64,000 bases of DNA from Cenarchaeum sp. (GTDB taxonomy: Archaea; Thermoproteota; Nitrososphaeria; Nitrososphaerales; Nitrosopumilaceae), in contig OZ243037.1 in the NCBI GenBank assembly GCA_965212015.1, positions 352,001-416,000 of the forward strand, in the 5' to 3' direction. Shown here piece by piece: positions 1 to 64,000 of the stretch (within the stretch, counting starts at the first letter, position 1; each line of letters starts with the position of its first letter). A model generated the notes under the pieces. The model was not told where the DNA came from, searched no databases, and saw nothing but the letters and a program-made list of their open reading frames with translations. Position numbers and translations under genes: made by a program.

Positions 1-26
1 GGCAAACCGAATAAAGATTTCCATGC

Positions 27-233
27 CTAGTCAAAGGCTTCCTGCGAGCGTGCCTCCTCGAGATATGCGCGCCTCTCCTCGTTTATTTTTTCATGATCGA
101 CTTCTAGGCTGTCGTCCACTATAACAATGTCCGAGTCATAAATCGAGTCTTTTTTTGGCTTTTTTTTGGCCTTTGGTTTTGATGGTTTTTTTGTGGTTTT
201 AGCCGTCTTGGCCGGTTTTTTTTTAATCACCAA
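27..233 (-). CDS. Small hypothetical protein, Lys-rich N-terminus and acidic C-terminus
   Basis: 68 aa ORF with a low-complexity K/P/A N-terminus and an ordered acidic C-terminus (DSDIVIVDD...EERRAYLEEAR); AT-rich promoter-like sequence upstream. Confidence 0.6.
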   Translation of the reverse strand: MVIKKKPAKTAKTTKKPSKPKAKKKPKKDSIYDSDIVIVDDSLEVDHEKINEERRAYLEEARSQEAFD

Positions 234-709
234 TATCGGAAAAATAAAAGTACTGCATGTAATTAAACATTGTGTAGCATTTGTAGACGTGGCAAGCTCA
301 AGACAAATTGATCCAAACAGATCTGATTCTGCCCGGCCAAGGGCCTTTGGCAGTTACGGACTGCCGGCCAATCCCGCACGCCGGTATCTGCCGCAGGCTC
401 GGCTGCATTTTGAAATTCAAGAGGGGTTTATCTGAAAACGCCAGGCTAGTGCAATACGCACAATGGCCGGCAAAAACGCCTGCCACGCGGCGTCCGGGCA
501 GGTACGGAATCGGCAATCCTGGCCCTGCGATCTTGATTGCCTGCCCTTTGGCCTGCCGGCATTTCACTTTCCTGGCACACCGGTCCGAAGGGCATGCGTT
601 TGCGGCAAAGTCCGGATGTTTGGAATTACAGAAAATCGGCACGTCGTGCCTGCCAGAGGATTTAATCTAACGATATGTGACGGATAATAAAATAGAAAGT
701 GTTTTTCGT

Positions 710-1039
710 CTAGCCTCTGCCCTGTGCTGCGTATTTGCCGCTTTTGCCTCTGAGGAACAGTGCTCCTGCTATGCCTCCAAAGACAGCTCCTGCGATTGCA
801 GATGCGCCAAGTACTCCGTCTGCACCAAGAATTGGTGTGCCTGATCCAGACGAGGGGTTTGCTTCGGCTGCGTCGATTCGTCTTCTTGCAAGTTCGAGTG
901 TTTCTTCTAGTGTGTTTTGGCCGGTTTCCCCTGCGCCACCGACATTTCCCAAGTATTGTGCATAGGCAAATCCAATAAAGCCCAGACTGCCAAGGCCAAT
1001 CATGGCAAACAAACCTGCTAATAGTATTGATCTAATCAT
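710..1039 (-). CDS. amoZ: Probable archaeal ammonia monooxygenase accessory subunit AmoZ
   Basis: 109 aa with signal peptide (AYA|Q), a helical region and a C-terminal TM helix. Divergent from the putative amoY and close to amoB, matching the synteny I recall for Nitrosopumilaceae. The name rests on synteny and topology, not a search. Confidence 0.6.
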   Translation of the reverse strand: MIRSILLAGLFAMIGLGSLGFIGFAYAQYLGNVGGAGETGQNTLEETLELARRRIDAAEANPSSGSGTPILGADGVLGASAIAGAVFGGIAGALFLRGKSGKYAAQGRG

Positions 1040-1202
1040 ATCGTTTACCTGCTCAATTGAAACCTGTATAGTTATTTAACTTTTATTCTCTAAAAGGCGG
1101 TTTTTTGGCCATATTTTGAATCCTGACCGGTGTTTTTTCATACGGGGCGCGATCTGCGCCTAACAGAAATATATATATCGTACAGGATTAGTTGGTTTAA
1201 TC

Positions 1203-1472
1203 ATGATTCCCATATTGGGCACATTCCTAAGTATTTTGTCCTCACTCACAGGACAATTGGGACCAAACTATGACCCGTTATTCTACGATGTCATGATCTA
1301 CATCTTTGGCACCATAATGTTTACAGTATTCCTTCTCGGAATCATTGCATTCTGGCTGCGAGTCCACGGATGGGGATACAAGGACAATCGTGAAAGATGG
1401 ATTGATGAGCTTGACAGACACTTTGAGAGAGAAGGCATCGGTCTAATTCCAGACAACGGCAAGTATTGGTAA
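1203..1472 (+). CDS. amoY: Probable archaeal ammonia monooxygenase accessory subunit AmoY
   Basis: 89 aa single-TM protein (YDPLFYDVMIYIFG...FWLRVHGWGY) in the amo locus; TATA-like ATATATAT upstream and T-tract terminator downstream. Confidence 0.6.
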   Translation: MIPILGTFLSILSSLTGQLGPNYDPLFYDVMIYIFGTIMFTVFLLGIIAFWLRVHGWGYKDNRERWIDELDRHFEREGIGLIPDNGKYW

Positions 1473-1685
1473 ATTTCTCTTTTTTCATCATTTTTTTCTA
1501 GACTGGCCATTGGCAGTTACCTGCCGCACGACGGTTTTTGAGTGCAGGCCAGAGTCTGCGCCCGTGAGTGCTCTGAGCCAGCCTTTGGATGCTGCCGACT
1601 CGGGCACCGCTTTCTGGCACCGTACAATGGTGCGATTGCCGTATTGCGGAGGGATGTAAAGTCCGATGCCGGACCAGTCTTCGCT

Positions 1686-2198
1686 CTATGGAAGAAAGTC
1701 GGTGTCCTTTGAGTCGTCGTATGACTTTGAGGTAAACTCTGCAACATAGTGGCTTCCGTCAACTAGCGGCGCCCTTATGAAATCAGCGGACACCTGTCCG
1801 TCGACTGTGATCTTTGATTTGGATTCCTGCATGTCCCTTAACGGAAAGTCCCACCCCCAGAGAAAGTGGCCGATCTCAAACGGGTATCGCTCCTCCCACT
1901 TTGCGTGGATTGTGCCGTCATCAGTCAGGGTAAAGATGCTTCTCTGGCATCCGTCCTTGAACCCAATGTTTGCCGGGATGTCGGCCTTGTGGCCGTCCAC
2001 GATTACCTCCAGAGTCGCCTGTATCTCGTACGGCGTATGCCTGTCATTGATGCACACCTTGAGGGGATTGTCAATGTTGGCCCATTGCTGCAAAAGGGTG
2101 CTTGCGGCGGCCACCGAGATTCCAATCGCAGCCGTGATTATCAGAAATTTTAGGGTCTTTTTCCTTTTTCTTGGATCCCCCATTCCAGGCCAGAACAT
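1686..2198 (-). CDS. Membrane-anchored hypothetical protein downstream of amoB
   Basis: 170 aa; basic N-terminus, one TM helix, and a Cys pair (LKVC...DGC) in the exposed domain. Confidence 0.75.
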   Translation of the reverse strand: MFWPGMGDPRKRKKTLKFLIITAAIGISVAAASTLLQQWANIDNPLKVCINDRHTPYEIQATLEVIVDGHKADIPANIGFKDGCQRSIFTLTDDGTIHAKWEERYPFEIGHFLWGWDFPLRDMQESKSKITVDGQVSADFIRAPLVDGSHYVAEFTSKSYDDSKDTDFLP

Positions 2199-2403
2199 GC
2201 ATTGATTTATTCCGAATTCCTTAAAGTCGTTTCTATGCCCCCCGGCCCAAGAGTCCTGGCTGCGCCAGACAGTGCGGGCCTGAATGCCTCCTGTCCTGGG
2301 ACGTGCGAGCCGCCGGCAGCACCGTTTGCCATGGGACGCGGGCCGGCTGGCATGCGCAGAACAGACGGTGCGGCATACAAATAAAATGAAAAGGAAAAGG
2401 GGG

Positions 2404-2973
2404 TTAGATTACTTGCCAGGGTCTGGTTGCGAATGTGATAACATAGCCAACACCGATTATGATTGACTGGTATGCGATGTTTGTGTATGGTATCTCTTTT
2501 AGTATGTATTCGCCATCGACTACAACTGTCTGTCCCGGTCCTAGACCTGGGCCTACTCCTGCAACATTAAGCTGGGTGTGTACATGATATACTCCCGGCT
2601 CTAGTGCTTTGGCACAGATTTGGTATGGGACTACGGAGTTTCCTGGAAGATCAAAGACGTTTCCTGGTGGGTCTCTAGTCAGAATCTCCCATCTGTTTCC
2701 AGCATTGGTGGATTCCGAAAAGATCGAGTTCCATGCTCGCAGATCCCTTTCTAGCAAACTGACAAACTTGCCATTAATGCAAAGGTTTTCACCAGTTTGT
2801 AGTGACTGCCTGTTGAAGAACTCGTCTTCAATGTTCACGAAACGACTTTGTAATTGTGCTTGTACACCGTGTGCTTCTGCAGCAGGCAATACGGACTCTA
2901 TCCAATTAAAGCCCATAGTTCCTAACGTAAGAATCACGCCGAGTCCAATTACTAGTATTTTTTTATCTCTCAT
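2404..2973 (-). CDS. amoB: Ammonia monooxygenase subunit B (archaeal)
   Basis: Signal peptide followed by HGVQAQLQSRF; YHVHTQLNV His motif; C-terminal TFATRPWQVI. Confidence 0.97.
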   Translation of the reverse strand: MRDKKILVIGLGVILTLGTMGFNWIESVLPAAEAHGVQAQLQSRFVNIEDEFFNRQSLQTGENLCINGKFVSLLERDLRAWNSIFSESTNAGNRWEILTRDPPGNVFDLPGNSVVPYQICAKALEPGVYHVHTQLNVAGVGPGLGPGQTVVVDGEYILKEIPYTNIAYQSIIIGVGYVITFATRPWQVI

Positions 2974-3056
2974 AGTTATCCCGTTATGATCAAAATGAAA
3001 ACATGGAACGTTATATATTTTGCTTTAATTCCCTATCGTGCCGTCTGACGGCTGTT

Positions 3057-3082
3057 GATTAACATCGATGATTAACATCGAT
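3057..3082. repeat. Tandem 13-bp direct repeat GATTAACATCGAT x2 in the amoB-amoC divergent promoter region
   Basis: Exact copies at 3057-3069 and 3070-3082. Confidence 0.8.
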
Positions 3083-3201
3083 ATTACTAAAATAAATATT
3101 GTAATTTTTATGATATTTTGTGGTAATATCGAGGATTTTTTCTGGAATTTATGATTAAATTACAAGGAAATTCATCAAAAATGGCATGCTTTGCGCCCTT
3201 A

Positions 3202-3210
3202 CTTTATATG
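3202..3210 (+). promoter_or_regulatory. TATA box of amoC (leaderless spacing)
   Basis: CTTTATATG ends 22 nt upstream of the ATG at 3233. Confidence 0.6.
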
Positions 3211-3232
3211 CCAAACAATGAGTAAGGTTGTC

Positions 3233-3796
3233 ATGGCACAAATGCCGGCATTAATCCCAAAAGAAGTTGAGATACAGAGATTGAAAAAGATCTGGCTCAT
3301 CGTCATTGCTATGGGTTCAACTGCTGCATCAGTCGAAGTCGACAACTTCGTTGATGGTTCTTTGCACCAGACATCTATCAGGGACAGTGCATTCACACCA
3401 GCACACTGGTGGCTATACTCCCACTTTGTGGCTCTGCCACTAGGATGGGGTTCAGTCGCAATCTATGATAGACGAGTACCTATTCTCAGAGGTCCAAACA
3501 ATTCGATGAACACTGGACTCAAGATGACCATTCTTGGTTACCTTGCAACAATGTTCACGATTGGAGTAAACGAGATGTGGCACTTTTGGTTTGTAGAGGA
3601 GATATTTGCAGTACCGAACCACTGGATGTTCAATATGGGAGTCGTTGTGGCCTTTATGGGCGCTCTAGCCTATGTGGTCAGAGTATATGCACGACTAGTT
3701 GAACTTGGTGCAGAAACACCAGGTGAAAACCCGTATGTTGCTGAAATGTACAAGATGGCCCTAGAAGGCAAACTGTACAGCAGATCAATCCCATAG
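3233..3796 (+). CDS. amoC: Ammonia monooxygenase subunit C (archaeal)
   Basis: MAQMPALIPKEVEIQRLKK...DGSLHQTSIRDSAFTPAH with the Asp/His metal-site residues; start reassigned to the ATG at 3233. Confidence 0.97.
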   Translation: MAQMPALIPKEVEIQRLKKIWLIVIAMGSTAASVEVDNFVDGSLHQTSIRDSAFTPAHWWLYSHFVALPLGWGSVAIYDRRVPILRGPNNSMNTGLKMTILGYLATMFTIGVNEMWHFWFVEEIFAVPNHWMFNMGVVVAFMGALAYVVRVYARLVELGAETPGENPYVAEMYKMALEGKLYSRSIP

Positions 3797-3820
3797 ACAA
3801 AACTGTGCGCAAGCACTTGT

Positions 3821-3843
3821 CTTTTTTTTATTTCGAGTTTTTT
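3821..3843 (+). terminator. Oligo-T archaeal terminator after amoC
   Basis: CTTTTTTTTATTTCGAGTTTTTT about 25 nt after the stop codon. Confidence 0.55.
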
Positions 3844-4619
3844 ACCAGTCCCCGCATTATAGAATCGGAGGGCAGGCCCGTGGCCGTCCTGCCGCACACG
3901 GGTCCCCCATACACCAGGACACGTTTGTCAAACGTTCCGCAGGCAGCGGGGATTCCACGGATGCCCGATTGGCGGTGTTTTTCTGTCACGGCCTTTGCCG
4001 GGTGCCGGCATGGCGTCTTTGGGTTTTTGACGGATTATACCGGCCGGCAGGATCTGTCTGATGGCGCCTGGTTGTGGGGCAGACACATGCCGGCAACCCA
4101 AGCCGGGCCCGCAGGTCTGGCCAAGTTTCAGCTCGGGTGCCGGCAGCCGGTTCTCTGGGTTTGTGGCAGAATAGGTTTTTTCATCAGTGCCGTTTTTTGC
4201 CCGTAATTCCAGCTATGGGAAAAGCCCCATCCGAAAACGGCATTGGCTGGGGCGTAAAACCCGGCATGGGGATCCGGCGGCATTCGAGCTGTTTTTTTTT
4301 GCGTACAATCTGGCGCCTGCACATCTGTATTGCCGCCAGGCAGAATGCCCGGATTTGGCAGGCCCACAATCATGCCATCCAGAGGCCGACATGCCCTGGT
4401 GCCGTCACAACTGATGCCGTGCCGAATCAATGCCCGATCGCCGCCAATCCGGGTTTTGCCATTACGAATCCCCCTCTTCCACGGCAGGCCCATATGGGGT
4501 CCTGCCGCAACAAACTAGGCACGGGCATTTTGATGGCGACTTGTGCCTGAAGGGGGCATATGCCGATCTAACAGCCTGCTAAGAAAGACTTTAATATATT
4601 CGCCATCGTATAAACGCAA

Positions 4620-4982
4620 ATGACTCTTCCAAAAGGATTTGGATCGGGCGGTGCCGGTGGAGCAGGTGCAGCTGATGTTGAAAAAATGATCGGCCGTCGT
4701 GTGGAAAACATGACTGGCATAATCACGATTTCATACATTGCAGCATGGCTGGCCACTTTTGGCGGTACTGCAGCAGGATACTTCTATTATCCGTGGGCAT
4801 ATCCAACCCCAAGCGGTCACTATGCCTTTATCGTCTTGACCATAGTCGAGGCAATTGGATACCTCTTTTGCGTCAAAGTCTCAGAAGAGGGATCTACAAA
4901 AAAGAGCAATGGCATAATCGGTGCAACCCTAGGCGGTACGGCAATAGGTACCATCATAATCGCACTATACGTGGGCAACTAG
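4620..4982 (+). CDS. amoX: Ammonia monooxygenase subunit X
   Basis: MTLPKGFG...GRRVENMTG...GYFYYPWAYPTPSGHYAF; three TM helices; located between amoC and amoA. Confidence 0.92.
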   Translation: MTLPKGFGSGGAGGAGAADVEKMIGRRVENMTGIITISYIAAWLATFGGTAAGYFYYPWAYPTPSGHYAFIVLTIVEAIGYLFCVKVSEEGSTKKSNGIIGATLGGTAIGTIIIALYVGN

Positions 4983-5130
4983 CATAATTCCGCTCATTTT
5001 TCTATTTTTCAACCTAAAACCCCATATGCGATCATTTCAGGCACGGCCGTATCCTGCGATCAAGGGCGAATTTCACGCTATTGGCGTCTTTCTGGCAGGA
5101 CAGGCAACGCGTCATTCTAGACATATAAAA

Positions 5131-5139
5131 TTTTATATA
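5131..5139 (+). promoter_or_regulatory. TATA box of amoA
   Basis: TTTTATATA ends 23 nt upstream of the ATG at 5163. Confidence 0.6.
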
Positions 5140-5162
5140 CCGACCCTATTCTCTACTGAATA

Positions 5163-5813
5163 ATGGTCTGGCTTAGACGATGTACTCACTACTTGTTCAT
5201 TATAGTAGTAGCAGTAAATTCGACCCTGTTGACAATTAACGCGGGAGACTATATCTTCTATACTGACTGGGCCTGGACATCATATACGGTATTTTCAATA
5301 TCGCAGACGTTGATGCTTGTTGTAGGTGCAACATACTACCTGACATTTACGGGTGTTCCAGGAACCGCAACGTATTACGCGTTGATTATGACAGTGTATA
5401 CGTGGGTGGCCAAAGGTGCATGGTTTGCACTGGGTTATCCATACGACTTCATTGTAACGCCAGTATGGCTTCCATCAGCAATGCTGTTGGACTTGGCATA
5501 TTGGGCCACAAAGAGAAACAAGCATTCGCTGATTCTGTTTGGTGGCGTGTTAGTTGGAATGTCATTACCACTGTTCAACATGGTCAACTTGATAACGGTA
5601 GCAGACCCACTAGAAACGGCGTTCAAATATCCGAGACCGACACTACCGCCATACATGACGCCGATTGAACCGCAGGTAGGCAAGTTCTACAACAGCCCGG
5701 TAGCACTGGGTGCGGGAGCTGGCGCAGTTTTGTCAGTGACAATGGCAGCGTTAGGTGTAAAGCTCAACACGTGGACGTACAGATGGATGGCCGCCTGGTC
5801 AAAGTGGGACTAA
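5163..5813 (+). CDS. amoA: Ammonia monooxygenase subunit A (archaeal)
   Basis: 216 aa, MVWLRRCTHYLF...YTDWAWTS...WTYRWMAAWSKWD: the canonical archaeal AmoA sequence. Confidence 0.99.
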   Translation: MVWLRRCTHYLFIIVVAVNSTLLTINAGDYIFYTDWAWTSYTVFSISQTLMLVVGATYYLTFTGVPGTATYYALIMTVYTWVAKGAWFALGYPYDFIVTPVWLPSAMLLDLAYWATKRNKHSLILFGGVLVGMSLPLFNMVNLITVADPLETAFKYPRPTLPPYMTPIEPQVGKFYNSPVALGAGAGAVLSVTMAALGVKLNTWTYRWMAAWSKWD

Positions 5814-5929
5814 AACCAAAAACCCCTTTTTTCATTTTATTATCTGTTCCCTAGTGTTTTCTAGTCACGATTTTTCAACAAAAAAAAATCATAGCTGGAT
5901 CAATTTTTTTTGATCCTTGCGCTCATGAG

Positions 5930-6808
5930 ATGTTTTTACATTATTCACTATTGAGACAGCACTATAGACAGATAGAAAAGACGGCAAAGCCCTTTGTAAA
6001 ATGGGCCGGGGGGAAAAGGCAGCTGGTGCCGGCAATTGAGCCGTATTTCCCTCAAAAGTTTGGCGGCTATTTTGAACCGTTTTTGGGCGGCGGCGCGATC
6101 CTGTTTCACATCCTGTCCCAAAACCCGAATCAGAAATGCACCATCTCCGATCTCAACTCCGACCTGGTTTTGGCGTACGTCACCGTCAGGGACAGGGTGG
6201 AGGATCTAATAGACGCCCTCAAGGGCCATTCAAAAAAATACCTTGCCGACAAGTCATCCTACTATTACCGGGTCCGGGGAAAAGAGCCGACAGGCCAGAT
6301 CTCAAAGTGCTCCAGGCTGATCTTTCTTAATCATACGTGTTTTAATGGCCTGTACCGGGTAAACAGCAAAGGAAAATTCAACGTGCCGCTGGGCCGCTAT
6401 TCGAATCCCAACATAGTCAACGAGGACAACCTCCGGTCAGTAAGCAAAATCCTGCAGTCAAAAAACATCGATATCAGGTGCAGTGATTTCTCGGCAATTA
6501 CGGATGGCGCAAAAAAGGGCGATTTCGCATACTTTGATCCGCCGTACCAGCCGACAAGCCCGACTGCCGCATTTACCAGCTATACTAGCCGCGATTTCGG
6601 CATGGACGATCTGGACAGGCTGGCAGGCGTCTGCAGGGATTTGGACTCTAGGGGGTGCAAGGTGGTGCTCTCGCATTCCAAGACAAAGGAGGCCAGTGGC
6701 ATGTTTGGGAGGCCCTGGAAGATTCTCGAGATCAGGGCAAACCGCGCAATCAACTCAAACTCCAAGAAAAGGACGGGACACACAGAACTGCTGATCAGGA
6801 ATTTCTAA
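5930..6808 (+). CDS. dam: Dam-family (D12 class) N6-adenine DNA methyltransferase, orphan
   Basis: KWAGGKRQL, FEPFLGGGA (motif I), FNGLYRVN and DPPY (motif IV); the true start may be the TTG at 5951. Confidence 0.9.
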   Translation: MFLHYSLLRQHYRQIEKTAKPFVKWAGGKRQLVPAIEPYFPQKFGGYFEPFLGGGAILFHILSQNPNQKCTISDLNSDLVLAYVTVRDRVEDLIDALKGHSKKYLADKSSYYYRVRGKEPTGQISKCSRLIFLNHTCFNGLYRVNSKGKFNVPLGRYSNPNIVNEDNLRSVSKILQSKNIDIRCSDFSAITDGAKKGDFAYFDPPYQPTSPTAAFTSYTSRDFGMDDLDRLAGVCRDLDSRGCKVVLSHSKTKEASGMFGRPWKILEIRANRAINSNSKKRTGHTELLIRNF

Positions 6809-6881
6809 GCTTCGAGCGGGATCCGAACCCGCGACCTTTACCTTACCAAGGTAACGCTCTACCAGGCTGAGCTATCGAAGC
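6808..6881 (-). tRNA. tRNA-Thr(GGT)
   Basis: Minus strand GCTTCGA...TTACC-TTGGTAA-GGTAA...GGTTCGGATCCC...TCGAAGC folds as a cloverleaf. Confidence 0.92.
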
Positions 6882-6973
6882 ATGGGAATCTGCCGTAGAA
6901 AATACTTATAATCCTTGGTTATGGATTCCGGGCCTCTAAACTGTTAAATTTCACGCAATCCTGATATGGCTGC

Positions 6974-7093
6974 GGAGGAGTAATCAAGCCTGGCCAAAGT
7001 AAGCAATTCTGCTTTTGGACATGCAGGACTTAAGATCATAAATGGGTGATCCTGTCTCTCAGGAGTTCGTGGGTTCAAATCCCACCTCCTCCA
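6974..7093 (+). tRNA. tRNA-Leu(TAA) with two introns (D-arm ~7000-7020; anticodon loop ~7035-7048)
   Basis: Acceptor stem GGAGGAG/CTCCTCC, T arm GTGGG-TTCAAAT-CCCAC, long variable arm, anticodon arm CAGGA-CTTAAG...A-TCCTG; the cloverleaf closes only after two inserts are removed. Confidence 0.8.
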
Positions 7094-7099
7094 CAGGGA

Positions 7100-7486
7100 T
7101 TATTTTGAGTGCCTTATTCCCTTGGAGTTGAGAATCTCGTAAACGTCCGGAAGCGAAAAGACAAACCCCACATGGACGCAGTCCTTTTCATCACACAGCT
7201 GGCAGTACAGCTCCCCCTTTTGGATTGCCACTTCTGCGATCCGGTCTTTGATATTGTCCTTTAGTATGACCCTGTCTGCGTCCACTGAAATCTTTGCAAG
7301 CTTGGGGGCGTATCTTGCAAAAGTCTTGTCCTTTTGCATCATTTCTTCTAGCATGTATGTGACGTATCCCGAAAAGCTGCTGACGCCTTTCATCATTAGT
7401 TCGTCCTTGTTTTTGCTATAAACGTCGTGGAATTTCTCATAAACTGATTCTGACAGCGTGATTGACTTGAATCCGGCTTTTGGCAT
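7100..7486 (-). CDS. Hypothetical protein with an RHH-like N-terminus and a C-terminal CxxC...CxH (SWIM-like) Zn motif
   Basis: MPKAGFKSITLSESVYEKF...LYCQLCDEKDCVHVGF. Confidence 0.8.
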   Translation of the reverse strand: MPKAGFKSITLSESVYEKFHDVYSKNKDELMMKGVSSFSGYVTYMLEEMMQKDKTFARYAPKLAKISVDADRVILKDNIKDRIAEVAIQKGELYCQLCDEKDCVHVGFVFSLPDVYEILNSKGIRHSK

Positions 7487-7593
7487 TTCTCTTACCGTAC
7501 ATTATGGTACGACAGTATATAAAAATTTTTGATTATGTTATTACCCGCATTCTGGGAAACTAGGCTTATACGGTGGCAGGCAATAGCATAGGC

Positions 7594-8487
7594 ATGGCAA
7601 GGGGGTATCAGGCTGAGGTGATAAAACGGGGGGTTTTGGACATGCTTGCAGAGTCAAAAACCGGCATGTCAGGAGTCGAGATCTCTGAGAAGATCGGAGT
7701 CAGCCGCGTCACAATGGCAAAATATCTCAAAGTCTTTGCAGCAGAGAGGATCATCAGGCAAAAAAAGATGGGAGGCACGACGGTGTGGCATATGGAGGAG
7801 GGCACCGAGCAGTTCAGGTTTCCCGACGATTATTTCCTGGCGCAAAAGAGCTATCAGGACGCATTGAAGGAATACTCGGAAGGCCGTGTCTGCGCCATAA
7901 TCCGCAACTGCGTATATTCGGGCGCCAGGGCCTCAAGGATTGCAACGGAGGTAATAATGCCCGCAGTGGTCCAGATGGACAAGCTGTACAATGACGGAAA
8001 AATCGGCGATTCTGAAAAAAGCCTTTTGGATCACATTGCATCAAGCTCGATTCACCTGCTGAGCCAGGCCCCGTGCGATGCCGATCCAAAAAAGAACGCA
8101 GTCTTTATCGCGGCCGAATCCGACAGTGTACTGCTTTGCGAGGCGGCCTCGGCCTCGTTTAAAAACGAGGGATGGAACGTCTCGATGCTAGGCGACATGT
8201 CAAAGTCAGTAGACGTAATCTTTGATCTGGACTTGCAGAAATTCCTGGGCAGGGTGTGGAGGCAGAAACCCGGAATAATGGAAATAGTGGTGTTTTCAAG
8301 GACGGAGCAGGGCCTGAATTTTTTTGCAGAGTCTGTGAATTCGGCCAAGGAAAAGATTAACGGGGACATTATGCTGGTCCTTTGCGGAAAAATCGGCAAA
8401 AAGACCCAGATCAAGGCGGATCTGATATCTGACGATCTTGGCGTGATTTTACAGTGGTCCCAGACCACCTATGAGAGCACGGCATGA
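7594..8487 (+). CDS. HTH transcriptional regulator with a cobalamin-binding-like cap and Rossmann domain
   Basis: N-terminal HTH (SGVEISEKIGVSRVTMAKYL); TEVIMPA...LYNDGKIG cap-like motif; GWNVSMLG. Confidence 0.75.
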   Translation: MARGYQAEVIKRGVLDMLAESKTGMSGVEISEKIGVSRVTMAKYLKVFAAERIIRQKKMGGTTVWHMEEGTEQFRFPDDYFLAQKSYQDALKEYSEGRVCAIIRNCVYSGARASRIATEVIMPAVVQMDKLYNDGKIGDSEKSLLDHIASSSIHLLSQAPCDADPKKNAVFIAAESDSVLLCEAASASFKNEGWNVSMLGDMSKSVDVIFDLDLQKFLGRVWRQKPGIMEIVVFSRTEQGLNFFAESVNSAKEKINGDIMLVLCGKIGKKTQIKADLISDDLGVILQWSQTTYESTA

Positions 8488-8509
8488 ACAGGCGGCCACC
8501 GCAAAAATG

Positions 8510-8597
8510 TGGGCCGAGTGAGATTCGAACTCACGACCTTTCGATGTCTGAATCAGTTTATCAGTCGAACGCTCCAGCCAAGCTGAGCTACCGGCCC
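8510..8597 (-). tRNA. tRNA-Ile(GAT) with an anticodon-loop intron
   Basis: Minus strand GGGCCGG...TTCGA-CTGATA[short intron]-TCGAA...GTTCGAATC...TCGGCCC. Confidence 0.88.
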
Positions 8598-8629
8598 CTG
8601 CAAAAATTCACGGTTGCAGTCATTTAAAT

Positions 8630-9184
8630 TTAATTTTCCGCCCATTTGATCGAACAGCCGATGGACGGCTCAAAATCCCTCTCGATTTTTCGTCCTTCCA
8701 GCAGCCCCGAAATGTTGGCAATCATGGTCTTTTCGGTGGCCGCATCCCCCGGTTTCATCGCGTCATCTATCCTTCCGTGGAACACCAGCCTTCCGGACCC
8801 GTCAAACAGGAACGGATCCGGGGTGCATACGGCCCCGTATTTTCTTGCGACATTCTGGGTCTCGTCAAACAGATAGTCAAATTTGATGCCCTTCTGGGAT
8901 GCCACGCTTTTCATGCTCTCAAAGCTGTCGTCGGGATACTTTGTGGCGTCGTTGCTGTTGATTCCGACGACTGCCACCCTGTCCTTGAATTTCTCGTGTA
9001 TCTCCTTTATGGCCCCGATTTTGGCCTTTACGTACGGGCAGTGGTTGCACATAAAGATCACCAGCAGGGCGTCATAGCCGTCATAGGCGCTCTTGGAGTG
9101 CCTTGCGCCATCGATTCCGGGCAGCTCAAAATCAGGCGCCTGATCGCCTGTCTGCAGCCTGATTTCTGACTCTAGCAGCACCAT
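8630..9184 (-). CDS. Thioredoxin-fold redoxin (AhpC/TSA family)
   Basis: APDFELPG, CNHCPYV, GAVCTPD and SIGCSIKW motifs. Confidence 0.9.
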   Translation of the reverse strand: MVLLESEIRLQTGDQAPDFELPGIDGARHSKSAYDGYDALLVIFMCNHCPYVKAKIGAIKEIHEKFKDRVAVVGINSNDATKYPDDSFESMKSVASQKGIKFDYLFDETQNVARKYGAVCTPDPFLFDGSGRLVFHGRIDDAMKPGDAATEKTMIANISGLLEGRKIERDFEPSIGCSIKWAEN

Positions 9185-9264
9185 AAATGGGGGGGCCGCG
9201 GCGCAAATAAAATCCTTGCCAAAAGGCGAACAATTAAAATCGGCACGTGCCGCATTTTTTTCGT

Positions 9265-9338
9265 GGGCTGATAGTATAGCCTGGTAGTATACCCGCCTTG
9301 CACGCGGGGGGTCAGGGGTTCAAATCCCCTTCAGTCCA
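9265..9338 (+). tRNA. tRNA-Ala(TGC)
   Basis: Acceptor stem GGGCTGA/TCAGTCC with the G3:U70 pair; anticodon arm CCCGC-CTTGCAC-GCGGG. Confidence 0.93.
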
Positions 9339-9416
9339 CTCCACTGTAATGACTCATGCAGACGCCGGCTCGATCCGGCAACTGATACGGTTTTTTGAGT
9401 GATAGAGCTGCAGGAG

Positions 9417-9473
9417 GCAATAGGTTGGATTCAAGAGGGATGCCTGAATCAGGCACGGGCCTAGCCGCTTATT
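9417..9473 (+). mobile_element. Degenerate copy of the 60-bp MITE-like element
   Basis: GCAATAGGTTGGATTCAAGAGGGATGCCTGAATC-AGGCACGGGCCTAGCCGCTTAT aligns to the copy at 9481-9540. Confidence 0.55.
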
Positions 9474-9480
9474 GCGGGGG

Positions 9481-9540
9481 GTAACAGGTTGGGTTCAAGA
9501 TGGATGTTTGGATCTACAGGCACCGGACCTAACCGGTTAC
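9481..9540 (+). mobile_element. 60-bp MITE-like element with imperfect ~15-bp terminal inverted repeats
   Basis: GTAACAGGTTGGGTT...GACCTAACCGGTTAC; equal-length homologues at 14437-14496 and 39551-39610. Confidence 0.7.
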
Positions 9541-10390
9541 CTTTGTATTGACCTAACATTTTTAAAGCACAAAAAATAATGTGTTGATCTGGTGAATAAA
9601 ATGGAAATAATCTATGACGGCGACGAAAAAATCGAAATTGCCTGTTCGTATGATACCATCGAGGAAGCACTAGCAGCGCTAAAATCAGACGAATGATATG
9701 AACAGCAAATCTATTTCTTTATCCAAGGATTTCAGGGGGCAATGTGGTGATAGAACAGAGAATCGTGAGCACATAGACAAGGCAATGAAAAAACTCGTCA
9801 AGACCATGGAATGCACCGCAACACGGTCTTTGGTTTAAGAAAAGTTTTTTATTAAAATCGAGGGATCTGGGGAAATAATACGCGTATTATCCACATCATC
9901 GTCCAAGATAATATTTCAAAGATTCGAATGGCACGTTTATTGCGGGCAATCATGCAACCCAGATTCCCCCCAAACTTGAGGATTGCTTTGTGTCCCATCT
10001 TGGTGGAAAATCCGACATGTTTGTGTGATTACCGCAATCGGATCGATCCGGATTCCACATACCAGGCAGACGCCGCTGCTTGTCCCAGTATATGGCGATT
10101 CGATTCCTAGGTGGAGGCTGCCGGCGGTTTGTCTGTGATGTGCAGGCCATACCTCATGTATTGGCCCTTTGGGACAGATTTGCCGCCATAACGGGGGGCA
10201 TTCTGGCACACACGGGACGTCAAAAAGGCCGAATCCCGCCGGACAGGCCCGATCAGGGCGTTTTAGGACAAAGGTGACAGGTGCGATCAGAATAGGGCAG
10301 GGCCAATGGCTGGCAGTCATATTTCCGCATATTACAATTGCGGGCAGTTACCGGATGGATTTAAATAGGATATGCTTGTGCCCATTAAAC

Positions 10391-10498
10391 ATGGCAAGTG
10401 CAGCAGATGGATGGCCGGTTTGGATTCCGTTAATCGTCGGATTGGCACCGGGACTAGTTTACTGGTTTGCAATCACGGCAATGAAGAAACGCCGCTAA
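10391..10498 (+). CDS. Small single-TM membrane protein (35 aa)
   Basis: MASAADGWPVWIPLIVGLAPGLVYWFAITAMKKRR; TTTAAATA box at leaderless spacing upstream. Confidence 0.65.
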   Translation: MASAADGWPVWIPLIVGLAPGLVYWFAITAMKKRR

Positions 10499-10707
10499 AA
10501 ACTATACCGCTTACACACTTTTTCTTTACTATCCACTAGTCTATGCGTATCAGGCTCCCGATCGCCGGGGTCAAAAACGGACATCAAACTGTGTGGTTTT
10601 ATCCACCCAAGCACAGGGCCCTCCGCTAATTGGGTAAAACGTGCTAAACCACCTTGTTTATAATATGATATGAGACATGTGATTAACACCTGCTACAGTT
10701 AGACTGC

Positions 10708-11772
10708 ATGAAGAAAACCGCATCCGTGCTGCTTTTGACCCTGATGCTGTTTCCCCTCCAGGGGGGATTCTCACAGATTTACGATACCGGCTCCACGCTG
10801 GGGGTGGCCACTACCAGCTATAGCCCGTACACCTACGAGTCCGATGACGGCCACACCGTGATTACCGGCGAGATTGAAAACAAGCTGGACTTTCCAGTCA
10901 CTGGTGTGACCATATGGGGGGGATTCTATGACGGCGTGCGCGAATCCCCGCTTGAATCAGTCATAGGCTCCTCTGTTTTGGACGTCATTCCGGCAAAGGG
11001 CAAATCGCCATACAAGCTAGTCTCTACAAGCCCCAACCCCGAGATTACCAACGTGTCGGTTTTAGTGCAGGGATTCACATCCACTGGGGAAAAACTCCGG
11101 GAGCTCAGTCTTGCACAGAATTCGCTTGAAGTCACAGACAGGCTCGCATACGCGGGAACCATCACAAACAACGCCGGCACTGTATCCCAGCAGACCAAGG
11201 TCCACCTGGCAATGTATGACAGATTCGAGCCCCCAAGACTGCTGCGCATCATCACGCAGGAGCTAGAGGACATACCGCCCGGCGGCTCGTCGGGGTTTTC
11301 ATTCGATGAAACGCACATACAGCAGACAGTCCGGCTGGCAGTGTTTGCAGAATCAGACAACTCGCTCTCCAACATTCTGGATGCGAATGTTCCGGCCCCG
11401 GGTTTTCTCACAAAACAGGTAACGATAAACGACGTCTCGATTCACGACGCAGGCGGGGAAAAGATTTCGGACATTCCCGTAAACTCTAATGTCACAATAA
11501 AGGGCAACATCTGGATACAGGTGCTCACCGCAGACGAGCAGCTGGATCACGACTATGTGTACTATACACAGGTCAAGCAGTTTGGCAAAAACCCGGTAAT
11601 AGAGTACCTCGGCTCGTCGGCGGGGCATTTTGACAGGCCGGAGTCCCAGTCCCCCGAGGTAAGCTGGACGCCGGAAAACAAGGGCCTGTACTTTGTCGAG
11701 ACGTACGTGTGGGATTCGGACGGGATTCCGCTGGCGGCAAAGGGGCCAATCGTGCTTGTGGCGGTAAGCTAG
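10708..11772 (+). CDS. Exported hypothetical protein with beta-sandwich (FxLYD-like) domains
   Basis: Signal peptide; repeated GEIEN...FYD and GTITN...MYD segments; C-terminal SWTPENKGLYFVETYVW. Confidence 0.8.
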   Translation: MKKTASVLLLTLMLFPLQGGFSQIYDTGSTLGVATTSYSPYTYESDDGHTVITGEIENKLDFPVTGVTIWGGFYDGVRESPLESVIGSSVLDVIPAKGKSPYKLVSTSPNPEITNVSVLVQGFTSTGEKLRELSLAQNSLEVTDRLAYAGTITNNAGTVSQQTKVHLAMYDRFEPPRLLRIITQELEDIPPGGSSGFSFDETHIQQTVRLAVFAESDNSLSNILDANVPAPGFLTKQVTINDVSIHDAGGEKISDIPVNSNVTIKGNIWIQVLTADEQLDHDYVYYTQVKQFGKNPVIEYLGSSAGHFDRPESQSPEVSWTPENKGLYFVETYVWDSDGIPLAAKGPIVLVAVS

Positions 11773-11780
11773 GATCCGGC

Positions 11781-12245
11781 GTGAAGCGGTTTGATCTAGT
11801 GGCAACTGGCGGCACCTTTGATGTCATCCACCGCGGCCACCTCGCGCTGCTTGCCGAATCGTTTGCCGTCTCAAGGATGGTAATAATAGGGCTGACCGGC
11901 GACGAGCTTGCCACAAAAAGGCGCAAAAAACCGCTCAACGGATATGCCGCAAGATCAAAGTCGCTTGAGGCAGTGATCAGAGAAAAATTCTCCGGCGCCA
12001 GATACAAAATAGTCCGGCTTGATGACGATTTCGGCCCCGCTGCCATCACGGGGGACATTGAGGCCCTAGTCGTAAGCCAGGAGACCAGCCGGCAGGGTGC
12101 CGCCCTCAACAGGCTCCGCAGGGACAGCGGCATGCCCAAAGTCAGCATCATTATTGTTCCAATGGTGCTAGCAGACGACGGCAGGAGGATATCCAGCTCC
12201 AGGATAAGGAGCTCCGAGATCGACCCGGAGGGCAATTTGCGGTGA
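11781..12245 (+). CDS. coaD: Phosphopantetheine adenylyltransferase (archaeal type)
   Basis: GGTFDVIHRGH (HxGH), LVVSQET, ISSSRIR; GTG start at 11781. Confidence 0.88.
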   Translation: MKRFDLVATGGTFDVIHRGHLALLAESFAVSRMVIIGLTGDELATKRRKKPLNGYAARSKSLEAVIREKFSGARYKIVRLDDDFGPAAITGDIEALVVSQETSRQGAALNRLRRDSGMPKVSIIIVPMVLADDGRRISSSRIRSSEIDPEGNLR

Positions 12246-12309
12246 TTTGACAAGATGCTCGCCTATCTTTGAGCGACCCGGATAAAGTCAAAATCCCCGA
12301 GGGGCGTCT

Positions 12310-12639
12310 GTGACAGTCATAAGACACATGATGAAAAAACTGGATGACGACGTGCGAAACCTAAAGGACGGGCTTGATCCCAAGAACCTGGCCTTTTGGT
12401 ACGGGGAGATAATCAGGGACACAATCGAGATGGCCCCGCCGTGGCTGGAGGACAAGATCAAGGTGAGCCAGGATCCCATACTGCAGATGAAGTTCAACCT
12501 GGACATCTCAAAGCGCGCAGTCCGGTACTTTATGATGGCCGTGGACTGTAGGATCGGGCAGATGCCGTATTCCACCAGGCTTTACTTTCTCAAGGTCCAG
12601 CACATAATGGAGTCAGAAATGGACCGGTCACTTGTCTAG
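12310..12639 (+). CDS. Hypothetical protein
   Basis: Well-formed 109 aa ORF between housekeeping genes. Confidence 0.75.
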   Translation: MTVIRHMMKKLDDDVRNLKDGLDPKNLAFWYGEIIRDTIEMAPPWLEDKIKVSQDPILQMKFNLDISKRAVRYFMMAVDCRIGQMPYSTRLYFLKVQHIMESEMDRSLV

Positions 12640-12914
12640 GACTTTGTAATCTCGACTGTGCTGCCAGACGTGGCAGCGCCAGTTATGCCGTGCTCTTTTT
12701 CCAACACCGACTGCAAAAAGTCGGCTATCAGCTCTACGTTTGCGGCATCTTGCAGCACCACGCTGTGCGCCGACTTGTCCTTGAGCGCCACGACAAGCTC
12801 AGTCCCCACTATGTTCAGTATCTCCGTGATGAACGTCTCGCTGTCCCTGACAAAGATCAGGCTGGCCAGCTTTTGGGCCTCGTACTTGTCCTGGCAGGCA
12901 ATGCTGATTTTCAT
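12636..12914 (-). CDS. Hypothetical protein, translationally coupled to trpS
   Basis: 92 aa; its start overlaps the trpS stop (ATGA overlap). Confidence 0.8.
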   Translation of the reverse strand: MKISIACQDKYEAQKLASLIFVRDSETFITEILNIVGTELVVALKDKSAHSVVLQDAANVELIADFLQSVLEKEHGITGAATSGSTVEITKS

Positions 12915-14020
12915 GTCTCGAGGAGGAACCTGTCCATCATACCCCTTGCCTTTTCCCTGTTTTTCTGGTGTTCTGCAAGAAACGAGTTTATCTTTTCAAT
13001 CAGAATCGCCTTGAGCTCCCCGGTCAGCAGCGCGCCGGACTCGTAATCGGCGCGGATTTTTTCCAGCTTTGCGTCGTCTGGCTCAAAGAACATCCGCAGG
13101 TACTGGTACGACACGTCAATCTCGGGGTCTCCTCCCATCTTTTTGTGCTGCTCTACGTCGGACTGCCCCCCGGAAAACGCATACTTGTTGATCTTTTTTT
13201 TCACCGCCGCCGGACTGTCGGTGGTAAAGACGGTCCCGTTCTCGTCAGATGCGGACATTTTTCCGCCTGCGCCGTACAGCGTGGGGACCATGACGTTGTG
13301 AATGAGTGCGGGCTTTGTTTTGCCCATTTTCGGCGCAATGTCCCGGGTCAGCCTAAAGTGCGGATCCTGATCCACGCCGAGCGGAATCAGCACGGGCCGG
13401 TCCTCGATAAAGCACGGCGCGGACTGTAGCGACGTGTAAAAGATCATGCCCAGGTTGGTCTCGTTTGTAAAGCCAAACACCGCCTTTGTGTTCGAAAAGT
13501 TGAGCCGTTTTGCCACCTGTGCCGCCATCGGGTACAGAGTGGCAATGTCCCTTGTGTTTATGATTATCTTTGTCTTTTTTGGATCAAAGCCCAGCGCGAT
13601 AAAGTCAAGTGCGTTTTCGTACGCAAATCCCTCGGTCTCCTCCAGCGTGAGATCCTGCTTTGCAAAGAACTTTTCGTCGTCGGTGAGCTGAAAATACATG
13701 TTTGCGCCAAACTTGTCCTGGAGCCATTTTGCAAACACCCACGGAACCAGGTGGCCTATGTGGGTGTGCCCCGACGGGCCGCGCCCCGTATACATGAAAA
13801 AGCCCCCGCCGCCCTCGTGCGCATCGAGGATCATTCCAAGATCCCGGTGCGAGAAAAAAACGCCGCGCCTCAGCATAAAGTGATCCTCGCCTGTAATCTG
13901 CCTCATCCTCTCGCGCAGCCCCGCAGTTATCCGCTCGGTGCCAAACTGCCTGACTAGCTTGTCATAGTCAATCCTGCCCTCCACCTGCCAGGGGGTGACT
14001 GTGAAATCGTCTGCTGCCAT
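12911..14020 (-). CDS. trpS: Tryptophanyl-tRNA synthetase
   Basis: MAADDFTVTPWQVEG; YTGRGPS, HIGH, DQDPHFR, KMSAS. The ORF-track extension to 14488 is spurious. Confidence 0.96.
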   Translation of the reverse strand: MAADDFTVTPWQVEGRIDYDKLVRQFGTERITAGLRERMRQITGEDHFMLRRGVFFSHRDLGMILDAHEGGGGFFMYTGRGPSGHTHIGHLVPWVFAKWLQDKFGANMYFQLTDDEKFFAKQDLTLEETEGFAYENALDFIALGFDPKKTKIIINTRDIATLYPMAAQVAKRLNFSNTKAVFGFTNETNLGMIFYTSLQSAPCFIEDRPVLIPLGVDQDPHFRLTRDIAPKMGKTKPALIHNVMVPTLYGAGGKMSASDENGTVFTTDSPAAVKKKINKYAFSGGQSDVEQHKKMGGDPEIDVSYQYLRMFFEPDDAKLEKIRADYESGALLTGELKAILIEKINSFLAEHQKNREKARGMMDRFLLET

Positions 14021-14119
14021 ACGAGCCTGACTTGGGACGCACTTTAAAAAAGTCTTTACGCCCAAAATCTGGCCCGGCCTGCGGCAAGTTTTTGTAGCCG
14101 TGGCAGCAGCGTACGTACA

Positions 14120-14296
14120 ATGAAGATAAGTTGGGACGAGAATGTCTGCATCCATTCTGCAAAGTGCGTAAAGAGCCTTCCATCCGTGTTTGCAGTGCGT
14201 GACGGAAAATTCGTCATTACCCAGGACGGCGCGCCGCAGGATCAGATAAAAAACACAGTCGAGCAGTGTCCGTCCAAGGCGCTGAAAATCGACTAG
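14120..14296 (+). CDS. Small divergent 4Fe-4S mono-cluster protein (Fer4_19/YjdI-like), 58 aa, missing from the ORF track
   Basis: MKISWDENVCIHSAKCVKSLPSVF...VEQCPSKALKID carries the CxHSxxC...CPS signature. Confidence 0.85.
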   Translation: MKISWDENVCIHSAKCVKSLPSVFAVRDGKFVITQDGAPQDQIKNTVEQCPSKALKID

Positions 14297-14436
14297 CCCG
14301 GAATCGGGCATTTTTCCCTTTTTTGATCCGCAGGGCGGGCCCGGAAGGCCGGCCATACACCATTCCATACGCCATTCCATACAACAGACCAAACAGGTGC
14401 ATGCCAAATCCGGCAGGCGCAATGCGCATTGCCAGG

Positions 14437-14496
14437 GCAATCGGTTAGATCCGGCGCCTGCGGATCCAAACATCCCTCTTGGATCCAACCTGTTAC
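14437..14496 (-). mobile_element. 60-bp MITE-like element flanked by the 8-bp target-site duplication TTGCCAGG
   Basis: Reverse copy of 9481-9540; TTGCCAGG at 14429-14436 and 14497-14504. Confidence 0.75.
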
Positions 14497-14544
14497 TTGC
14501 CAGGCAACCAAAGATTAAAATGATTAAAAGCGGATGTATTTCAT

Positions 14545-14754
14545 ATGAACCTGCAGGCAGTAATCTGGAAAGAAGAAGACATGTACATCATCAAGGAAAC
14601 CCATACCGGAGTTACAACCCAGGGCAGCACCATAGAAATGGCAACAGAGAACATAAAAGAAGCAGTCCGCCTCTACCTTGAGGAGGTACCGGATGCAAAA
14701 AATGTCATCAAGGATATGGATGTGATCGGTACAATAAATGTCAAAATTTCCTAG
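14545..14754 (+). CDS. hicB: HicB-family antitoxin
   Basis: AVIWKEEDMY...GVTTQGSTIEMATENIKEAVRLYLEE. Confidence 0.85.
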   Translation: MNLQAVIWKEEDMYIIKETHTGVTTQGSTIEMATENIKEAVRLYLEEVPDAKNVIKDMDVIGTINVKIS

Positions 14755-14951
14755 AATTTCAGGAGCTGAAATGATACGCGTGCTTGTAAAGGAGTTTGGA
14801 TTTAAAGCGGTGCGTCAAATTGCACAAGTTTGCAGAAGATAAAAAAACAGCCACTGTTGTGCCACTATATCGGGAGATCAAAGCCGGGACTGCTCTTGGT
14901 ATTTTAGCACTTTGATCCATTAAAAAAGAGGAATTTCTCAGCAAACTATAG
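14738..14951 (+). pseudogene. hicA: HicA toxin pseudogene (frameshift, GSH motif lost, internal stop)
   Basis: MSKFPRISGAEMIRVLVKEFGFKAVRQ, then a frame change to ...TVVPLYREIKAGTALGILAL*SIKKEEFLSKL*. Confidence 0.75.
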
Positions 14952-15089
14952 ATGCGCAAAAAAATTCGCAAGTGACAAAATCCGATTTGGCCGTCGGGAA
15001 TTCTATCCAAAAGGCCGTCCGAGTCATACGAATTGCGCCCATAAGGGAACGATGTTTCTGCGTGCACTTGCCCGAGAAAAGCCGGAGAC

Positions 15090-15310
15090 CCGCCGTCTTT
15101 GAGGAGCTCGTACCGATGGACAAGTCCGATAAACTCCGGATCGTGCCATCCGCAAACAAACGGCAAGATTGGACGGTTCTTTAGTATTGGGGAGATTTGC
15201 CACTATGACGGCGTTACGGCATGCATGGGGTATTATAACGAGGAGACTGCATTTCTTGCCGGACACGGAGGCCAGGCCCCGATGAGGGCGTTTTACCATA
15301 TGGGCGGCAG
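15090..15310 (+). pseudogene. Integrase-core (IS481/IS3-like) transposase remnant
   Basis: HPQTNGKIGRFF...YYNEE...GGQAPMRAF resembles the family pattern HPQTNGKIERF...YYNxxRPH...TP. Confidence 0.6.
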
Positions 15311-15438
15311 ATGTGATCAGAGAACAGGGCCCAAATGGACGGGGTAGAGTCAAATGAGTGGCCGATATGATTTCCGTACACCACACATTACAGTCCCGCC
15401 TCATAGGGTTAAATAGCCTTTTGAGGAACTTTTTGCCG

Positions 15439-16827
15439 TTGGCACAAGTTTTTCACGAGATTGAAAAAAAAATCATCGGTGCGCTGCGGGAAAAAAACGG
15501 CCAGGGCCTGCAGGAATTGGAATCAACAACCGGCCTCCTGCCGGATCAGCTGAGGCGGGGAATGGAATGGCTGAGGCTAAAGAACCTGGCATCTGTGAAA
15601 GAATCCCGGCAGACGCACATATCGCTTGGAAAAAACGGCCTTTATGCCCTGTTAAACGGCCTGCCAGAGCGCCAGCTGCTTGATCTGCTCGCAGACGGCC
15701 CAAGACCGGTACTAGAGCTGCAAGAAAAGCTAAAACACCTTTTCGGGCCGGCGATGGGAATCGCAAAAAGGAACAACTGGATTTCCGGCAAGGAGACCGT
15801 ATCGCGGACTGGTGTGAATCCCGCGCTGCCCGAGGAGGCACTCATCAGACAAATAGGCCGCATCAGGATTCCAAAATCAGAGCTGGGCGACCAGGACACG
15901 CTTGCGCTGCTTGGAAAAAGGCCGGATTTTGTAGTCGAAGAGACGGCAAAGTCAGTCACAGTCAGCCTGTTGGACCCGGCACTCAAAGTCGGCGCCGGTG
16001 CGTCCGATTCTGCAATCGACGTGGAGGCCGACGTGCCTGCGGCATACATTGCAAGGACCAACCCGCTGAGCGACACAATCAGGGAGATACGCGAAATCTT
16101 TGTCACGCTCGGGTTCTCAGAGATAGCAGGAAATCTTTCCCAGTCCAGCTTTTGGAACTTTGATGCGCTCTTTACGCCGCAGGACCACCCGGCGCGCGAG
16201 ATGCACGACACGTTTTACCTCGACGGCATACGCTCAGAGCGGTTTGCCACGGCGCAGCAGATGCGCCAGGTGTCTCAGTCCCACAGGAAAAACTGGGGGC
16301 AGGACTGGAGTGCCGCGCAGGCAAGGCGGACTGTTCTGCGGACCCACACCACGTGCGTCACGATAAGGCATCTTGCGCAAAACAGGCCAGACGAGGCCAG
16401 GGTCTTTTCGCTGGGACGCGTGTTCAGGAACGAAAAGGCAAGCTACAAGCACCTAGTCGAGTTCAACCAGGTCGAGGGAATAGTCACCGGCGCAGACGCC
16501 ACGCTGCGCGAACTGATGGGAATCCAGCTAGAGTTCTATCGCAGAATCGGCCTCGAGAGGGTAAAGTTCTGGCCCACGTTTTTTCCGTACACCGAGCCGT
16601 CGCTGCAGACCATGGTGTACAACCAGAGGCTCAAAAAGTGGGTGGAGCTCTTTGGGATGGGGATATTCCGGCCGGAGGTCACAAGACCGCTGGGAATAAG
16701 CAGGCCCGTCCTGGCATGGGGCGGCGGCATTGAGAGAATCGCCATGATAAAGTACGGCATTGACGACGTAAGGGAGTTTTACAATAACGATCTCAAGTGG
16801 ATGAGGGGTGCGGCAAAATGCCAGTAG
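15439..16827 (+). CDS. pheS: Phenylalanyl-tRNA synthetase alpha subunit
   Basis: FWNFDALFTPQDHPAREMHDTF, LRTHTT, VFRNE, FFPYTEPS, AWGGGIER; probable TTG start at 15439. Confidence 0.96.
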   Translation: MAQVFHEIEKKIIGALREKNGQGLQELESTTGLLPDQLRRGMEWLRLKNLASVKESRQTHISLGKNGLYALLNGLPERQLLDLLADGPRPVLELQEKLKHLFGPAMGIAKRNNWISGKETVSRTGVNPALPEEALIRQIGRIRIPKSELGDQDTLALLGKRPDFVVEETAKSVTVSLLDPALKVGAGASDSAIDVEADVPAAYIARTNPLSDTIREIREIFVTLGFSEIAGNLSQSSFWNFDALFTPQDHPAREMHDTFYLDGIRSERFATAQQMRQVSQSHRKNWGQDWSAAQARRTVLRTHTTCVTIRHLAQNRPDEARVFSLGRVFRNEKASYKHLVEFNQVEGIVTGADATLRELMGIQLEFYRRIGLERVKFWPTFFPYTEPSLQTMVYNQRLKKWVELFGMGIFRPEVTRPLGISRPVLAWGGGIERIAMIKYGIDDVREFYNNDLKWMRGAAKCQ

Positions 16828-18440
16828 TGGAGCTGGACTATGCCAGGCTGTGCCGGCTTGCCGGCACGAGATCCCGCAAAAAAATCGCCGACGCGCTTCC
16901 CTACCTGGGACTCGACATCGAAGGCGTGATCAAAGGCGGGGTAAAAGTCGAGTACAGCCCCAACCGTCCGGACTATTCCACAGACTATGGGATTGCCAAC
17001 GGGCTGCAGGGTATTATGGGGCTCAAAAGGGGCATGATCCGGCAGCGCCTCAAAAATTCAGGATACTCGCTCAGGGCAGATCCCGCCGTGTCGCCCATAC
17101 GGCCCTTTGTGAGTGCCGTCGCCGCAAGAAACGGAGTCATTGACAGTCACGCGCTAGGACAGTTAATCGCAATGCAGGAGGATTTGCATTCCGGCATAGG
17201 ACGGGGGCGCAAAAAATCATCGATGGGAATCCACGACATGGACAAAATCTCGTTTCCCGTAAGGTATACCGTTGCAGACAAAAGCCACAGGTTTGTTCCG
17301 CTTGGCTCAGAAACCGAACAGCCGGTGGGCGAGATTCTTGCAGGCTCCAAGGTCGGAAGGGAATACGGCCACATACTTGGCGATTCCGGCCTGGTTCCAC
17401 TGATCGTGGACTCGGACGGCAGCACGGTGTCGCTTCCGCCAATAATCAACGCCGCATCCACCAGGGTCACCACCAATACCACGAACCTCCTAGTGGAGGT
17501 CACCGGAACCGGCAGGGACGACGTCGAAGACGCCCTGTCCGTGACTGCTATGATTCTGCAAAGCGCCGGCTTTGAGATGCATGCGGTAAACATATCGGGG
17601 GCGAAAAACTCGACTCCGCAGCTAAAGCCCAGAAGGGTTGCAATCGGCGCGGATCTGGTGCGCGACACGCTGGGCCTTGATCTGTCCGCCGGCCAGATAG
17701 CGACGGCCCTCAGAAAATGCAGGCTGGATGCGTCAGTAAGCGGCAAAAGCGTACGGTGTATGGTGCCGCGGTACCGCTTTGACATATTTGGATCCATGGA
17801 CCTAGTCGAGGAAGTCGCGCTGGGATACGGCATACAGAACATTTTGCCCGCACGGCTGCTGCCGCAGGCACCGGGCCGGAGACACCGCCCCTCCGTACTG
17901 CTAGACGGGATTGCGTCGGTAATGACCAAGCTCGGATACATGGAGGCGCTCAACTCCGGCCTGACTAGCAGGCGCCTCCTGTACGAGAGCACCATGCGGG
18001 ATCCCGCAAAAAACATCACAGTTGCAGATTCCAAGAGCTCAGAGCACACGGTCCTGCGGGACTCGCTTCTGCCCGGCCTGCTTGGGAACCTGGCAAAAAA
18101 CATACACGAGCAGTACCCGCAAAAGCTCTTTGAGACCGGGACCGTCTTTGGCAGGGCCCGCAGCATCACAGAAGAGACACGCCTTTGCGCGGCAAGCTCC
18201 CACGGCGGCGCAAGCTATAGCGAGGCAAAATCGGTCCTGCAGGCACTGGCGGGATCCATATACGGCATGACGTGCACTACGAGGGCCGCCGATTACCCGG
18301 TCTTTGAAAAGGGCCGCGCAGCACTGGTGCTGCTCGACGAAAGGCCAGTCGGCGTCATCGGGGAGGTCGACTCATCAGTCAGGGCCAATTTCAAGCTGCG
18401 CGAGCCTGCGTCATGCTTTGAGATAACGGTGTCCGCATGA
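16818..18440 (+). CDS. pheT: Phenylalanyl-tRNA synthetase beta subunit
   Basis: MPVVEL...YSPNRPD, SLPPIIN, VPRYRFDI...DLVEEVALGYG, LRDSLLPGLL. Confidence 0.95.
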   Translation: MPVVELDYARLCRLAGTRSRKKIADALPYLGLDIEGVIKGGVKVEYSPNRPDYSTDYGIANGLQGIMGLKRGMIRQRLKNSGYSLRADPAVSPIRPFVSAVAARNGVIDSHALGQLIAMQEDLHSGIGRGRKKSSMGIHDMDKISFPVRYTVADKSHRFVPLGSETEQPVGEILAGSKVGREYGHILGDSGLVPLIVDSDGSTVSLPPIINAASTRVTTNTTNLLVEVTGTGRDDVEDALSVTAMILQSAGFEMHAVNISGAKNSTPQLKPRRVAIGADLVRDTLGLDLSAGQIATALRKCRLDASVSGKSVRCMVPRYRFDIFGSMDLVEEVALGYGIQNILPARLLPQAPGRRHRPSVLLDGIASVMTKLGYMEALNSGLTSRRLLYESTMRDPAKNITVADSKSSEHTVLRDSLLPGLLGNLAKNIHEQYPQKLFETGTVFGRARSITEETRLCAASSHGGASYSEAKSVLQALAGSIYGMTCTTRAADYPVFEKGRAALVLLDERPVGVIGEVDSSVRANFKLREPASCFEITVSA

Positions 18441-18821
18441 GCTGATCGGCGCCGGCATGGCGGATTCGGAAAAACGGCGCATGCGCGGTTTTTTGCGCAG
18501 GACGCTTTGTGCCCGATGGTCTAGTTAATATTTGACTTTGCACGACGAGATGTGCCTCAAGAGCAAGCATGCAGACGGATCAGGATGATGTTGATCGTAG
18601 TGATGCCGGTGATTTCTGATTCACCCAGGCGTGTTACATTATGGGGCACCCCGGTTTCAGAACCCAGGGAGGTATTGGCTAAAACACCAATGAGCTTGTG
18701 CGAGTCAGAACCGGGGGACATGTCATTCTGCGGCAGGCCTGCCCGAGGCGATAAAAACCATCCCGTGGGTTTACAATGTTGCATTATTTTGGTATAATAA
18801 TGCGCAGGTGGATGGCATTAT

Positions 18822-19007
18822 ATGAACAGATCGGCGTGGTGGTTTGTGCTTCCGATCGCCTTTGGCATCCTGGGATCCGCAATAGCATGGTCAAAGATCA
18901 GACACGACGATCCGGAGCTTGTAAAGTGGATAATGATATTTGGCGCCGTAAAGTCAGTCTGCGATGCGGTGGGCATAGTACATCTGGGCTCCGTCCTTGG
19001 CGCATGA
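18822..19007 (+). CDS. Small membrane protein
   Basis: RSAWWFVLPIAFGILGSAIAWSKIRHDDP; two hydrophobic segments. Confidence 0.6.
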   Translation: MNRSAWWFVLPIAFGILGSAIAWSKIRHDDPELVKWIMIFGAVKSVCDAVGIVHLGSVLGA

Positions 19008-19095
19008 GATCCCGCTGCCGGAGGGAGGGGCCACGGCCAAATGCCGCACACGGGCAAACAAAAACTAGATTAAATGACTGCCATACTGTCCCTTC

Positions 19096-19383
19096 ATGGA
19101 CAGGATAGACTATGAGGGGACAGTCTGGGCCATCAACCACAACAATCCGGAGCTCCTGGTGGAGCACTCGGTAAAGAAGCTCCAGGACTATGGGGTCCGA
19201 AAGGAGGACATAACCCTCACCGACGCGCCTGAAAACATCAAAATAGGCGCCATTGTAGTCGAGATTTGGCCGCATCACCTCGACATAACGAGGGTAAGGA
19301 CGATTAGAAACGAGTCATTCATCAGCGGAACGGTCATGACCATACCGCTCAAGACCGATGAGCACGGCAAATACGTGGATTGA
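19096..19383 (+). CDS. Hypothetical protein
   Basis: Well-formed 95 aa ORF with an upstream TATA-like TTAAAT. Confidence 0.75.
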   Translation: MDRIDYEGTVWAINHNNPELLVEHSVKKLQDYGVRKEDITLTDAPENIKIGAIVVEIWPHHLDITRVRTIRNESFISGTVMTIPLKTDEHGKYVD

Positions 19384-19424
19384 TTATCTTAATATAGGCA
19401 TTATTTTGTTCCAAGTTCAGTAAC

Positions 19425-19622
19425 ATGGAACAAGGTACCGTAAAATGGTTCAACCGCACCAAAGGCTTTGGTTTTATTGAAAGGGAATCCGGCGATGATT
19501 TGTTTGTACACAAAACAAACGTGGATGGCTTTTTGAGAGAAGGCGACAAAGTCGAGTTTGAAGTCGGTGAAGGCCCAAAAGGTCCCAACGCTGTCAATGT
19601 AAAAAAGACAGAACAGGAATAA
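19425..19622 (+). CDS. cspA: Cold-shock protein (CSD)
   Basis: GTVKWFN, KGFGFI (RNP1), LFVH (RNP2), [10 protein letters not shown]. Confidence 0.95.
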
Positions 19623-19744
19623 TTAGTTTGGGATCACGCAAGTTTTCTTGAATTATAAAACCTCTTTTTTATCTATTTTTCTGGGATTACCCGTCTGGCG
19701 GCGCGCCTGTCACGCCAAGGGCCGCCGTGCGGACTATCCCGGCA

Positions 19745-19919
19745 AGCTTGTCTGAGAGCACCGCCGGCTCAAACTCTGTCCTGCGCGAGAATCCCTGCAA
19801 TTATGCCGTATGCGCCAAACGTGAGGTGCGCGTCTTGCCTGCGGGATGCGGCACATCTCCCCGAGGGCGTGTTCCTCGGCGCCAAGATCACAGTTAAGCA
19901 GGACATATCCGGCACGCAC
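19745..19919 (-). pseudogene. Lrp/AsnC ligand-binding-domain pseudogene
   Basis: GYVLLNCDLGAEEHALGEM in one frame, continuing as DAHLTFGAYGIIA in another, then a stop. Confidence 0.6.
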
Positions 19920-19966
19920 GCCTCCCGTCTGCAATTGTGTGCCTTTAGGGTTTTCAGCGCGCCGCG

Positions 19967-21271
19967 CTACCAGCGGCTTCGCAGGCCATAATAGTTCTGC
20001 GAGCCGGACCGCCTGTGGTCGCCCTTCTTTTTTCTGCCAAACCTGTCGTCCCTTGAATCCCTTCTCTGTCTGGTCTGCCTTCTCTGTCCCATCCTCGATG
20101 ACGCACCGTATCTTCTTGACGGAACCTGCCTCTTTAGGGGATCAGGAATGTGCACCTCTATTCCCATCTCCTTGTTCAGGTCCATCAGATCGGCCTTGAT
20201 CTGCTTTTTGATTATGTTAAAGTCCGGAACGGACGAATACGAGACAAGCGTGATTGCGCGGCCCTTTGCCCCCGCCCTTGCCGTCCTGCCTATCCTGTGA
20301 AAGTACACCATCTCTTGGTTTGGAACGTCATAGTTAATCACAAGCGCCACGCGCGGCACGTCTATTCCCCTGGCCGCAACGTCCGTGGCGACCAGGATTT
20401 CCGCCTTTCCGGTCCTAAAGCGCGACATTGACTGCTCCCTGCGGTGCTGCGACATGTCCCCCTCGATTGCCACCGTGTTGAACTTGCTTTTTTGCAGGAT
20501 TTTTGCCACGTCCCTGGTCCTGTGTTTTGTGGAGCAAAACACGATGGACTGGCCCTTTTTGTTCTGTTTTATAAAATCAATTACGTGGGGTATCTTTTCT
20601 CTGTCCTTGATGACCAGATACGCCTGATCGATTCCCTCTCCGCTTAGGTCGTCGGCATCAAGCAGGAACTGCTTTGGGTTTTTCAGGTACTCCTCGGACA
20701 GGCGCAGGATCTCAGTTGGCATTGTGGCAGAGAACAGCGACATTACCTTTTCGTCCGGCGTCAGGTTCAGGATGAACTCAATGTCGGATATGAATCCCAT
20801 GTCCAGCATCGTGTCGGCCTCGTCGAGCACCACGTGGGTGATGTCCTTTAGGTCTATCGAGCCGCGCTTTATGTGATCAATCAGCCTTCCAGGAGTCGCA
20901 ACCAGGATTTCGACGCCCCTTGCCAGGGCGGACAGCTGCACGCCCATTCCCTGGCCCCCGTAGATTGTGGCGCACTTTATGTCCGTATATTTTGCAAATT
21001 TCCTCACCTCATTGGTAATCTGCACTGCAAGCTCCCGCGTAGGCGCCAGGATCAGGCCCTGGATTCCATCCCCGGCACTAAGCGTCTGGAGCATCGAGAT
21101 CGAATACGCGGCAGTCTTTCCGGTTCCGGTGTGTGCCTGCCCTATGACGTCCCTGCCGGTAAGCAGTACCGGAATTGCAGCAGTCTGGATGGGAAACGGC
21201 GTGTCAAAACCCAGATGCCCTATCGCGTCTAGTAGCGACTGTTTTATTCCCAATTCTTTAAACGTTGTCAT
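19967..21271 (-). CDS. DEAD-box ATP-dependent RNA helicase
   Basis: AHTGTGKT, PTRELA, TPGRL, DEAD, SAT, HRIGRTAR; basic RG-rich tail. Confidence 0.95.
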   Translation of the reverse strand: MTTFKELGIKQSLLDAIGHLGFDTPFPIQTAAIPVLLTGRDVIGQAHTGTGKTAAYSISMLQTLSAGDGIQGLILAPTRELAVQITNEVRKFAKYTDIKCATIYGGQGMGVQLSALARGVEILVATPGRLIDHIKRGSIDLKDITHVVLDEADTMLDMGFISDIEFILNLTPDEKVMSLFSATMPTEILRLSEEYLKNPKQFLLDADDLSGEGIDQAYLVIKDREKIPHVIDFIKQNKKGQSIVFCSTKHRTRDVAKILQKSKFNTVAIEGDMSQHRREQSMSRFRTGKAEILVATDVAARGIDVPRVALVINYDVPNQEMVYFHRIGRTARAGAKGRAITLVSYSSVPDFNIIKKQIKADLMDLNKEMGIEVHIPDPLKRQVPSRRYGASSRMGQRRQTRQRRDSRDDRFGRKKKGDHRRSGSQNYYGLRSRW

Positions 21272-21448
21272 TTTTTTCTTCTCTAGCAATGACAGAAAAG
21301 CTCATTGCCAGTCCGTCATTATTATGTTCAAAATTGCCCTCGGGACACCTAATAAACGCTTGTAGATCGTCACGTGGCGGGCCGCATGCGGGGCAGGCGC
21401 CGGGATTTGCAGGCAATCTGCGCCGCCGGCAGCATGGCACGGATGGGA

Positions 21449-21523
21449 AGCCAATGGAGGGCTTTGAACCCTCGACCTTTCGCTTACAAGGCGAATGCTC
21501 TAGCCAGGCTGAGCTACATTGGC
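21449..21523 (-). tRNA. tRNA-Thr(TGT)
   Basis: Minus strand GCCAATG...TTCGC-CTTGTAA-GCGAA...GAGGG-TTCAAAG-CCCTC-CATTGGC. Confidence 0.92.
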
Positions 21524-21622
21524 ACAAAAAATGATGAAAGCATGGATTGTATAAAGCCTATCTCGGCGGCTTTTCCCAGTACGCCTCAATTTTTATAATG
21601 TTGGTGCGGCGAAAACCCGAGA

Positions 21623-21844
21623 ATGAAGTTCAAGTACATTCCGCCTACAAAACTCAAGGTTCTGACTGGCATGTTTTTTGGCGCCGGCCTGCTTGGAATC
21701 ATTGTGGGCCTCAGCAACGAGGCCTTTATGATGACTGCGTTTGGAAGCGGCCTGCTGTGTATAGGCGGCCTGACCGGATGGATGCTGTTGACGCAGGATC
21801 CAAAGCTGCGCGACAGGCGCAAGAAAAAGAGAGGCGACGACTAG
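21623..21844 (+). CDS. Small two-TM membrane protein
   Basis: Two hydrophobic helices and a basic C-terminal tail. Confidence 0.7.
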   Translation: MKFKYIPPTKLKVLTGMFFGAGLLGIIVGLSNEAFMMTAFGSGLLCIGGLTGWMLLTQDPKLRDRRKKKRGDD

Positions 21845-21983
21845 GTCTCTGTCGCAAAACGCATCGCATGGTTTGCCCTTTCTGTCACGGATGTACTTGG
21901 GGAATGCGCCAAACCGCAGATTACAGGACGCCCCGTAGGCCTGATTAAAACATAAATAATTAGGCATTTTAGGGACTAGCGAT

Positions 21984-22535
21984 TTGCTGGATCTTGTAGC
22001 CAAAAAGCTGTTTTTGACAAAGGGAAAGGGGGTGCACGAGGACAAGCTGACCAGCTTTGAATACGCCCTGCGTGACGCAGGAATAGCAGGAACAAACCTG
22101 GTTCTGATCTCCAGCATATTTCCGCCCCACGCCAAGCTGGTATCCAAAAAAGAGGGCATGCGGTTAATCCAGCCGGGACAGATCCTCTTTACCATATACT
22201 CCAAAAACCAGACCGACGAGCCGCACAGGCTGATCGCATCATCCGTCGGAATCGCCAGGCCAAAGGATCCCGACCGCTACGGATACCTCTCAGAATACGA
22301 CTCGTTTGGCCAGGCAGAAAAGCAGGCCGGCGACTATGCCGAGGACATTGCAGCGCAGATGCTCGCCTCGTCGCTGGGAATTCCCTTCGACATTGACAAG
22401 AGCTGGGACGAAAAAAGGCAACAGTGGAACATCTCTGGGCAGATCTACAAGACCTCAAACATTACACAGACTGCGATAGGAAACAAGAACGGCGAGTGGA
22501 CCACGGTCTTTGCTGCCGCATGCCTGCTAATCTGA
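21984..22535 (+). CDS. pdaD: Pyruvoyl-dependent arginine decarboxylase
   Basis: LTSFEYALRDAGIAGTNLVLISSIFPP (Ser-Ser cleavage site); YGYLSE. Confidence 0.9.
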   Translation: MLDLVAKKLFLTKGKGVHEDKLTSFEYALRDAGIAGTNLVLISSIFPPHAKLVSKKEGMRLIQPGQILFTIYSKNQTDEPHRLIASSVGIARPKDPDRYGYLSEYDSFGQAEKQAGDYAEDIAAQMLASSLGIPFDIDKSWDEKRQQWNISGQIYKTSNITQTAIGNKNGEWTTVFAAACLLI

Positions 22536-23672
22536 GCCCTTTTTGTATCCCCGCAGGAAAAACACGGCGGCAGCTGCGGCGGCGGCGACTATTGCCGCGA
22601 TTACCACGTATGATTCGCCAGGCAGGGGCTCGCCAGGCGGAGTGTCGGGGTACGGCAAAAGCACAAGATCACCGCTCACAACTGACGTATCTTGGCCAAA
22701 CAGAAATATCAGCTCGCCCTGTCTCTTGTCCTGGTTGTCGACCCATCCGGACTGTGTCAAGTCGGCAGGAATGTTATCGCCGTCTATCTGCGTGGTATCC
22801 ACAAACGGCGGCTGTGCGCCCTGCACCCACTTGTCGCCTAGTACCAGCACCTGAATCAGGGAGTTTAGCGGGTAAAACCCTTGTGAGAAATACTCTGAAC
22901 GATCAAGCCTGTCTGTCCGCAGTAATTCCAGCGGCATTATGGACAGGCCAGAACCCTCCGATTCCGTGTGATAGACGGACGTTTTTAGCTGGTACAACAA
23001 TCCCGATCCGTGCGCAATTATCGAAAAGGTCATTTTTGCGTCATTACCGGCGGAGAGTTTTTTTGCGGCATCATGGTATCCGCCTGATTCCGCAATTACG
23101 TCGGCAAGCAGCAGCGCGGAGAGTTTCTCGTACATAGAGTCAGTCGACTCCATCGGCATCGTATACACAGCCGATACTGTGTTTCTGCCAGAGACTAGCC
23201 CCGACGTGCCAAAGGCCACGTTTGCCTCGTCCCTGTGGTGCAAAAACACCGAATGGTACTGCGCATCAGTGTCCAGCATGCCGTTGATCTCTTTTATGAA
23301 CATGTCCCCTATCCCCCTGACTGCCTCCTGCGTCTCGATTATCCCCTCCCAGTCATCGCTTCTGTTGACGTTTATCATTATACACGACTCGCCAGTCACG
23401 CCCAGTACGCAGCTGTCCTCGTTGGTGACCAGTATCGAGACTATCCTGCCGTTTTGGAGGATTCTGTCCTCGAGCTGCGAGGGGATTTTTATCTCCTGGT
23501 TGCTGGTGCTTTGCAGCGTGATCGACGCACTAGAGTTTGACTGCTGATCCGGGTTTACGATGACCTGCGCTATCTCTTGGAACGTGGCAAGCTGCACCTG
23601 CTGCGCATCTGCGTCCTGCATGCCCATCGCAAACACCACGCATGCGGCCGCCAGGAGTGTTTTTCCTGCCAT
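22527..23672 (-). CDS. Exported protein with a C-terminal membrane anchor
   Basis: Signal peptide ADA|Q; C-terminal TM helix followed by RGYKK. Confidence 0.8.
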   Translation of the reverse strand: MAGKTLLAAACVVFAMGMQDADAQQVQLATFQEIAQVIVNPDQQSNSSASITLQSTSNQEIKIPSQLEDRILQNGRIVSILVTNEDSCVLGVTGESCIMINVNRSDDWEGIIETQEAVRGIGDMFIKEINGMLDTDAQYHSVFLHHRDEANVAFGTSGLVSGRNTVSAVYTMPMESTDSMYEKLSALLLADVIAESGGYHDAAKKLSAGNDAKMTFSIIAHGSGLLYQLKTSVYHTESEGSGLSIMPLELLRTDRLDRSEYFSQGFYPLNSLIQVLVLGDKWVQGAQPPFVDTTQIDGDNIPADLTQSGWVDNQDKRQGELIFLFGQDTSVVSGDLVLLPYPDTPPGEPLPGESYVVIAAIVAAAAAAAVFFLRGYKKGSD

Positions 23673-23835
23673 GATTGGGCGTCTTTTGCGTCAAAGTATT
23701 AAGGTTACCGACGAGCGCGGCCGGGCGGGTTTTAAGGTTTAAATCATGTCTGTTCTGCCATGAATTGACATCGATTCAAACCGATCGGGGAACAAGCTGG
23801 CGGTCCGTGCGTTGGACTGCCAGCCCCATTATTGT

Positions 23836-25602
23836 CTAGCACATCTTTGAGAGGTTTTTGATCTGCCCCAGTATGTGGTCAAATCCGTCCTGCCAGAACC
23901 CCTCGGATGTAATGTCCATTCCGTGCTCTGCGAGCAGGACCTCTGGTTTTTTGGAGCCTCCCGCAGACAGTATGTCCATGTATGCCGGGACAAAACCATC
24001 CCCCTCCTTTTTGTACCTCTGAAACAGCGAAAGCGCAAGAAGGTTTCCAAACGAGTACGCATAGCAGTAAAACGGCGTATGGTAGAAATGCGGGATGCAC
24101 AGCCATTCTGAGCCAAAATCCTCGGTGACCTTGACTGACCCGCCAAACTGCTCCCGGAGGCTCCCAAGATACGTTCCGGATATCTCGTCGACTGTGGCAG
24201 TGTCCGCTATTTGATCGTGTGCGGCCGCCTCAAAGACTGTAAAATACGACTGTCTCATTATGGTGGCGTAAAAATCGTCGATTTTTTCAGAAAGCATTGC
24301 GCGCCTTTGTCCCTGCGTGGCCCCCTCAGAAATGCTGTCATATAGTAGCAGCTCCGAAAAAGTCGACGCAGTCTCTGCAAGCGGCAGCGGCGCGTCTTGT
24401 ACGAGTATTGACTTTTTGGAGGCGGCAATGCTGTGAACTGCGTGGCCCAGCTCGTGGGCCAGCGTGAATACGTCCCGGGACTTGCCGGTGAAATTTACCA
24501 GGACGTACGGCGTAATGTCCGGCGCCAGCGTGCTGCAAAACGCGCCGTCCCTTTTTCCGGCCCGCGGGGCAGAATCGACGTGGTTCTGCTCAAAGACGGT
24601 CTTTGCATACCCGGAGAGCAGCGGGCTGAACCCGCGTAACGCGTCGAGCACCATGCGCACAGACTGGTCGTACCGGTAGTCTTTTTTCCCGGCCCCTGCA
24701 GCCGGCGCATACAGGTCGTATCTTTGCAGTTTTTTGAGCCCCAGGTTCTTTGCCTTTAGCCTGAAAAACCTCTGAAACATGCCGGCGTTTTTCCTGCAGA
24801 CGCCTAGCAGCGAGCGCACGGTCTTGTCATCTATGTCGTTTCCGATGTTTCGTATGGATATCGGCGACTCGTACCGGCGGATATCCACGCCCTCGTCCCT
24901 CCAGTTGATGACCAGATTCTGGTAGATCTCGCCTAGCACGCCCTTGTTTGAGTGGAACTTGCCCAAAAGCGACCTGTACGCGTCCCTCCTGGTCCTGGCG
25001 CTGCCGCTGCGGACATGCGACGCAATCTCTTCTCTTGACATCCTTTTTTTTGCGCCGGGTTTCATCACGTACTCAAAAGAGTTGGTAATCTTGTCGTACA
25101 GCTTTACCAGTGCAGAGGCCCCCGTGACCTCAAGCGTGTTGATTATCCTCTCCTCGGACTCGGCAAGCGAGTATTTGGCGACGAGCCGCTTGTGCAAAAG
25201 ATAGTTCTTCAGGTCTCCGGATTCCCCCATCAGCCTCCGGGCGTTTGCCCCGTCTATCCCCGTCTTCCACCACAGCTCAAAAAACAGCATCTCGTTTGAG
25301 GCACGCGCGCCAAGCTTGCTCATGCGGGTCACCAGCGACGTGGCCGCATCGGACTGGGTGTCTGCCGCATATCCCAGCGCTGCAAAGCCGCCTATTGCGC
25401 TGATCCTCCTGTAGACGTCCTCCAGCTCCGAGAGCATCCCCCGGAACCGCCTCGGGCTCATTTTTGGATCAAGTGCCGCCTTGATTCTCTGGAATTTTTT
25501 TACACGCCCCTGCACGTCTTTTACCTGCTCTTCGAATTCCGGGCCCCCGGGTTCGCATGCCAGCTCTGTCAAATCCCACCCGCCCAGACGGTATTGCCGC
25601 AT
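23836..25602 (-). CDS. pepF: M3-family oligoendopeptidase F
   Basis: TLAHELGHAVH (HExxH), AETASTFSE, GKRDGAFC, PHFYHTPFYCYAY. Confidence 0.92.
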   Translation of the reverse strand: MRQYRLGGWDLTELACEPGGPEFEEQVKDVQGRVKKFQRIKAALDPKMSPRRFRGMLSELEDVYRRISAIGGFAALGYAADTQSDAATSLVTRMSKLGARASNEMLFFELWWKTGIDGANARRLMGESGDLKNYLLHKRLVAKYSLAESEERIINTLEVTGASALVKLYDKITNSFEYVMKPGAKKRMSREEIASHVRSGSARTRRDAYRSLLGKFHSNKGVLGEIYQNLVINWRDEGVDIRRYESPISIRNIGNDIDDKTVRSLLGVCRKNAGMFQRFFRLKAKNLGLKKLQRYDLYAPAAGAGKKDYRYDQSVRMVLDALRGFSPLLSGYAKTVFEQNHVDSAPRAGKRDGAFCSTLAPDITPYVLVNFTGKSRDVFTLAHELGHAVHSIAASKKSILVQDAPLPLAETASTFSELLLYDSISEGATQGQRRAMLSEKIDDFYATIMRQSYFTVFEAAAHDQIADTATVDEISGTYLGSLREQFGGSVKVTEDFGSEWLCIPHFYHTPFYCYAYSFGNLLALSLFQRYKKEGDGFVPAYMDILSAGGSKKPEVLLAEHGMDITSEGFWQDGFDHILGQIKNLSKMC

Positions 25603-25822
25603 CCACCTGTCTGTCAGCACACTATTAAAATATCCATGGTATTTGCCGCATGCGGCGCCATTTCATGTGGCAGCGTCGCGGCGTCTCACGCCGCATTGGA
25701 TGCGCGCCGGCATCCGGCCGGAGCCTGCCAGGTCCCGCCTTGTGCCTGCACCGAAGGCACGGTTTTTGTTAGTTTAGTCTAATTTTCACATTGTTTAATT
25801 GGGACAATGCCTGAAACAGCAC

Positions 25823-26110
25823 ATGGGACTGTGGGGCAGGTTTTGGAAATGGTACGAAAACAAGATACTTGGAAGCATTGTAATTATCGCCGTCATACAG
25901 TTCATACAGATACCGCACATGGTGTGGAATGCTGACTTGTACCTGGAGACTGGCGTGATCAGCAGGCTGCATCCGGCACTCGACTGGTTGCTCTACGGGG
26001 TGGACCTTATCGAGACGGTCTCCATAATCAACGTGGGAATGATCATGTTCAGCCTGATTAAAAAAAAGAGGGCCGACGGCCGCAATAAAGTCGCCAAAAA
26101 CCAGGCGTGA
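25823..26110 (+). CDS. Hypothetical membrane protein
   Basis: Two TM segments; QIPHMVWNAD...LYGVDLIE. Confidence 0.65.
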   Translation: MGLWGRFWKWYENKILGSIVIIAVIQFIQIPHMVWNADLYLETGVISRLHPALDWLLYGVDLIETVSIINVGMIMFSLIKKKRADGRNKVAKNQA

Positions 26111-26144
26111 CTCGACTCTGCATTCGCGCCCGCGGCGGACAGAG

Positions 26145-26561
26145 TCAGTCGGCCTCTATCCGGAGTATTCCCTTTTGCAGCGGGTTTTGCAGCAGTCTTA
26201 CCATGCTGCGCGGCATGGCATCAGAGCCCGCATCACACCTTACGGCAAGCGTCCTGGGGCACACAAAGCCGCTTTTGCGCATGACAATGTCGTCGGGATG
26301 GGAGATCTCGAGATCACCGTGTCCCGAGCCGCGGATCACAAATACGTGCCTGCCCACCGTTATCGAAAGCCTTACGTTGGAGCGCGGATCCCTCATCCTG
26401 GCCCTGAGTTCTTTGGGAATGCCGCCACACCCGCAGCTCGCCCTCACGCCTACTATGCAGTCCCCGCCTGGCGTGAGGCGGCTCTCCCTTGTGATCTCCA
26501 CGGTTCTTTGATGGGTGGCCCTTATGTTTTCGTGACCAAAAAACCCTACTTCGAATTTCAC
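26145..26561 (-). CDS. DUF371-family protein
   Basis: GHENIRATHQRTVEIT...LTPGGDCIVGV...DIVMRKS. Confidence 0.88.
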   Translation of the reverse strand: MKFEVGFFGHENIRATHQRTVEITRESRLTPGGDCIVGVRASCGCGGIPKELRARMRDPRSNVRLSITVGRHVFVIRGSGHGDLEISHPDDIVMRKSGFVCPRTLAVRCDAGSDAMPRSMVRLLQNPLQKGILRIEAD

Positions 26562-26615
26562 GTCGCAGCGTTTGGAGCTAGGCTTAAATTATACGTTTCA
26601 AGAATCTTGGATCAC

Positions 26616-27356
26616 ATGCTTCCTGCACAACAAGGTTATGACAGAGCAATCACGGTGTTTTCCCCCGACGGCAGGCTGTACCAGGTCGAATACGCAATAG
26701 AGACAGTCAGGCGCGGGACGATCGCAGTCGGGATAAAGTCCAAAGAAGGCATCGTCATTGCAGTCGAGGAAAAACTTCGCAAGCTGCAAATCTCCGAATC
26801 GGCGCAAAAGATCTTCCAGATAGACGATCACATAGGCGTGGCAGCAGCGGGCTATATCCCCGATGCAAGAAGCCAGGTGGACAATGCCAGGTTCTTTTCA
26901 CAGAGCAACAAGATGATCTACGACGAGCCAGTCGAGATAGAGACAGTCGCAAAGCACCTTGCCGACCAGTGCCAGCAGTTCACCCAGTATGCCGGAGTCA
27001 GGCCGTTTGGCGTGGCGCTTATCCTGGCAGGCGTGGATAACGACAATCAAGGCCAGATATACCTCACAGACCCCAGCGGAACCTACATTTCGTATGACGC
27101 AATCGCCATAGGCTCGGGCTCGGATCAGGTCACCGAGTTCCTAGAAAAGGCGTACAAGCAAGACATGCCGCTAGACGACGCAGCAGTCCTGGCCGCCGCC
27201 GGAATCTACCTGTCAAGCGAGGACAAGGACGGAACCTCGCACATAAAGATGGCGCAGATAAAGACGCAGGCAAGACAGTTTGAGATATTACCAGATGACG
27301 TGGTGGCCGGATTTGCCAGCACTGCAAAACAAAAGTACCCCCCAAGCCACGACTGA
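26616..27356 (+). CDS. psmA: Proteasome subunit alpha
   Basis: YDRAITVFSPDGRLYQVEYA signature, RPFGV; start at the ATG at 26616. Confidence 0.96.
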   Translation: MLPAQQGYDRAITVFSPDGRLYQVEYAIETVRRGTIAVGIKSKEGIVIAVEEKLRKLQISESAQKIFQIDDHIGVAAAGYIPDARSQVDNARFFSQSNKMIYDEPVEIETVAKHLADQCQQFTQYAGVRPFGVALILAGVDNDNQGQIYLTDPSGTYISYDAIAIGSGSDQVTEFLEKAYKQDMPLDDAAVLAAAGIYLSSEDKDGTSHIKMAQIKTQARQFEILPDDVVAGFASTAKQKYPPSHD

Positions 27357-27914
27357 TCCCAAGCCGCAGTGCCATACGGCACTCGTTTTTGCCGCCCCGT
27401 CACAAGCTGCCTGGTTTTTCCGGTTCAAGGTAATCCATACGGTTTGTAGTCCCAAAAAGATCCAAATCACGGCCGCGCCGCCGGCCAGACTGCCGGAATG
27501 GCGACAAACGGCGGGACAGGGGGATTAAACTGGAAGCTCTAGTCGAAAAAAATTCCAGATCCGGCATGCCGTCGCATCCACGTCGTATGACAGTCCGGAT
27601 TCAGAAACGTGCGTGTTCGGAAATGGAGATCCCGGGGATATTGAAAAAGGCGGCTTGTCGAATCGCCGTTCTCTGCGATAGAGAAGCATCCGGCCGGCCA
27701 TGGCGCACAAAAATAACATACTGCACGGGATGGCGCCAAGGATGGCAATATGCAACAGGACGGTGCCGGTCGCATGACGCCATACCTGCATGGGCAGGAT
27801 TGCCCCGACACTGGTAAGAGAAATGGCATGGGCGGGGAATTTGCAAGACAGAGCAGCTTGCCGTCATCATACGAGTCAGGAACATGTCTGCAAAAACCTT
27901 TGTGTTCGTGCCAG

Positions 27915-30900
27915 TCACTGCCGTCCGTCATGTGAAGTGACGTACGCCCCGCCATACACGGAATCACGCAGCTCCTCCATCTGAATAATGTGTGCGTCGC
28001 GCTTTTGGGCAAAGGCGTCGCACGCACGATTGTCCTCGTCGGTACACGCACTCGACATGTCGACTGGCGGCGCATCCACGTACGACCACGTGCCAAACGC
28101 GTTCTTTGTCCACTGGTGTCCCAGCTGGTCGGTCCACACGTCTGCAAGCTTGTCGGTCCGAGTCAGGTGCAGCTTTACTGCGTCGCCCTGGTTTGAGTGC
28201 CTCTCGCTGAGCTCGTGCGTGGGGGGCACGTTTAGCGAGTCGCCAAACACCAGCAGTCCCTCGTTCATATAGTGGGTGGTGCCGCGCCTCTTTGAGTCCA
28301 GCGCGTTTATTGCAAACGGCTCGTCGTACAGCGTCTCGCGGAACAGTACGCCATCTATGTTCAGCCGCACGCACAGGTTGTTTTCGTCTGTAGGCAGGCA
28401 TTTTACGCGCGATATCTCAAATGTGGCGTCCTCGCCTATCACGCGATTCTCGTTTGAATATTCCACAGAGTCTATCATGTACGTGGAGTTTATGGAATAA
28501 TCGCGTATCAGGTTTACGTTAATCTGCGCCTCTGCAGCATTCAGGGGCGAGCCTATTCCGGGCATGCCAAAGCCGATGTTAAACGAGCGCAGGCCGTTTT
28601 GTGCGTACGCCGTTAGCGCAAAGTCGTGAAGCGAGTCAGTCTCTATGGTATTGCGTTTGTAATCGACGTGATAGTCAGTTACGTCGCGGCAGACATTGTC
28701 CATGGAATAGCCGCAGTCCACTATTTTTTGGCCAGTCGTGTACGACTTGCCAAACGTCGGCTTTGTCCTCCACTGCGTGTCGTCATCGCCGCCTGACGAC
28801 GGGCACTCGCCAAAGACGATGGTGTTTGTCATGACTGCCGTGTTGCCGTCAGCATCGGTGCCGGTGGTAGTCATTGTAACCGTATTTCCCGCCAGATCTG
28901 CACAGGTGTGCTCCTCGTTGACCATGACAAAGCTCAGCATCTCATTGACGCCCTCTCCGTCATCGGATACGATGGTGATTAGATCACCACCCGTGTCAAT
29001 TACCGTCATATAGGACACTGCCGTAAAGGTGGCATTGTTTGGAGGGCCCAGCATGGAATGCGCAATCTCGTATCCCCCATCCAGTACATCTGTGGGCCCT
29101 ATCATGATCGTATCGGCGATTCGGATGTAGAGGTTGTTTTCAAATTCCAAAAGGGTTTCGCTGTCTTCTATGCGTACCTCGTATGGAATGACAAAGTCCC
29201 TAGTCGCATTGCCGGAGGAGACAATATCATCCGGAATGGTTCCCGACAGGGCCAGGTTGCCTGGATTCTGATTCGTGATATCCCCCGTACGCAGTCCAAG
29301 GACATTCAGCATGTCACGGGCGTCCTGGTCCAATACGACCGTATAGTCTGCATCTGTCGGCGTTATCGGGAACGGTATTCTTACTGTTTGGCCGGGGGCA
29401 AACGTTTCAGAATGGTTGCCGATTACCGGGGCACTGGTCACAAGGGTAAAGGTGTTTGAGGCCCTTTCAACTACATCGCCTACCACTGCGTCACCGGTCT
29501 CCACGCCGTTGTTATCTATTGCCTGTTCGCCCGGATTCATCGCTATGGATGTTGCCGTGGCGCGCAGCTCTGCTATAAAGGTGGCCGTTTGGGTGCCGAT
29601 AAAGTTCTGGACTGTTTGACCCGCCGTGCCTGTTATAAAAATATCAAGCTCGGGAATGCGGTCAGCATCAGCTACAAGACGGCCGGTATTATGATGCTCG
29701 AATGAATTTCCGGGAATATCATCTGGTTGATCCGCTGGGAAATGGAACGCTTCTTCGTTTGGAGCATCAAATGTGATAAGGTCGCGAATTTCCTGGGCCG
29801 TGACAGTTAAACTAGTACCTACGAGTATATTCCTCGTAATGTCGTCAAACGATATGGAGGGCTGGGTGGCCGATGCAGTCGTCACTTGCAAACTCGAGAG
29901 GTGCGAGCCGTCACACACCAGATAATCGATGGTGGCCGTACCGGTGTTGCCAGTCGTCGTAAAGGTCGCAAGGCCCGTATCGGAATCAATCTCAAGGGTG
30001 TTCGGAGTGATGGCGTTGCCTGCCAGGCCCGCAAAGGAGTACGTCAGGGTGTCCTCGGCATCGGTATCGCTGGTATACAGGGAGAGATCCAGCTGTGTGG
30101 CAGTTCTGGCAAGCTCAATGTTCAGGTTGTTCACGTTTGAGGGAAGGTCGTTGGGCGATCTTGCATTGTTGAATACACTAACGGTATAGTCGCGCGAGAC
30201 ATCATCGGTATTATCGCTATCAAAGCCGTCATCAGATACCGTCACGGTAAACTCTACGCTGCCCTGCGAGAAGCACCTTGCGGGGGTATCCATGCTATCA
30301 AAGAGGGGCGAGTTGTCCTGCGGGACAATACCGGAGAGCTGTCCCGTGGTGGAATCTATGCTCAGCCAGCCCGGATGGTTCGAGAGGCTGTATTCCAGTA
30401 CTGCGCCCGGGTCGTCATCGGATCCCGGAATAGGGGCCAATTCAGAGACGTCGCCATCCTCCGTAAAGCCAAAGTTCAGGTCCCCAAGCTCGGGAAGCGC
30501 CGTGTTTACCGCAAACGCCAGGATGCCATTGCCTGTGCGTTCTGTAACGTATAGGATCCTAGAGTCCGAACCGAACTCCATCTCTGTTAACTGTACGCCG
30601 GCTAGCGGCCGCGTCTCTAAAAGGGTCAGATCACTCACGTCATGGGCGGTGCCAAGCGAATATACAAAGAGATTGCGAAAGCCGTTGACTGCCTGCTCGT
30701 CCAAAACGTACAGTATGGAGCCGTCATCGGTGATTTCAGATCCGGTCGGGCGGCCAACGGTCAGGTCAGAGAATACCGGGGGTTTCGTGATGCTTCCCAG
30801 GAGAAACGGACTGCCTAGCTCGTACCCGAATATGCGGTCGTTTTGGGCGCCTGTCATGTACATGTACCGGCCGTCACTTGAAAAGTCCAGTCCCTCCGGG

Positions 30901-33900
30901 AAACTATCCGGAAGGAAGCCGGTGGCGGGAAAACTGCGGTCGGGGTCGGTGGGGGAGGACGGCATTGCATAGGGGGCATCGAGGATATACTCGTGTATGC
31001 GGTCGTTTTGGGTTCCAATTATAAACATGCGCTGGCCGTTATTTGAGAATTCCACCCCGTTGGGCGAATTATCTGCAGAACCCACAAAGAACTCTGCGGT
31101 GAAATCATCGGACCTGCTCGATACGTCAAAGGCCGTACCGAGGTCATACTGGAGTATGCGATCATTTACGCCGGTCTCGACTACAAACAAGAGCGTGCCG
31201 TTACTGGAAAATGCCAGATCGGTGGGCAGGGAGTAGGTGCCGGAATGCGAGGTTGTGGGCGCATAGTCAATTGATGGCGTAGTAAGTATCAGGTTGACAG
31301 AATAGTCGTTCGATGCCGTATTGCCGACGTTTATTGCGTTCTGGGCCGCACCTGCCGGAATCGATACGGTAATGATGGCGTCGGTGGCCCCGCGAAGCAC
31401 GTCAAAGTCAAACACGGTATTATCATCGGTTCTAAAGTTTGATACCACGTGAACGCCCGTGCTGCTCGATATTATAATATCGGATGCCTCCAGTCCCGAC
31501 ACCGACTCGCTGAATGTGGCGTTAAACGCTGCAATGCCGTCGACTGTGGCATCCTCCGGGGTGACGCTGTCGATTGTTACCGTGGGTATGATGATCTCGG
31601 GAAGGGAGAACCCAAAGACGTTATCAACATCTCCGGAATCGCTACTAGAGCCGAGTGTAAACATGTGCTGGTTGTCACTGGATATGTGCAGGCCATTGAC
31701 GTTTCCGGTCTGGGGGTGAAAGGCAACAGAGTTGTCCACATACGTTACACCGGAGAGGATTGAGAACGGGGCGCCCAGCGCATATTCGTGGAATCTGCCG
31801 GCGAATCCTCCAATGACAAACATGGATGTGCCATCGGAGCGAAATGCCAGATCGTTTGGAAAAGTCAGGTTACGCGGCTCTGCATCGATCAGAACGACAG
31901 AGGCGCCGCTGGAGGATACGTCAGAAAGGGAAAAGGGGACGCCCAGCGCAAACTCGTAGACGCTAATATCGGAAGTAGCGCCGCCAAGGACGAACAGCTT
32001 TGTGCCGTCAGATGAAAGGGTAAACCCGACTATGCCCCCCGATATGCCAGTCAGCCTGTGCGAGTTTACCAGCGAGAGGGATTCCACATCATAGGGCGAA
32101 TCCATGCTGTATTCATGGAGGGATCTGGGGGTTCCCAGCACAAACATGGTGCGTCCGTCGTTTGAGAATTCCGCATCCGACGGCTCTGTAGTCCCCGGCA
32201 GTACGGCCACGGGGCCGCGCACAATGTCGCTGTTGGGGTTGCCCGTCGTGTTTGCAAAGACAAACGGCGTTCCGCTGGTGGAGTATGTGGTGATATCGCG
32301 ATCATTGGCCTCCATTATGAACATGAGCGTGCCGTTCCTTGAAAAGTCCACGTTGCGCGGAGTGTCACCCGGCGTCGACCTCTCAAATGTCTGGTCAAAT
32401 ACGAGCGTGTTGTTCAGGGTAAGGGTCCTGACGGCATCCACTATGCGGAGTGTTACGGGTTCGACGTCCGTATTACTTGGACCGGTGGCAACGACGTTAA
32501 ATTCAACGTTCCCGACGGTATCTGGCGTCCATGTGAACGCGCCGCCGGGCGTTATCGCAGCAGATGCCGGCGCGCCGTCGAGTGCAAGGGTTGCCGACCG
32601 GCCCGATACCAGGCCGAACTGCAGCGAGATCGGCCCGTCAACCACGTATTGGTGCGATATTACCGGCAGTATGATTACGGGCGGCAGTCCGGCGGCAAAT
32701 GTGGCCGTACGAACTTCGGATGCCGCATTGCCGTGTGGAGTGCGATCCACATCAACGGCGGCGCCCTCCGGAATGCTCACATTTATTGTACCGTCCGTGC
32801 CGTTGCGCTGCACATCAAAGGTGAATGTGTCTGCCTGGCCGGTGGCGGGCAAAAGATTCGACGCCTTGTGGGTGCCGGCAGGCGCGGTGCTAACCACGGT
32901 AATCTCGTCTACTGAAAATTGCGTCACGGGCTCGCTGAACTCGGCCATAAACCGTATGGTCTCCAGGTTGGCGGTCCCCTCGTGTTCCACATCATCACTG
33001 GTTACGTTCACGGTGGGCGTGGTGACAAATGTAAAGGAGTACGGGGCAGTTGACTCCTCATTGAGGTTGCCTTGCAGATCCGTGAACGCACCGGCGTCAA
33101 TGCGTATGATCAAGTTAGCTTCGATGTCTTCGCTGTCTATCTGAAAGCTGTATACGAGGTTGTTTACCCGGGCAACGTTCGTTGCCATGTGGACTCCGGG
33201 GGGGCCGACGAAGGTAATGTCATCTTCTGTAAACGTGCTTGCGACTATGCGCTCGCTGAACTCGGCCCTAAAAGTGGCCACATCCAAGGTCGTCTCGCCG
33301 CGATCCTCCACGTCGGTGCTGGTGATTGTGACTGTGGGCGGGATCTCATCAAGGACCAGCTGGACAACAGGCGCATCGTCAAACTCGAGCCTGTATGACG
33401 TAAACACCACCACATCAACAGGGTCGTCTGCAAACCTTACATCAAACGTTATTACTTCAAATCCGATAACGTCATTCGTGCCGGGGGCTATTTGGTAATG
33501 GGTGGCATTGAGCCTGGTTGCAGTGATGTGAGAGTTATCCCGGGCGCCACTACCGTCCTCGGGCAGCTGAACGTTACTGATCGTAACATGCTCTGCAAAG
33601 GCGGCATCCCCCCTGGCGACCAGATCTGGAAGATTTAGGAGGAACGGCTCAAATCCGGGTGTCAAAAAGAGCCGGCCTACCGGGGATTGTGGAAATCCCA
33701 GCGGTACGGTTCCGGCAGGATCCGACTCGAATCGGAATAACAGTTGTTCGCTTTGGGGCAGATTTACCCCGTCATCCAGGGCAAAGGTAAACCTGGTCTG
33801 GCAGTTACACCCGGGACCGGGGGGCGTTACGATGAGACGATCGCCCACTATACTGGCGGATAACGCCTGGTTGCTCTGGCCCGTTATGGTAACATCAAGG

Positions 33901-36900
33901 CGGGGCCTGCTGTTGTCATTATCCACAAACAGGTCATTCAGTGGGATGGCAAACCGGTCATTGACGGCGTTGCGCGGTCCAAACTTTAGGCCACTATGCA
34001 GTTCCCCGGGTGCCGCGTCGGTGTTACGGGTGACAATTGTGTAATTGACTATCAGGCTGTCGTGGACCAGCGGAATGATATCTCCTACAACAACCCCCGT
34101 GGACGGGATTATTGTCGGACCGTGCAGGACGGCAGTGAACGTTACAGAATCCGTGGGGGTTGTAAAGTCGGATGTCGGATTATACGATATGGACCCAGAG
34201 CCGTTGGATGGGAATACTCTAATCTGGACTGTGGTCCCGTTCGAGGTCAGCTCGGGAACAAGGGTGGCGGGATCGGTCTGGTTGATTCGAATCTCCCCCG
34301 TTGCATCCGCATTGTCGGCAGTTATTATAATGTGGTTAAACGCCACCCTCGGGTCTATGGCAAAGTCGTCCCAGTTCAGGACGACATCCTCAGCCAAAAG
34401 GTCATGGTTTACATTAATTGAGGAGTCCAGGAATATGCCGGACTCGGTCGTCTCTATGTCCCGCACTGTAACCGTTATAGTCTCACAGGTGATAGCGTTT
34501 GGCACGCCCGTGGCCTGGCTTTCGGCGCACAGCTCGGCGGCCACTATACCTGATGATACCGGGTCTATGGACAGTATATCTCCTGTAATGCTCAAATCTA
34601 CGATTCCGGGATCCAGGTTGGTCACAGTGTATATGATGTCATCGCCCTCCGGATCCATAAAAAATTCGTTCAACATTACCGTCATGTCCGCATCCGAGGA
34701 ATCAACTATGTATCCTGCCGTCAGGTTGGATATGGGGGCCGCATCGGTCTTGTTTACAGTTATATCAAATATGCCAGAGAACATGCTTCCGTCCTGTAAG
34801 GCAAACGTATAGGTTATCGGGATGGGATCCGACTGTATGCCGGTGGTCACAAATGTGTCGGATATCGTGTGTCTTGTTCTTTCGTCCGTTTCTTCGTCTA
34901 TCGTCTGGCTGACTATCTGAAATCCATTTATGAATATTACACCTGTGGTGTCGTTAAACTGCAGAGGGTCGGCGCCACTCGCTACAAGTTCTTGTATCGT
35001 CTGTAGATCCAGGTTTTGTAGGTCTACCACCCTAGAAAAATTAATTACACTTAGCGGTATTCCCAGCTCGCCGGTTACCACCGGAATAGTGTCCCTGTCG
35101 ATGGGGGATTCGGTATGGGAGATAATAGCCAAATTCAGGGAATTCAGCGTCTGCCCCTCGTTTATCGACTGGGCTGGTATTATCTCAAGCGCGGGAGGGG
35201 CCGACTGTGTATTCACCATCAAAGTCGCAAGGCTAGAGCCGTCACACACGTCATAACTAATGTTGGCCACCCCGCCGGCGCCGGTCGTCCTAAAGGTCGC
35301 CAGGCCCTCGGAGGTAATCTGGAGCGAGGTTGAGTCAATTGCGGCATTGACATCTGAGCGTATGTTGGAATATGTCAGTATGTCCTCGGCATCGGCATCG
35401 CTGGTATGCATGGCAAGATCCAGCACTCTTGCATTTGTGGCAATCGGGATGCCCAAACCGTCAACGACTGTCGGCAGTGCATTGGGCGATCTTTCATTGT
35501 TCATTATATCAACGGTATAGGTGCGCTCGACATTGTCCAGAGTACCGTCGGCAAATTCAGGCTGATTAATGTCACGAAAATTGTCATCAGATACCGTCAC
35601 GGTAAACGATACAGAGCCGTCAATAGTGCACCTTGCCGGAGTGTCCTCGGCCCTGAAATCAGGCGAGTTGTCCTGCGGAACCGCGCCGGACAGCTGTCCC
35701 GTGGCAGCATCGATGCTCATCCAGTCAGGGTGCTCGGAGATGCGGAATCCCAGTACGGTGCCGTCGGGTTCGGATACCGGAATCGGCGTCGAGCTGGAGA
35801 CGTCCACGTCCTCGGTAAAGACAAAGTCCAGATCCTCAAGGACGGGAGGTCCTGTGTTTAGCGCTTGTGCGACTATCTCAAAGTTTTGAGGGGGATTCCC
35901 TACAATGTACAGGGATTCAAAGTCTGGCGTGAACGTCATTCCCCTGGTCGGAAAGCTTACTATCGGATGTGCGGCCACTTGGGTCATGGTTCTCACGTCA
36001 TATGCCACACCTAACGAATACAAATCAAGGACGCGGGTGTTGTGGAAATTATGATTGCCCAGAGTGTATATTGCCGTGCCGTCATCGCTGATTGCCATAG
36101 CAATCCCGCTGGGGTCGAAAAGGGCCGGGCTCCTTTCAAAATTGTCCGCAGAACCCGACGTCACGTTAAAGGCCGTCTCGAGCGGGAATCCGTATATGCG
36201 GCCGCCGCCATGAATGCTTTCTATCACGTACATGTAGAGGCCGTCGCGCGAGAATTCTATTCCATGCGCGTTGACAGTGGCACTGGCGACGGACAGGGAT
36301 TCGCCATCATACATGGGGTTTGGAGAAATGCTGAAGGGCGAGTCCAGAACGTACGCGTCTACGGTGTCGCTGCTGGCACCTAGCACGAACATCTTTAGGC
36401 GGTCGGCAGAGAACTCTATTGATCTGGGTTCCGGATCCCGGGTGATGGTAAATGTCTGATCGGGCGTAGCTGGCGCCGTCGTTATATCAAAGTCCGTGCC
36501 AAGATTATACCTATGTATAGCGTCGGTGTCTCCGCCGTTCAATAGGAACATCAGGCCGCCGCTGCGTGAAAAGTCTATATCCAGTGTGCGATCAATCGTT
36601 CTTGGCTCAAAGCCTACCAGGTCATAATCGGCCGAGATGTCAAACTCTAGGTCGACTGTATAGCTGTTCGATGCCATGTTGTTCCCCACCGCATTCGCCA
36701 GAATCATGACGGTGATGGTGGCATCGGCTGGCCCGCGCAGCACGTCAAAGGCGTACATTGTGCCGGAGCCGGTAAGGTTTGACGGCACGTGGGTGCCGGC
36801 AGACAGGGCAGTGCCGTCAGGTGCAACGCTAGATATTGTAATGTCACTCAGCTCAAATCCGGTCACCGGATTGCCAAATTCGACGTTAAACGATGCAATG

Positions 36901-39500
36901 CCGTCGGCGGTAGTCGCCCCCGGCGGATTGCTGTCGATTTCCGTCGTAAACGAGCCAGAGACGACGGAATACCTAAAGATGTCGTCTACTGTGTTATCGA
37001 GTACAAACAGGTGCAGGCCGTTATCAGCAACTACCATGCTGCTGGGACCCACGGTGGGAATCGTTTGGGAGATGCCGCTGTACGATATGGAGGAGGGGTC
37101 CACGGCATACTCGTGCAACGCACCGTCAGCTCCTACGACAAGCATGGCCGTACTGTTGTAAAATGCCACGTCCTGCGGCGTGGCCGGATTACTGCCCAAA
37201 TTAAGGGATCTGTTGTATGTCACATCGGAGACTGAAAAGGGGATTGCCAGCGTGTGCTCGTGGACCTGGCTGTTGACAGAGGCCGTACCCGCCACTGCAA
37301 ACAGCTTTGTACCGTCAGATGAAATGGTGAATCCGGTGGGACGCTGCGACGACAGATCGGTCAGCGTGTGCGTGTTTACCTGCGTGCGCGGATCTAGGAC
37401 ATATGGTGCATCCAGGGCATATTCATAGAGTGTGCCGGAAAATAAATCCATTAGAATCATGGTGCGCCCGTCGTTTGAGAACTCTAGATCCGTTGCGGAA
37501 AGACTCCGCGGTACCGAAGACTCAAAGTCAAGTGTGATGTCGCTGTTGATGTCAGATGTCGTGTTTGCAAAGTCAAACGGCGTGATTGTCGTGTACCGGG
37601 TAATGTCGCTGTCGGCACTTTCCAGTACGAACATGTGCAGCCCGTCGTTTGAGAATTGTATGGCATTAGGGTCGTCACCAAACGGCCTATCAAAGGTGTC
37701 ATCAGGTTCGAGCTCGCCTGCGACAAAGGGCGTTATGGAATTCACCACGCGGAGTATTATTGGCTCGGTGTCAGAGCCGTCGGTATTTGTGGCGGTGACG
37801 TTAAAGGAGAACGTGCCTGCGGCGTTTGGCGTCCAAATGAACGAGCCGGTGTTCGTTTCTGCTGCAAGTGGCGGGCTGCCGGGGAACGTAAATTCGGCCG
37901 CCGGCCTGCCCGATACCTGCCCGAACTGCAGGCTGAGCTCCTCGTTTATCACGTACTGTGACTGTATTATCGGCAGTATGATTACGGGCGGCATGGTACC
38001 AGCGGGCGGGGTAACCGGCGCGTTTGCAAAGTCGTACTGGAATGATTCAGAGGCCGCCGTGTTGGCGTTCCCATTCACGTCCTCGAACGAGCCTGAAAGA
38101 ACGAATATGCTTATGTTCTGATCCGCGGCAGAGTGCACTACCTGAAAGTCATACGTGATGTCATTCTCCCGTTCGATATTCATCACGGAGTGTGACGAGG
38201 AATCACCACTCGCGCTAATGTCACCTGCGGTAAACGTGCTTTCCATTATGGGCTCGCTGAATGTCGCAGTGAAATTGGCCGTAACCAAGTTCGTGACGGT
38301 ACTTTCTGTCACCTGGGTGCTAGAGATTGTAACTGTGGGCGGGGTGTTATCCGGCCCAATTATGGCGGTAAATGTAGGGGCCGCCAAACTGTCGATACCG
38401 CCAGATACGCTGCTTGCCGCGCCTGCGTCAATCGATACGATTACGGTACCGACCGAGAATCCCCTAATGACTTCAAACGTGTACTGGGCTGCGTTGACCT
38501 CCGTAAAGGACCCCGCCACTATCCGTGGATTGCCGCCGTCTGCGGTACCCGACAGGACAATGTCGGTGTCCGCAAATCCCGTCACATCCTCGCTGAATTG
38601 GACGGTAAATGTTAAACTACTAGAGCTCGTGGCGCCGCCGTTTACCAGGTCGTTCGTCCCGTCATTGGCGGTGATTGTAGGGGTGGGCGGTGCAATGATC
38701 AGGGTAAAGGGGTCGGCGAACGTATACTGGTAGACGAGATCGTTGCCGCTATCCAAAACATACATGTTCCTGCCGTCAGATGAAAAGTCCATGTCGCGTG
38801 CAATAAAACCACTTATCCCGATATCAAAAGTATCAACGGGCGTTGTGTTGATACTACTCACGACATAGGGCGTACTCAGTGCATACTGGCGGACCGTAGC
38901 TCCATTAATAGTAAACAGGCTCGTGCCGTCATTGGAGATTGACGCGCCGTGGAAGGACGCGGGTTGGGCAGACGTGCTGTTTTGAGTAACGCCGGAGGAT
39001 ATGTCAAAGGCGGTACTGAGCTCATATGACGCGATACCGGGGCCATCACCCCCGGTTATTAGCCACATGCCGTCACGAGAGATTGTCATGCCGGCAGCTC
39101 TGAATTCGCAGCAGTTTGGTGGATTGCTCGGGGTGGCAATCGAACGATCTGCCATAACTGGCACCTGGACGACCTCGGGCGCGGAAAAGGTATTAGTGCC
39201 AAGAAATATTCTGCTGCCGTCATTAGAGATCGCCACGGCTTGTACACCAAATGTCGTGGCAGAGGTAAAAGACTGCCTCGGGTGCACGGTGGCACTGGTT
39301 ATATCAAAGGCGGAACTGAGATCGAGTCTGATAATACCGGTATTATCTACAACATACACCTCCGTGCCGTCGTCGGATATGGTCATGCCCGAGGGAAAAT
39401 TCTCTCCAAGAGGAGGTGATTGGGCCTGCGCATAGGCCGAGACGGGGATCAGAACCAACAATGGCAACAGTAAAGCTGCGAACAGCAGGGTCTTTTGCAT
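27915..39500 (-). CDS. Giant secreted/surface protein, paralog 1 (~3861 aa): beta-propeller-like repeats, Ig-like and cadherin/He_PIG-like modules, shared C-terminal domain
   Basis: Signal peptide MQKTLLFAALLLPLL..SAYA|Q; repeated FSxDGxxMFV / YxLxTAFDI blades; FSExVTGF Ig-like and WLSIDxxTGQLSG modules. The true start is 39500, matching the paralogs. Confidence 0.88.
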   Translation of the reverse strand: MQKTLLFAALLLPLLVLIPVSAYAQAQSPPLGENFPSGMTISDDGTEVYVVDNTGIIRLDLSSAFDITSATVHPRQSFTSATTFGVQAVAISNDGSRIFLGTNTFSAPEVVQVPVMADRSIATPSNPPNCCEFRAAGMTISRDGMWLITGGDGPGIASYELSTAFDISSGVTQNSTSAQPASFHGASISNDGTSLFTINGATVRQYALSTPYVVSSINTTPVDTFDIGISGFIARDMDFSSDGRNMYVLDSGNDLVYQYTFADPFTLIIAPPTPTITANDGTNDLVNGGATSSSSLTFTVQFSEDVTGFADTDIVLSGTADGGNPRIVAGSFTEVNAAQYTFEVIRGFSVGTVIVSIDAGAASSVSGGIDSLAAPTFTAIIGPDNTPPTVTISSTQVTESTVTNLVTANFTATFSEPIMESTFTAGDISASGDSSSHSVMNIERENDITYDFQVVHSAADQNISIFVLSGSFEDVNGNANTAASESFQYDFANAPVTPPAGTMPPVIILPIIQSQYVINEELSLQFGQVSGRPAAEFTFPGSPPLAAETNTGSFIWTPNAAGTFSFNVTATNTDGSDTEPIILRVVNSITPFVAGELEPDDTFDRPFGDDPNAIQFSNDGLHMFVLESADSDITRYTTITPFDFANTTSDINSDITLDFESSVPRSLSATDLEFSNDGRTMILMDLFSGTLYEYALDAPYVLDPRTQVNTHTLTDLSSQRPTGFTISSDGTKLFAVAGTASVNSQVHEHTLAIPFSVSDVTYNRSLNLGSNPATPQDVAFYNSTAMLVVGADGALHEYAVDPSSISYSGISQTIPTVGPSSMVVADNGLHLFVLDNTVDDIFRYSVVSGSFTTEIDSNPPGATTADGIASFNVEFGNPVTGFELSDITISSVAPDGTALSAGTHVPSNLTGSGTMYAFDVLRGPADATITVMILANAVGNNMASNSYTVDLEFDISADYDLVGFEPRTIDRTLDIDFSRSGGLMFLLNGGDTDAIHRYNLGTDFDITTAPATPDQTFTITRDPEPRSIEFSADRLKMFVLGASSDTVDAYVLDSPFSISPNPMYDGESLSVASATVNAHGIEFSRDGLYMYVIESIHGGGRIYGFPLETAFNVTSGSADNFERSPALFDPSGIAMAISDDGTAIYTLGNHNFHNTRVLDLYSLGVAYDVRTMTQVAAHPIVSFPTRGMTFTPDFESLYIVGNPPQNFEIVAQALNTGPPVLEDLDFVFTEDVDVSSSTPIPVSEPDGTVLGFRISEHPDWMSIDAATGQLSGAVPQDNSPDFRAEDTPARCTIDGSVSFTVTVSDDNFRDINQPEFADGTLDNVERTYTVDIMNNERSPNALPTVVDGLGIPIATNARVLDLAMHTSDADAEDILTYSNIRSDVNAAIDSTSLQITSEGLATFRTTGAGGVANISYDVCDGSSLATLMVNTQSAPPALEIIPAQSINEGQTLNSLNLAIISHTESPIDRDTIPVVTGELGIPLSVINFSRVVDLQNLDLQTIQELVASGADPLQFNDTTGVIFINGFQIVSQTIDEETDERTRHTISDTFVTTGIQSDPIPITYTFALQDGSMFSGIFDITVNKTDAAPISNLTAGYIVDSSDADMTVMLNEFFMDPEGDDIIYTVTNLDPGIVDLSITGDILSIDPVSSGIVAAELCAESQATGVPNAITCETITVTVRDIETTESGIFLDSSINVNHDLLAEDVVLNWDDFAIDPRVAFNHIIITADNADATGEIRINQTDPATLVPELTSNGTTVQIRVFPSNGSGSISYNPTSDFTTPTDSVTFTAVLHGPTIIPSTGVVVGDIIPLVHDSLIVNYTIVTRNTDAAPGELHSGLKFGPRNAVNDRFAIPLNDLFVDNDNSRPRLDVTITGQSNQALSASIVGDRLIVTPPGPGCNCQTRFTFALDDGVNLPQSEQLLFRFESDPAGTVPLGFPQSPVGRLFLTPGFEPFLLNLPDLVARGDAAFAEHVTISNVQLPEDGSGARDNSHITATRLNATHYQIAPGTNDVIGFEVITFDVRFADDPVDVVVFTSYRLEFDDAPVVQLVLDEIPPTVTITSTDVEDRGETTLDVATFRAEFSERIVASTFTEDDITFVGPPGVHMATNVARVNNLVYSFQIDSEDIEANLIIRIDAGAFTDLQGNLNEESTAPYSFTFVTTPTVNVTSDDVEHEGTANLETIRFMAEFSEPVTQFSVDEITVVSTAPAGTHKASNLLPATGQADTFTFDVQRNGTDGTINVSIPEGAAVDVDRTPHGNAASEVRTATFAAGLPPVIILPVISHQYVVDGPISLQFGLVSGRSATLALDGAPASAAITPGGAFTWTPDTVGNVEFNVVATGPSNTDVEPVTLRIVDAVRTLTLNNTLVFDQTFERSTPGDTPRNVDFSRNGTLMFIMEANDRDITTYSTSGTPFVFANTTGNPNSDIVRGPVAVLPGTTEPSDAEFSNDGRTMFVLGTPRSLHEYSMDSPYDVESLSLVNSHRLTGISGGIVGFTLSSDGTKLFVLGGATSDISVYEFALGVPFSLSDVSSSGASVVLIDAEPRNLTFPNDLAFRSDGTSMFVIGGFAGRFHEYALGAPFSILSGVTYVDNSVAFHPQTGNVNGLHISSDNQHMFTLGSSSDSGDVDNVFGFSLPEIIIPTVTIDSVTPEDATVDGIAAFNATFSESVSGLEASDIIISSSTGVHVVSNFRTDDNTVFDFDVLRGATDAIITVSIPAGAAQNAINVGNTASNDYSVNLILTTPSIDYAPTTSHSGTYSLPTDLAFSSNGTLLFVVETGVNDRILQYDLGTAFDVSSRSDDFTAEFFVGSADNSPNGVEFSNNGQRMFIIGTQNDRIHEYILDAPYAMPSSPTDPDRSFPATGFLPDSFPEGLDFSSDGRYMYMTGAQNDRIFGYELGSPFLLGSITKPPVFSDLTVGRPTGSEITDDGSILYVLDEQAVNGFRNLFVYSLGTAHDVSDLTLLETRPLAGVQLTEMEFGSDSRILYVTERTGNGILAFAVNTALPELGDLNFGFTEDGDVSELAPIPGSDDDPGAVLEYSLSNHPGWLSIDSTTGQLSGIVPQDNSPLFDSMDTPARCFSQGSVEFTVTVSDDGFDSDNTDDVSRDYTVSVFNNARSPNDLPSNVNNLNIELARTATQLDLSLYTSDTDAEDTLTYSFAGLAGNAITPNTLEIDSDTGLATFTTTGNTGTATIDYLVCDGSHLSSLQVTTASATQPSISFDDITRNILVGTSLTVTAQEIRDLITFDAPNEEAFHFPADQPDDIPGNSFEHHNTGRLVADADRIPELDIFITGTAGQTVQNFIGTQTATFIAELRATATSIAMNPGEQAIDNNGVETGDAVVGDVVERASNTFTLVTSAPVIGNHSETFAPGQTVRIPFPITPTDADYTVVLDQDARDMLNVLGLRTGDITNQNPGNLALSGTIPDDIVSSGNATRDFVIPYEVRIEDSETLLEFENNLYIRIADTIMIGPTDVLDGGYEIAHSMLGPPNNATFTAVSYMTVIDTGGDLITIVSDDGEGVNEMLSFVMVNEEHTCADLAGNTVTMTTTGTDADGNTAVMTNTIVFGECPSSGGDDDTQWRTKPTFGKSYTTGQKIVDCGYSMDNVCRDVTDYHVDYKRNTIETDSLHDFALTAYAQNGLRSFNIGFGMPGIGSPLNAAEAQINVNLIRDYSINSTYMIDSVEYSNENRVIGEDATFEISRVKCLPTDENNLCVRLNIDGVLFRETLYDEPFAINALDSKRRGTTHYMNEGLLVFGDSLNVPPTHELSERHSNQGDAVKLHLTRTDKLADVWTDQLGHQWTKNAFGTWSYVDAPPVDMSSACTDEDNRACDAFAQKRDAHIIQMEELRDSVYGGAYVTSHDGRQ

Positions 39501-39536
39501 ATACCGTCCCCCCCCCCGATTGCTTATAAAAGTATA
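39501..39536 (-). promoter_or_regulatory. Promoter of paralog 1: TATA box plus G10 tract
   Basis: Coding strand TATACTTTTATAAGCAATC-G10-ACGGTAT-ATG. Confidence 0.8.
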
Positions 39537-39550
39537 ATCATCGGTTTTTT

Positions 39551-39610
39551 GTAATCGGTTAGGTTCAAGCGGGATATTTGGATCCGCAGGCACCGGACCT
39601 AACCGGTTAC
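39551..39610 (+). mobile_element. 60-bp MITE-like element immediately upstream of the paralog 1 promoter
   Basis: GTAATCGGTTAGGTT...GACCTAACCGGTTAC, with the best-preserved terminal inverted repeats. Confidence 0.72.
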
Positions 39611-40130
39611 GAACCGGTTCTTGACTGCGATCATGCGGGATCAGGGCGAACATGGCGTCAGGACTAGAACTTCCATTCTTCACACAATCCGTTCCACAGG
39701 GGACGGAACACGTCCGGATCCTTTCCAATCTCCTGCGTGATGCGGTTTTTGAGCACGAATGAAAAGTTCTCCAGCGCATCAATGCCGCCGTCATTATACA
39801 GCTCTTCTCCAATCTCGGAGATCCGTGGTGCACGCAAAAATGTCGGCCCTGATGAGCGCGATTCGTATGGGAGTATCTGTCACAGGTTGCACGATGTACC
39901 GTACTTTTCCATGCCATATCTGCGCCAAGCACATAATTGCAGGCGGCGCCGGAAGGCAGACTGGCATTCCCGGGGGCCGTCCCCGTCACGGCCGGGATCC
40001 ATCCCGGCTGCTCAAAAGGTCTTCATTTTGGAGCCGGTCTTGTTCCAGATGGGTTCGTACCAGCTATCATAATCAGGGCATCGTTGCCTGCATTTTACGC
40101 AAGATGCGGATTTGTTCGGCGTATGTTCAA

Positions 40131-42978
40131 CTAGGGATCCTGCATGCCGTGAAGAACCAAAAAGGCCTCGCGTGAGTCGCCGTCGGCATTATGGATGCCG
40201 ACTGTCTTTTCCAGGTCATCAAAGGCGGGCATCGTGTATGCCTTGCCGTACAGCGAGTCGCGCAGATTTTCCATCTGTACGTTGTAGGCTGCCAGCTTTT
40301 GGGCAAAGGCGTCGCACGCACGATTGTCCTCGTCGGTACACGCACTCGACATGTCGACTGGCGGCGCATCCACGTACGACCACGTGCCAAACGCGTTCTT
40401 TGTCCACTGGTGTCCCAGCTGGTCGGTCCACACGTCTGCAAGCTTGTCGGTCCGAGTCAGGTGCAGCTTTACTGCGTCGCCCTGGTTTGAGTGCCTCTCG
40501 CTGAGCTCGTGCGTGGGGGGCGCGTTTAGCGAGTCACCATACACCAGCAGCCCCTCGTTCATATAGTGGGTGGTGCCGCGCCTCTTTGAATCCAGCGCGT
40601 TTATTGCAAACGGCTCGTCGTACAGCGTCTCGCGGAACAGTACGCCATCTATGCTCAGCCGCACGCACAGCTCGTTTTTGTCTGTAGGCAGGCACTGTAC
40701 GCGCGATATCTCAAAGGTGGCGTCCTCGCCTATCACGCGATTCTCGTTTGAATATTCCACAGAGTCTATCATGTACGTGGAGTTTATGGAATAGTCACGT
40801 ATCAGGTTTACGTTAATCTGCGCCTCTGCAGCATTCAGGGGCGAGCCTATTCCGGGCAGGCCAAAGCCGATGTTAAACGAGCGCAGGCCGTTTTGTGCGT
40901 ACGCCGTTAGCGCAAAGTCGTGAAGCGAGTCAGTCTCTATGGTATTGCGTTTGTAATCGACGTGATAGTCAGTTACGTCGCGGCAGACATTGTCCATGGA
41001 ATAGCCGCAGTCCACTATTTTTTGGCCAGTCGTGTACGACTTGCCAAACGTCGGCTTTGTCTTCCACTGCGTGTCGTCATCGCCGCCTCCCGAAGAGACC
41101 TGCTGCTGGGCAGTCTCAGGCGCATCGGCAAACTCGAACCTGTATGACGTAAACACATTCGCATTAACAGGGTCTTCTACAAACCCTACATCAAACGTTA
41201 TTATTTCAGATCCAATAAGGTCATTCGTGCCGGGGGCTATTTGGTAATGGGTGGCATTGTGCATGGTTGCAGTGATGTGAGAGTTATCCGTGACGCCATT
41301 ACCGTCCTCTGGCAGCTGAACGTTACTGATCATAACATTCTCCGCAAAGGCGGCATCCCCCCTGACGACCTGATCTGCAAGGTTTATGAGGAACGGCTCA
41401 AATCCGGGTGGCAAAAAGAACCTGCCTACCGGGGATTGTGGAAATCCCACCGGTACGGTTCCGGCAGGATCCGACTCGAATCGGAATAACAGTTGTTCGG
41501 GTTGGGGCGGATTTACCCCGTCATCCAGGGCAAAGGTAAACAGGGTCTGGCAGTTACAGTTGGGACCGGGGGGCGTTACGATGAGACGATCGCCCACTAT
41601 ACTGGCGGTTAACGCCTGGTTGCTCTGGCCCATTATGGTAACATCAAGGTGGGGCCTGCTGTTGTCAACATCCACAAACAGGTCATCCAGTGGGATGGCA
41701 AACCGGTCAGAGGTGTGGCGCGGTCCAAAAGCCAGGTCCCCTTGCAGTGGCCCGGGTGCCGCGTCAGTGTTAACGGTGACAATTATGTAATTGACCGTCA
41801 GGCTGTCATGGAACAGCGCAATGACCTCTTCTGTAACAATCCTCTCTTCTGTGCCAACCCCCGCGGCCTGGACTACTGCCGGACCGTGCAGGACTGCAGT
41901 GAACGTTACAGAATCCGAGGTGGATGTAAAGTCGGATGTCGGATCATACGATATGGACCCAGAGCCGTTGGATGGGAATATTCTAGTGTGGATTGTGGTC
42001 CCGTTCGAGGCCAGCTCGGGAACAAGGGTGGCGCGATCGGTCTGGTTGATTCGAATCTCCCCCGTTGCAGACGCATTGTTGGCAGTTATTATAATGTGGT
42101 TAAACGCCACCGTCGGGTCTATGGCAAAGTCGTCCCAGTTCAGGACGACATCCGCATCCAAAAGGCCATGGTTTACATTAACTGAAGAGTCCTGAAATAT
42201 GCCGGACTCGGTCGTCGGTATGCCCAGCACTAAAACCGTAATAGCCTCACAGGTGGCAGCTGTTGCTATGCCCGGTGCCATGCTTTCGGCGCACAGCCTA
42301 GCTACCACTATGCCTGACGATACCGGATCTATGATCAATATGTTTGATGATGACAAAATGGACAAATCTACGATTCCGGGATCCGGGTTGGTCACATTAT
42401 ACATAATGTCATCGCCATCCGGATCCTCAAAAAACTGGTCCAAGAATACAAGCGTGTTCGCATCCCGGGGACCAACTACATATTCTGCCGGCAGGGTGGA
42501 ATTGGCGGCCACATCGGTCTTGTTTACAGTTATATCAAATCCGCCAAAAAACATGCTTCCGTCCTCTAAGGCAAACGTATAGGTTATCGGGATGGGCGGC
42601 GACTGTATGCCGGTGGTCACAAATGTGTCGGATATCGTGTGTCTTGTTCTTTCGTCCGTTTCTTCGTCTATCGTCTGGCTGACTATCTGAAATCCATCTA
42701 TGAATATTACACCTGTGGTGTCGTTAAACTGCAGAGGGTCGGCGCCACTCGCTACAAGTTCTTGTATCGACTGTAGATCCAGTTTTTCCAGGTCTACCAC
42801 CCTAGAAAAATTAATTACACTTAGCGGTATTCCCAGCTCGCCGGTTACCACCGGAATAGTGCCCCTGTCGATGGGGGATTCGGTATGGGAGAGGATATAC
42901 AATGGCAGGGAATTCAGCGTCTGTCCCTCGTTTATCGACTGGTCAGGGATGCCACTGATCACAGCGGAAGTACTAGTC
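40131..42978. repeat. ~2.85-kb near-identical direct repeat, copy A (3' part of paralog 2)
   Basis: Matches 54538-57385 at a constant offset of 14407; the shadow ORFs also repeat (41386/55793, 42700/57107). Confidence 0.9.
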
Positions 42979-45900
42979 GTTACCGTCAAAGTGATTTCGT
43001 GTGAGCCGTCACATATCCTATACATGATGGTGGCCGGACCGGCATCACCGGTCGGCGTAAAGGCAAGCAGGCCGGTATCGACATCAAGCGTGGCAGAGTC
43101 AGGAACAACGGGGTCGCCTGTCGCACTCACAAGGAAATACGTCAGGGTGTCCTCGGTATCGGCATCAACAGTATACAGGGAGAGATCCAGCTGTTCTGCG
43201 GTTGTGGCGAGTGGAACGCCCGTGCCGCCTGCGACTACAGGTACCGTGTTGGCGAGCCTCTGTTGGTTGTTTATAGTAACGGTATAGTCGCGCGAGACAT
43301 CATCGGCATCATTGCCATCAAAGCCGTCATCAGATACCGTAACTGTAAACGATACAGAGCCGGTATCGAAGCACCTTGCCGGCGTGTCCGTGTTTCTGAA
43401 ATCAGGCGAGTTGTCCTGTGGAACCACACCGGAGAGATCTCCCGTGTCGGAATCTATGCTCAGCCAGCCCGGATGGTTCGAGAGGCGGTATTCCAGTGTG
43501 TCACCGTCGGGATCGGATGCGGGAATGGCGAGGCCAGAGACGTCGTTGCCCTCCTCAAAGAAGCTAAAGGTGGGAGCCCCAAGGACGGGTTCCGCGTTTA
43601 GCGTGAACTCGTGTACGGTGTTGGCGCCGTCGTTTCTTACAAAGGACATTGTTGTAAAGTCAGTCGAGAACGCAAGGCCCTGTGCCGAATTGGCCGTCCC
43701 CAGCGGCTGCGTGGCCTCTAGGGACAGGGTACTCACGTCATATGCCACACCGAACGTATACGCATAGAGGTCTCTGGCAGTAAGGACATACATTACCGTG
43801 CCGTCATCGTTGACTGCAAGCGACCTCTGGAATGCTTGAATTATCGGGGACGTGACAAAGTCGTTTGCATCACCGGATGATACGTCAAAGGCGACGTCGA
43901 GCGAAAAGCCATATATGCGGCCGCCGCCGCTGGCGCTGTCTATCACGTACAGGTGGGTGCCGTCGCGCGAGAATTCCATTCCCTGCGCGCCGGTAGTGGC
44001 AGCCGAGATGTCCAGGTCGTCGTTCAGATAGGTGGGACTTGAAATGTCAAAGGCGCCCCCCAGATCGTACTCTAGTATTTCATTAGCTGTGGTGCCCAGC
44101 ACGAACATCTTTGTACCGTTAGTCGAGAACTCTAGTGCACGGGGCGAGTTGTCCTGGGCTACCGCATATGCCAGGTCGCTGTTTGCCGCCGTGGATGAGT
44201 TAAAGTTTGTAGAAAGCGCATACCGGCGTATCATGTCGTCGCCGTCATTTGTTATAAACATCGCATCGCCGCTGCCTGAGAAATCAATGTCTGCGGCGCC
44301 GGTGGGCGATCTTGTTATGGAGGAGCTCGAGGCATAGTCGATCATGACATTCAGCGACAGATCAAAGGAACGGTCATTTGACACCGAGTTGGTTCTCGCC
44401 CCGGCCATGACTGCACCTGCCTGAATCGACACCGTTATGGTGGCATCAGTGGCCCCGCGCAGCACGTCAAATGTGTACATATTGCCGGAGACTTGAACAA
44501 GGTTTGACGGCACGTGGGTGCCCATGCTGCTGAGCACCGTAATGTCGTCCAGTCCAAATCCCGTCACTGCAGCGCCAAACAGGACGGTAAACGTCGCCTT
44601 GCCGTTGGCGTCAGCCGGGGTAGTATCGGTGAGTAACACCGAGATTGGCTGGCCGGTGTCAAATATGACGGTATAGACGTTGGAGTCCTCGTTGATAAAG
44701 TCGTCAGTATGAACTATGCTATCTTCGGGAATGCTCACCCTTATTATGCCGTCGACATTGTTGCGCAACACGTCAAAGGTGTACGTATCGCCAGAGCCGG
44801 CAAGAACGGTTGCCATATGGGTGCCGGCAGGCGCGGTGCTGTCCACGATAATGTCGTCTAATTCAAACGTAGCCGGACGTATGGGAGTGCGGAATGTGGC
44901 AGTAAACGTTACGGTATCCATAGTCGTAATGTCATTATCACCCACATCAGCCGTAATCACCACGGGCCGGACGCCAAAGCTAACCTGATGGGCGGTGGAT
45001 GCAGTATTGTCGTTTCCTGCAAAGTCCGTGACCGCACCTTCCGGAATCGATACCGTTATGATGCCTTCGGCATTGTTGCGCTGGACCTCAAAGGTGTAGG
45101 TGCGGTCTGTGTCGGAGGCCACGGGTGCGGATACCGTGTAGGTGCCGGCAGGCGCGGTACTAGACAGGACAATGTCGTCTTGTGTAAACGAGCCTTCCGG
45201 TATGACCTCGCTGAATGTTGCGGTAAATCTTACACGATCAGCAATCGTGCCGGTGTTGTTTGCCACATCGGCGCTAAGTAGCACGGTGGGCGGCTCGTTA
45301 TCCTGCGGGCCAAAAGTGGCGATATAAACATTGGATGCGGTATTGTTGACTTTGTTCAAATCAATAGCCCCGTTTGCCGGCATCTGCACCCTTATTGTAC
45401 CGTCCACACCGCCGCGTTCTACACGAAAGTTAAATGAGGTGCCAGAGGTATCAATCGGAAAGTCCGATACCGTGTGGGTGCCGGCAGGCGCAGTACTGGT
45501 CACAGAAATATCGTCGTCTTCAAGGCTAGATATATGCTCGTTGAATCTGACGTTAAACTGTATGACATCTGCATCGGTGGCACCACGATGAGCCACAGTA
45601 GTACTGGAGATTGTAGGTACGGGCGCGGGGGAAAGGGAAATGGTGTACGTGTTGGTTTGTACCGTGTGGGGGTTTCCAGCCAGATCAAAGACATTGGCAA
45701 CGTTGAGCCGCACAGACACCTGATCGCTTTGACCCTGATTCACTGTTACCGGAAGTGTGTATACGGCACCAGAGCCGGTAAGAGGCTGGAATTGGCCATT
45801 TCCAAGGACGAAAACGTGCGTGATGTCAGCTAATGTAAATCCCGTCACGGGCTCGCTGAACGTAATGGTAATAATGGCCATGTTGGCGCCGGCACCAGCA

Positions 45901-46046
45901 TTGTTTCGTATATTGATCGTCTCACCGTCGATTATCACCGTGCCGGTAATCTCTGCCGTGATCGTGGAGGCCTGGCCATGGGCCAAGACTGGGATCATGG
46001 CCAACAATGGCAATAGGAAAGCTGCCATCAGCATGCTCTTTTGCAT
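40131..46046 (-). CDS. Giant secreted/surface protein, paralog 2 (1971 aa)
   Basis: Signal peptide MQKSMLMAAFLLPLL..AHG|Q; about five Ig-like modules, one propeller block, shared C-terminal ~950 aa. The true start is 46046. Confidence 0.88.
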   Translation of the reverse strand: MQKSMLMAAFLLPLLAMIPVLAHGQASTITAEITGTVIIDGETINIRNNAGAGANMAIITITFSEPVTGFTLADITHVFVLGNGQFQPLTGSGAVYTLPVTVNQGQSDQVSVRLNVANVFDLAGNPHTVQTNTYTISLSPAPVPTISSTTVAHRGATDADVIQFNVRFNEHISSLEDDDISVTSTAPAGTHTVSDFPIDTSGTSFNFRVERGGVDGTIRVQMPANGAIDLNKVNNTASNVYIATFGPQDNEPPTVLLSADVANNTGTIADRVRFTATFSEVIPEGSFTQDDIVLSSTAPAGTYTVSAPVASDTDRTYTFEVQRNNAEGIITVSIPEGAVTDFAGNDNTASTAHQVSFGVRPVVITADVGDNDITTMDTVTFTATFRTPIRPATFELDDIIVDSTAPAGTHMATVLAGSGDTYTFDVLRNNVDGIIRVSIPEDSIVHTDDFINEDSNVYTVIFDTGQPISVLLTDTTPADANGKATFTVLFGAAVTGFGLDDITVLSSMGTHVPSNLVQVSGNMYTFDVLRGATDATITVSIQAGAVMAGARTNSVSNDRSFDLSLNVMIDYASSSSITRSPTGAADIDFSGSGDAMFITNDGDDMIRRYALSTNFNSSTAANSDLAYAVAQDNSPRALEFSTNGTKMFVLGTTANEILEYDLGGAFDISSPTYLNDDLDISAATTGAQGMEFSRDGTHLYVIDSASGGGRIYGFSLDVAFDVSSGDANDFVTSPIIQAFQRSLAVNDDGTVMYVLTARDLYAYTFGVAYDVSTLSLEATQPLGTANSAQGLAFSTDFTTMSFVRNDGANTVHEFTLNAEPVLGAPTFSFFEEGNDVSGLAIPASDPDGDTLEYRLSNHPGWLSIDSDTGDLSGVVPQDNSPDFRNTDTPARCFDTGSVSFTVTVSDDGFDGNDADDVSRDYTVTINNQQRLANTVPVVAGGTGVPLATTAEQLDLSLYTVDADTEDTLTYFLVSATGDPVVPDSATLDVDTGLLAFTPTGDAGPATIMYRICDGSHEITLTVTTSTSAVISGIPDQSINEGQTLNSLPLYILSHTESPIDRGTIPVVTGELGIPLSVINFSRVVDLEKLDLQSIQELVASGADPLQFNDTTGVIFIDGFQIVSQTIDEETDERTRHTISDTFVTTGIQSPPIPITYTFALEDGSMFFGGFDITVNKTDVAANSTLPAEYVVGPRDANTLVFLDQFFEDPDGDDIMYNVTNPDPGIVDLSILSSSNILIIDPVSSGIVVARLCAESMAPGIATAATCEAITVLVLGIPTTESGIFQDSSVNVNHGLLDADVVLNWDDFAIDPTVAFNHIIITANNASATGEIRINQTDRATLVPELASNGTTIHTRIFPSNGSGSISYDPTSDFTSTSDSVTFTAVLHGPAVVQAAGVGTEERIVTEEVIALFHDSLTVNYIIVTVNTDAAPGPLQGDLAFGPRHTSDRFAIPLDDLFVDVDNSRPHLDVTIMGQSNQALTASIVGDRLIVTPPGPNCNCQTLFTFALDDGVNPPQPEQLLFRFESDPAGTVPVGFPQSPVGRFFLPPGFEPFLINLADQVVRGDAAFAENVMISNVQLPEDGNGVTDNSHITATMHNATHYQIAPGTNDLIGSEIITFDVGFVEDPVNANVFTSYRFEFADAPETAQQQVSSGGGDDDTQWKTKPTFGKSYTTGQKIVDCGYSMDNVCRDVTDYHVDYKRNTIETDSLHDFALTAYAQNGLRSFNIGFGLPGIGSPLNAAEAQINVNLIRDYSINSTYMIDSVEYSNENRVIGEDATFEISRVQCLPTDKNELCVRLSIDGVLFRETLYDEPFAINALDSKRRGTTHYMNEGLLVYGDSLNAPPTHELSERHSNQGDAVKLHLTRTDKLADVWTDQLGHQWTKNAFGTWSYVDAPPVDMSSACTDEDNRACDAFAQKLAAYNVQMENLRDSLYGKAYTMPAFDDLEKTVGIHNADGDSREAFLVLHGMQDP

Positions 46047-46084
46047 ATACCACCCCCCCCCCCCCGATTGCTTATAAAAGTATA
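46047..46084 (-). promoter_or_regulatory. Promoter of paralog 2: TATA box plus G13 tract
   Basis: Coding strand TATACTTTTATAAGCAATC-G13-TGGTAT-ATG. Confidence 0.8.
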
Positions 46085-46202
46085 CGGCAATACTGTCTGT
46101 TGCACAATCACGCCTGAATCCATACAGATCATACAACTTTGACCCAGAACCGCAAAATACTATACCGAAGAAGCTTTAGATCAGCGGGGTATTTGTCACG
46201 GT

Positions 46203-46520
46203 GTGACCTCGGCAGACGACAAATACGTGTCGCGCGGCAGGCAGCTGATGCTGCATGATGATTCGGACATGATGCGCGAGCTAAAAAAGGCAAATCGCAA
46301 CAAAATCGGACATCCGTTTGAATATGCCGACTCGCTGTTTGCAGGAATTGCCACCATAAAGGCAATGACAAATCTGTCGTACAGGTGCCTGCAGGGACTG
46401 GCAGGCGAGATGCTGCAATATGCAGGCGAGACGGCACCGGATAACACGGCCATATACAGGAGCTGAAAATCAAGGCCGACGTGTACAGGATGGTGGAACT
46501 GTCGACGGCCAGATAGGAAC
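46203..46520 (+). pseudogene. IS5-family transposase N-terminal remnant
   Basis: YVSRG...ELKKANRNKIGHPFEYADSL...LSYRCLQG...PDNTAIYRS resembles IS5-family N-termini; truncated, with no DDE domain. Confidence 0.7.
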
Positions 46521-46619
46521 ATGGGCCAAAGTGGGATATCAGGCTTGATCGGGTGAGTTGCGCAACAGACTAGTAAGATGCGGCATGCTTTTGGATCAGG
46601 CATGAAAAAACCGGGCGCC

Positions 46620-49600
46620 CTATTCGAGCAGCCACAGCAGGTCGTTATCTGCCAGGAACCTCTCGCGCGAGTCCCCGTCGATATCATATATGGTGACAGT
46701 CTCGTGCAGGTCATCAAAGGCGGGCATTGTGTATGCCTTGTCGTACAGCGAGTCGCGCAGATTTTCCATCTGTACGTTGTAGGCTGCCAGCTTTTGGGCA
46801 AAGGCGTTGCAGACGCGCTTGTCCGGATCGTCGCATATCGGCGAGACGACAATCTTTGGGCCCTCCACGTACGACCACGTGCCAAACGCGTTTTTGGTCC
46901 ACTGGTGTCCCAGCTGGTCGGTCCACACGTCTGCAAGCTTGTCGGTCCGAGTCAGGTGCAGCTTTACTGCGTCGCCCTGGTTTGAGTGCCTCTCGCTGAG
47001 CTCGTGCGTGGGGGGCGCGTTTAGCGAGTCGCCAAACACCAGCAGCCCCTCGTTCATATAGTGGGTGGTGCCGCGCCTCTTTGAGTCCAGCGCGTTTATT
47101 GCAAACGGCTCGTCGTACAGCGTCTCGCGGAACAGTACGCCATCTATGCTCAGCCGCACGCACAGCTCGTTGTTGTCTGCGGGCAGGCACTGTACGCGCG
47201 ATATCTCAAAGGTGGCGTCCTCGCCTATCACGCGATTCTCGTTTGAATATTCCACAGAGTCTATCCTGTACGTGGAGTTTATGGAATAGTCACGTATCAG
47301 GTTTACGTTAATCTGCGCCTCTGCAGCATTCAGGGGCGAGCCTACTCCGGGCAGGCCAAAGCCGATGTTAAACGAGCGCAGGCCGTTTTGTGCGTACGCC
47401 TTTAGCGCAAAGTCGTGAAGCGAGTCAGTCTCTATGGTATTGCGTTTGTAATCGACGTGATAGTCAGTTACGTCGCGGCAGACATTGTCCATGGAATAGC
47501 CGCAGTCCACTATTTTTTGGCCAGTCGTGTACGACTTGCCAAACGTCGGCTTTGTCTTCCACTGCGTGTCGTCATCGCCGCCTCCCGAAGAGGCCTGCGG
47601 CGGGGGCGAGTCAGTGGAAAACGCCACCCTGTAATTTTCAAACAGTGTAACGGAGGCATCATCTTGACGCACCACATCAAGCATCATCGTCTCGGACTCA
47701 AAATTAGAGGTGCCGGTCACCCTATGATGGGTGGCATTGAACTCACTGACGCCGATAGAGCTGTCATCTGGCAGCCGGAGGTTGGTAATCGAGATGGCCT
47801 CCACAAAGGTGGCGTTTCCTCCTGCGATCAGATCCTCAAAGTCTATTACAAACGGCTCAAAGTCCCGGTCCAAAAAGAACCGGCTTATCGGGGACTGTGG
47901 AAAGTCCACCGGTACCGTTCCAGAGTCATCCGTCTCGAACCGGAACAGTATCGAGGTCTCCAAGGGTGTGCTTGTCCCGTCATCGACTATAAAGTTAAAG
48001 TTGGTCTGGCCGTTATGGTTCGGGCCCGGGGGCCTTATAACGACAAAGTTGCCCAGTATGCTGCCTGAAAATTCAGCGTCAGGGTCGTCTCCTACCACGG
48101 CAGTCAACCCCGTGTTGCTCTGGCCTGCTATGGTGACATCAAGGGGGCCCGGCCTGCTGTTGTCGGGATCCTCAAACAGGTCGTGCACTGCGAGGGCAAA
48201 GTAGTCAGAGGCGTGTCGCGGCCCAAAAGGCATGCCGTTTGACACCAGCTTTACGGGCGACAAATCATCGGTGACAAACTCGTAATTGACAGTCAGCGTA
48301 TCGTGGAGTCGCGGAACAATCTGACTTGTAACGGTACTGTTATCCCTCGGGGCCGTCCTCGTGTCCTGAACGGCCGGATTATACAGAACGGCATTAAACG
48401 TTATAGTGTCTACGGGCGATGCCGCATCGGATGACGGATTGTACGATATGGTACCGGAATTGTTGCTCAGAGTCAGAGTCTTGTCGATTATGGCCCTGTC
48501 AGGGAGGCGCAGATCAAGGACATGGATCGTACCCGTACTGTTGATTCGGATACTCCCCGTTGCGGCCGCATCATTGGCAGTTATGATAATGTGGTCAAAG
48601 AGTACCGTCGGGTCAATAATGGTATTGTTGCCGTTCAGGACGATGGTCGCTGCCGTATCGGTATGGCGTACGGTGATTGAGGATTCCTGGAATATCCTGC
48701 TCTGTATCGTATCTGCGCCCCGCACAAAAACTGCAATGCCATCGCAGGTGGAGCCGTTTGGCACGGATCCCCCGCCGCCATCGCTTTCGGCGCACAGCGT
48801 GAGGAGGGTCAGACCCGGCGATTCAGGGTTTATGGTCAGCACGTTTGCATCAAGGGTTATCACCACGGATTCGGAAAGTGAGTCACTTGTCATGTTATAC
48901 GTGATGGTATCACCCTCGGGATCCGTAAAATGATCGGCCAGATCTATCACCATGTCCGGATCCGAGGGATTAAACACATATTGTGCCGGCAGGGACGATA
49001 TGGGGGCAGCATCTGTCCTGTTTACAACTAAATCAAAGATGGCCTGATGCGAGGTTCCATCCTCCAGGACAAACGTATAGTCTATCCGGACGGGCGGCGA
49101 TCGTTCAAGGTTCGCATCCACGAAATCGACAGGTATCGTGTGTATTATTTCAAATGGGTCTATCTGCTCATCAGGCGGCACCCCATCTGCCTCTTGCTGA
49201 AAGAGCTCAAGGAACCGCGCGTCTATCTGGTCTGCGTTATCCATGAAATTTAGTGCTTCGGTGCTTGATATCTGCCACGCCCTTTGATCACCGGCAGTCA
49301 GTGATCCGCCGCCCGGCGCCGTACCGTTAAGGTCCGGATCTCCCGGCATCAACATATCAAACTCCTCTGTGGTCAGAGATCCGTTCGATGCAAATATCGG
49401 CACTAAATCCCCTGCTATTGTTATTTCCGTGACGTTAAAGAGCGGAGACTCGGTGTGGGATATGATATACAAATCCAGGGAATCCAGCGTCTGCCCCTCG
49501 TTTATCGACTGGTCTGGTATTATCTCAAGCGCTGGAGGGGCCGACTGTGTAGACACCATCAAAGTCTCAAGGATAGAGCCGTCACACACGTCATAACTAA

Positions 49601-52600
49601 TGTTGGCCACCCCGCCGGCGCCGGTCGTCATAAAGGTCGCCAGGCCCTCGGGGGTAATCTGGAGCGAGCTCGCTACAATGGCGGCATTTACATCCGAGCG
49701 TATGTTGGAATATGTCAGGGTGTCTGCGGTATCGGCATCGCTGGTATGCATGGCAAGATCCAGCTCTCTTGCATTTGTGGCAACTAGGACGGGCATAATG
49801 ATAGCCATCGGCGGCGCGTTGGGCGATCTTTCGTTGTTCATTATATCAACGGTATAGGTGCGCGCGGTATTGTCCGTACCATCAGAATCAAAGCCGTCAT
49901 CGGATGCCATCACGGTAAACGATACAGAGCCGTCAGTAGAGCACCTTGCTGGCGTGTCCTCGGCCCTATAGAGGCCCGTGTTGTCCTGCGGGACAGTGCC
50001 CGACAGATGACCCGTGCTGTTTATTGTCAGCCAGGAGGGATTATCAGTGATGCGGTATTCCAGTGCGGCGCCGTCGACATCTGATCCCGGAATCTGTATG
50101 GAGACATCCTCGTCCTCGGCGACCTCAATGCTCAGAGCACCAAGGACCGGAGGCGCGGTGTTTTCGACGAACCGGTAGATTCTGCCGCTGGGATCGTTCC
50201 CTGTCACGTGCAGGGTCATAAAGTCGGACGTAAACTCTATCTCTGTTGGCTGTATGAGTATGCTATGGAATAACGGCTGCGGCCCGCTTATGAGCACAAG
50301 GGAGCTCGCATCATACGCGGGATTCATGGAATACGCATAGAGGTTGCGGGTGCCGCCGATGTTCTGCGCGCCCATGACGTACAGTATGCTGCCGTCATCA
50401 TTGACTGCGGATCCCGTCGGGTTATCATCGGACAGTTGCGGGGACGTTGCGACCGGTTGCGAGATGGATGAGAGATCAAAGCCCGTACCCAGCGTGTACC
50501 CGTATATGCGGTCGGCACCGGTGCCCGTGACATACATGCGGGTGCCGTCGCGCGAGAATTCCAGTCCGGTGGGCAGGGTATCTGGCAGGTTTGGAGGCAT
50601 GTCAGGAAATGCATCTATCGAAGAATCCGTTGCGGATGCCTGGCCGACTAGCTGGTAGGCGCTTGTGAGCAAAAGCTCGTGTATGCGGTCCGCCGAGGTG
50701 CCTATAACAAAGAGCTTCATACCGTTATCAGAGAATTCAATCCCGGACGGCTGAGAGTCCAAACCGCCCACGGCGTACTCGATAGACGGCGACGAGGCCC
50801 TGGTCGATATGTCAAAGGCCGTCCCAAGGTCGTACTGGAGTATGTTGTCCGACCCGGCGGACTGGAGCACAAACAGGCGCATGCCGTCGCCGGAGAATTC
50901 CACGTCGACGGACGCAGTATATGTGTCAGGAATCGATGGCAACTGGAAATAGTCAAGTGATGGCGGATCCGGTTCCGGCACATCAAATGTGGCGGTAAAA
51001 ACTGCGGATGCCGTATTTCCGTTGTCGTCTATATCGGCGGCGGCGCCGTCCGGGATGCTCACATTTATGGTACCGCCAGTATTGTTGCGCGCGACATCAA
51101 AGGTGAATACGGTTGCAGAGCCGGTATCTGGCGAAAGGTTCGATGCCTTGTGGGTGCCGGCGTCAGGCGCGGTGCTCTCCACGGTAATCTCTGTTGCAAG
51201 CAATCCCGACACTGGCTCGCTAAATGTGGCCGTAAACGATATGGTATCCGTATCGGCGGAGGTGCCGTTTGCCAGATTGCCCGAGCCGTCACTCGCAGTG
51301 ATTGACACGACGGTGGGCAGGATCGCAAAGTCGTACGTATACGTGTTGGAAGGTACCGGGTTGGTGGTTCCCTCCAGGTCCGCAAACATACCGGCGGCAA
51401 TGCTCACGTTTATGTTTTGATCCTCGCCGCTGTGATCTACCTGAAAGGTGTACATTAGGTCTGACATTCGCTCGACATTCGTTACCGTGTGGGTCGCACC
51501 GTCGCCGACTGCGGTAATGTCATTTGCCGTAAACGTACCGTCCATTACGGGCCTGTTGAATGTCGCGGTAAAATTGACCACATCCTGGGCAGTGCCACCG
51601 TCTGGCACGTCGGTGCTGGAGATTGTAACGATGGGGGGGCGGGTATCCAGCGAGGTGAAAGCGACGGCAAATGGAATGACTTTCGAACTGCCGGTACTAT
51701 CCGATGTACTTTTCGCCGCATTTGCGCCAATCGATACTGTCACAGTACCAATGGAGGATCCCACAGCGACCTGAAACGTGTACAGGGAGGCGTCGTCCGG
51801 GTCTGGCGTAAAGCTCCCCGGTATTATCTGGGGATTGTTGTTGTTTGCGGTACCCGTCAGGGTAATGTCTTTTTCCTCAAATCCCATCACATCCTCGTTG
51901 AACGTAACGGTAAATCTTATGGCCGGCTGGGCCGTGGATGTGCCGTTTGCCAGATTGCCCGCGGAATTGGCGGTGATTGTAGCTATGGTGGGCAGCGTAA
52001 AGGCGGCGGTGAGCGGATACTGGATGACGCGGTCACCGCCGTTGGTATCCAAAAGATACATGACCATGCCGTCATTTGAAAAGTCCATCCCGCGTGCGGT
52101 AACAGCTGATCCGGCAATAGATGGCGCGAGAAAAGTGTCATCAGCTGATTGAGTGACAGAGTCTACCAGAGTAAAGGCCGTATCCAGGTCGTACTGTCGA
52201 ACCGCATTTCCAGAAAAAGTAAACAGCCTCATGCCGTCATTGGAGATTGCCAGGCCGTCGGCAGTCTCGGATGTGTCATGGGTGGTGCGTGGAGTAACGG
52301 TGCCGGATATATCAAAGGGGGTTCCGAGCTGAAATGAGTCGACTTGGCCGCTGCGTCCAAGAAATAGCCAGTCACCGTTACGAGAGATTGCAACATCAAG
52401 ATTGCCGCCCCCACAACAGTCTGGAGAACTGCTGGGAGTGCTAATCGCACGATCTGCCCCGATTGGTATCTGGACAACGTTGTTTTCGGTTCCACCATTA
52501 CTGGCCAGAAACATTCTGGTGGTGTCATTGGAGATCGTCACGCCCTGTACATTATCCGTACGAGTTAGGAAACTCTGCATTGTGCCATCTCCAACGCTGG

Positions 52601-52802
52601 TTATATCAAAGGGGGTACTGAGCGTGAATCGGGTAACTGCGCCAGGTCCTGCAACATACATTGTCATGCCGTCGTGGGACATTGCTATTCCCACGGGCTG
52701 CACGGCAGGCAGTATGGGGACGGCAGACTGCGCATATGCCGAGACGGGGATCAAAACCAACAGTGGCAATAGGAAGGCTGCTGCCAGCATGCTCTTTTGC
52801 AT
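46620..52802 (-). CDS. Giant secreted/surface protein, paralog 3 (2060 aa)
   Basis: Signal peptide MQKSMLAAAFLLPLL..SAYA|Q; N-terminal propeller, Ig-like modules, shared C-terminal domain. Confidence 0.88.
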   Translation of the reverse strand: MQKSMLAAAFLLPLLVLIPVSAYAQSAVPILPAVQPVGIAMSHDGMTMYVAGPGAVTRFTLSTPFDITSVGDGTMQSFLTRTDNVQGVTISNDTTRMFLASNGGTENNVVQIPIGADRAISTPSSSPDCCGGGNLDVAISRNGDWLFLGRSGQVDSFQLGTPFDISGTVTPRTTHDTSETADGLAISNDGMRLFTFSGNAVRQYDLDTAFTLVDSVTQSADDTFLAPSIAGSAVTARGMDFSNDGMVMYLLDTNGGDRVIQYPLTAAFTLPTIATITANSAGNLANGTSTAQPAIRFTVTFNEDVMGFEEKDITLTGTANNNNPQIIPGSFTPDPDDASLYTFQVAVGSSIGTVTVSIGANAAKSTSDSTGSSKVIPFAVAFTSLDTRPPIVTISSTDVPDGGTAQDVVNFTATFNRPVMDGTFTANDITAVGDGATHTVTNVERMSDLMYTFQVDHSGEDQNINVSIAAGMFADLEGTTNPVPSNTYTYDFAILPTVVSITASDGSGNLANGTSADTDTISFTATFSEPVSGLLATEITVESTAPDAGTHKASNLSPDTGSATVFTFDVARNNTGGTINVSIPDGAAADIDDNGNTASAVFTATFDVPEPDPPSLDYFQLPSIPDTYTASVDVEFSGDGMRLFVLQSAGSDNILQYDLGTAFDISTRASSPSIEYAVGGLDSQPSGIEFSDNGMKLFVIGTSADRIHELLLTSAYQLVGQASATDSSIDAFPDMPPNLPDTLPTGLEFSRDGTRMYVTGTGADRIYGYTLGTGFDLSSISQPVATSPQLSDDNPTGSAVNDDGSILYVMGAQNIGGTRNLYAYSMNPAYDASSLVLISGPQPLFHSILIQPTEIEFTSDFMTLHVTGNDPSGRIYRFVENTAPPVLGALSIEVAEDEDVSIQIPGSDVDGAALEYRITDNPSWLTINSTGHLSGTVPQDNTGLYRAEDTPARCSTDGSVSFTVMASDDGFDSDGTDNTARTYTVDIMNNERSPNAPPMAIIMPVLVATNARELDLAMHTSDADTADTLTYSNIRSDVNAAIVASSLQITPEGLATFMTTGAGGVANISYDVCDGSILETLMVSTQSAPPALEIIPDQSINEGQTLDSLDLYIISHTESPLFNVTEITIAGDLVPIFASNGSLTTEEFDMLMPGDPDLNGTAPGGGSLTAGDQRAWQISSTEALNFMDNADQIDARFLELFQQEADGVPPDEQIDPFEIIHTIPVDFVDANLERSPPVRIDYTFVLEDGTSHQAIFDLVVNRTDAAPISSLPAQYVFNPSDPDMVIDLADHFTDPEGDTITYNMTSDSLSESVVITLDANVLTINPESPGLTLLTLCAESDGGGGSVPNGSTCDGIAVFVRGADTIQSRIFQESSITVRHTDTAATIVLNGNNTIIDPTVLFDHIIITANDAAATGSIRINSTGTIHVLDLRLPDRAIIDKTLTLSNNSGTISYNPSSDAASPVDTITFNAVLYNPAVQDTRTAPRDNSTVTSQIVPRLHDTLTVNYEFVTDDLSPVKLVSNGMPFGPRHASDYFALAVHDLFEDPDNSRPGPLDVTIAGQSNTGLTAVVGDDPDAEFSGSILGNFVVIRPPGPNHNGQTNFNFIVDDGTSTPLETSILFRFETDDSGTVPVDFPQSPISRFFLDRDFEPFVIDFEDLIAGGNATFVEAISITNLRLPDDSSIGVSEFNATHHRVTGTSNFESETMMLDVVRQDDASVTLFENYRVAFSTDSPPPQASSGGGDDDTQWKTKPTFGKSYTTGQKIVDCGYSMDNVCRDVTDYHVDYKRNTIETDSLHDFALKAYAQNGLRSFNIGFGLPGVGSPLNAAEAQINVNLIRDYSINSTYRIDSVEYSNENRVIGEDATFEISRVQCLPADNNELCVRLSIDGVLFRETLYDEPFAINALDSKRRGTTHYMNEGLLVFGDSLNAPPTHELSERHSNQGDAVKLHLTRTDKLADVWTDQLGHQWTKNAFGTWSYVEGPKIVVSPICDDPDKRVCNAFAQKLAAYNVQMENLRDSLYDKAYTMPAFDDLHETVTIYDIDGDSRERFLADNDLLWLLE

Positions 52803-52839
52803 ATGTCACCCCAACCCCCCGATTACTTATAAAAGTATA
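52803..52839 (-). promoter_or_regulatory. Promoter of paralog 3: TATA box plus interrupted G6-TT-G4 tract
   Basis: Coding strand TATACTTTTATAAGTAATC-GGGGGGTTGGGG-TGACAT-ATG. Confidence 0.78.
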
Positions 52840-53283
52840 AAGCAGTAGGGCGTTGTCCAGTAATTTCACTTTCTGACACTCCACACGGCGCATTATGAGG
52901 CATCAGAGCTAACCCGATTCCGGTTCGAAGGACATACTGGCAGCAGATCCGTGCAAATGGGCCTGCCAATCCGGCATATCACGAATGCCACAGGCCAGAG
53001 ACGTGCTATCTTGAAATCTGTTCGCCTTTTACCGGACATCGTACATCTCTTCTGACTTGCCGTCAATAACCGTTGCCCCTTGGGAGGGGGCATCTTGCGC
53101 TTAAATGCCCGGGCCGGCGCCGAGTATTAGCGAAACTCGCAACAATTCTGCATGACTTGTGTACAACCACACGTCTCAAAGTTACAAAACACGGCAAAAT
53201 ACGATCCGTAACACACAAAAAATATACAATTTCACAAAATCATGCGCAGAAATACAGCGCTTCGTGCTCCCTGCGTTATGTGA

Positions 53284-54463
53284 TCAAAAACCGTACTTGA
53301 GGCATTCCCGCCGTTCATCCCACAACAGATCAAAGTTTGCAAGACCCGTCACTATTAGTAAATCCCTGTACAACGCTTCGTCTGTTCCGACATACAGCTT
53401 TGCCAGTATTTTATACTGCTTTTGCCGGCATATGGCGTGCTCTACTTTTATTCCAATATTGCAAATCTTTCCGTTTTCATCCTTTTGTACGTCGTCCAGC
53501 TCGGCATTTTTCGGTTTCTTGGTGGGTTTTTGGATGTTGGCACCGGGTAGATCTTCCTCGATGGCCTGATATCCCTTGTCCACGTATGCCGTAACCTCGT
53601 CCTTTTTTAGAATATTTTCATCATTCATGCTCTTGCTTAGCGGCCCCAGATCAATCTCGTTGTCGCAGAACATGTCAAGATCCTGCATCGATTCAGGCAC
53701 CGGTTTTCCTGCTGCGATAACCAGCTTGTCGCAGTTGGCCACTATGGTGGTGTTTATAGCGTGCTTTTTTTTCCTGCCGGCATAGTCTTTGCTTGCAACA
53801 GGATCAGACGGCCGCTCTATGGCTATGTACGTGCCGTCGATGTATATCTCACCTCCGTTGTTGTCCGGAACCAGATATTTTATCTTCCCTATATTTTTTG
53901 CATTCTGTATCTCTTTGGAGATATTTTCTGCAGGCAGAATCGCCAACAGAATTACCTTGGCAAACTCGAGATATCGTGCTTTGATCCACGTCGAATATGG
54001 AGTTGAATCCGTCCTGGGTTGTGCCGAGCCTTTCGCTCATCAGTGCCAGTAATAGTACGTGCCGAATGTGCAGCTTGCACCTGTTTCCGCGGCGGATCTT
54101 GTCGCTTGAAAACAGCTGGGCGTCCGGATATTTCTTTATCGCATCCGTGAATATTTTTAGAATGTAATCGAACTGTTTGCAGGTCTTTTTTGTCGCCTTG
54201 AGCAGCCTTTTTTTATCGTTGATAATTCCATCAAACGTCTCATAGGCGTGCATGAATTGGGATTTTCCTGGCTTTTTACGCCTGTCTGTGTTCTCGTAAG
54301 CGTACCACCGTCGGTCTTTACTGTCCAGTTTGTTCTCGAGTACCGTGATTTTTTGGTCTTTTTCTTTGATTAACCGGTCTTTTCTCACGAGTGCATTGTA
54401 TTTTTCCTTGATTAATGCTGTAATTCGTGCATTGTCTTGTTCTTGTAGCCAGACACCAGGCAA
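53284..54463 (-). mobile_element. IS5-family (ISL2-like; HTH plus DDE_Tnp_4) transposase, frameshifted into two ORFs
   Basis: N-terminal ORF RGNRCKL...IFDVDQSTISR; C-terminal ORF YIDGT..IERP, YAGRKKKH, QDL, YVDKGYQ, IKVEHAI; frame break near 53965. Confidence 0.85.
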
Positions 54464-54537
54464 ATGCGGCGATCATGCCTGATCTAAACCTGTTGGTTGA
54501 AAATAATTGTGGGCATTGTCAATACGCATGAGCCCTA

Positions 54538-57385
54538 CTAGGGATCCTGCATGCCGTGAAGAACCAAAAAGGCCTCGCGTGAGTCGCCGTCGGCATTATG
54601 GATGCTGACTGTCGTTTCCAGGTCGTCAAAGGCCGGAACGGTATAGATGCCGCCGTAATAGAAATCACGCAGCTCCTCCATCTGAATAATGTGCGCGTCG
54701 CGCTTTTGGGCAAAGGCATCACACGCACGATTGTCCTCGTCGGTACACGCACTCGACATGTCGACTGGCGGCGCATCCACGTACGACCACGTGCCAAACG
54801 CGTTCTTTGTCCACTGGTGTCCCAGCTGGTCGGTCCACACGTCTGCAAGCTTGTCGGTCCGAGTCAGGTGCAGCTTTACTGCGTCGCCCTGGTTTGAGTG
54901 CCTCTCGCTGAGCTCGTGCGTGGGGGGCGCGTTTAGCGAGTCACCATACACCAGCAGCCCCTCGTTCATATAGTGGGTGGTGCCGCGCCTCTTTGAATCC
55001 AGCGCGTTTATTGCAAACGGCTCGTCGTACAGCGTCTCGCGGAACAGTACGCCATCTATGCTCAGCCGCACGCACAGCTCGTTTTTGTCTGTAGGCAGGC
55101 ACTGTACGCGCGATATCTCAAAGGTGGCGTCCTCGCCTATCACGCGATTCTCGTTTGAATATTCCACAGAGTCTATCATGTACGTGGAGTTTATGGAATA
55201 GTCACGTATCAGGTTTACGTTAATCTGCGCCTCTGCAGCATTCAGGGGCGAGCCTATTCCGGGCAGGCCAAAGCCGATGTTAAACGAGCGCAGGCCGTTT
55301 TGTGCGTACGCCGTTAGCGTAAAGTCGTGAAGCGAGTCAGTCTCTATGGTATTGCGTTTGTAATCGACGTGATAGTCAGTTACGTCGCGGCAGACATTGT
55401 CCATGGAATAGCCGCAGTCCACTATTTTTTGGCCAGTCGTGTACGACTTGCCAAACGTCGGCTTTGTCTTCCACTGCGTGTCGTCATCGCCGCCTCCCGA
55501 AGAGACCTGCTGCTGGGCAGTCTCAGGCGCATCGGCAAACTCGAACCTGTATGACGTAAACACATTCGCATTAACAGGGTCTTCTACAAACCCTACATCA
55601 AACGTTATTATTTCAGATCCAATAAGGTCATTCGTGCCGGGGGCTATTTGGTAATGGGTGGCATTGTGCATGGTTGCAGTGATGTGAGAGTTATCCGTGA
55701 CGCCATTACCGTCCTCTGGCAGCTGAACGTTACTGATCATAACATTCTCCGCAAAGGCGGCATCCCCCCTGACGACCTGATCTGCAAGGTTTATGAGGAA
55801 CGGCTCAAATCCGGGTGGCAAAAAGAACCTGCCTACCGGGGATTGTGGAAATCCCACCGGTACGGTTCCGGCAGGATCCGACTCGAATCGGAATAACAGT
55901 TGTTCGGGTTGGGGCGGATTTACCCCGTCATCCAGGGCAAAGGTAAACAGGGTCTGGCAGTTACAGTTGGGACCGGGGGGCGTTACGATGAGACGATCGC
56001 CCACTATACTGGCGGTTAACGCCTGGTTGCTCTGGCCCATTATGGTAACATCAAGGTGGGGCCTGCTGTTGTCAACATCCACAAACAGGTCATCCAGTGG
56101 GATGGCAAACCGGTCAGAGGTGTGGCGCGGTCCAAAAGCCAGGTCCCCTTGCAGTAGCCCGGGTGCCGCGTCAGTGTTAACGGTGACAATTATGTAATTG
56201 ACCGTCAGGCTGTCATGGAACAGCGCAATGACCTCTTCTGTAACAATCCTCTCTTCTGTGCCAACCCCTGCGGCCTGGACTACTGCCGGACCGTGCAGGA
56301 CTGCAGTGAACGTTACAGAATCCGAGGTGGATGTAAAGTCGGATGTCGGATCATACGATATGGACCCAGAGCCGTTGGATGGGAATATTCTAGTGTGGAT
56401 TGTGGTCCCGTTCGAGGCCAGCTCGGGAACAAGGGTGGCGCGATCGGTCTGGTTGATTCGAATCTCCCCCGTTGCAGACGCATTGTTGGCAGTTATTATA
56501 ATGTGGTTAAACGCCACCGTCGGGTCTATGGCAAAGTCGTTCCAGTTCAGGACGACATCCGCATCCAAAAGGCCATGGTTTACATTAACTGAGGAGTCCT
56601 GGAATATGCCGGACTCGGTCGTCGGTATGCCCAGCACTAAAACCGTAATAGCCTCACAGGTGGCAGCTGTTGCTATGCCCGGTGCCATGCTTTCGGCGCA
56701 CAGCCTAGCTACCACTATGCCTGGCGATACCGGATCTATGATCAATATGTTTGATGATGACAAAATGGACAAATCTACGATTCCGGGATCCGGGTTGGTC
56801 ACATTATACATAATGTCATCGCCATCCGGATCCTCAAAAAACTGGTCCAAGAATACAAGCGTGTTCGCATCCCGGGGACCAACTACATATTCTGCCGGCA
56901 GGGTGGAATTGGCGGCCACATCGGTCTTGTTTACAGTTATATCAAATCCGCCAAAAAACATGCTTCCGTCCTCTAAGGCAAACGTATAGGTTATCGGGAT
57001 GGGCGGCGACTGTATGCCGGTGGTCACAAATGTGTCGGATATCGTGTGTCTTGTTCTTTCGTCCGTTTCTTCGTCTATCGTCTGGCTGACTATCTGAAAT
57101 CCATCTATGAATATTATACCTGTGGTGTCGTTAAACTGCAGAGGGTCGGCGCCACTCGCTACAAGTTCTTGTATCGACTGTAGATCCAGTTTTTCCAGGT
57201 CTACCACCCTAGAAAAATTAATTACACTTAGCGGTATTCCCAGCTCGCCGGTTACCACCGGAATAGTGTCCCTGTCGATGGGGGATTCGGTATGGGAGAG
57301 GATATACAATGGCAGGGAATTCAGCGTCTGTCCCTCGTTTATCGACTGGTCAGTGATGCCACTGATCACAGCGGTAGTACTAGTC
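54538..57385. repeat. ~2.85-kb near-identical direct repeat, copy B (3' part of paralog 4)
   Basis: Matches 40131-42978. Confidence 0.9.
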
Positions 57386-60300
57386 ATCACTTGCAAAGAC
57401 GAGATGACAGAGCCGTCACACACGATATAATCGATGGTGGCCGTACCGGTGTTGCCAGTCGACATAAAGGTCGCAAGGCCCGTATCGGAATCAATCGCAA
57501 GGGAGCCCGGAGTGATGGTGTTGCCTGCCAGGCCCGTAAAGGAATACGTCAGGATGTCCCCGGCATCGGTATCACTGGTATACAGGGAGAGATCCAGCTG
57601 TGTGGAAGTTGAGACAAGCGGAATGTTCATGTTGTTCACGTTCACGGGAGCGTTGTTGGGCGACCTCTCATTGCCGAATACACCAACGGTATAGTCGCGC
57701 GAGACATCATCGGTATCATCGCCATCAAAGCCGTCATCAGATACCGTAACTGTAAACGATACAGAGCCGGTAGCGGCGCACCTTGCTGGTGTGTCCTCGG
57801 CCCTATAGAGGCCCGTGTTGTCCTGCGGGACAATACCGGAGAGCTGTCCCGTGTCGGAATCTATGCTCAGCCAGTCCGGATGGTTCGAGAGGCTGTATTC
57901 CAGTGTGTCACCGTCGAGATCGGATCCCGGAATCTGATTGGAGAGATTCTCGTCCTCTGTAAATCCAAAGTTCAGGTCCCCAAGGACGGGTTCCGCGTTT
58001 AGCGTGAATTCGTGTACGGTGTTGCTGGGGTCGTTTCTTACAAAGGACATTGTTGTAAAGTCAGTCGAGAACGCAAGGCCCTGTGCCGAATTGGCCGTCC
58101 CCAGCGGCTGCGTGGCCTCTAGGGACAGGGTACTCACGTCATATGCCACACCGAACGTATACGCATAGAGGTCTCTGGCAGTAAGGACGTACATTACCGT
58201 GCCGTCGTCGTTGACTGCAAGCGACCTCTGGAATGCTTGAATTATCGGGGACGTGACAAAGTCGTTTGCATCACCGGATGATACGTCAAAGGCGACGTCG
58301 AGCGAAAAGCCATATATGCGGCCGCCGCCGCTGGCGCTGTCTATCACGTACAGGTGGGTGCCGTCGCGCGAGAATTCCATTCCCTGCGCGCCGGTAGTGG
58401 CAGCCGAGATGTCCAGGTCGTCGTTCAGATAGGTGGGATTTGAAATGTCAAAGGCGCCGGACAGATCGTACTCTAGTATTTCATTAGCTGTGGTGCCCAG
58501 CACGAACATCTTTTGGCCGTTAGTCGAGAACTCTAGTGCACGGGGCGAGGTGTCCTGGGTTACCGAATATATCGGCGGACCTATGTTGCTCGTCGCCGTG
58601 GATGAGTTAAAGTTTGTAGAAAGCGCATACCGGTGTATCTGGTCGCCGCCGTCATTTATTATAAATATCGCATCGCCGCTGCCTGAGAAATCAATGTCTG
58701 CGGAGAAGGCGAACGCTGTTGTTATGGAGGAGCTCGAGGTATAGTCGAGCATGACATTCAGCGACAGATCAATTGAATAGGCATTCGATGCCTCGTTGCT
58801 TCCCACCGCGTTTGCCGGTATTGACACCGTTATGGTGGCATCGTCTGCCCCGCGCAGCACGTCAAAGGCGTACTCGGCACCGGAGCCGGTAAGGTTTGAC
58901 GGCACGTGGGTGCCGGCAGACAGGGCGGTGCCGTTAGGTGCAACGCTAGATATTGTAATGTCACTCAGCTCAAATCCGGTCACCGAACGGCCAAATTCGA
59001 CGTTAAACGATGCAATGCCGTCAGCAGCAGTCGCCCCCGGCGGATTGCTGTCGATTTCCGTCGTAAACGAGCTAGTGGCGACGGAATACCTAAAGATGTC
59101 GACTGTTGTGCTTTCTACTGCAAACAGGTGCAGGCCGTTATCAGCAACTGCCATGCTGCGGGGACCCACGATGGGAAGCGTTTGGAAGATGCCGCTGTAC
59201 GATATGGAGGAGGAGTCCACGGCATACTCGTGCAACACACTGTCAGCTCCTACGACAAGCATGGCCGTACTGTTGTAAAATGCCACGTCCTGCGGCGTGG
59301 CCGGATTACTGCCCAAATTAAGGGATCTGTCGTATGTCACATCAGAGATTGAAAAGGGGATTGCCAGCGTGTGCTCGTGGACCCGGCTGTTGGCAGGGGT
59401 CAAGCCCTCCACTATAAACAGCTTTGTGCCATCAGATGAAATGGTGAATCCGTTGGGGCCGCCCGCCAGATTGGTCGGCGTGAGCGTGTTTACCTGCGTG
59501 CGCGGATCCAGGACATATGGCGCATCCAGGGCAAATTCATAGAGCTCGCCGGAAAATTCATTCATTAGAATCATGGTGCGCCCGTCGTTTGAGAACTCTA
59601 GATCCGTTGCGGAAAGACTCCGCGGTACCGAAGACTCAAAGTCACGTGTGATGTCGCTGTTGGTGTCAGATGTCGTGTTTGCAAAGTCAAACGGCGTGAT
59701 TGTCGTGTACCGGGTAATGTCGCTGTCGCCACTTTCCAGGACGAACATGTGCAGCCCGTCGTTTGAGAATTGTATGCCGGCAGGCTGGTCACCAAACAGC
59801 CTATCAAAGGTGTCATCAGCTACGAGCTCGCCTGCGACAAAGGGCGTTATGGAATTCACCACGCGGAGTATTATTGGCTCGATGTCAGAGCCGCCGGTAT
59901 TTGTGGCGGTGACGTTAAAGGAGAACGTGCCTGCGGTATCCGGCGTCCAGCTGAATGCGCCGCCGGGCGTTATCGCGGCATCTTCCAGCGCACCGCCGGG
60001 CGCAAAGTCCGCCGGCACACCATCAAGTGTGAATCCAGCCGCCGGCCTGCCCGCTACCTGCCCGAACTGCAGGCTGATCCCCTCGTTTATCACGTACTGT
60101 GGCTGTATTATCGGCAGTACGATTATGGGCGGAACGAGTTTTCGCGTGAATTCGATTATGGTGTTGGTGGCACCATCTCCTACAACGTACATTCTTTCAC
60201 GGTCAGGCGAGAACACAAATCCCTGTGCAGGTTGGGTTATGCCCAGCGGCTGCGTGGCCTCTAGGGACAGGGTACTCACGTCATATGCCACACCGAACGT

Positions 60301-62643
60301 ATACGCATAGAGGTCGCTGACACCAAGGACGTACATTACCGTGCCGTCATCGTTGACTGCAAGCGACCTCTGATTGCGTTGAAGTGCAGGGGACGTGACA
60401 AGGTCGTTTGCATCACCGGATGACAAGTCAAAGCCAACATCGAGCGGAAAGCCATATATGCGGCCGCTGTCGTCGGTGGAGTCTATCACGTACATGTGGG
60501 TGCCGTCACGCGAGAATGCCAGTCCTTGCACGCCGGAAGCGGCAGTGACGGGCAAGGTGTCTACTGTACCGGGATTTGAAATATCAAAATCGCCTCCCAG
60601 ATTGTACTCGCGTACATCTCTATCGTCGGCGTCTAGCACGAACATTTTTTGGCCGTTGGCCGAAAACTCTACTTCTCTAGGTAAGTTGTCCAGGATAACA
60701 GTATACGACTGATCGGCGTCTGAATCAGCCGAGAGTGGGTTAAAGTTCGTACCAAGCGCATACCGGTTTATCGTATTGGTGACGTCATGATTTAGTATAA
60801 ATATTCTATTGCCGGTATTTGTGAAATCTATGTCTTGGGCGTCCCTAACCGTTCTTAGTAAACCGTTACTCCGGGTATAGTCGATCGAGAGAAACAGCTC
60901 CAGATCGACGGAAAGAGTGTTCGATGCCTCGTTGCCTCCCGTCACGTTTGCCGGTATTGACACCGTTATGGTGGCATCGTTGGCCCCGCGCAGCACGTCA
61001 AAGGCGTACTCGGCACCGGAGCCCGTAAGGTTTGACGGCACATGGGTGCCCATATCACTGTCCACTATAATGCCATCCAGTCCAAATCCCGTCACTATAT
61101 CGCTAAATGTGGCGTTAAACGAAGCCTTGCCGTTGGCGTCAGCCGGGGTAGTATCGGTAATTTGCACCGTGGCCGACGTGCCAAAAGTGGTGACATAGTT
61201 ATTCGATGCCTCATTGTCGTTGGTTTGAGAATCGACGGCCACGCCCGCAGGAACGGATACCGTTATGGTGCCTTCGACGCCGTTGCGCTGCACCTCAAAG
61301 GAGAATCTGGTACCTTCAGATGGGTTCTCCAGCATAAAGCTTGATGCCATGTGGGTGCCGTCAGGCGCAGTGCTAGACACCATAATATCATCCTCCGTAA
61401 ATCCCGACACGCTCTCGCTGAACGTGGCGTTAAACCGTATTGTATTCCTACTGCTGATGCCGTTATTTGGCACGTCGGTGCTGGAGATTGTAACTGTTGG
61501 CAGGTCGGCATTCAGCACAGTAAAAGTGGCGGTAAAGGGAATTGGCGCCGAATTGGCAGTACTGTCCGATATGCTTGTCGCCATGCCTGCGGGAATCGAT
61601 ACGGTCACATCGCCAATGGTGGATCCCACATTGACGTCAAACGTGTACAGGGCGGCGTCGTCGGGGTCTGCCACAAATTCAGATACCATGGGACTGCCGC
61701 CGTTTACGGTACCAGTCAAGACAATGCCGTTTTCATCAAATCCGCTCACATCCTCGTTGAACCTGACGGTAAACCTTATGTTTGGCTCGGCCGTGGAGCT
61801 GCCGTTTGTAATCCCGGCATTGGCGGTGATTACCGCCGTAGTGGGCAGGGTAAAGGCGGCAGGAAGCACGTATTGTCTGATAGCATCGATGCCAGTAGAA
61901 TCAAGCAAATACATCATGGTACCATCAGGCGAGAAATCCATTCCGCGATAACTTGCCGTGTCAAGGGGGACAAATGTGTCATCCGGTGAATTCCAGAGGG
62001 TGCCGTTTATGTGATAGGCAGGATTTAGATTAAACTGGCGGATCTCCGTAGCGATCATGACGAACAGTCTTGTGCCGTCAGTGGAGATTGACATGCCTTG
62101 AACCATCCCGGCTGGATTAAAACTGCCGTGGGGACGGTTATTGGGAGTTGACTGGGTGCTTATATCATAGGGCGTCCCGAGTTGGTATGATCGGACATTT
62201 CCTTCTCCGATAAATACCCAGTTGCCGTCATTTGATAACGTGCCTCCAAACCCTCGGGGGAGGTGGCCGCCAAGGGAATTTCCAAGCGAATAATCCGAAT
62301 CATCGAGTTCAAATGCGGCTATGTGGCCCCTCCCAGTATTTGGAAAATATATGCGGTCATTTGTAGATGAGAGTATTACATCCTGTATCATGCGGGCATT
62401 GGCGTCGGGCACCGCGACTGCGCTGTCAAGCGATGCAGTCGTAATATCAAATGGGGTACCGAGTGTGTGTACAAAGTACTGGCTGCTTCGCACAATAAGC
62501 ATCGTAGACCCGTCATCTGAGATGGCCACCCCCGTTCCTCCACCTATATCTGGGATGGGAAAGTTGGACTGCGCATGGGCCGAAATAGGGATTATAACCA
62601 ACAATGGCAATAGTAATGCTGCGACTAGCAGGGTCTTTTGCAT
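54538..62643 (-). CDS. Giant secreted/surface protein, paralog 4 (2701 aa)
   Basis: Signal peptide MQKTLLVAALLLPLL..SAHA|Q; four propeller blocks, Ig-like modules, shared C-terminal region. Confidence 0.88.
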   Translation of the reverse strand: MQKTLLVAALLLPLLVIIPISAHAQSNFPIPDIGGGTGVAISDDGSTMLIVRSSQYFVHTLGTPFDITTASLDSAVAVPDANARMIQDVILSSTNDRIYFPNTGRGHIAAFELDDSDYSLGNSLGGHLPRGFGGTLSNDGNWVFIGEGNVRSYQLGTPYDISTQSTPNNRPHGSFNPAGMVQGMSISTDGTRLFVMIATEIRQFNLNPAYHINGTLWNSPDDTFVPLDTASYRGMDFSPDGTMMYLLDSTGIDAIRQYVLPAAFTLPTTAVITANAGITNGSSTAEPNIRFTVRFNEDVSGFDENGIVLTGTVNGGSPMVSEFVADPDDAALYTFDVNVGSTIGDVTVSIPAGMATSISDSTANSAPIPFTATFTVLNADLPTVTISSTDVPNNGISSRNTIRFNATFSESVSGFTEDDIMVSSTAPDGTHMASSFMLENPSEGTRFSFEVQRNGVEGTITVSVPAGVAVDSQTNDNEASNNYVTTFGTSATVQITDTTPADANGKASFNATFSDIVTGFGLDGIIVDSDMGTHVPSNLTGSGAEYAFDVLRGANDATITVSIPANVTGGNEASNTLSVDLELFLSIDYTRSNGLLRTVRDAQDIDFTNTGNRIFILNHDVTNTINRYALGTNFNPLSADSDADQSYTVILDNLPREVEFSANGQKMFVLDADDRDVREYNLGGDFDISNPGTVDTLPVTAASGVQGLAFSRDGTHMYVIDSTDDSGRIYGFPLDVGFDLSSGDANDLVTSPALQRNQRSLAVNDDGTVMYVLGVSDLYAYTFGVAYDVSTLSLEATQPLGITQPAQGFVFSPDRERMYVVGDGATNTIIEFTRKLVPPIIVLPIIQPQYVINEGISLQFGQVAGRPAAGFTLDGVPADFAPGGALEDAAITPGGAFSWTPDTAGTFSFNVTATNTGGSDIEPIILRVVNSITPFVAGELVADDTFDRLFGDQPAGIQFSNDGLHMFVLESGDSDITRYTTITPFDFANTTSDTNSDITRDFESSVPRSLSATDLEFSNDGRTMILMNEFSGELYEFALDAPYVLDPRTQVNTLTPTNLAGGPNGFTISSDGTKLFIVEGLTPANSRVHEHTLAIPFSISDVTYDRSLNLGSNPATPQDVAFYNSTAMLVVGADSVLHEYAVDSSSISYSGIFQTLPIVGPRSMAVADNGLHLFAVESTTVDIFRYSVATSSFTTEIDSNPPGATAADGIASFNVEFGRSVTGFELSDITISSVAPNGTALSAGTHVPSNLTGSGAEYAFDVLRGADDATITVSIPANAVGSNEASNAYSIDLSLNVMLDYTSSSSITTAFAFSADIDFSGSGDAIFIINDGGDQIHRYALSTNFNSSTATSNIGPPIYSVTQDTSPRALEFSTNGQKMFVLGTTANEILEYDLSGAFDISNPTYLNDDLDISAATTGAQGMEFSRDGTHLYVIDSASGGGRIYGFSLDVAFDVSSGDANDFVTSPIIQAFQRSLAVNDDGTVMYVLTARDLYAYTFGVAYDVSTLSLEATQPLGTANSAQGLAFSTDFTTMSFVRNDPSNTVHEFTLNAEPVLGDLNFGFTEDENLSNQIPGSDLDGDTLEYSLSNHPDWLSIDSDTGQLSGIVPQDNTGLYRAEDTPARCAATGSVSFTVTVSDDGFDGDDTDDVSRDYTVGVFGNERSPNNAPVNVNNMNIPLVSTSTQLDLSLYTSDTDAGDILTYSFTGLAGNTITPGSLAIDSDTGLATFMSTGNTGTATIDYIVCDGSVISSLQVMTSTTAVISGITDQSINEGQTLNSLPLYILSHTESPIDRDTIPVVTGELGIPLSVINFSRVVDLEKLDLQSIQELVASGADPLQFNDTTGIIFIDGFQIVSQTIDEETDERTRHTISDTFVTTGIQSPPIPITYTFALEDGSMFFGGFDITVNKTDVAANSTLPAEYVVGPRDANTLVFLDQFFEDPDGDDIMYNVTNPDPGIVDLSILSSSNILIIDPVSPGIVVARLCAESMAPGIATAATCEAITVLVLGIPTTESGIFQDSSVNVNHGLLDADVVLNWNDFAIDPTVAFNHIIITANNASATGEIRINQTDRATLVPELASNGTTIHTRIFPSNGSGSISYDPTSDFTSTSDSVTFTAVLHGPAVVQAAGVGTEERIVTEEVIALFHDSLTVNYIIVTVNTDAAPGLLQGDLAFGPRHTSDRFAIPLDDLFVDVDNSRPHLDVTIMGQSNQALTASIVGDRLIVTPPGPNCNCQTLFTFALDDGVNPPQPEQLLFRFESDPAGTVPVGFPQSPVGRFFLPPGFEPFLINLADQVVRGDAAFAENVMISNVQLPEDGNGVTDNSHITATMHNATHYQIAPGTNDLIGSEIITFDVGFVEDPVNANVFTSYRFEFADAPETAQQQVSSGGGDDDTQWKTKPTFGKSYTTGQKIVDCGYSMDNVCRDVTDYHVDYKRNTIETDSLHDFTLTAYAQNGLRSFNIGFGLPGIGSPLNAAEAQINVNLIRDYSINSTYMIDSVEYSNENRVIGEDATFEISRVQCLPTDKNELCVRLSIDGVLFRETLYDEPFAINALDSKRRGTTHYMNEGLLVYGDSLNAPPTHELSERHSNQGDAVKLHLTRTDKLADVWTDQLGHQWTKNAFGTWSYVDAPPVDMSSACTDEDNRACDAFAQKRDAHIIQMEELRDFYYGGIYTVPAFDDLETTVSIHNADGDSREAFLVLHGMQDP

Positions 62644-62680
62644 ATACCGTCCCCCCCCCCCGATTGCTTATAAAAGTATG
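62644..62680 (-). promoter_or_regulatory. Promoter of paralog 4: TATA box plus G11 tract
   Basis: Coding strand CATACTTTTATAAGCAATC-G11-ACGGTAT-ATG. Confidence 0.8.
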
Positions 62681-62820
62681 CGGTCAAGACAGGTGATTGA
62701 TCAGGTCGTACACGAGGGCAGGTTTTTCATCATACGGCCGATCTAAGTAATTTTGAGGCCAGACCATACCCGACATCTTGGAATTCTGGATTTTACGCGA
62801 ATCCGATCATGGCAACATAC

Positions 62821-62874
62821 GTAACCTGCCATGTCCCGTACCTGTAGATTCCATGCATTCTTGGAACCTGTTCC
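62821..62874 (-). mobile_element. Highly degenerate copy of the 60-bp MITE-like element
   Basis: GTAACC..GTCC.GT.CCTGTAGAT...TCTTGG-AACCTGTT aligns to the reverse complement of 9481-9540. Confidence 0.45.
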
Positions 62875-63109
62875 TGAACGTGTGATGCGCCTTTTCCTCC
62901 CGTATCATACCATGATCGCATCACAATAATGGGCATTTTGCCCTTTTTGACGCTATACAAGACAGGGCCCGGAATTCCAAAAGATATGCCTTGCCGCGAT
63001 TCGTCACACGCAGACCCTTGATGCGCGCGCCATACCTATAGTCCGGTTCCGCACCACGGGCCTTTTTTGTTTGAGAGCACGAAAATGGCACACAAAGAAA
63101 CCCGGTATT

Positions 63110-64000
63110 TTATTCGAGCAGCCACAGCAGGTCGTTATCTGCCAGGAACCGCTCGCGCGAGTCCCCGTCTATATCCTGTAGGGTTACGGTCTCGTGCAGG
63201 TCATCAAAGGCGGGCATCGTGTATGCCTTGCCGTACAGCGAGTCGCGCAGATTTTCCATCTGTACGTTGTAGGCTGCCAGCTTTTGGGCAAAGGCGTTGC
63301 AGACGCGCTTGTCCGGATCGTCGCATATCGGCGAGACGGCAATCTTTGGGCCCTCCACGTACGACCACGTGCCAAACGCGTTCTTTGTCCACTGGTGTCC
63401 CAGCTGGTCGGTCCACACGTCTGCAAGCTTGTCGGTCCGAGTCAGGTGCAGCTTTACTGCGTCGCCCTGGTTTGAGTGCCTCTCGCTGAGCTCGTGCGTG
63501 GGGGGCGCGTTTAGCGAGTCGCCAAACACCAGCAGTCCCTCGTTCATATAGTGGGTGGTGCCGCGCCTCTTTGAGTCCAGCGCGTTTATTGCAAACGGCT
63601 CGTCGTACAGCGTCTCGCGGAACAGTACGCCATCTATGCTCAGCCGCACGCACAGCTCGTTTTTGTCTGTAGGCAGGCACTGTACGCGCGATATCTCAAA
63701 GGTGGCGTCCTCGCCTATCACGCGATTCTCGTTTGAATATTCCACAGAGTCTATCATGTACGTGGAGTCCAGGGAATAGTCACGTATCAGGTTTACGTTA
63801 ATCTGCGCCTCTGCAGCATTCAGGGGCGAGCCTATTCCGGGCAGGCCAAAGCCGATGTTAAACGAGCGCAGGCCGTTTTGTGCGTACGCCGTTAGCGTAA
63901 AGTCGTGAAGCGAGTCAGTCTCTATGGTATTGCGTTTGTAATCGACGTGATAGTCAGTTACGTCGCGGCAGACATTGTCCATGGAATAGCCGCAGTCCAC
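63110..64000 (-). CDS. Giant secreted/surface protein, paralog 5 (3' end only; continues beyond the window)
   Basis: C-terminal domain nearly identical to paralog 3 (46620-47510), ending FLADNDLLWLLE. Confidence 0.85.
   Translation of the reverse strand: MDCGYSMDNVCRDVTDYHVDYKRNTIETDSLHDFTLTAYAQNGLRSFNIGFGLPGIGSPLNAAEAQINVNLIRDYSLDSTYMIDSVEYSNENRVIGEDATFEISRVQCLPTDKNELCVRLSIDGVLFRETLYDEPFAINALDSKRRGTTHYMNEGLLVFGDSLNAPPTHELSERHSNQGDAVKLHLTRTDKLADVWTDQLGHQWTKNAFGTWSYVEGPKIAVSPICDDPDKRVCNAFAQKLAAYNVQMENLRDSLYGKAYTMPAFDDLHETVTLQDIDGDSRERFLADNDLLWLLE

Follow-up and report, generated by a model that had tools for sequence, protein, structure and literature searches.

Poly-G tracts between TATA box and start codon as candidate contingency loci of giant surface-protein genes in a Cenarchaeum genome

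Could the length of a homopolymer in an archaeal promoter govern whether a surface protein is made? The question is raised by a 64,000-nucleotide stretch of a Cenarchaeum sp. genome (contig OZ243037.1, positions 352,001 to 416,000; hereafter the window), in which four giant genes for secreted proteins carry a G tract between a TATA box and the start codon (Table 1). A previous sequence-only reading of this DNA had described the four sites; all are on the minus strand, and their coordinates were reproduced. The motif TTTTATAAGYAATCGGGG matches the window four times, compared with 0.01 matches expected from 100 shuffles. The window contains exactly three G/C runs of at least 10 nt (C10, C11, and C13 on the plus strand) and no runs of 8–9 nt, which bears out the earlier remark that no comparable run occurs elsewhere in it. 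The interrupted tract of giant gene 3 should undergo less slippage than an equally long pure run. The SGL-type propeller match in the product of this gene falls slightly below the Pfam cut-off (24.0 versus 26.3 bits). The claim that every giant-gene promoter contains such a tract holds for the four giant genes in the window and fails genome-wide: the tract is absent at the giant secreted genes with first ATGs at genome positions 519845 (4,712 amino acids) and 553446 (3,441 amino acids). These two are among several tract-less giant secreted proteins encoded in the genome.

Table 1. Positions of TATA boxes, tracts, and giant genes in the window
Feature	Position	Strand	Remarks
Giant gene 1, TATA box region TTTTATAAG	39531-39523	-	typical leaderless distance from ATG
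Giant gene 1, G10 tract	39517-39508	-	followed by ACGGTAT and ATG 39500-39498
Giant gene 1, 3,861 aa	27915..39500	-	signal peptide MQKTLLFAALLLPLLVLIPVSAYAQ
Giant gene 1, domains			SGL/Lactonase beta-propeller and Big_12 Ig-like
Giant gene 2, TATA box region TTTTATAAG	46079-46071	-	motif match
Giant gene 2, G13 tract	46065-46053	-	followed by TGGTAT and ATG 46046-46044
Giant gene 2, 1,971 aa	40131..46046	-	signal peptide; Big_12 and Lactonase domains
Giant gene 3, TATA box region TTTTATAAG	52834-52826	-	motif match
Giant gene 3, interrupted tract G6TTG4	52820-52809	-	followed by TGACAT and ATG 52802-52800
Giant gene 3, 2,060 aa	46620..52802	-	signal peptide
Giant gene 4, TATA box region TTTTATAAG	62675-62667	-	motif match
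Giant gene 4, G11 tract	62661-62651	-	followed by ACGGTAT and ATG 62643-62641
Giant gene 4, 2,701 aa	54538..62643	-	signal peptide; Lactonase, SGL, and He_PIG Ig domains

Counted from the final A of TTTATAA to the A of ATG, the intervening sequence measures 23, 25, 24, and 24 nt in giant genes 1–4, respectively; the distances of 22, 24, 23, and 23 nt given previously form an equivalent series that differs only in how the nucleotides were counted. Their similarity to the spacing in amoA and amoC was confirmed by TATA boxes found before both ATGs. In amoA (Pfam Archaeal_AmoA), TTTATAT and TATATA lie 24 and 23 nt before the ATG, respectively, and in amoC (Pfam AmoC), TACTTTATAT is followed by 23 nt and the ATG at 3234. 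Across the genome, with the giant-gene family left out, TATA boxes pile up 20–27 nt before first ATGs with a mode of 23 nt, which supports the premise of leaderless promoters. A published gene-start analysis places 11 of 11 Thaumarchaeota in a leaderless-dominated class (PMC6028130). A weak Shine-Dalgarno-like peak is also present 3–10 nt before starts genome-wide.

A motif search of the whole genome, which the sequence-only reading had proposed, extended the pattern outside the window to ten paralogous giant genes (1,476–3,861 amino acids) with one common cassette. In this cassette, TACTTTTATAAG is followed by 5 nt, the G tract, 6–7 nt, the ATG, and the signal peptide. The tract thus occupies the interval between TTTTATAAG and the ATG, where its length would be expected to alter promoter geometry. 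The TATA-to-ATG spacing in the ten copies ranges from 21 to 25 nt. Because all of these values are normal for the organism (20–27 nt), no copy is obviously OFF, and given this wide natural range one-base changes in spacing may be tolerated. The tracts comprise one G10, four G11, one G12, one G13, and three interrupted forms (G6TTG4, G4TG3, and G6ATG3AGGT), so that 7 of the 10 copies carry pure runs above the length of ~9 nt at which slippage becomes possible. Among the paralogs, pairs that are nearly identical over the 200 nt upstream differ in tract length (G11 versus G12 and G10 versus G11). Sequence conservation across the ten copies starts only ~5 nt before the TATA box, and no shared upstream promoter is therefore evident. 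Median identity of the cassette (−45 to +78) is 0.83, compared with 0.60 for the upstream region and 0.66 for the gene body. The family is mosaic in that the upstream partners of copies are not the same as their downstream partners, and the C-termini are conserved as well. The ten tracts do not represent independent events because all descend from one ancestral cassette.

G/C runs of 7, 8, and 9 nt number 84, 5, and 0 in the genome, respectively, and ten runs are 10–13 nt long. Markov models of order 1–6 predict 1.0–3.3 runs of at least 10 nt, whereas runs of exactly 8–9 nt are depleted (5 seen versus roughly 17–47 expected); the expectations are analytic estimates, and the figure for 8–9 nt was obtained from differences of cumulative values. 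The genome also has 13 A/T runs of 10–11 nt. All ten G/C runs of at least 10 nt are located at the 5′ ends of genes whose secreted products are 1,000 amino acids or longer. When runs of at least 8 nt are considered, 12 of 15 lie at the 5′ ends of genes for secreted proteins, which range from roughly 900 to 5,168 amino acids. The long runs occur in four sequence-unrelated contexts, two of which are inside signal-peptide coding sequence. Outside the giant family, the tract-bearing genes encode a 5,168-amino-acid giant, the members of a second family (family 2), and an S8 subtilase with surface Ig domains. The tract-bearing proteins are of the surface type, with signal peptides and beta-propeller/Ig-like giants, FG-GAP/HYR, or Big_12/SWM repeats. 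MutS was not found in this 99.7%-complete genome; NucS is present.

In two gene sets the tract falls within the signal-peptide coding sequence, and its length sets the reading frame. The ATG of family 2 lies 25 nt before the tract; the gene with C10 (228427) is in frame, both C8 copies (104353 and 222537) are one base short and hence out of frame (2 of 3 copies), and the nearest ATG of the subtilase gene is out of frame at C11, all as read from one assembly, in which a homopolymer length off by one would change the frame. A protein search for N-terminal variants returned only this genome's three family-2 proteins as close matches; the next match is 37% identical.

The association between tracts and surface genes is partly replicated in two other genomes. 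In G001, which belongs to the same genus, 6 of 17 tracts are found at the 5′ ends of open reading frames of more than 1,300 codons, and another 6 of 17 are without a clear link to a surface gene. The tracts at giant reading frames have unrelated flanks, one of them (L078) is poly-C on the coding strand, and equivalent tracts in G001 can lie 1–28 nt from the ATG. In G015, from another genus, 5 of 15 tracts are at the 5′ ends of open reading frames of more than 1,300 codons, most tracts are without a clear surface-gene link, and the paralogs L104 and L105 carry G19 and G17, respectively, within the same flanks. The association is not replicated in G009, a member of another genus with three runs of 8 nt, none of 9 nt, and seven of 10–11 nt, none of the seven at the 5′ end of a giant secreted gene. 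Because G009 has the same gap in its spectrum without the association, the bimodal distribution of run lengths may reflect slippage dynamics and not selection. Raw G10 counts from G002–G004 run to hundreds and were left out, as these genomes are ~70% GC and many of the tracts lie in a repeated element. Cassette DNA was absent from all relatives searched (0 of 60).

A search of Logan contigs and public contigs yielded no direct evidence of tract-length variation within or between populations. Four of the ten sequencing runs listed contain part of the stretch, all as Logan contigs (X1–X4) and none of them from RNA. Contigs on window positions 45900–62800 stop at or in cassettes: X1 begins at 46056, X2 ends at 52812, X4 at 52819, and X3 at 62661. 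These breaks are explained by k-mers common to the ten copies and therefore carry no information on length heterogeneity. X4 shows 1-nt deletions at 52814/52815 that perhaps stem from paralogs aligned at 85% likeness. An apparent joint of 52804 to 62656 with 9 extra letters proved to be the tenth paralog. When its gap was allowed to vary, the cassette pattern occurred in 0 stretches of metagenome contigs, and its two matches in genome contigs were chance AT-rich sequences without a G tract. No other strains were found in public contigs, and a protein-profile scan of metagenome contigs revealed no relative.

With the presence, position, and excess of the tracts, their link to giant secreted proteins, the frame states, and the leaderless geometry all observed directly, we put the chances slightly better than even that the tracts constitute contingency loci for phase or level variation of surface proteins. 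This idea is strengthened and partly supported by the ten copies, the location of 10 of 10 long runs, the frame-setting tracts, and the partial replication in two genomes. Genes for surface proteins would retain slippage-prone simple-sequence repeats at their 5′ ends. In the ten-member family, the G tract would act as a spacer, with the TATA box on one side and on the other the start codon of an mRNA that has no leader or almost none. Transcription by archaeal RNA polymerase begins at a pyrimidine-purine step whose distance from the TATA box is roughly constant, and the conserved (T/C)ATATG supplies two such steps. Gain or loss of G residues would therefore displace the start site with respect to the AUG. 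If the tract became shorter, transcription would start inside or past the AUG, and the product could not be translated as a leaderless mRNA; if it became longer, a short leader would be added. Tract length may also tune promoter strength because 5–6 G:C pairs fall in the melting region of ~12 bp. Each paralog could alter its expression independently, and in the two gene sets with intragenic tracts the mechanism would be frameshift. High-frequency length variation and an effect of length on expression are inferred.

One alternative, unlikely but deserving of serious weight, is that the tracts are mutable and switch nothing: they would be either a fixed promoter feature, a G:C-rich block that sets strength or binds a factor, or a neutral by-product of slippage by which any run longer than ~9 nt expands, with length differences between paralogs reflecting slow drift without effect on expression. 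This agrees with the normal 21–25-nt spacing held by all ten copies and with the same spectrum gap in G009, which has no surface-gene link. It also agrees with the pairing of 3′ spacers and tracts (7-nt spacers with G10–G11 and 6-nt spacers with G11–G13), as if the total were held constant. However, neutral expansion leaves unexplained why, across four unrelated contexts, 10 of 10 long runs sit at the 5′ ends of genes for large secreted proteins, and why the same gene class bears tracts in G001 and G015 with different flanks and on either strand. A fixed G-specific element is incompatible with the poly-C tract of L078, and frame-breaking intragenic tracts would be costly unless reversible. We consider it improbable that the cassette serves mainly for recombination, as a homology block that permits exchange of gene bodies by gene conversion and antigenic variation by shuffling, with the G tract as a passenger or recombination hot spot. 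The elevated identity of the cassette, the mosaic partners, and the conserved C-termini would be expected of such a block, but the tracts at the 5,168-amino-acid giant, family 2, and the subtilase would not, nor is there a reason for the tract to be a long homopolymer. Recombination is in any case compatible with the contingency reading and need not replace it.

Homopolymers are the commonest site of error in long-read assemblies, and the frame states hinge on single bases. Nevertheless, the likelihood that mis-called lengths lie behind the copy differences and out-of-frame states is close to negligible: one-base errors cannot make ten runs of 10–13 nt at one class of site or produce interrupted variants, contigs of independent runs extend into the tracts (X1 from 46056 and X3 to 62661), and the same pattern appears in G001 and G015. 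A role for the transcribed tract in an mRNA leader, as a Shine-Dalgarno-like site or small-RNA target, is very improbable. The 6–7 nt between the 3′ end of the tract and the ATG are typical of Shine-Dalgarno sites, the weak peak described above is present genome-wide, and a precedent exists in Helicobacter pylori, where RepG targets a G-repeat of variable length in tlpB (PMC8295292). Such a role is at odds with the invariant TTTTATAAG at the standard leaderless distance and with the lack of a visible shared upstream promoter, as well as with the equivalent tracts of G001, which may be poly-C or lie 1–28 nt from the ATG.

The vlp genes of Mycoplasma hyorhinis encode a family of variable lipoproteins, and their promoters contain a poly-A tract between −35 and −10 for which switching has been demonstrated. 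The archaeal giant genes resemble vlp as a surface multigene family with a conserved 5′ block (promoter, homopolymer, and signal peptide) and divergent bodies; in both, the tract is inside the promoter, so that each vlp gene can switch alone and each giant gene could do so. Instead of poly-A between bacterial −35 and −10 boxes, the giant genes have poly-G in the interval from an archaeal TATA box to the AUG, in front of an mRNA that is probably leaderless, and the length of this tract would set the start site and the presence of the start codon. Promoter poly-G or poly-C tracts are also known from porA and opc of Neisseria meningitidis and from fim2 and fim3 of Bordetella, where one-base changes grade or switch transcription. 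These share with the archaeal tracts a G/C homopolymer of ~9–15 nt in the promoter spacer of a surface gene, but they belong to bacterial sigma-70 promoters, in which the distance that separates two contacts of polymerase or activator matters. The geometry of archaeal TBP, TFB, and RNA polymerase, together with leaderless translation, leads to a different predicted consequence. Intragenic poly-G contingency genes, with demonstrated variability, are described for Campylobacter and Helicobacter (PMC539331 and PMC3315296). The bimodal G/C spectrum, the tracts in 5′ coding sequence of surface-related genes, and the out-of-frame state of some copies are features in common, and family 2 and the subtilase gene fit this intragenic pattern, with frame states that here come from a single assembly.

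In Orsi et al. 2010 (PMC2831843), which included 18 archaeal genomes, homopolymeric tracts at 5′ ends of genes are proposed as devices for reversible inactivation. That study deals with coding sequences only and reports the effect for poly-A/T of up to ~8 nt; in it, poly-G/C tracts are not closer to 5′ ends, and archaeal promoters are not treated. According to a phage preprint, contingency loci “have been described in archaea” (its references 13–15), and a 2025 review (PMC11868660) lists the archaeal distribution of phase variation as future work. Among the papers listed, a literature search by title and abstract found no description of promoter homopolymer tracts in archaea, in keeping with the earlier statement that none was known for ammonia-oxidising archaea.

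Phase variation through slippage counts as a hallmark of host-adapted bacteria, and by analogy the candidate switches described here look like the on/off switches of surface proteins in such bacteria. It is tempting to speculate, at somewhat less than even chances, that a multi-gene “phasome” operates in some ammonia-oxidising archaea, with surface genes toggled independently by poly-G/C slippage in two modes. One would be frameshift within signal-peptide coding sequence; the other, without a bacterial counterpart, would employ a leaderless-promoter spacer that decides whether the transcript keeps its own start codon. Membership in this genome would extend to ~11 surface-protein genes with a pure tract of at least 8 nt, and as many as four copies whose tracts are interrupted or flank-fixed are additional candidates. 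If true, the phasome would give Archaea their first demonstrated simple-sequence contingency system. The promoter tracts would provide a natural spacer-length series for the coupling of TATA-to-start distance with leaderless translation, and homopolymer “errors” or “frameshifted pseudogenes” at such archaeal sites should be neither automatically corrected nor discarded. If the tracts switch, ammonia oxidisers would carry surface heterogeneity that is hidden from consensus genomes, and the same kind of bet-hedging would extend to the surface of archaeal cells, with viruses, grazers, or a host as the presumed opponents.

All four giant genes of the window share one arrangement on the minus strand, in which TACTTTTATAAG(C/T)AATC is followed by a G tract, one of the sequences ACGGTAT, TGGTAT or TGACAT, and then ATGCAAAAGA. 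The shared 18-nt motif matches four times in the window, compared with 0.01 matches expected from shuffles. Sites and tract lengths are as the sequence-only reading had them, and its remark that the window has no comparable G/C run of 10 nt or more elsewhere is borne out: exactly three such runs exist, and none of 8–9 nt. In giant genes 3 and 4 the cassette ATG is the earliest start codon of its open frame, which places the tract upstream of the coding sequence. The products of giant genes 1–4 start with a signal peptide of typical form, MQK(S/T)(M/L)L..LLPLL..AQ, and contain SGL/Lactonase-type β-propellers together with Ig-like domains (Big_12, He_PIG). The window also carries a D12-class N6-adenine DNA methyltransferase gene directly 3′ of amoA.

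Tracts and associated features. Copies of family 1 are named by the genome position of their ATG; spacing counts the nucleotides that separate the final A of TTTATAA from the A of ATG.
Feature	Position	Strand	Tract	Spacing (nt)	ORF or context
Copy 92329		+	G11	23
Copy 391500 (giant gene 1)	window 39517–39508	−	G10	23	3,861 aa
Copy 398046 (giant gene 2)	window 46065–46053	−	G13	25	1,971 aa
Copy 404802 (giant gene 3)	window 52820–52809	−	G6TTG4	24	2,060 aa
Copy 414643 (giant gene 4)	window 62661–62651	−	G11	24	2,701 aa
Copy 422510			G4TG3	21
Copy 541554			G6ATG3AGGT	23
Copy 820322			G11	24
Copy 1006358			G11	23
Copy 1017609			G12	24
L067, family 2	G000:C1 104353–104360		C8		inside signal-peptide coding sequence
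L068, family 2	G000:C1 222537–222544		C8		inside signal-peptide coding sequence
L069, family 2	G000:C1 228427–228436		C10		inside signal-peptide coding sequence
L070	genome 535665–535676		G12		5,168-aa secreted protein
L089	genome 1142722–1142732	− (gene)	C11		1,761-aa S8 subtilase
L090, NucS_C match	genome 1566235–1566435
D12-class methyltransferase gene	window 5930–6808	+

The genome is one contig of 1.764 Mb with 51% G+C. The genome-wide search proposed earlier recovered ten copies of the cassette (TATA box, G tract, ATG and signal peptide), which head ORFs of 1,476–3,861 amino acids designated family 1. Alignment from −200 to +200 shows that conservation across all ten copies sets in roughly 5 nt before the TATA box and continues through the signal peptide. 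Median identity over 45 pairs is 0.83 from −45 to +78, as against 0.60 upstream and 0.66 in the next 600 nt. Near-identical upstream regions carry unlike tracts in copies 92329 and 1017609 (G11 versus G12) and in copies 391500 and 1006358 (G10 versus G11); downstream, these four pair with other copies and not with their upstream partners. Over their last 70 amino acids, the ten gene products can be sorted into a small number of conserved types (one contains ...ACTDEDNRACDAFAQK...). Judged from its sequences, family 1 is a mosaic, and its conserved ends, variable middle and differing upstream and downstream similarity partners suggest gene conversion. Copies with a 7-nt spacer 3′ of the tract carry G10–G11 and those with a 6-nt spacer G11–G13, as if total spacing were held near 23–25 nt. 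Four copies have a AACCTAAC(C/T)G(A/G)TTAC motif and AACCGGTT-type palindromes 20–40 nt ahead of the TATA box, the AACCTAAC motif being found at window 39540–39620 and upstream of copies 820322, 1006358 and 541554. Copies 414643 and 422510 share another upstream motif, GACCTGATC(A/G)ATCACC. The AACCTAAC- and GACCTGATC-type motifs may be regulator sites.

Across the whole genome, G/C runs of 5 to 9 nt number 1,817, 451, 84, 5 and 0, and those of 10 to 13 nt number 2, 5, 2 and 1. Markov models of order 1–6 predict 1.0–3.3 runs of at least 10 nt, where 10 are observed, and roughly 17–47 runs of exactly 8–9 nt (the difference of cumulative expectations), where 5 are observed. This deficit and excess indicate that short-to-medium runs are purged while a separate long class persists. 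All ten runs of at least 10 nt lie at the 5′ ends of large secreted-protein genes, seven of them in family-1 cassettes and one each at L070, L069 and L089. The tract of L070 is also of the promoter type: it immediately follows TCTAAAATA, 15 nt separate it from the ATG of a Big_12/SWM-repeat protein, and its flanks are unrelated to the ten-copy cassette. Two of the five 8-nt runs fall in FG-GAP/HYR paralogs, and three (at 19454, 873682 and 1185656) have no such link. Thus, 12 of 15 runs of at least 8 nt occupy 5′ ends of large secreted-protein genes, in four sequence-unrelated contexts. Open frames of 800 codons or more number only 70 genome-wide, and 12 of them have such a run at the 5′ end (10 by open-frame scan, plus copies 391500 and 1006358, in both of which an earlier in-frame ATG exists). 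The earlier proposal that every giant-gene promoter bears a tract holds for the four giants of the window but not genome-wide, since the scan of frames of at least 800 codons found secreted proteins of 4,712 and 3,441 amino acids without one.

Other tracts are positioned to set the reading frame. Family 2 consists of three FG-GAP/HYR secreted-protein paralogs of 892–1,021 amino acids with poly-C tracts. An ATG positioned 25 nt ahead of the tract shares the frame of the long ORF in the C10 copy, which encodes 1,021 amino acids. The two C8 copies lack one base, which puts this ATG out of frame. The C11 of L089 lies inside the 5′ end of a subtilase gene with surface Ig-like domains. The ATG closest to this tract, 26 nt upstream, does not match the reading frame at the C11 length; C10 or C13 would restore the frame. 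As read from one assembly, on whose single-base accuracy the reading hangs, the frame states of family 2 and the subtilase are the classic picture of translational phase variation.

Genome-wide promoter geometry supports the earlier premise that giant-gene mRNAs are leaderless, with spacing similar to that of amoA and amoC. Upstream of the first ATGs of open frames with 100 codons or more (3,118 frames, from which the ten family-1 members were then removed), TTTAWAW occurs 8, 7, 13, 18, 12, 8, 7 and 6 times at 20–27 nt, a sharp peak above the background of 1.4 per position. With a looser TATA motif the profile keeps this shape and has its mode at 23. Both amoA and amoC in the window fit this peak, and the amoC box, TACTTTATAT, resembles that of the cassette. 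One published study places 11 of 11 Thaumarchaeota in the prevalent-leaderless class, with a promoter box about 22–26 nt from starts (PMC6028130). According to a review, archaeal promoters melt about 12 bp upstream of where transcription starts, the melting region tends to be AT-rich, and the initiator is T(A/G) (PMC7289017). If the A of the ATG were the first transcribed base, the tract would span about −17 to −8 and would serve both as start-positioning spacer and as a portion of the DNA that melts. The conserved (T/C)ATATG would offer purine starts at the A of ATG and two nucleotides upstream.

The cassette DNA was found in none of 60 relatives searched, including four of the same genus. 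At least one G10 occurs in 35 of 81 genomes and 15 of 27 genera across the taxonomic family (counts that include the present genome and one unpublished genome, G101), strongly clustered by genus. G001, from the same genus, is a single contig of 2.05 Mb with 17 tracts of 10–17 nt; in overlapping-match counts, it has 222, 10 and 1 runs of 7, 8 and 9 nt. Six of the 17 (L075, L076, L078, L082, L087, L088) are at 5′ ends of ORFs longer than 1,300 codons. Signal peptides are present in four of the five with a visible N-terminus (all but L076), and Pfam scans of four (L075, L078, L082, L087) place them in the β-propeller class of family 1. L078 reads TATTTAATATA, C13, 13 nt, ATG. At L084, GATTATAAG, 9 nt, G11 and 1 nt precede the ATG of a 225-aa signal-peptide protein, in a paralog of which L085 is intragenic. 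Further tracts lie 12 nt before a UDP-GlcNAc 2-epimerase gene (L079), at codons 2–4 of a DUF4147/MOFRL protein (L077) and 44 nt before a DUF373 protein (L083); 6 of 17 lack a clear link to surface genes. In the regions examined of G015 (another genus, 1.64 Mb), 5 of 15 tracts of 10–26 nt coincide with, or shortly precede, the 5′ ends of ORFs of 800 codons or more, including paralogs L104 and L105 with identical flanks and G19 versus G17. Among L100, L101 and L108 of this genome, one tract precedes a DNA-methyltransferase-like gene (DPPF motif) by 49 nt; a C15 midway along a 1,142-codon ORF keeps the frame and encodes a proline run. Genomes G002–G004 (same genus, about 70% G+C) contain hundreds of G10 matches and tract-bearing repeats; among L011, L016 and L021 of G002 and other loci, at least three copies are of one repeated element, ...GGGCGCCGGGA-G10-AGGTAAGTGTGTAC. 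Of the loci in these three genomes, only L037, which reads TTTAATAA, 6 nt, G11, 5 nt, ATG, enters the interpretation.

G009, of a further genus (about 57–60% G+C in the regions examined), is a counter-example. It has seven tracts of 10–11 nt. No giant secreted gene carries any of them at its 5′ end, and the TATA-tract-ATG layout is seen at one, in front of a 142-aa protein. Because G009 shows the gap in run length (three runs of 8 nt, none of 9) without the location pattern, the gap may be a product of slippage dynamics, in which runs past a threshold expand, and not of selection. Such an origin would itself imply that the tracts are unstable. Canonical MutS-type mismatch repair appears absent, since the 99.7%-complete genome yielded no MutS_V domain; a NucS-type protein is present, with one NucS_C match that exceeds the cut-off at 36 bits.

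It is location that carries the functional case, and on it we lean toward reading the tracts as contingency loci, slippage-prone repeats whose length would switch or grade expression. This reading is favored because all long runs lie at 5′ ends of large secreted proteins, across four unrelated contexts and in both a promoter and a coding mode, and because the same gene class bears tracts in other species, with different flanks and on either strand. All ten family-1 copies, however, fall within the organism's normal TATA-to-ATG spacings, which speaks against simple ON/OFF switching; a graded effect, or an assembly mirroring the dominant expressed state, would fit. Assembled contigs of four DNA runs break at the cassettes, which is expected of a repeat present in ten copies, and public contigs yielded no strain-level relatives.

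In agreement with the sequence-only reading, our literature search turned up no account of homopolymer switches, whether in promoters or in coding sequence, from ammonia-oxidizing or other archaea. Orsi et al. 2010 (PMC2831843) treat coding-region tracts in 18 archaeal genomes and report poly-G/C without 5′ bias, a 2025 review (PMC11868660) leaves archaeal loci to future work, and a phage preprint states, citing others, that contingency loci have been described in archaea. Homopolymer switches of this kind are already known from bacteria. The archaeal TATA-to-AUG leaderless setting would be a new form of that mechanism.
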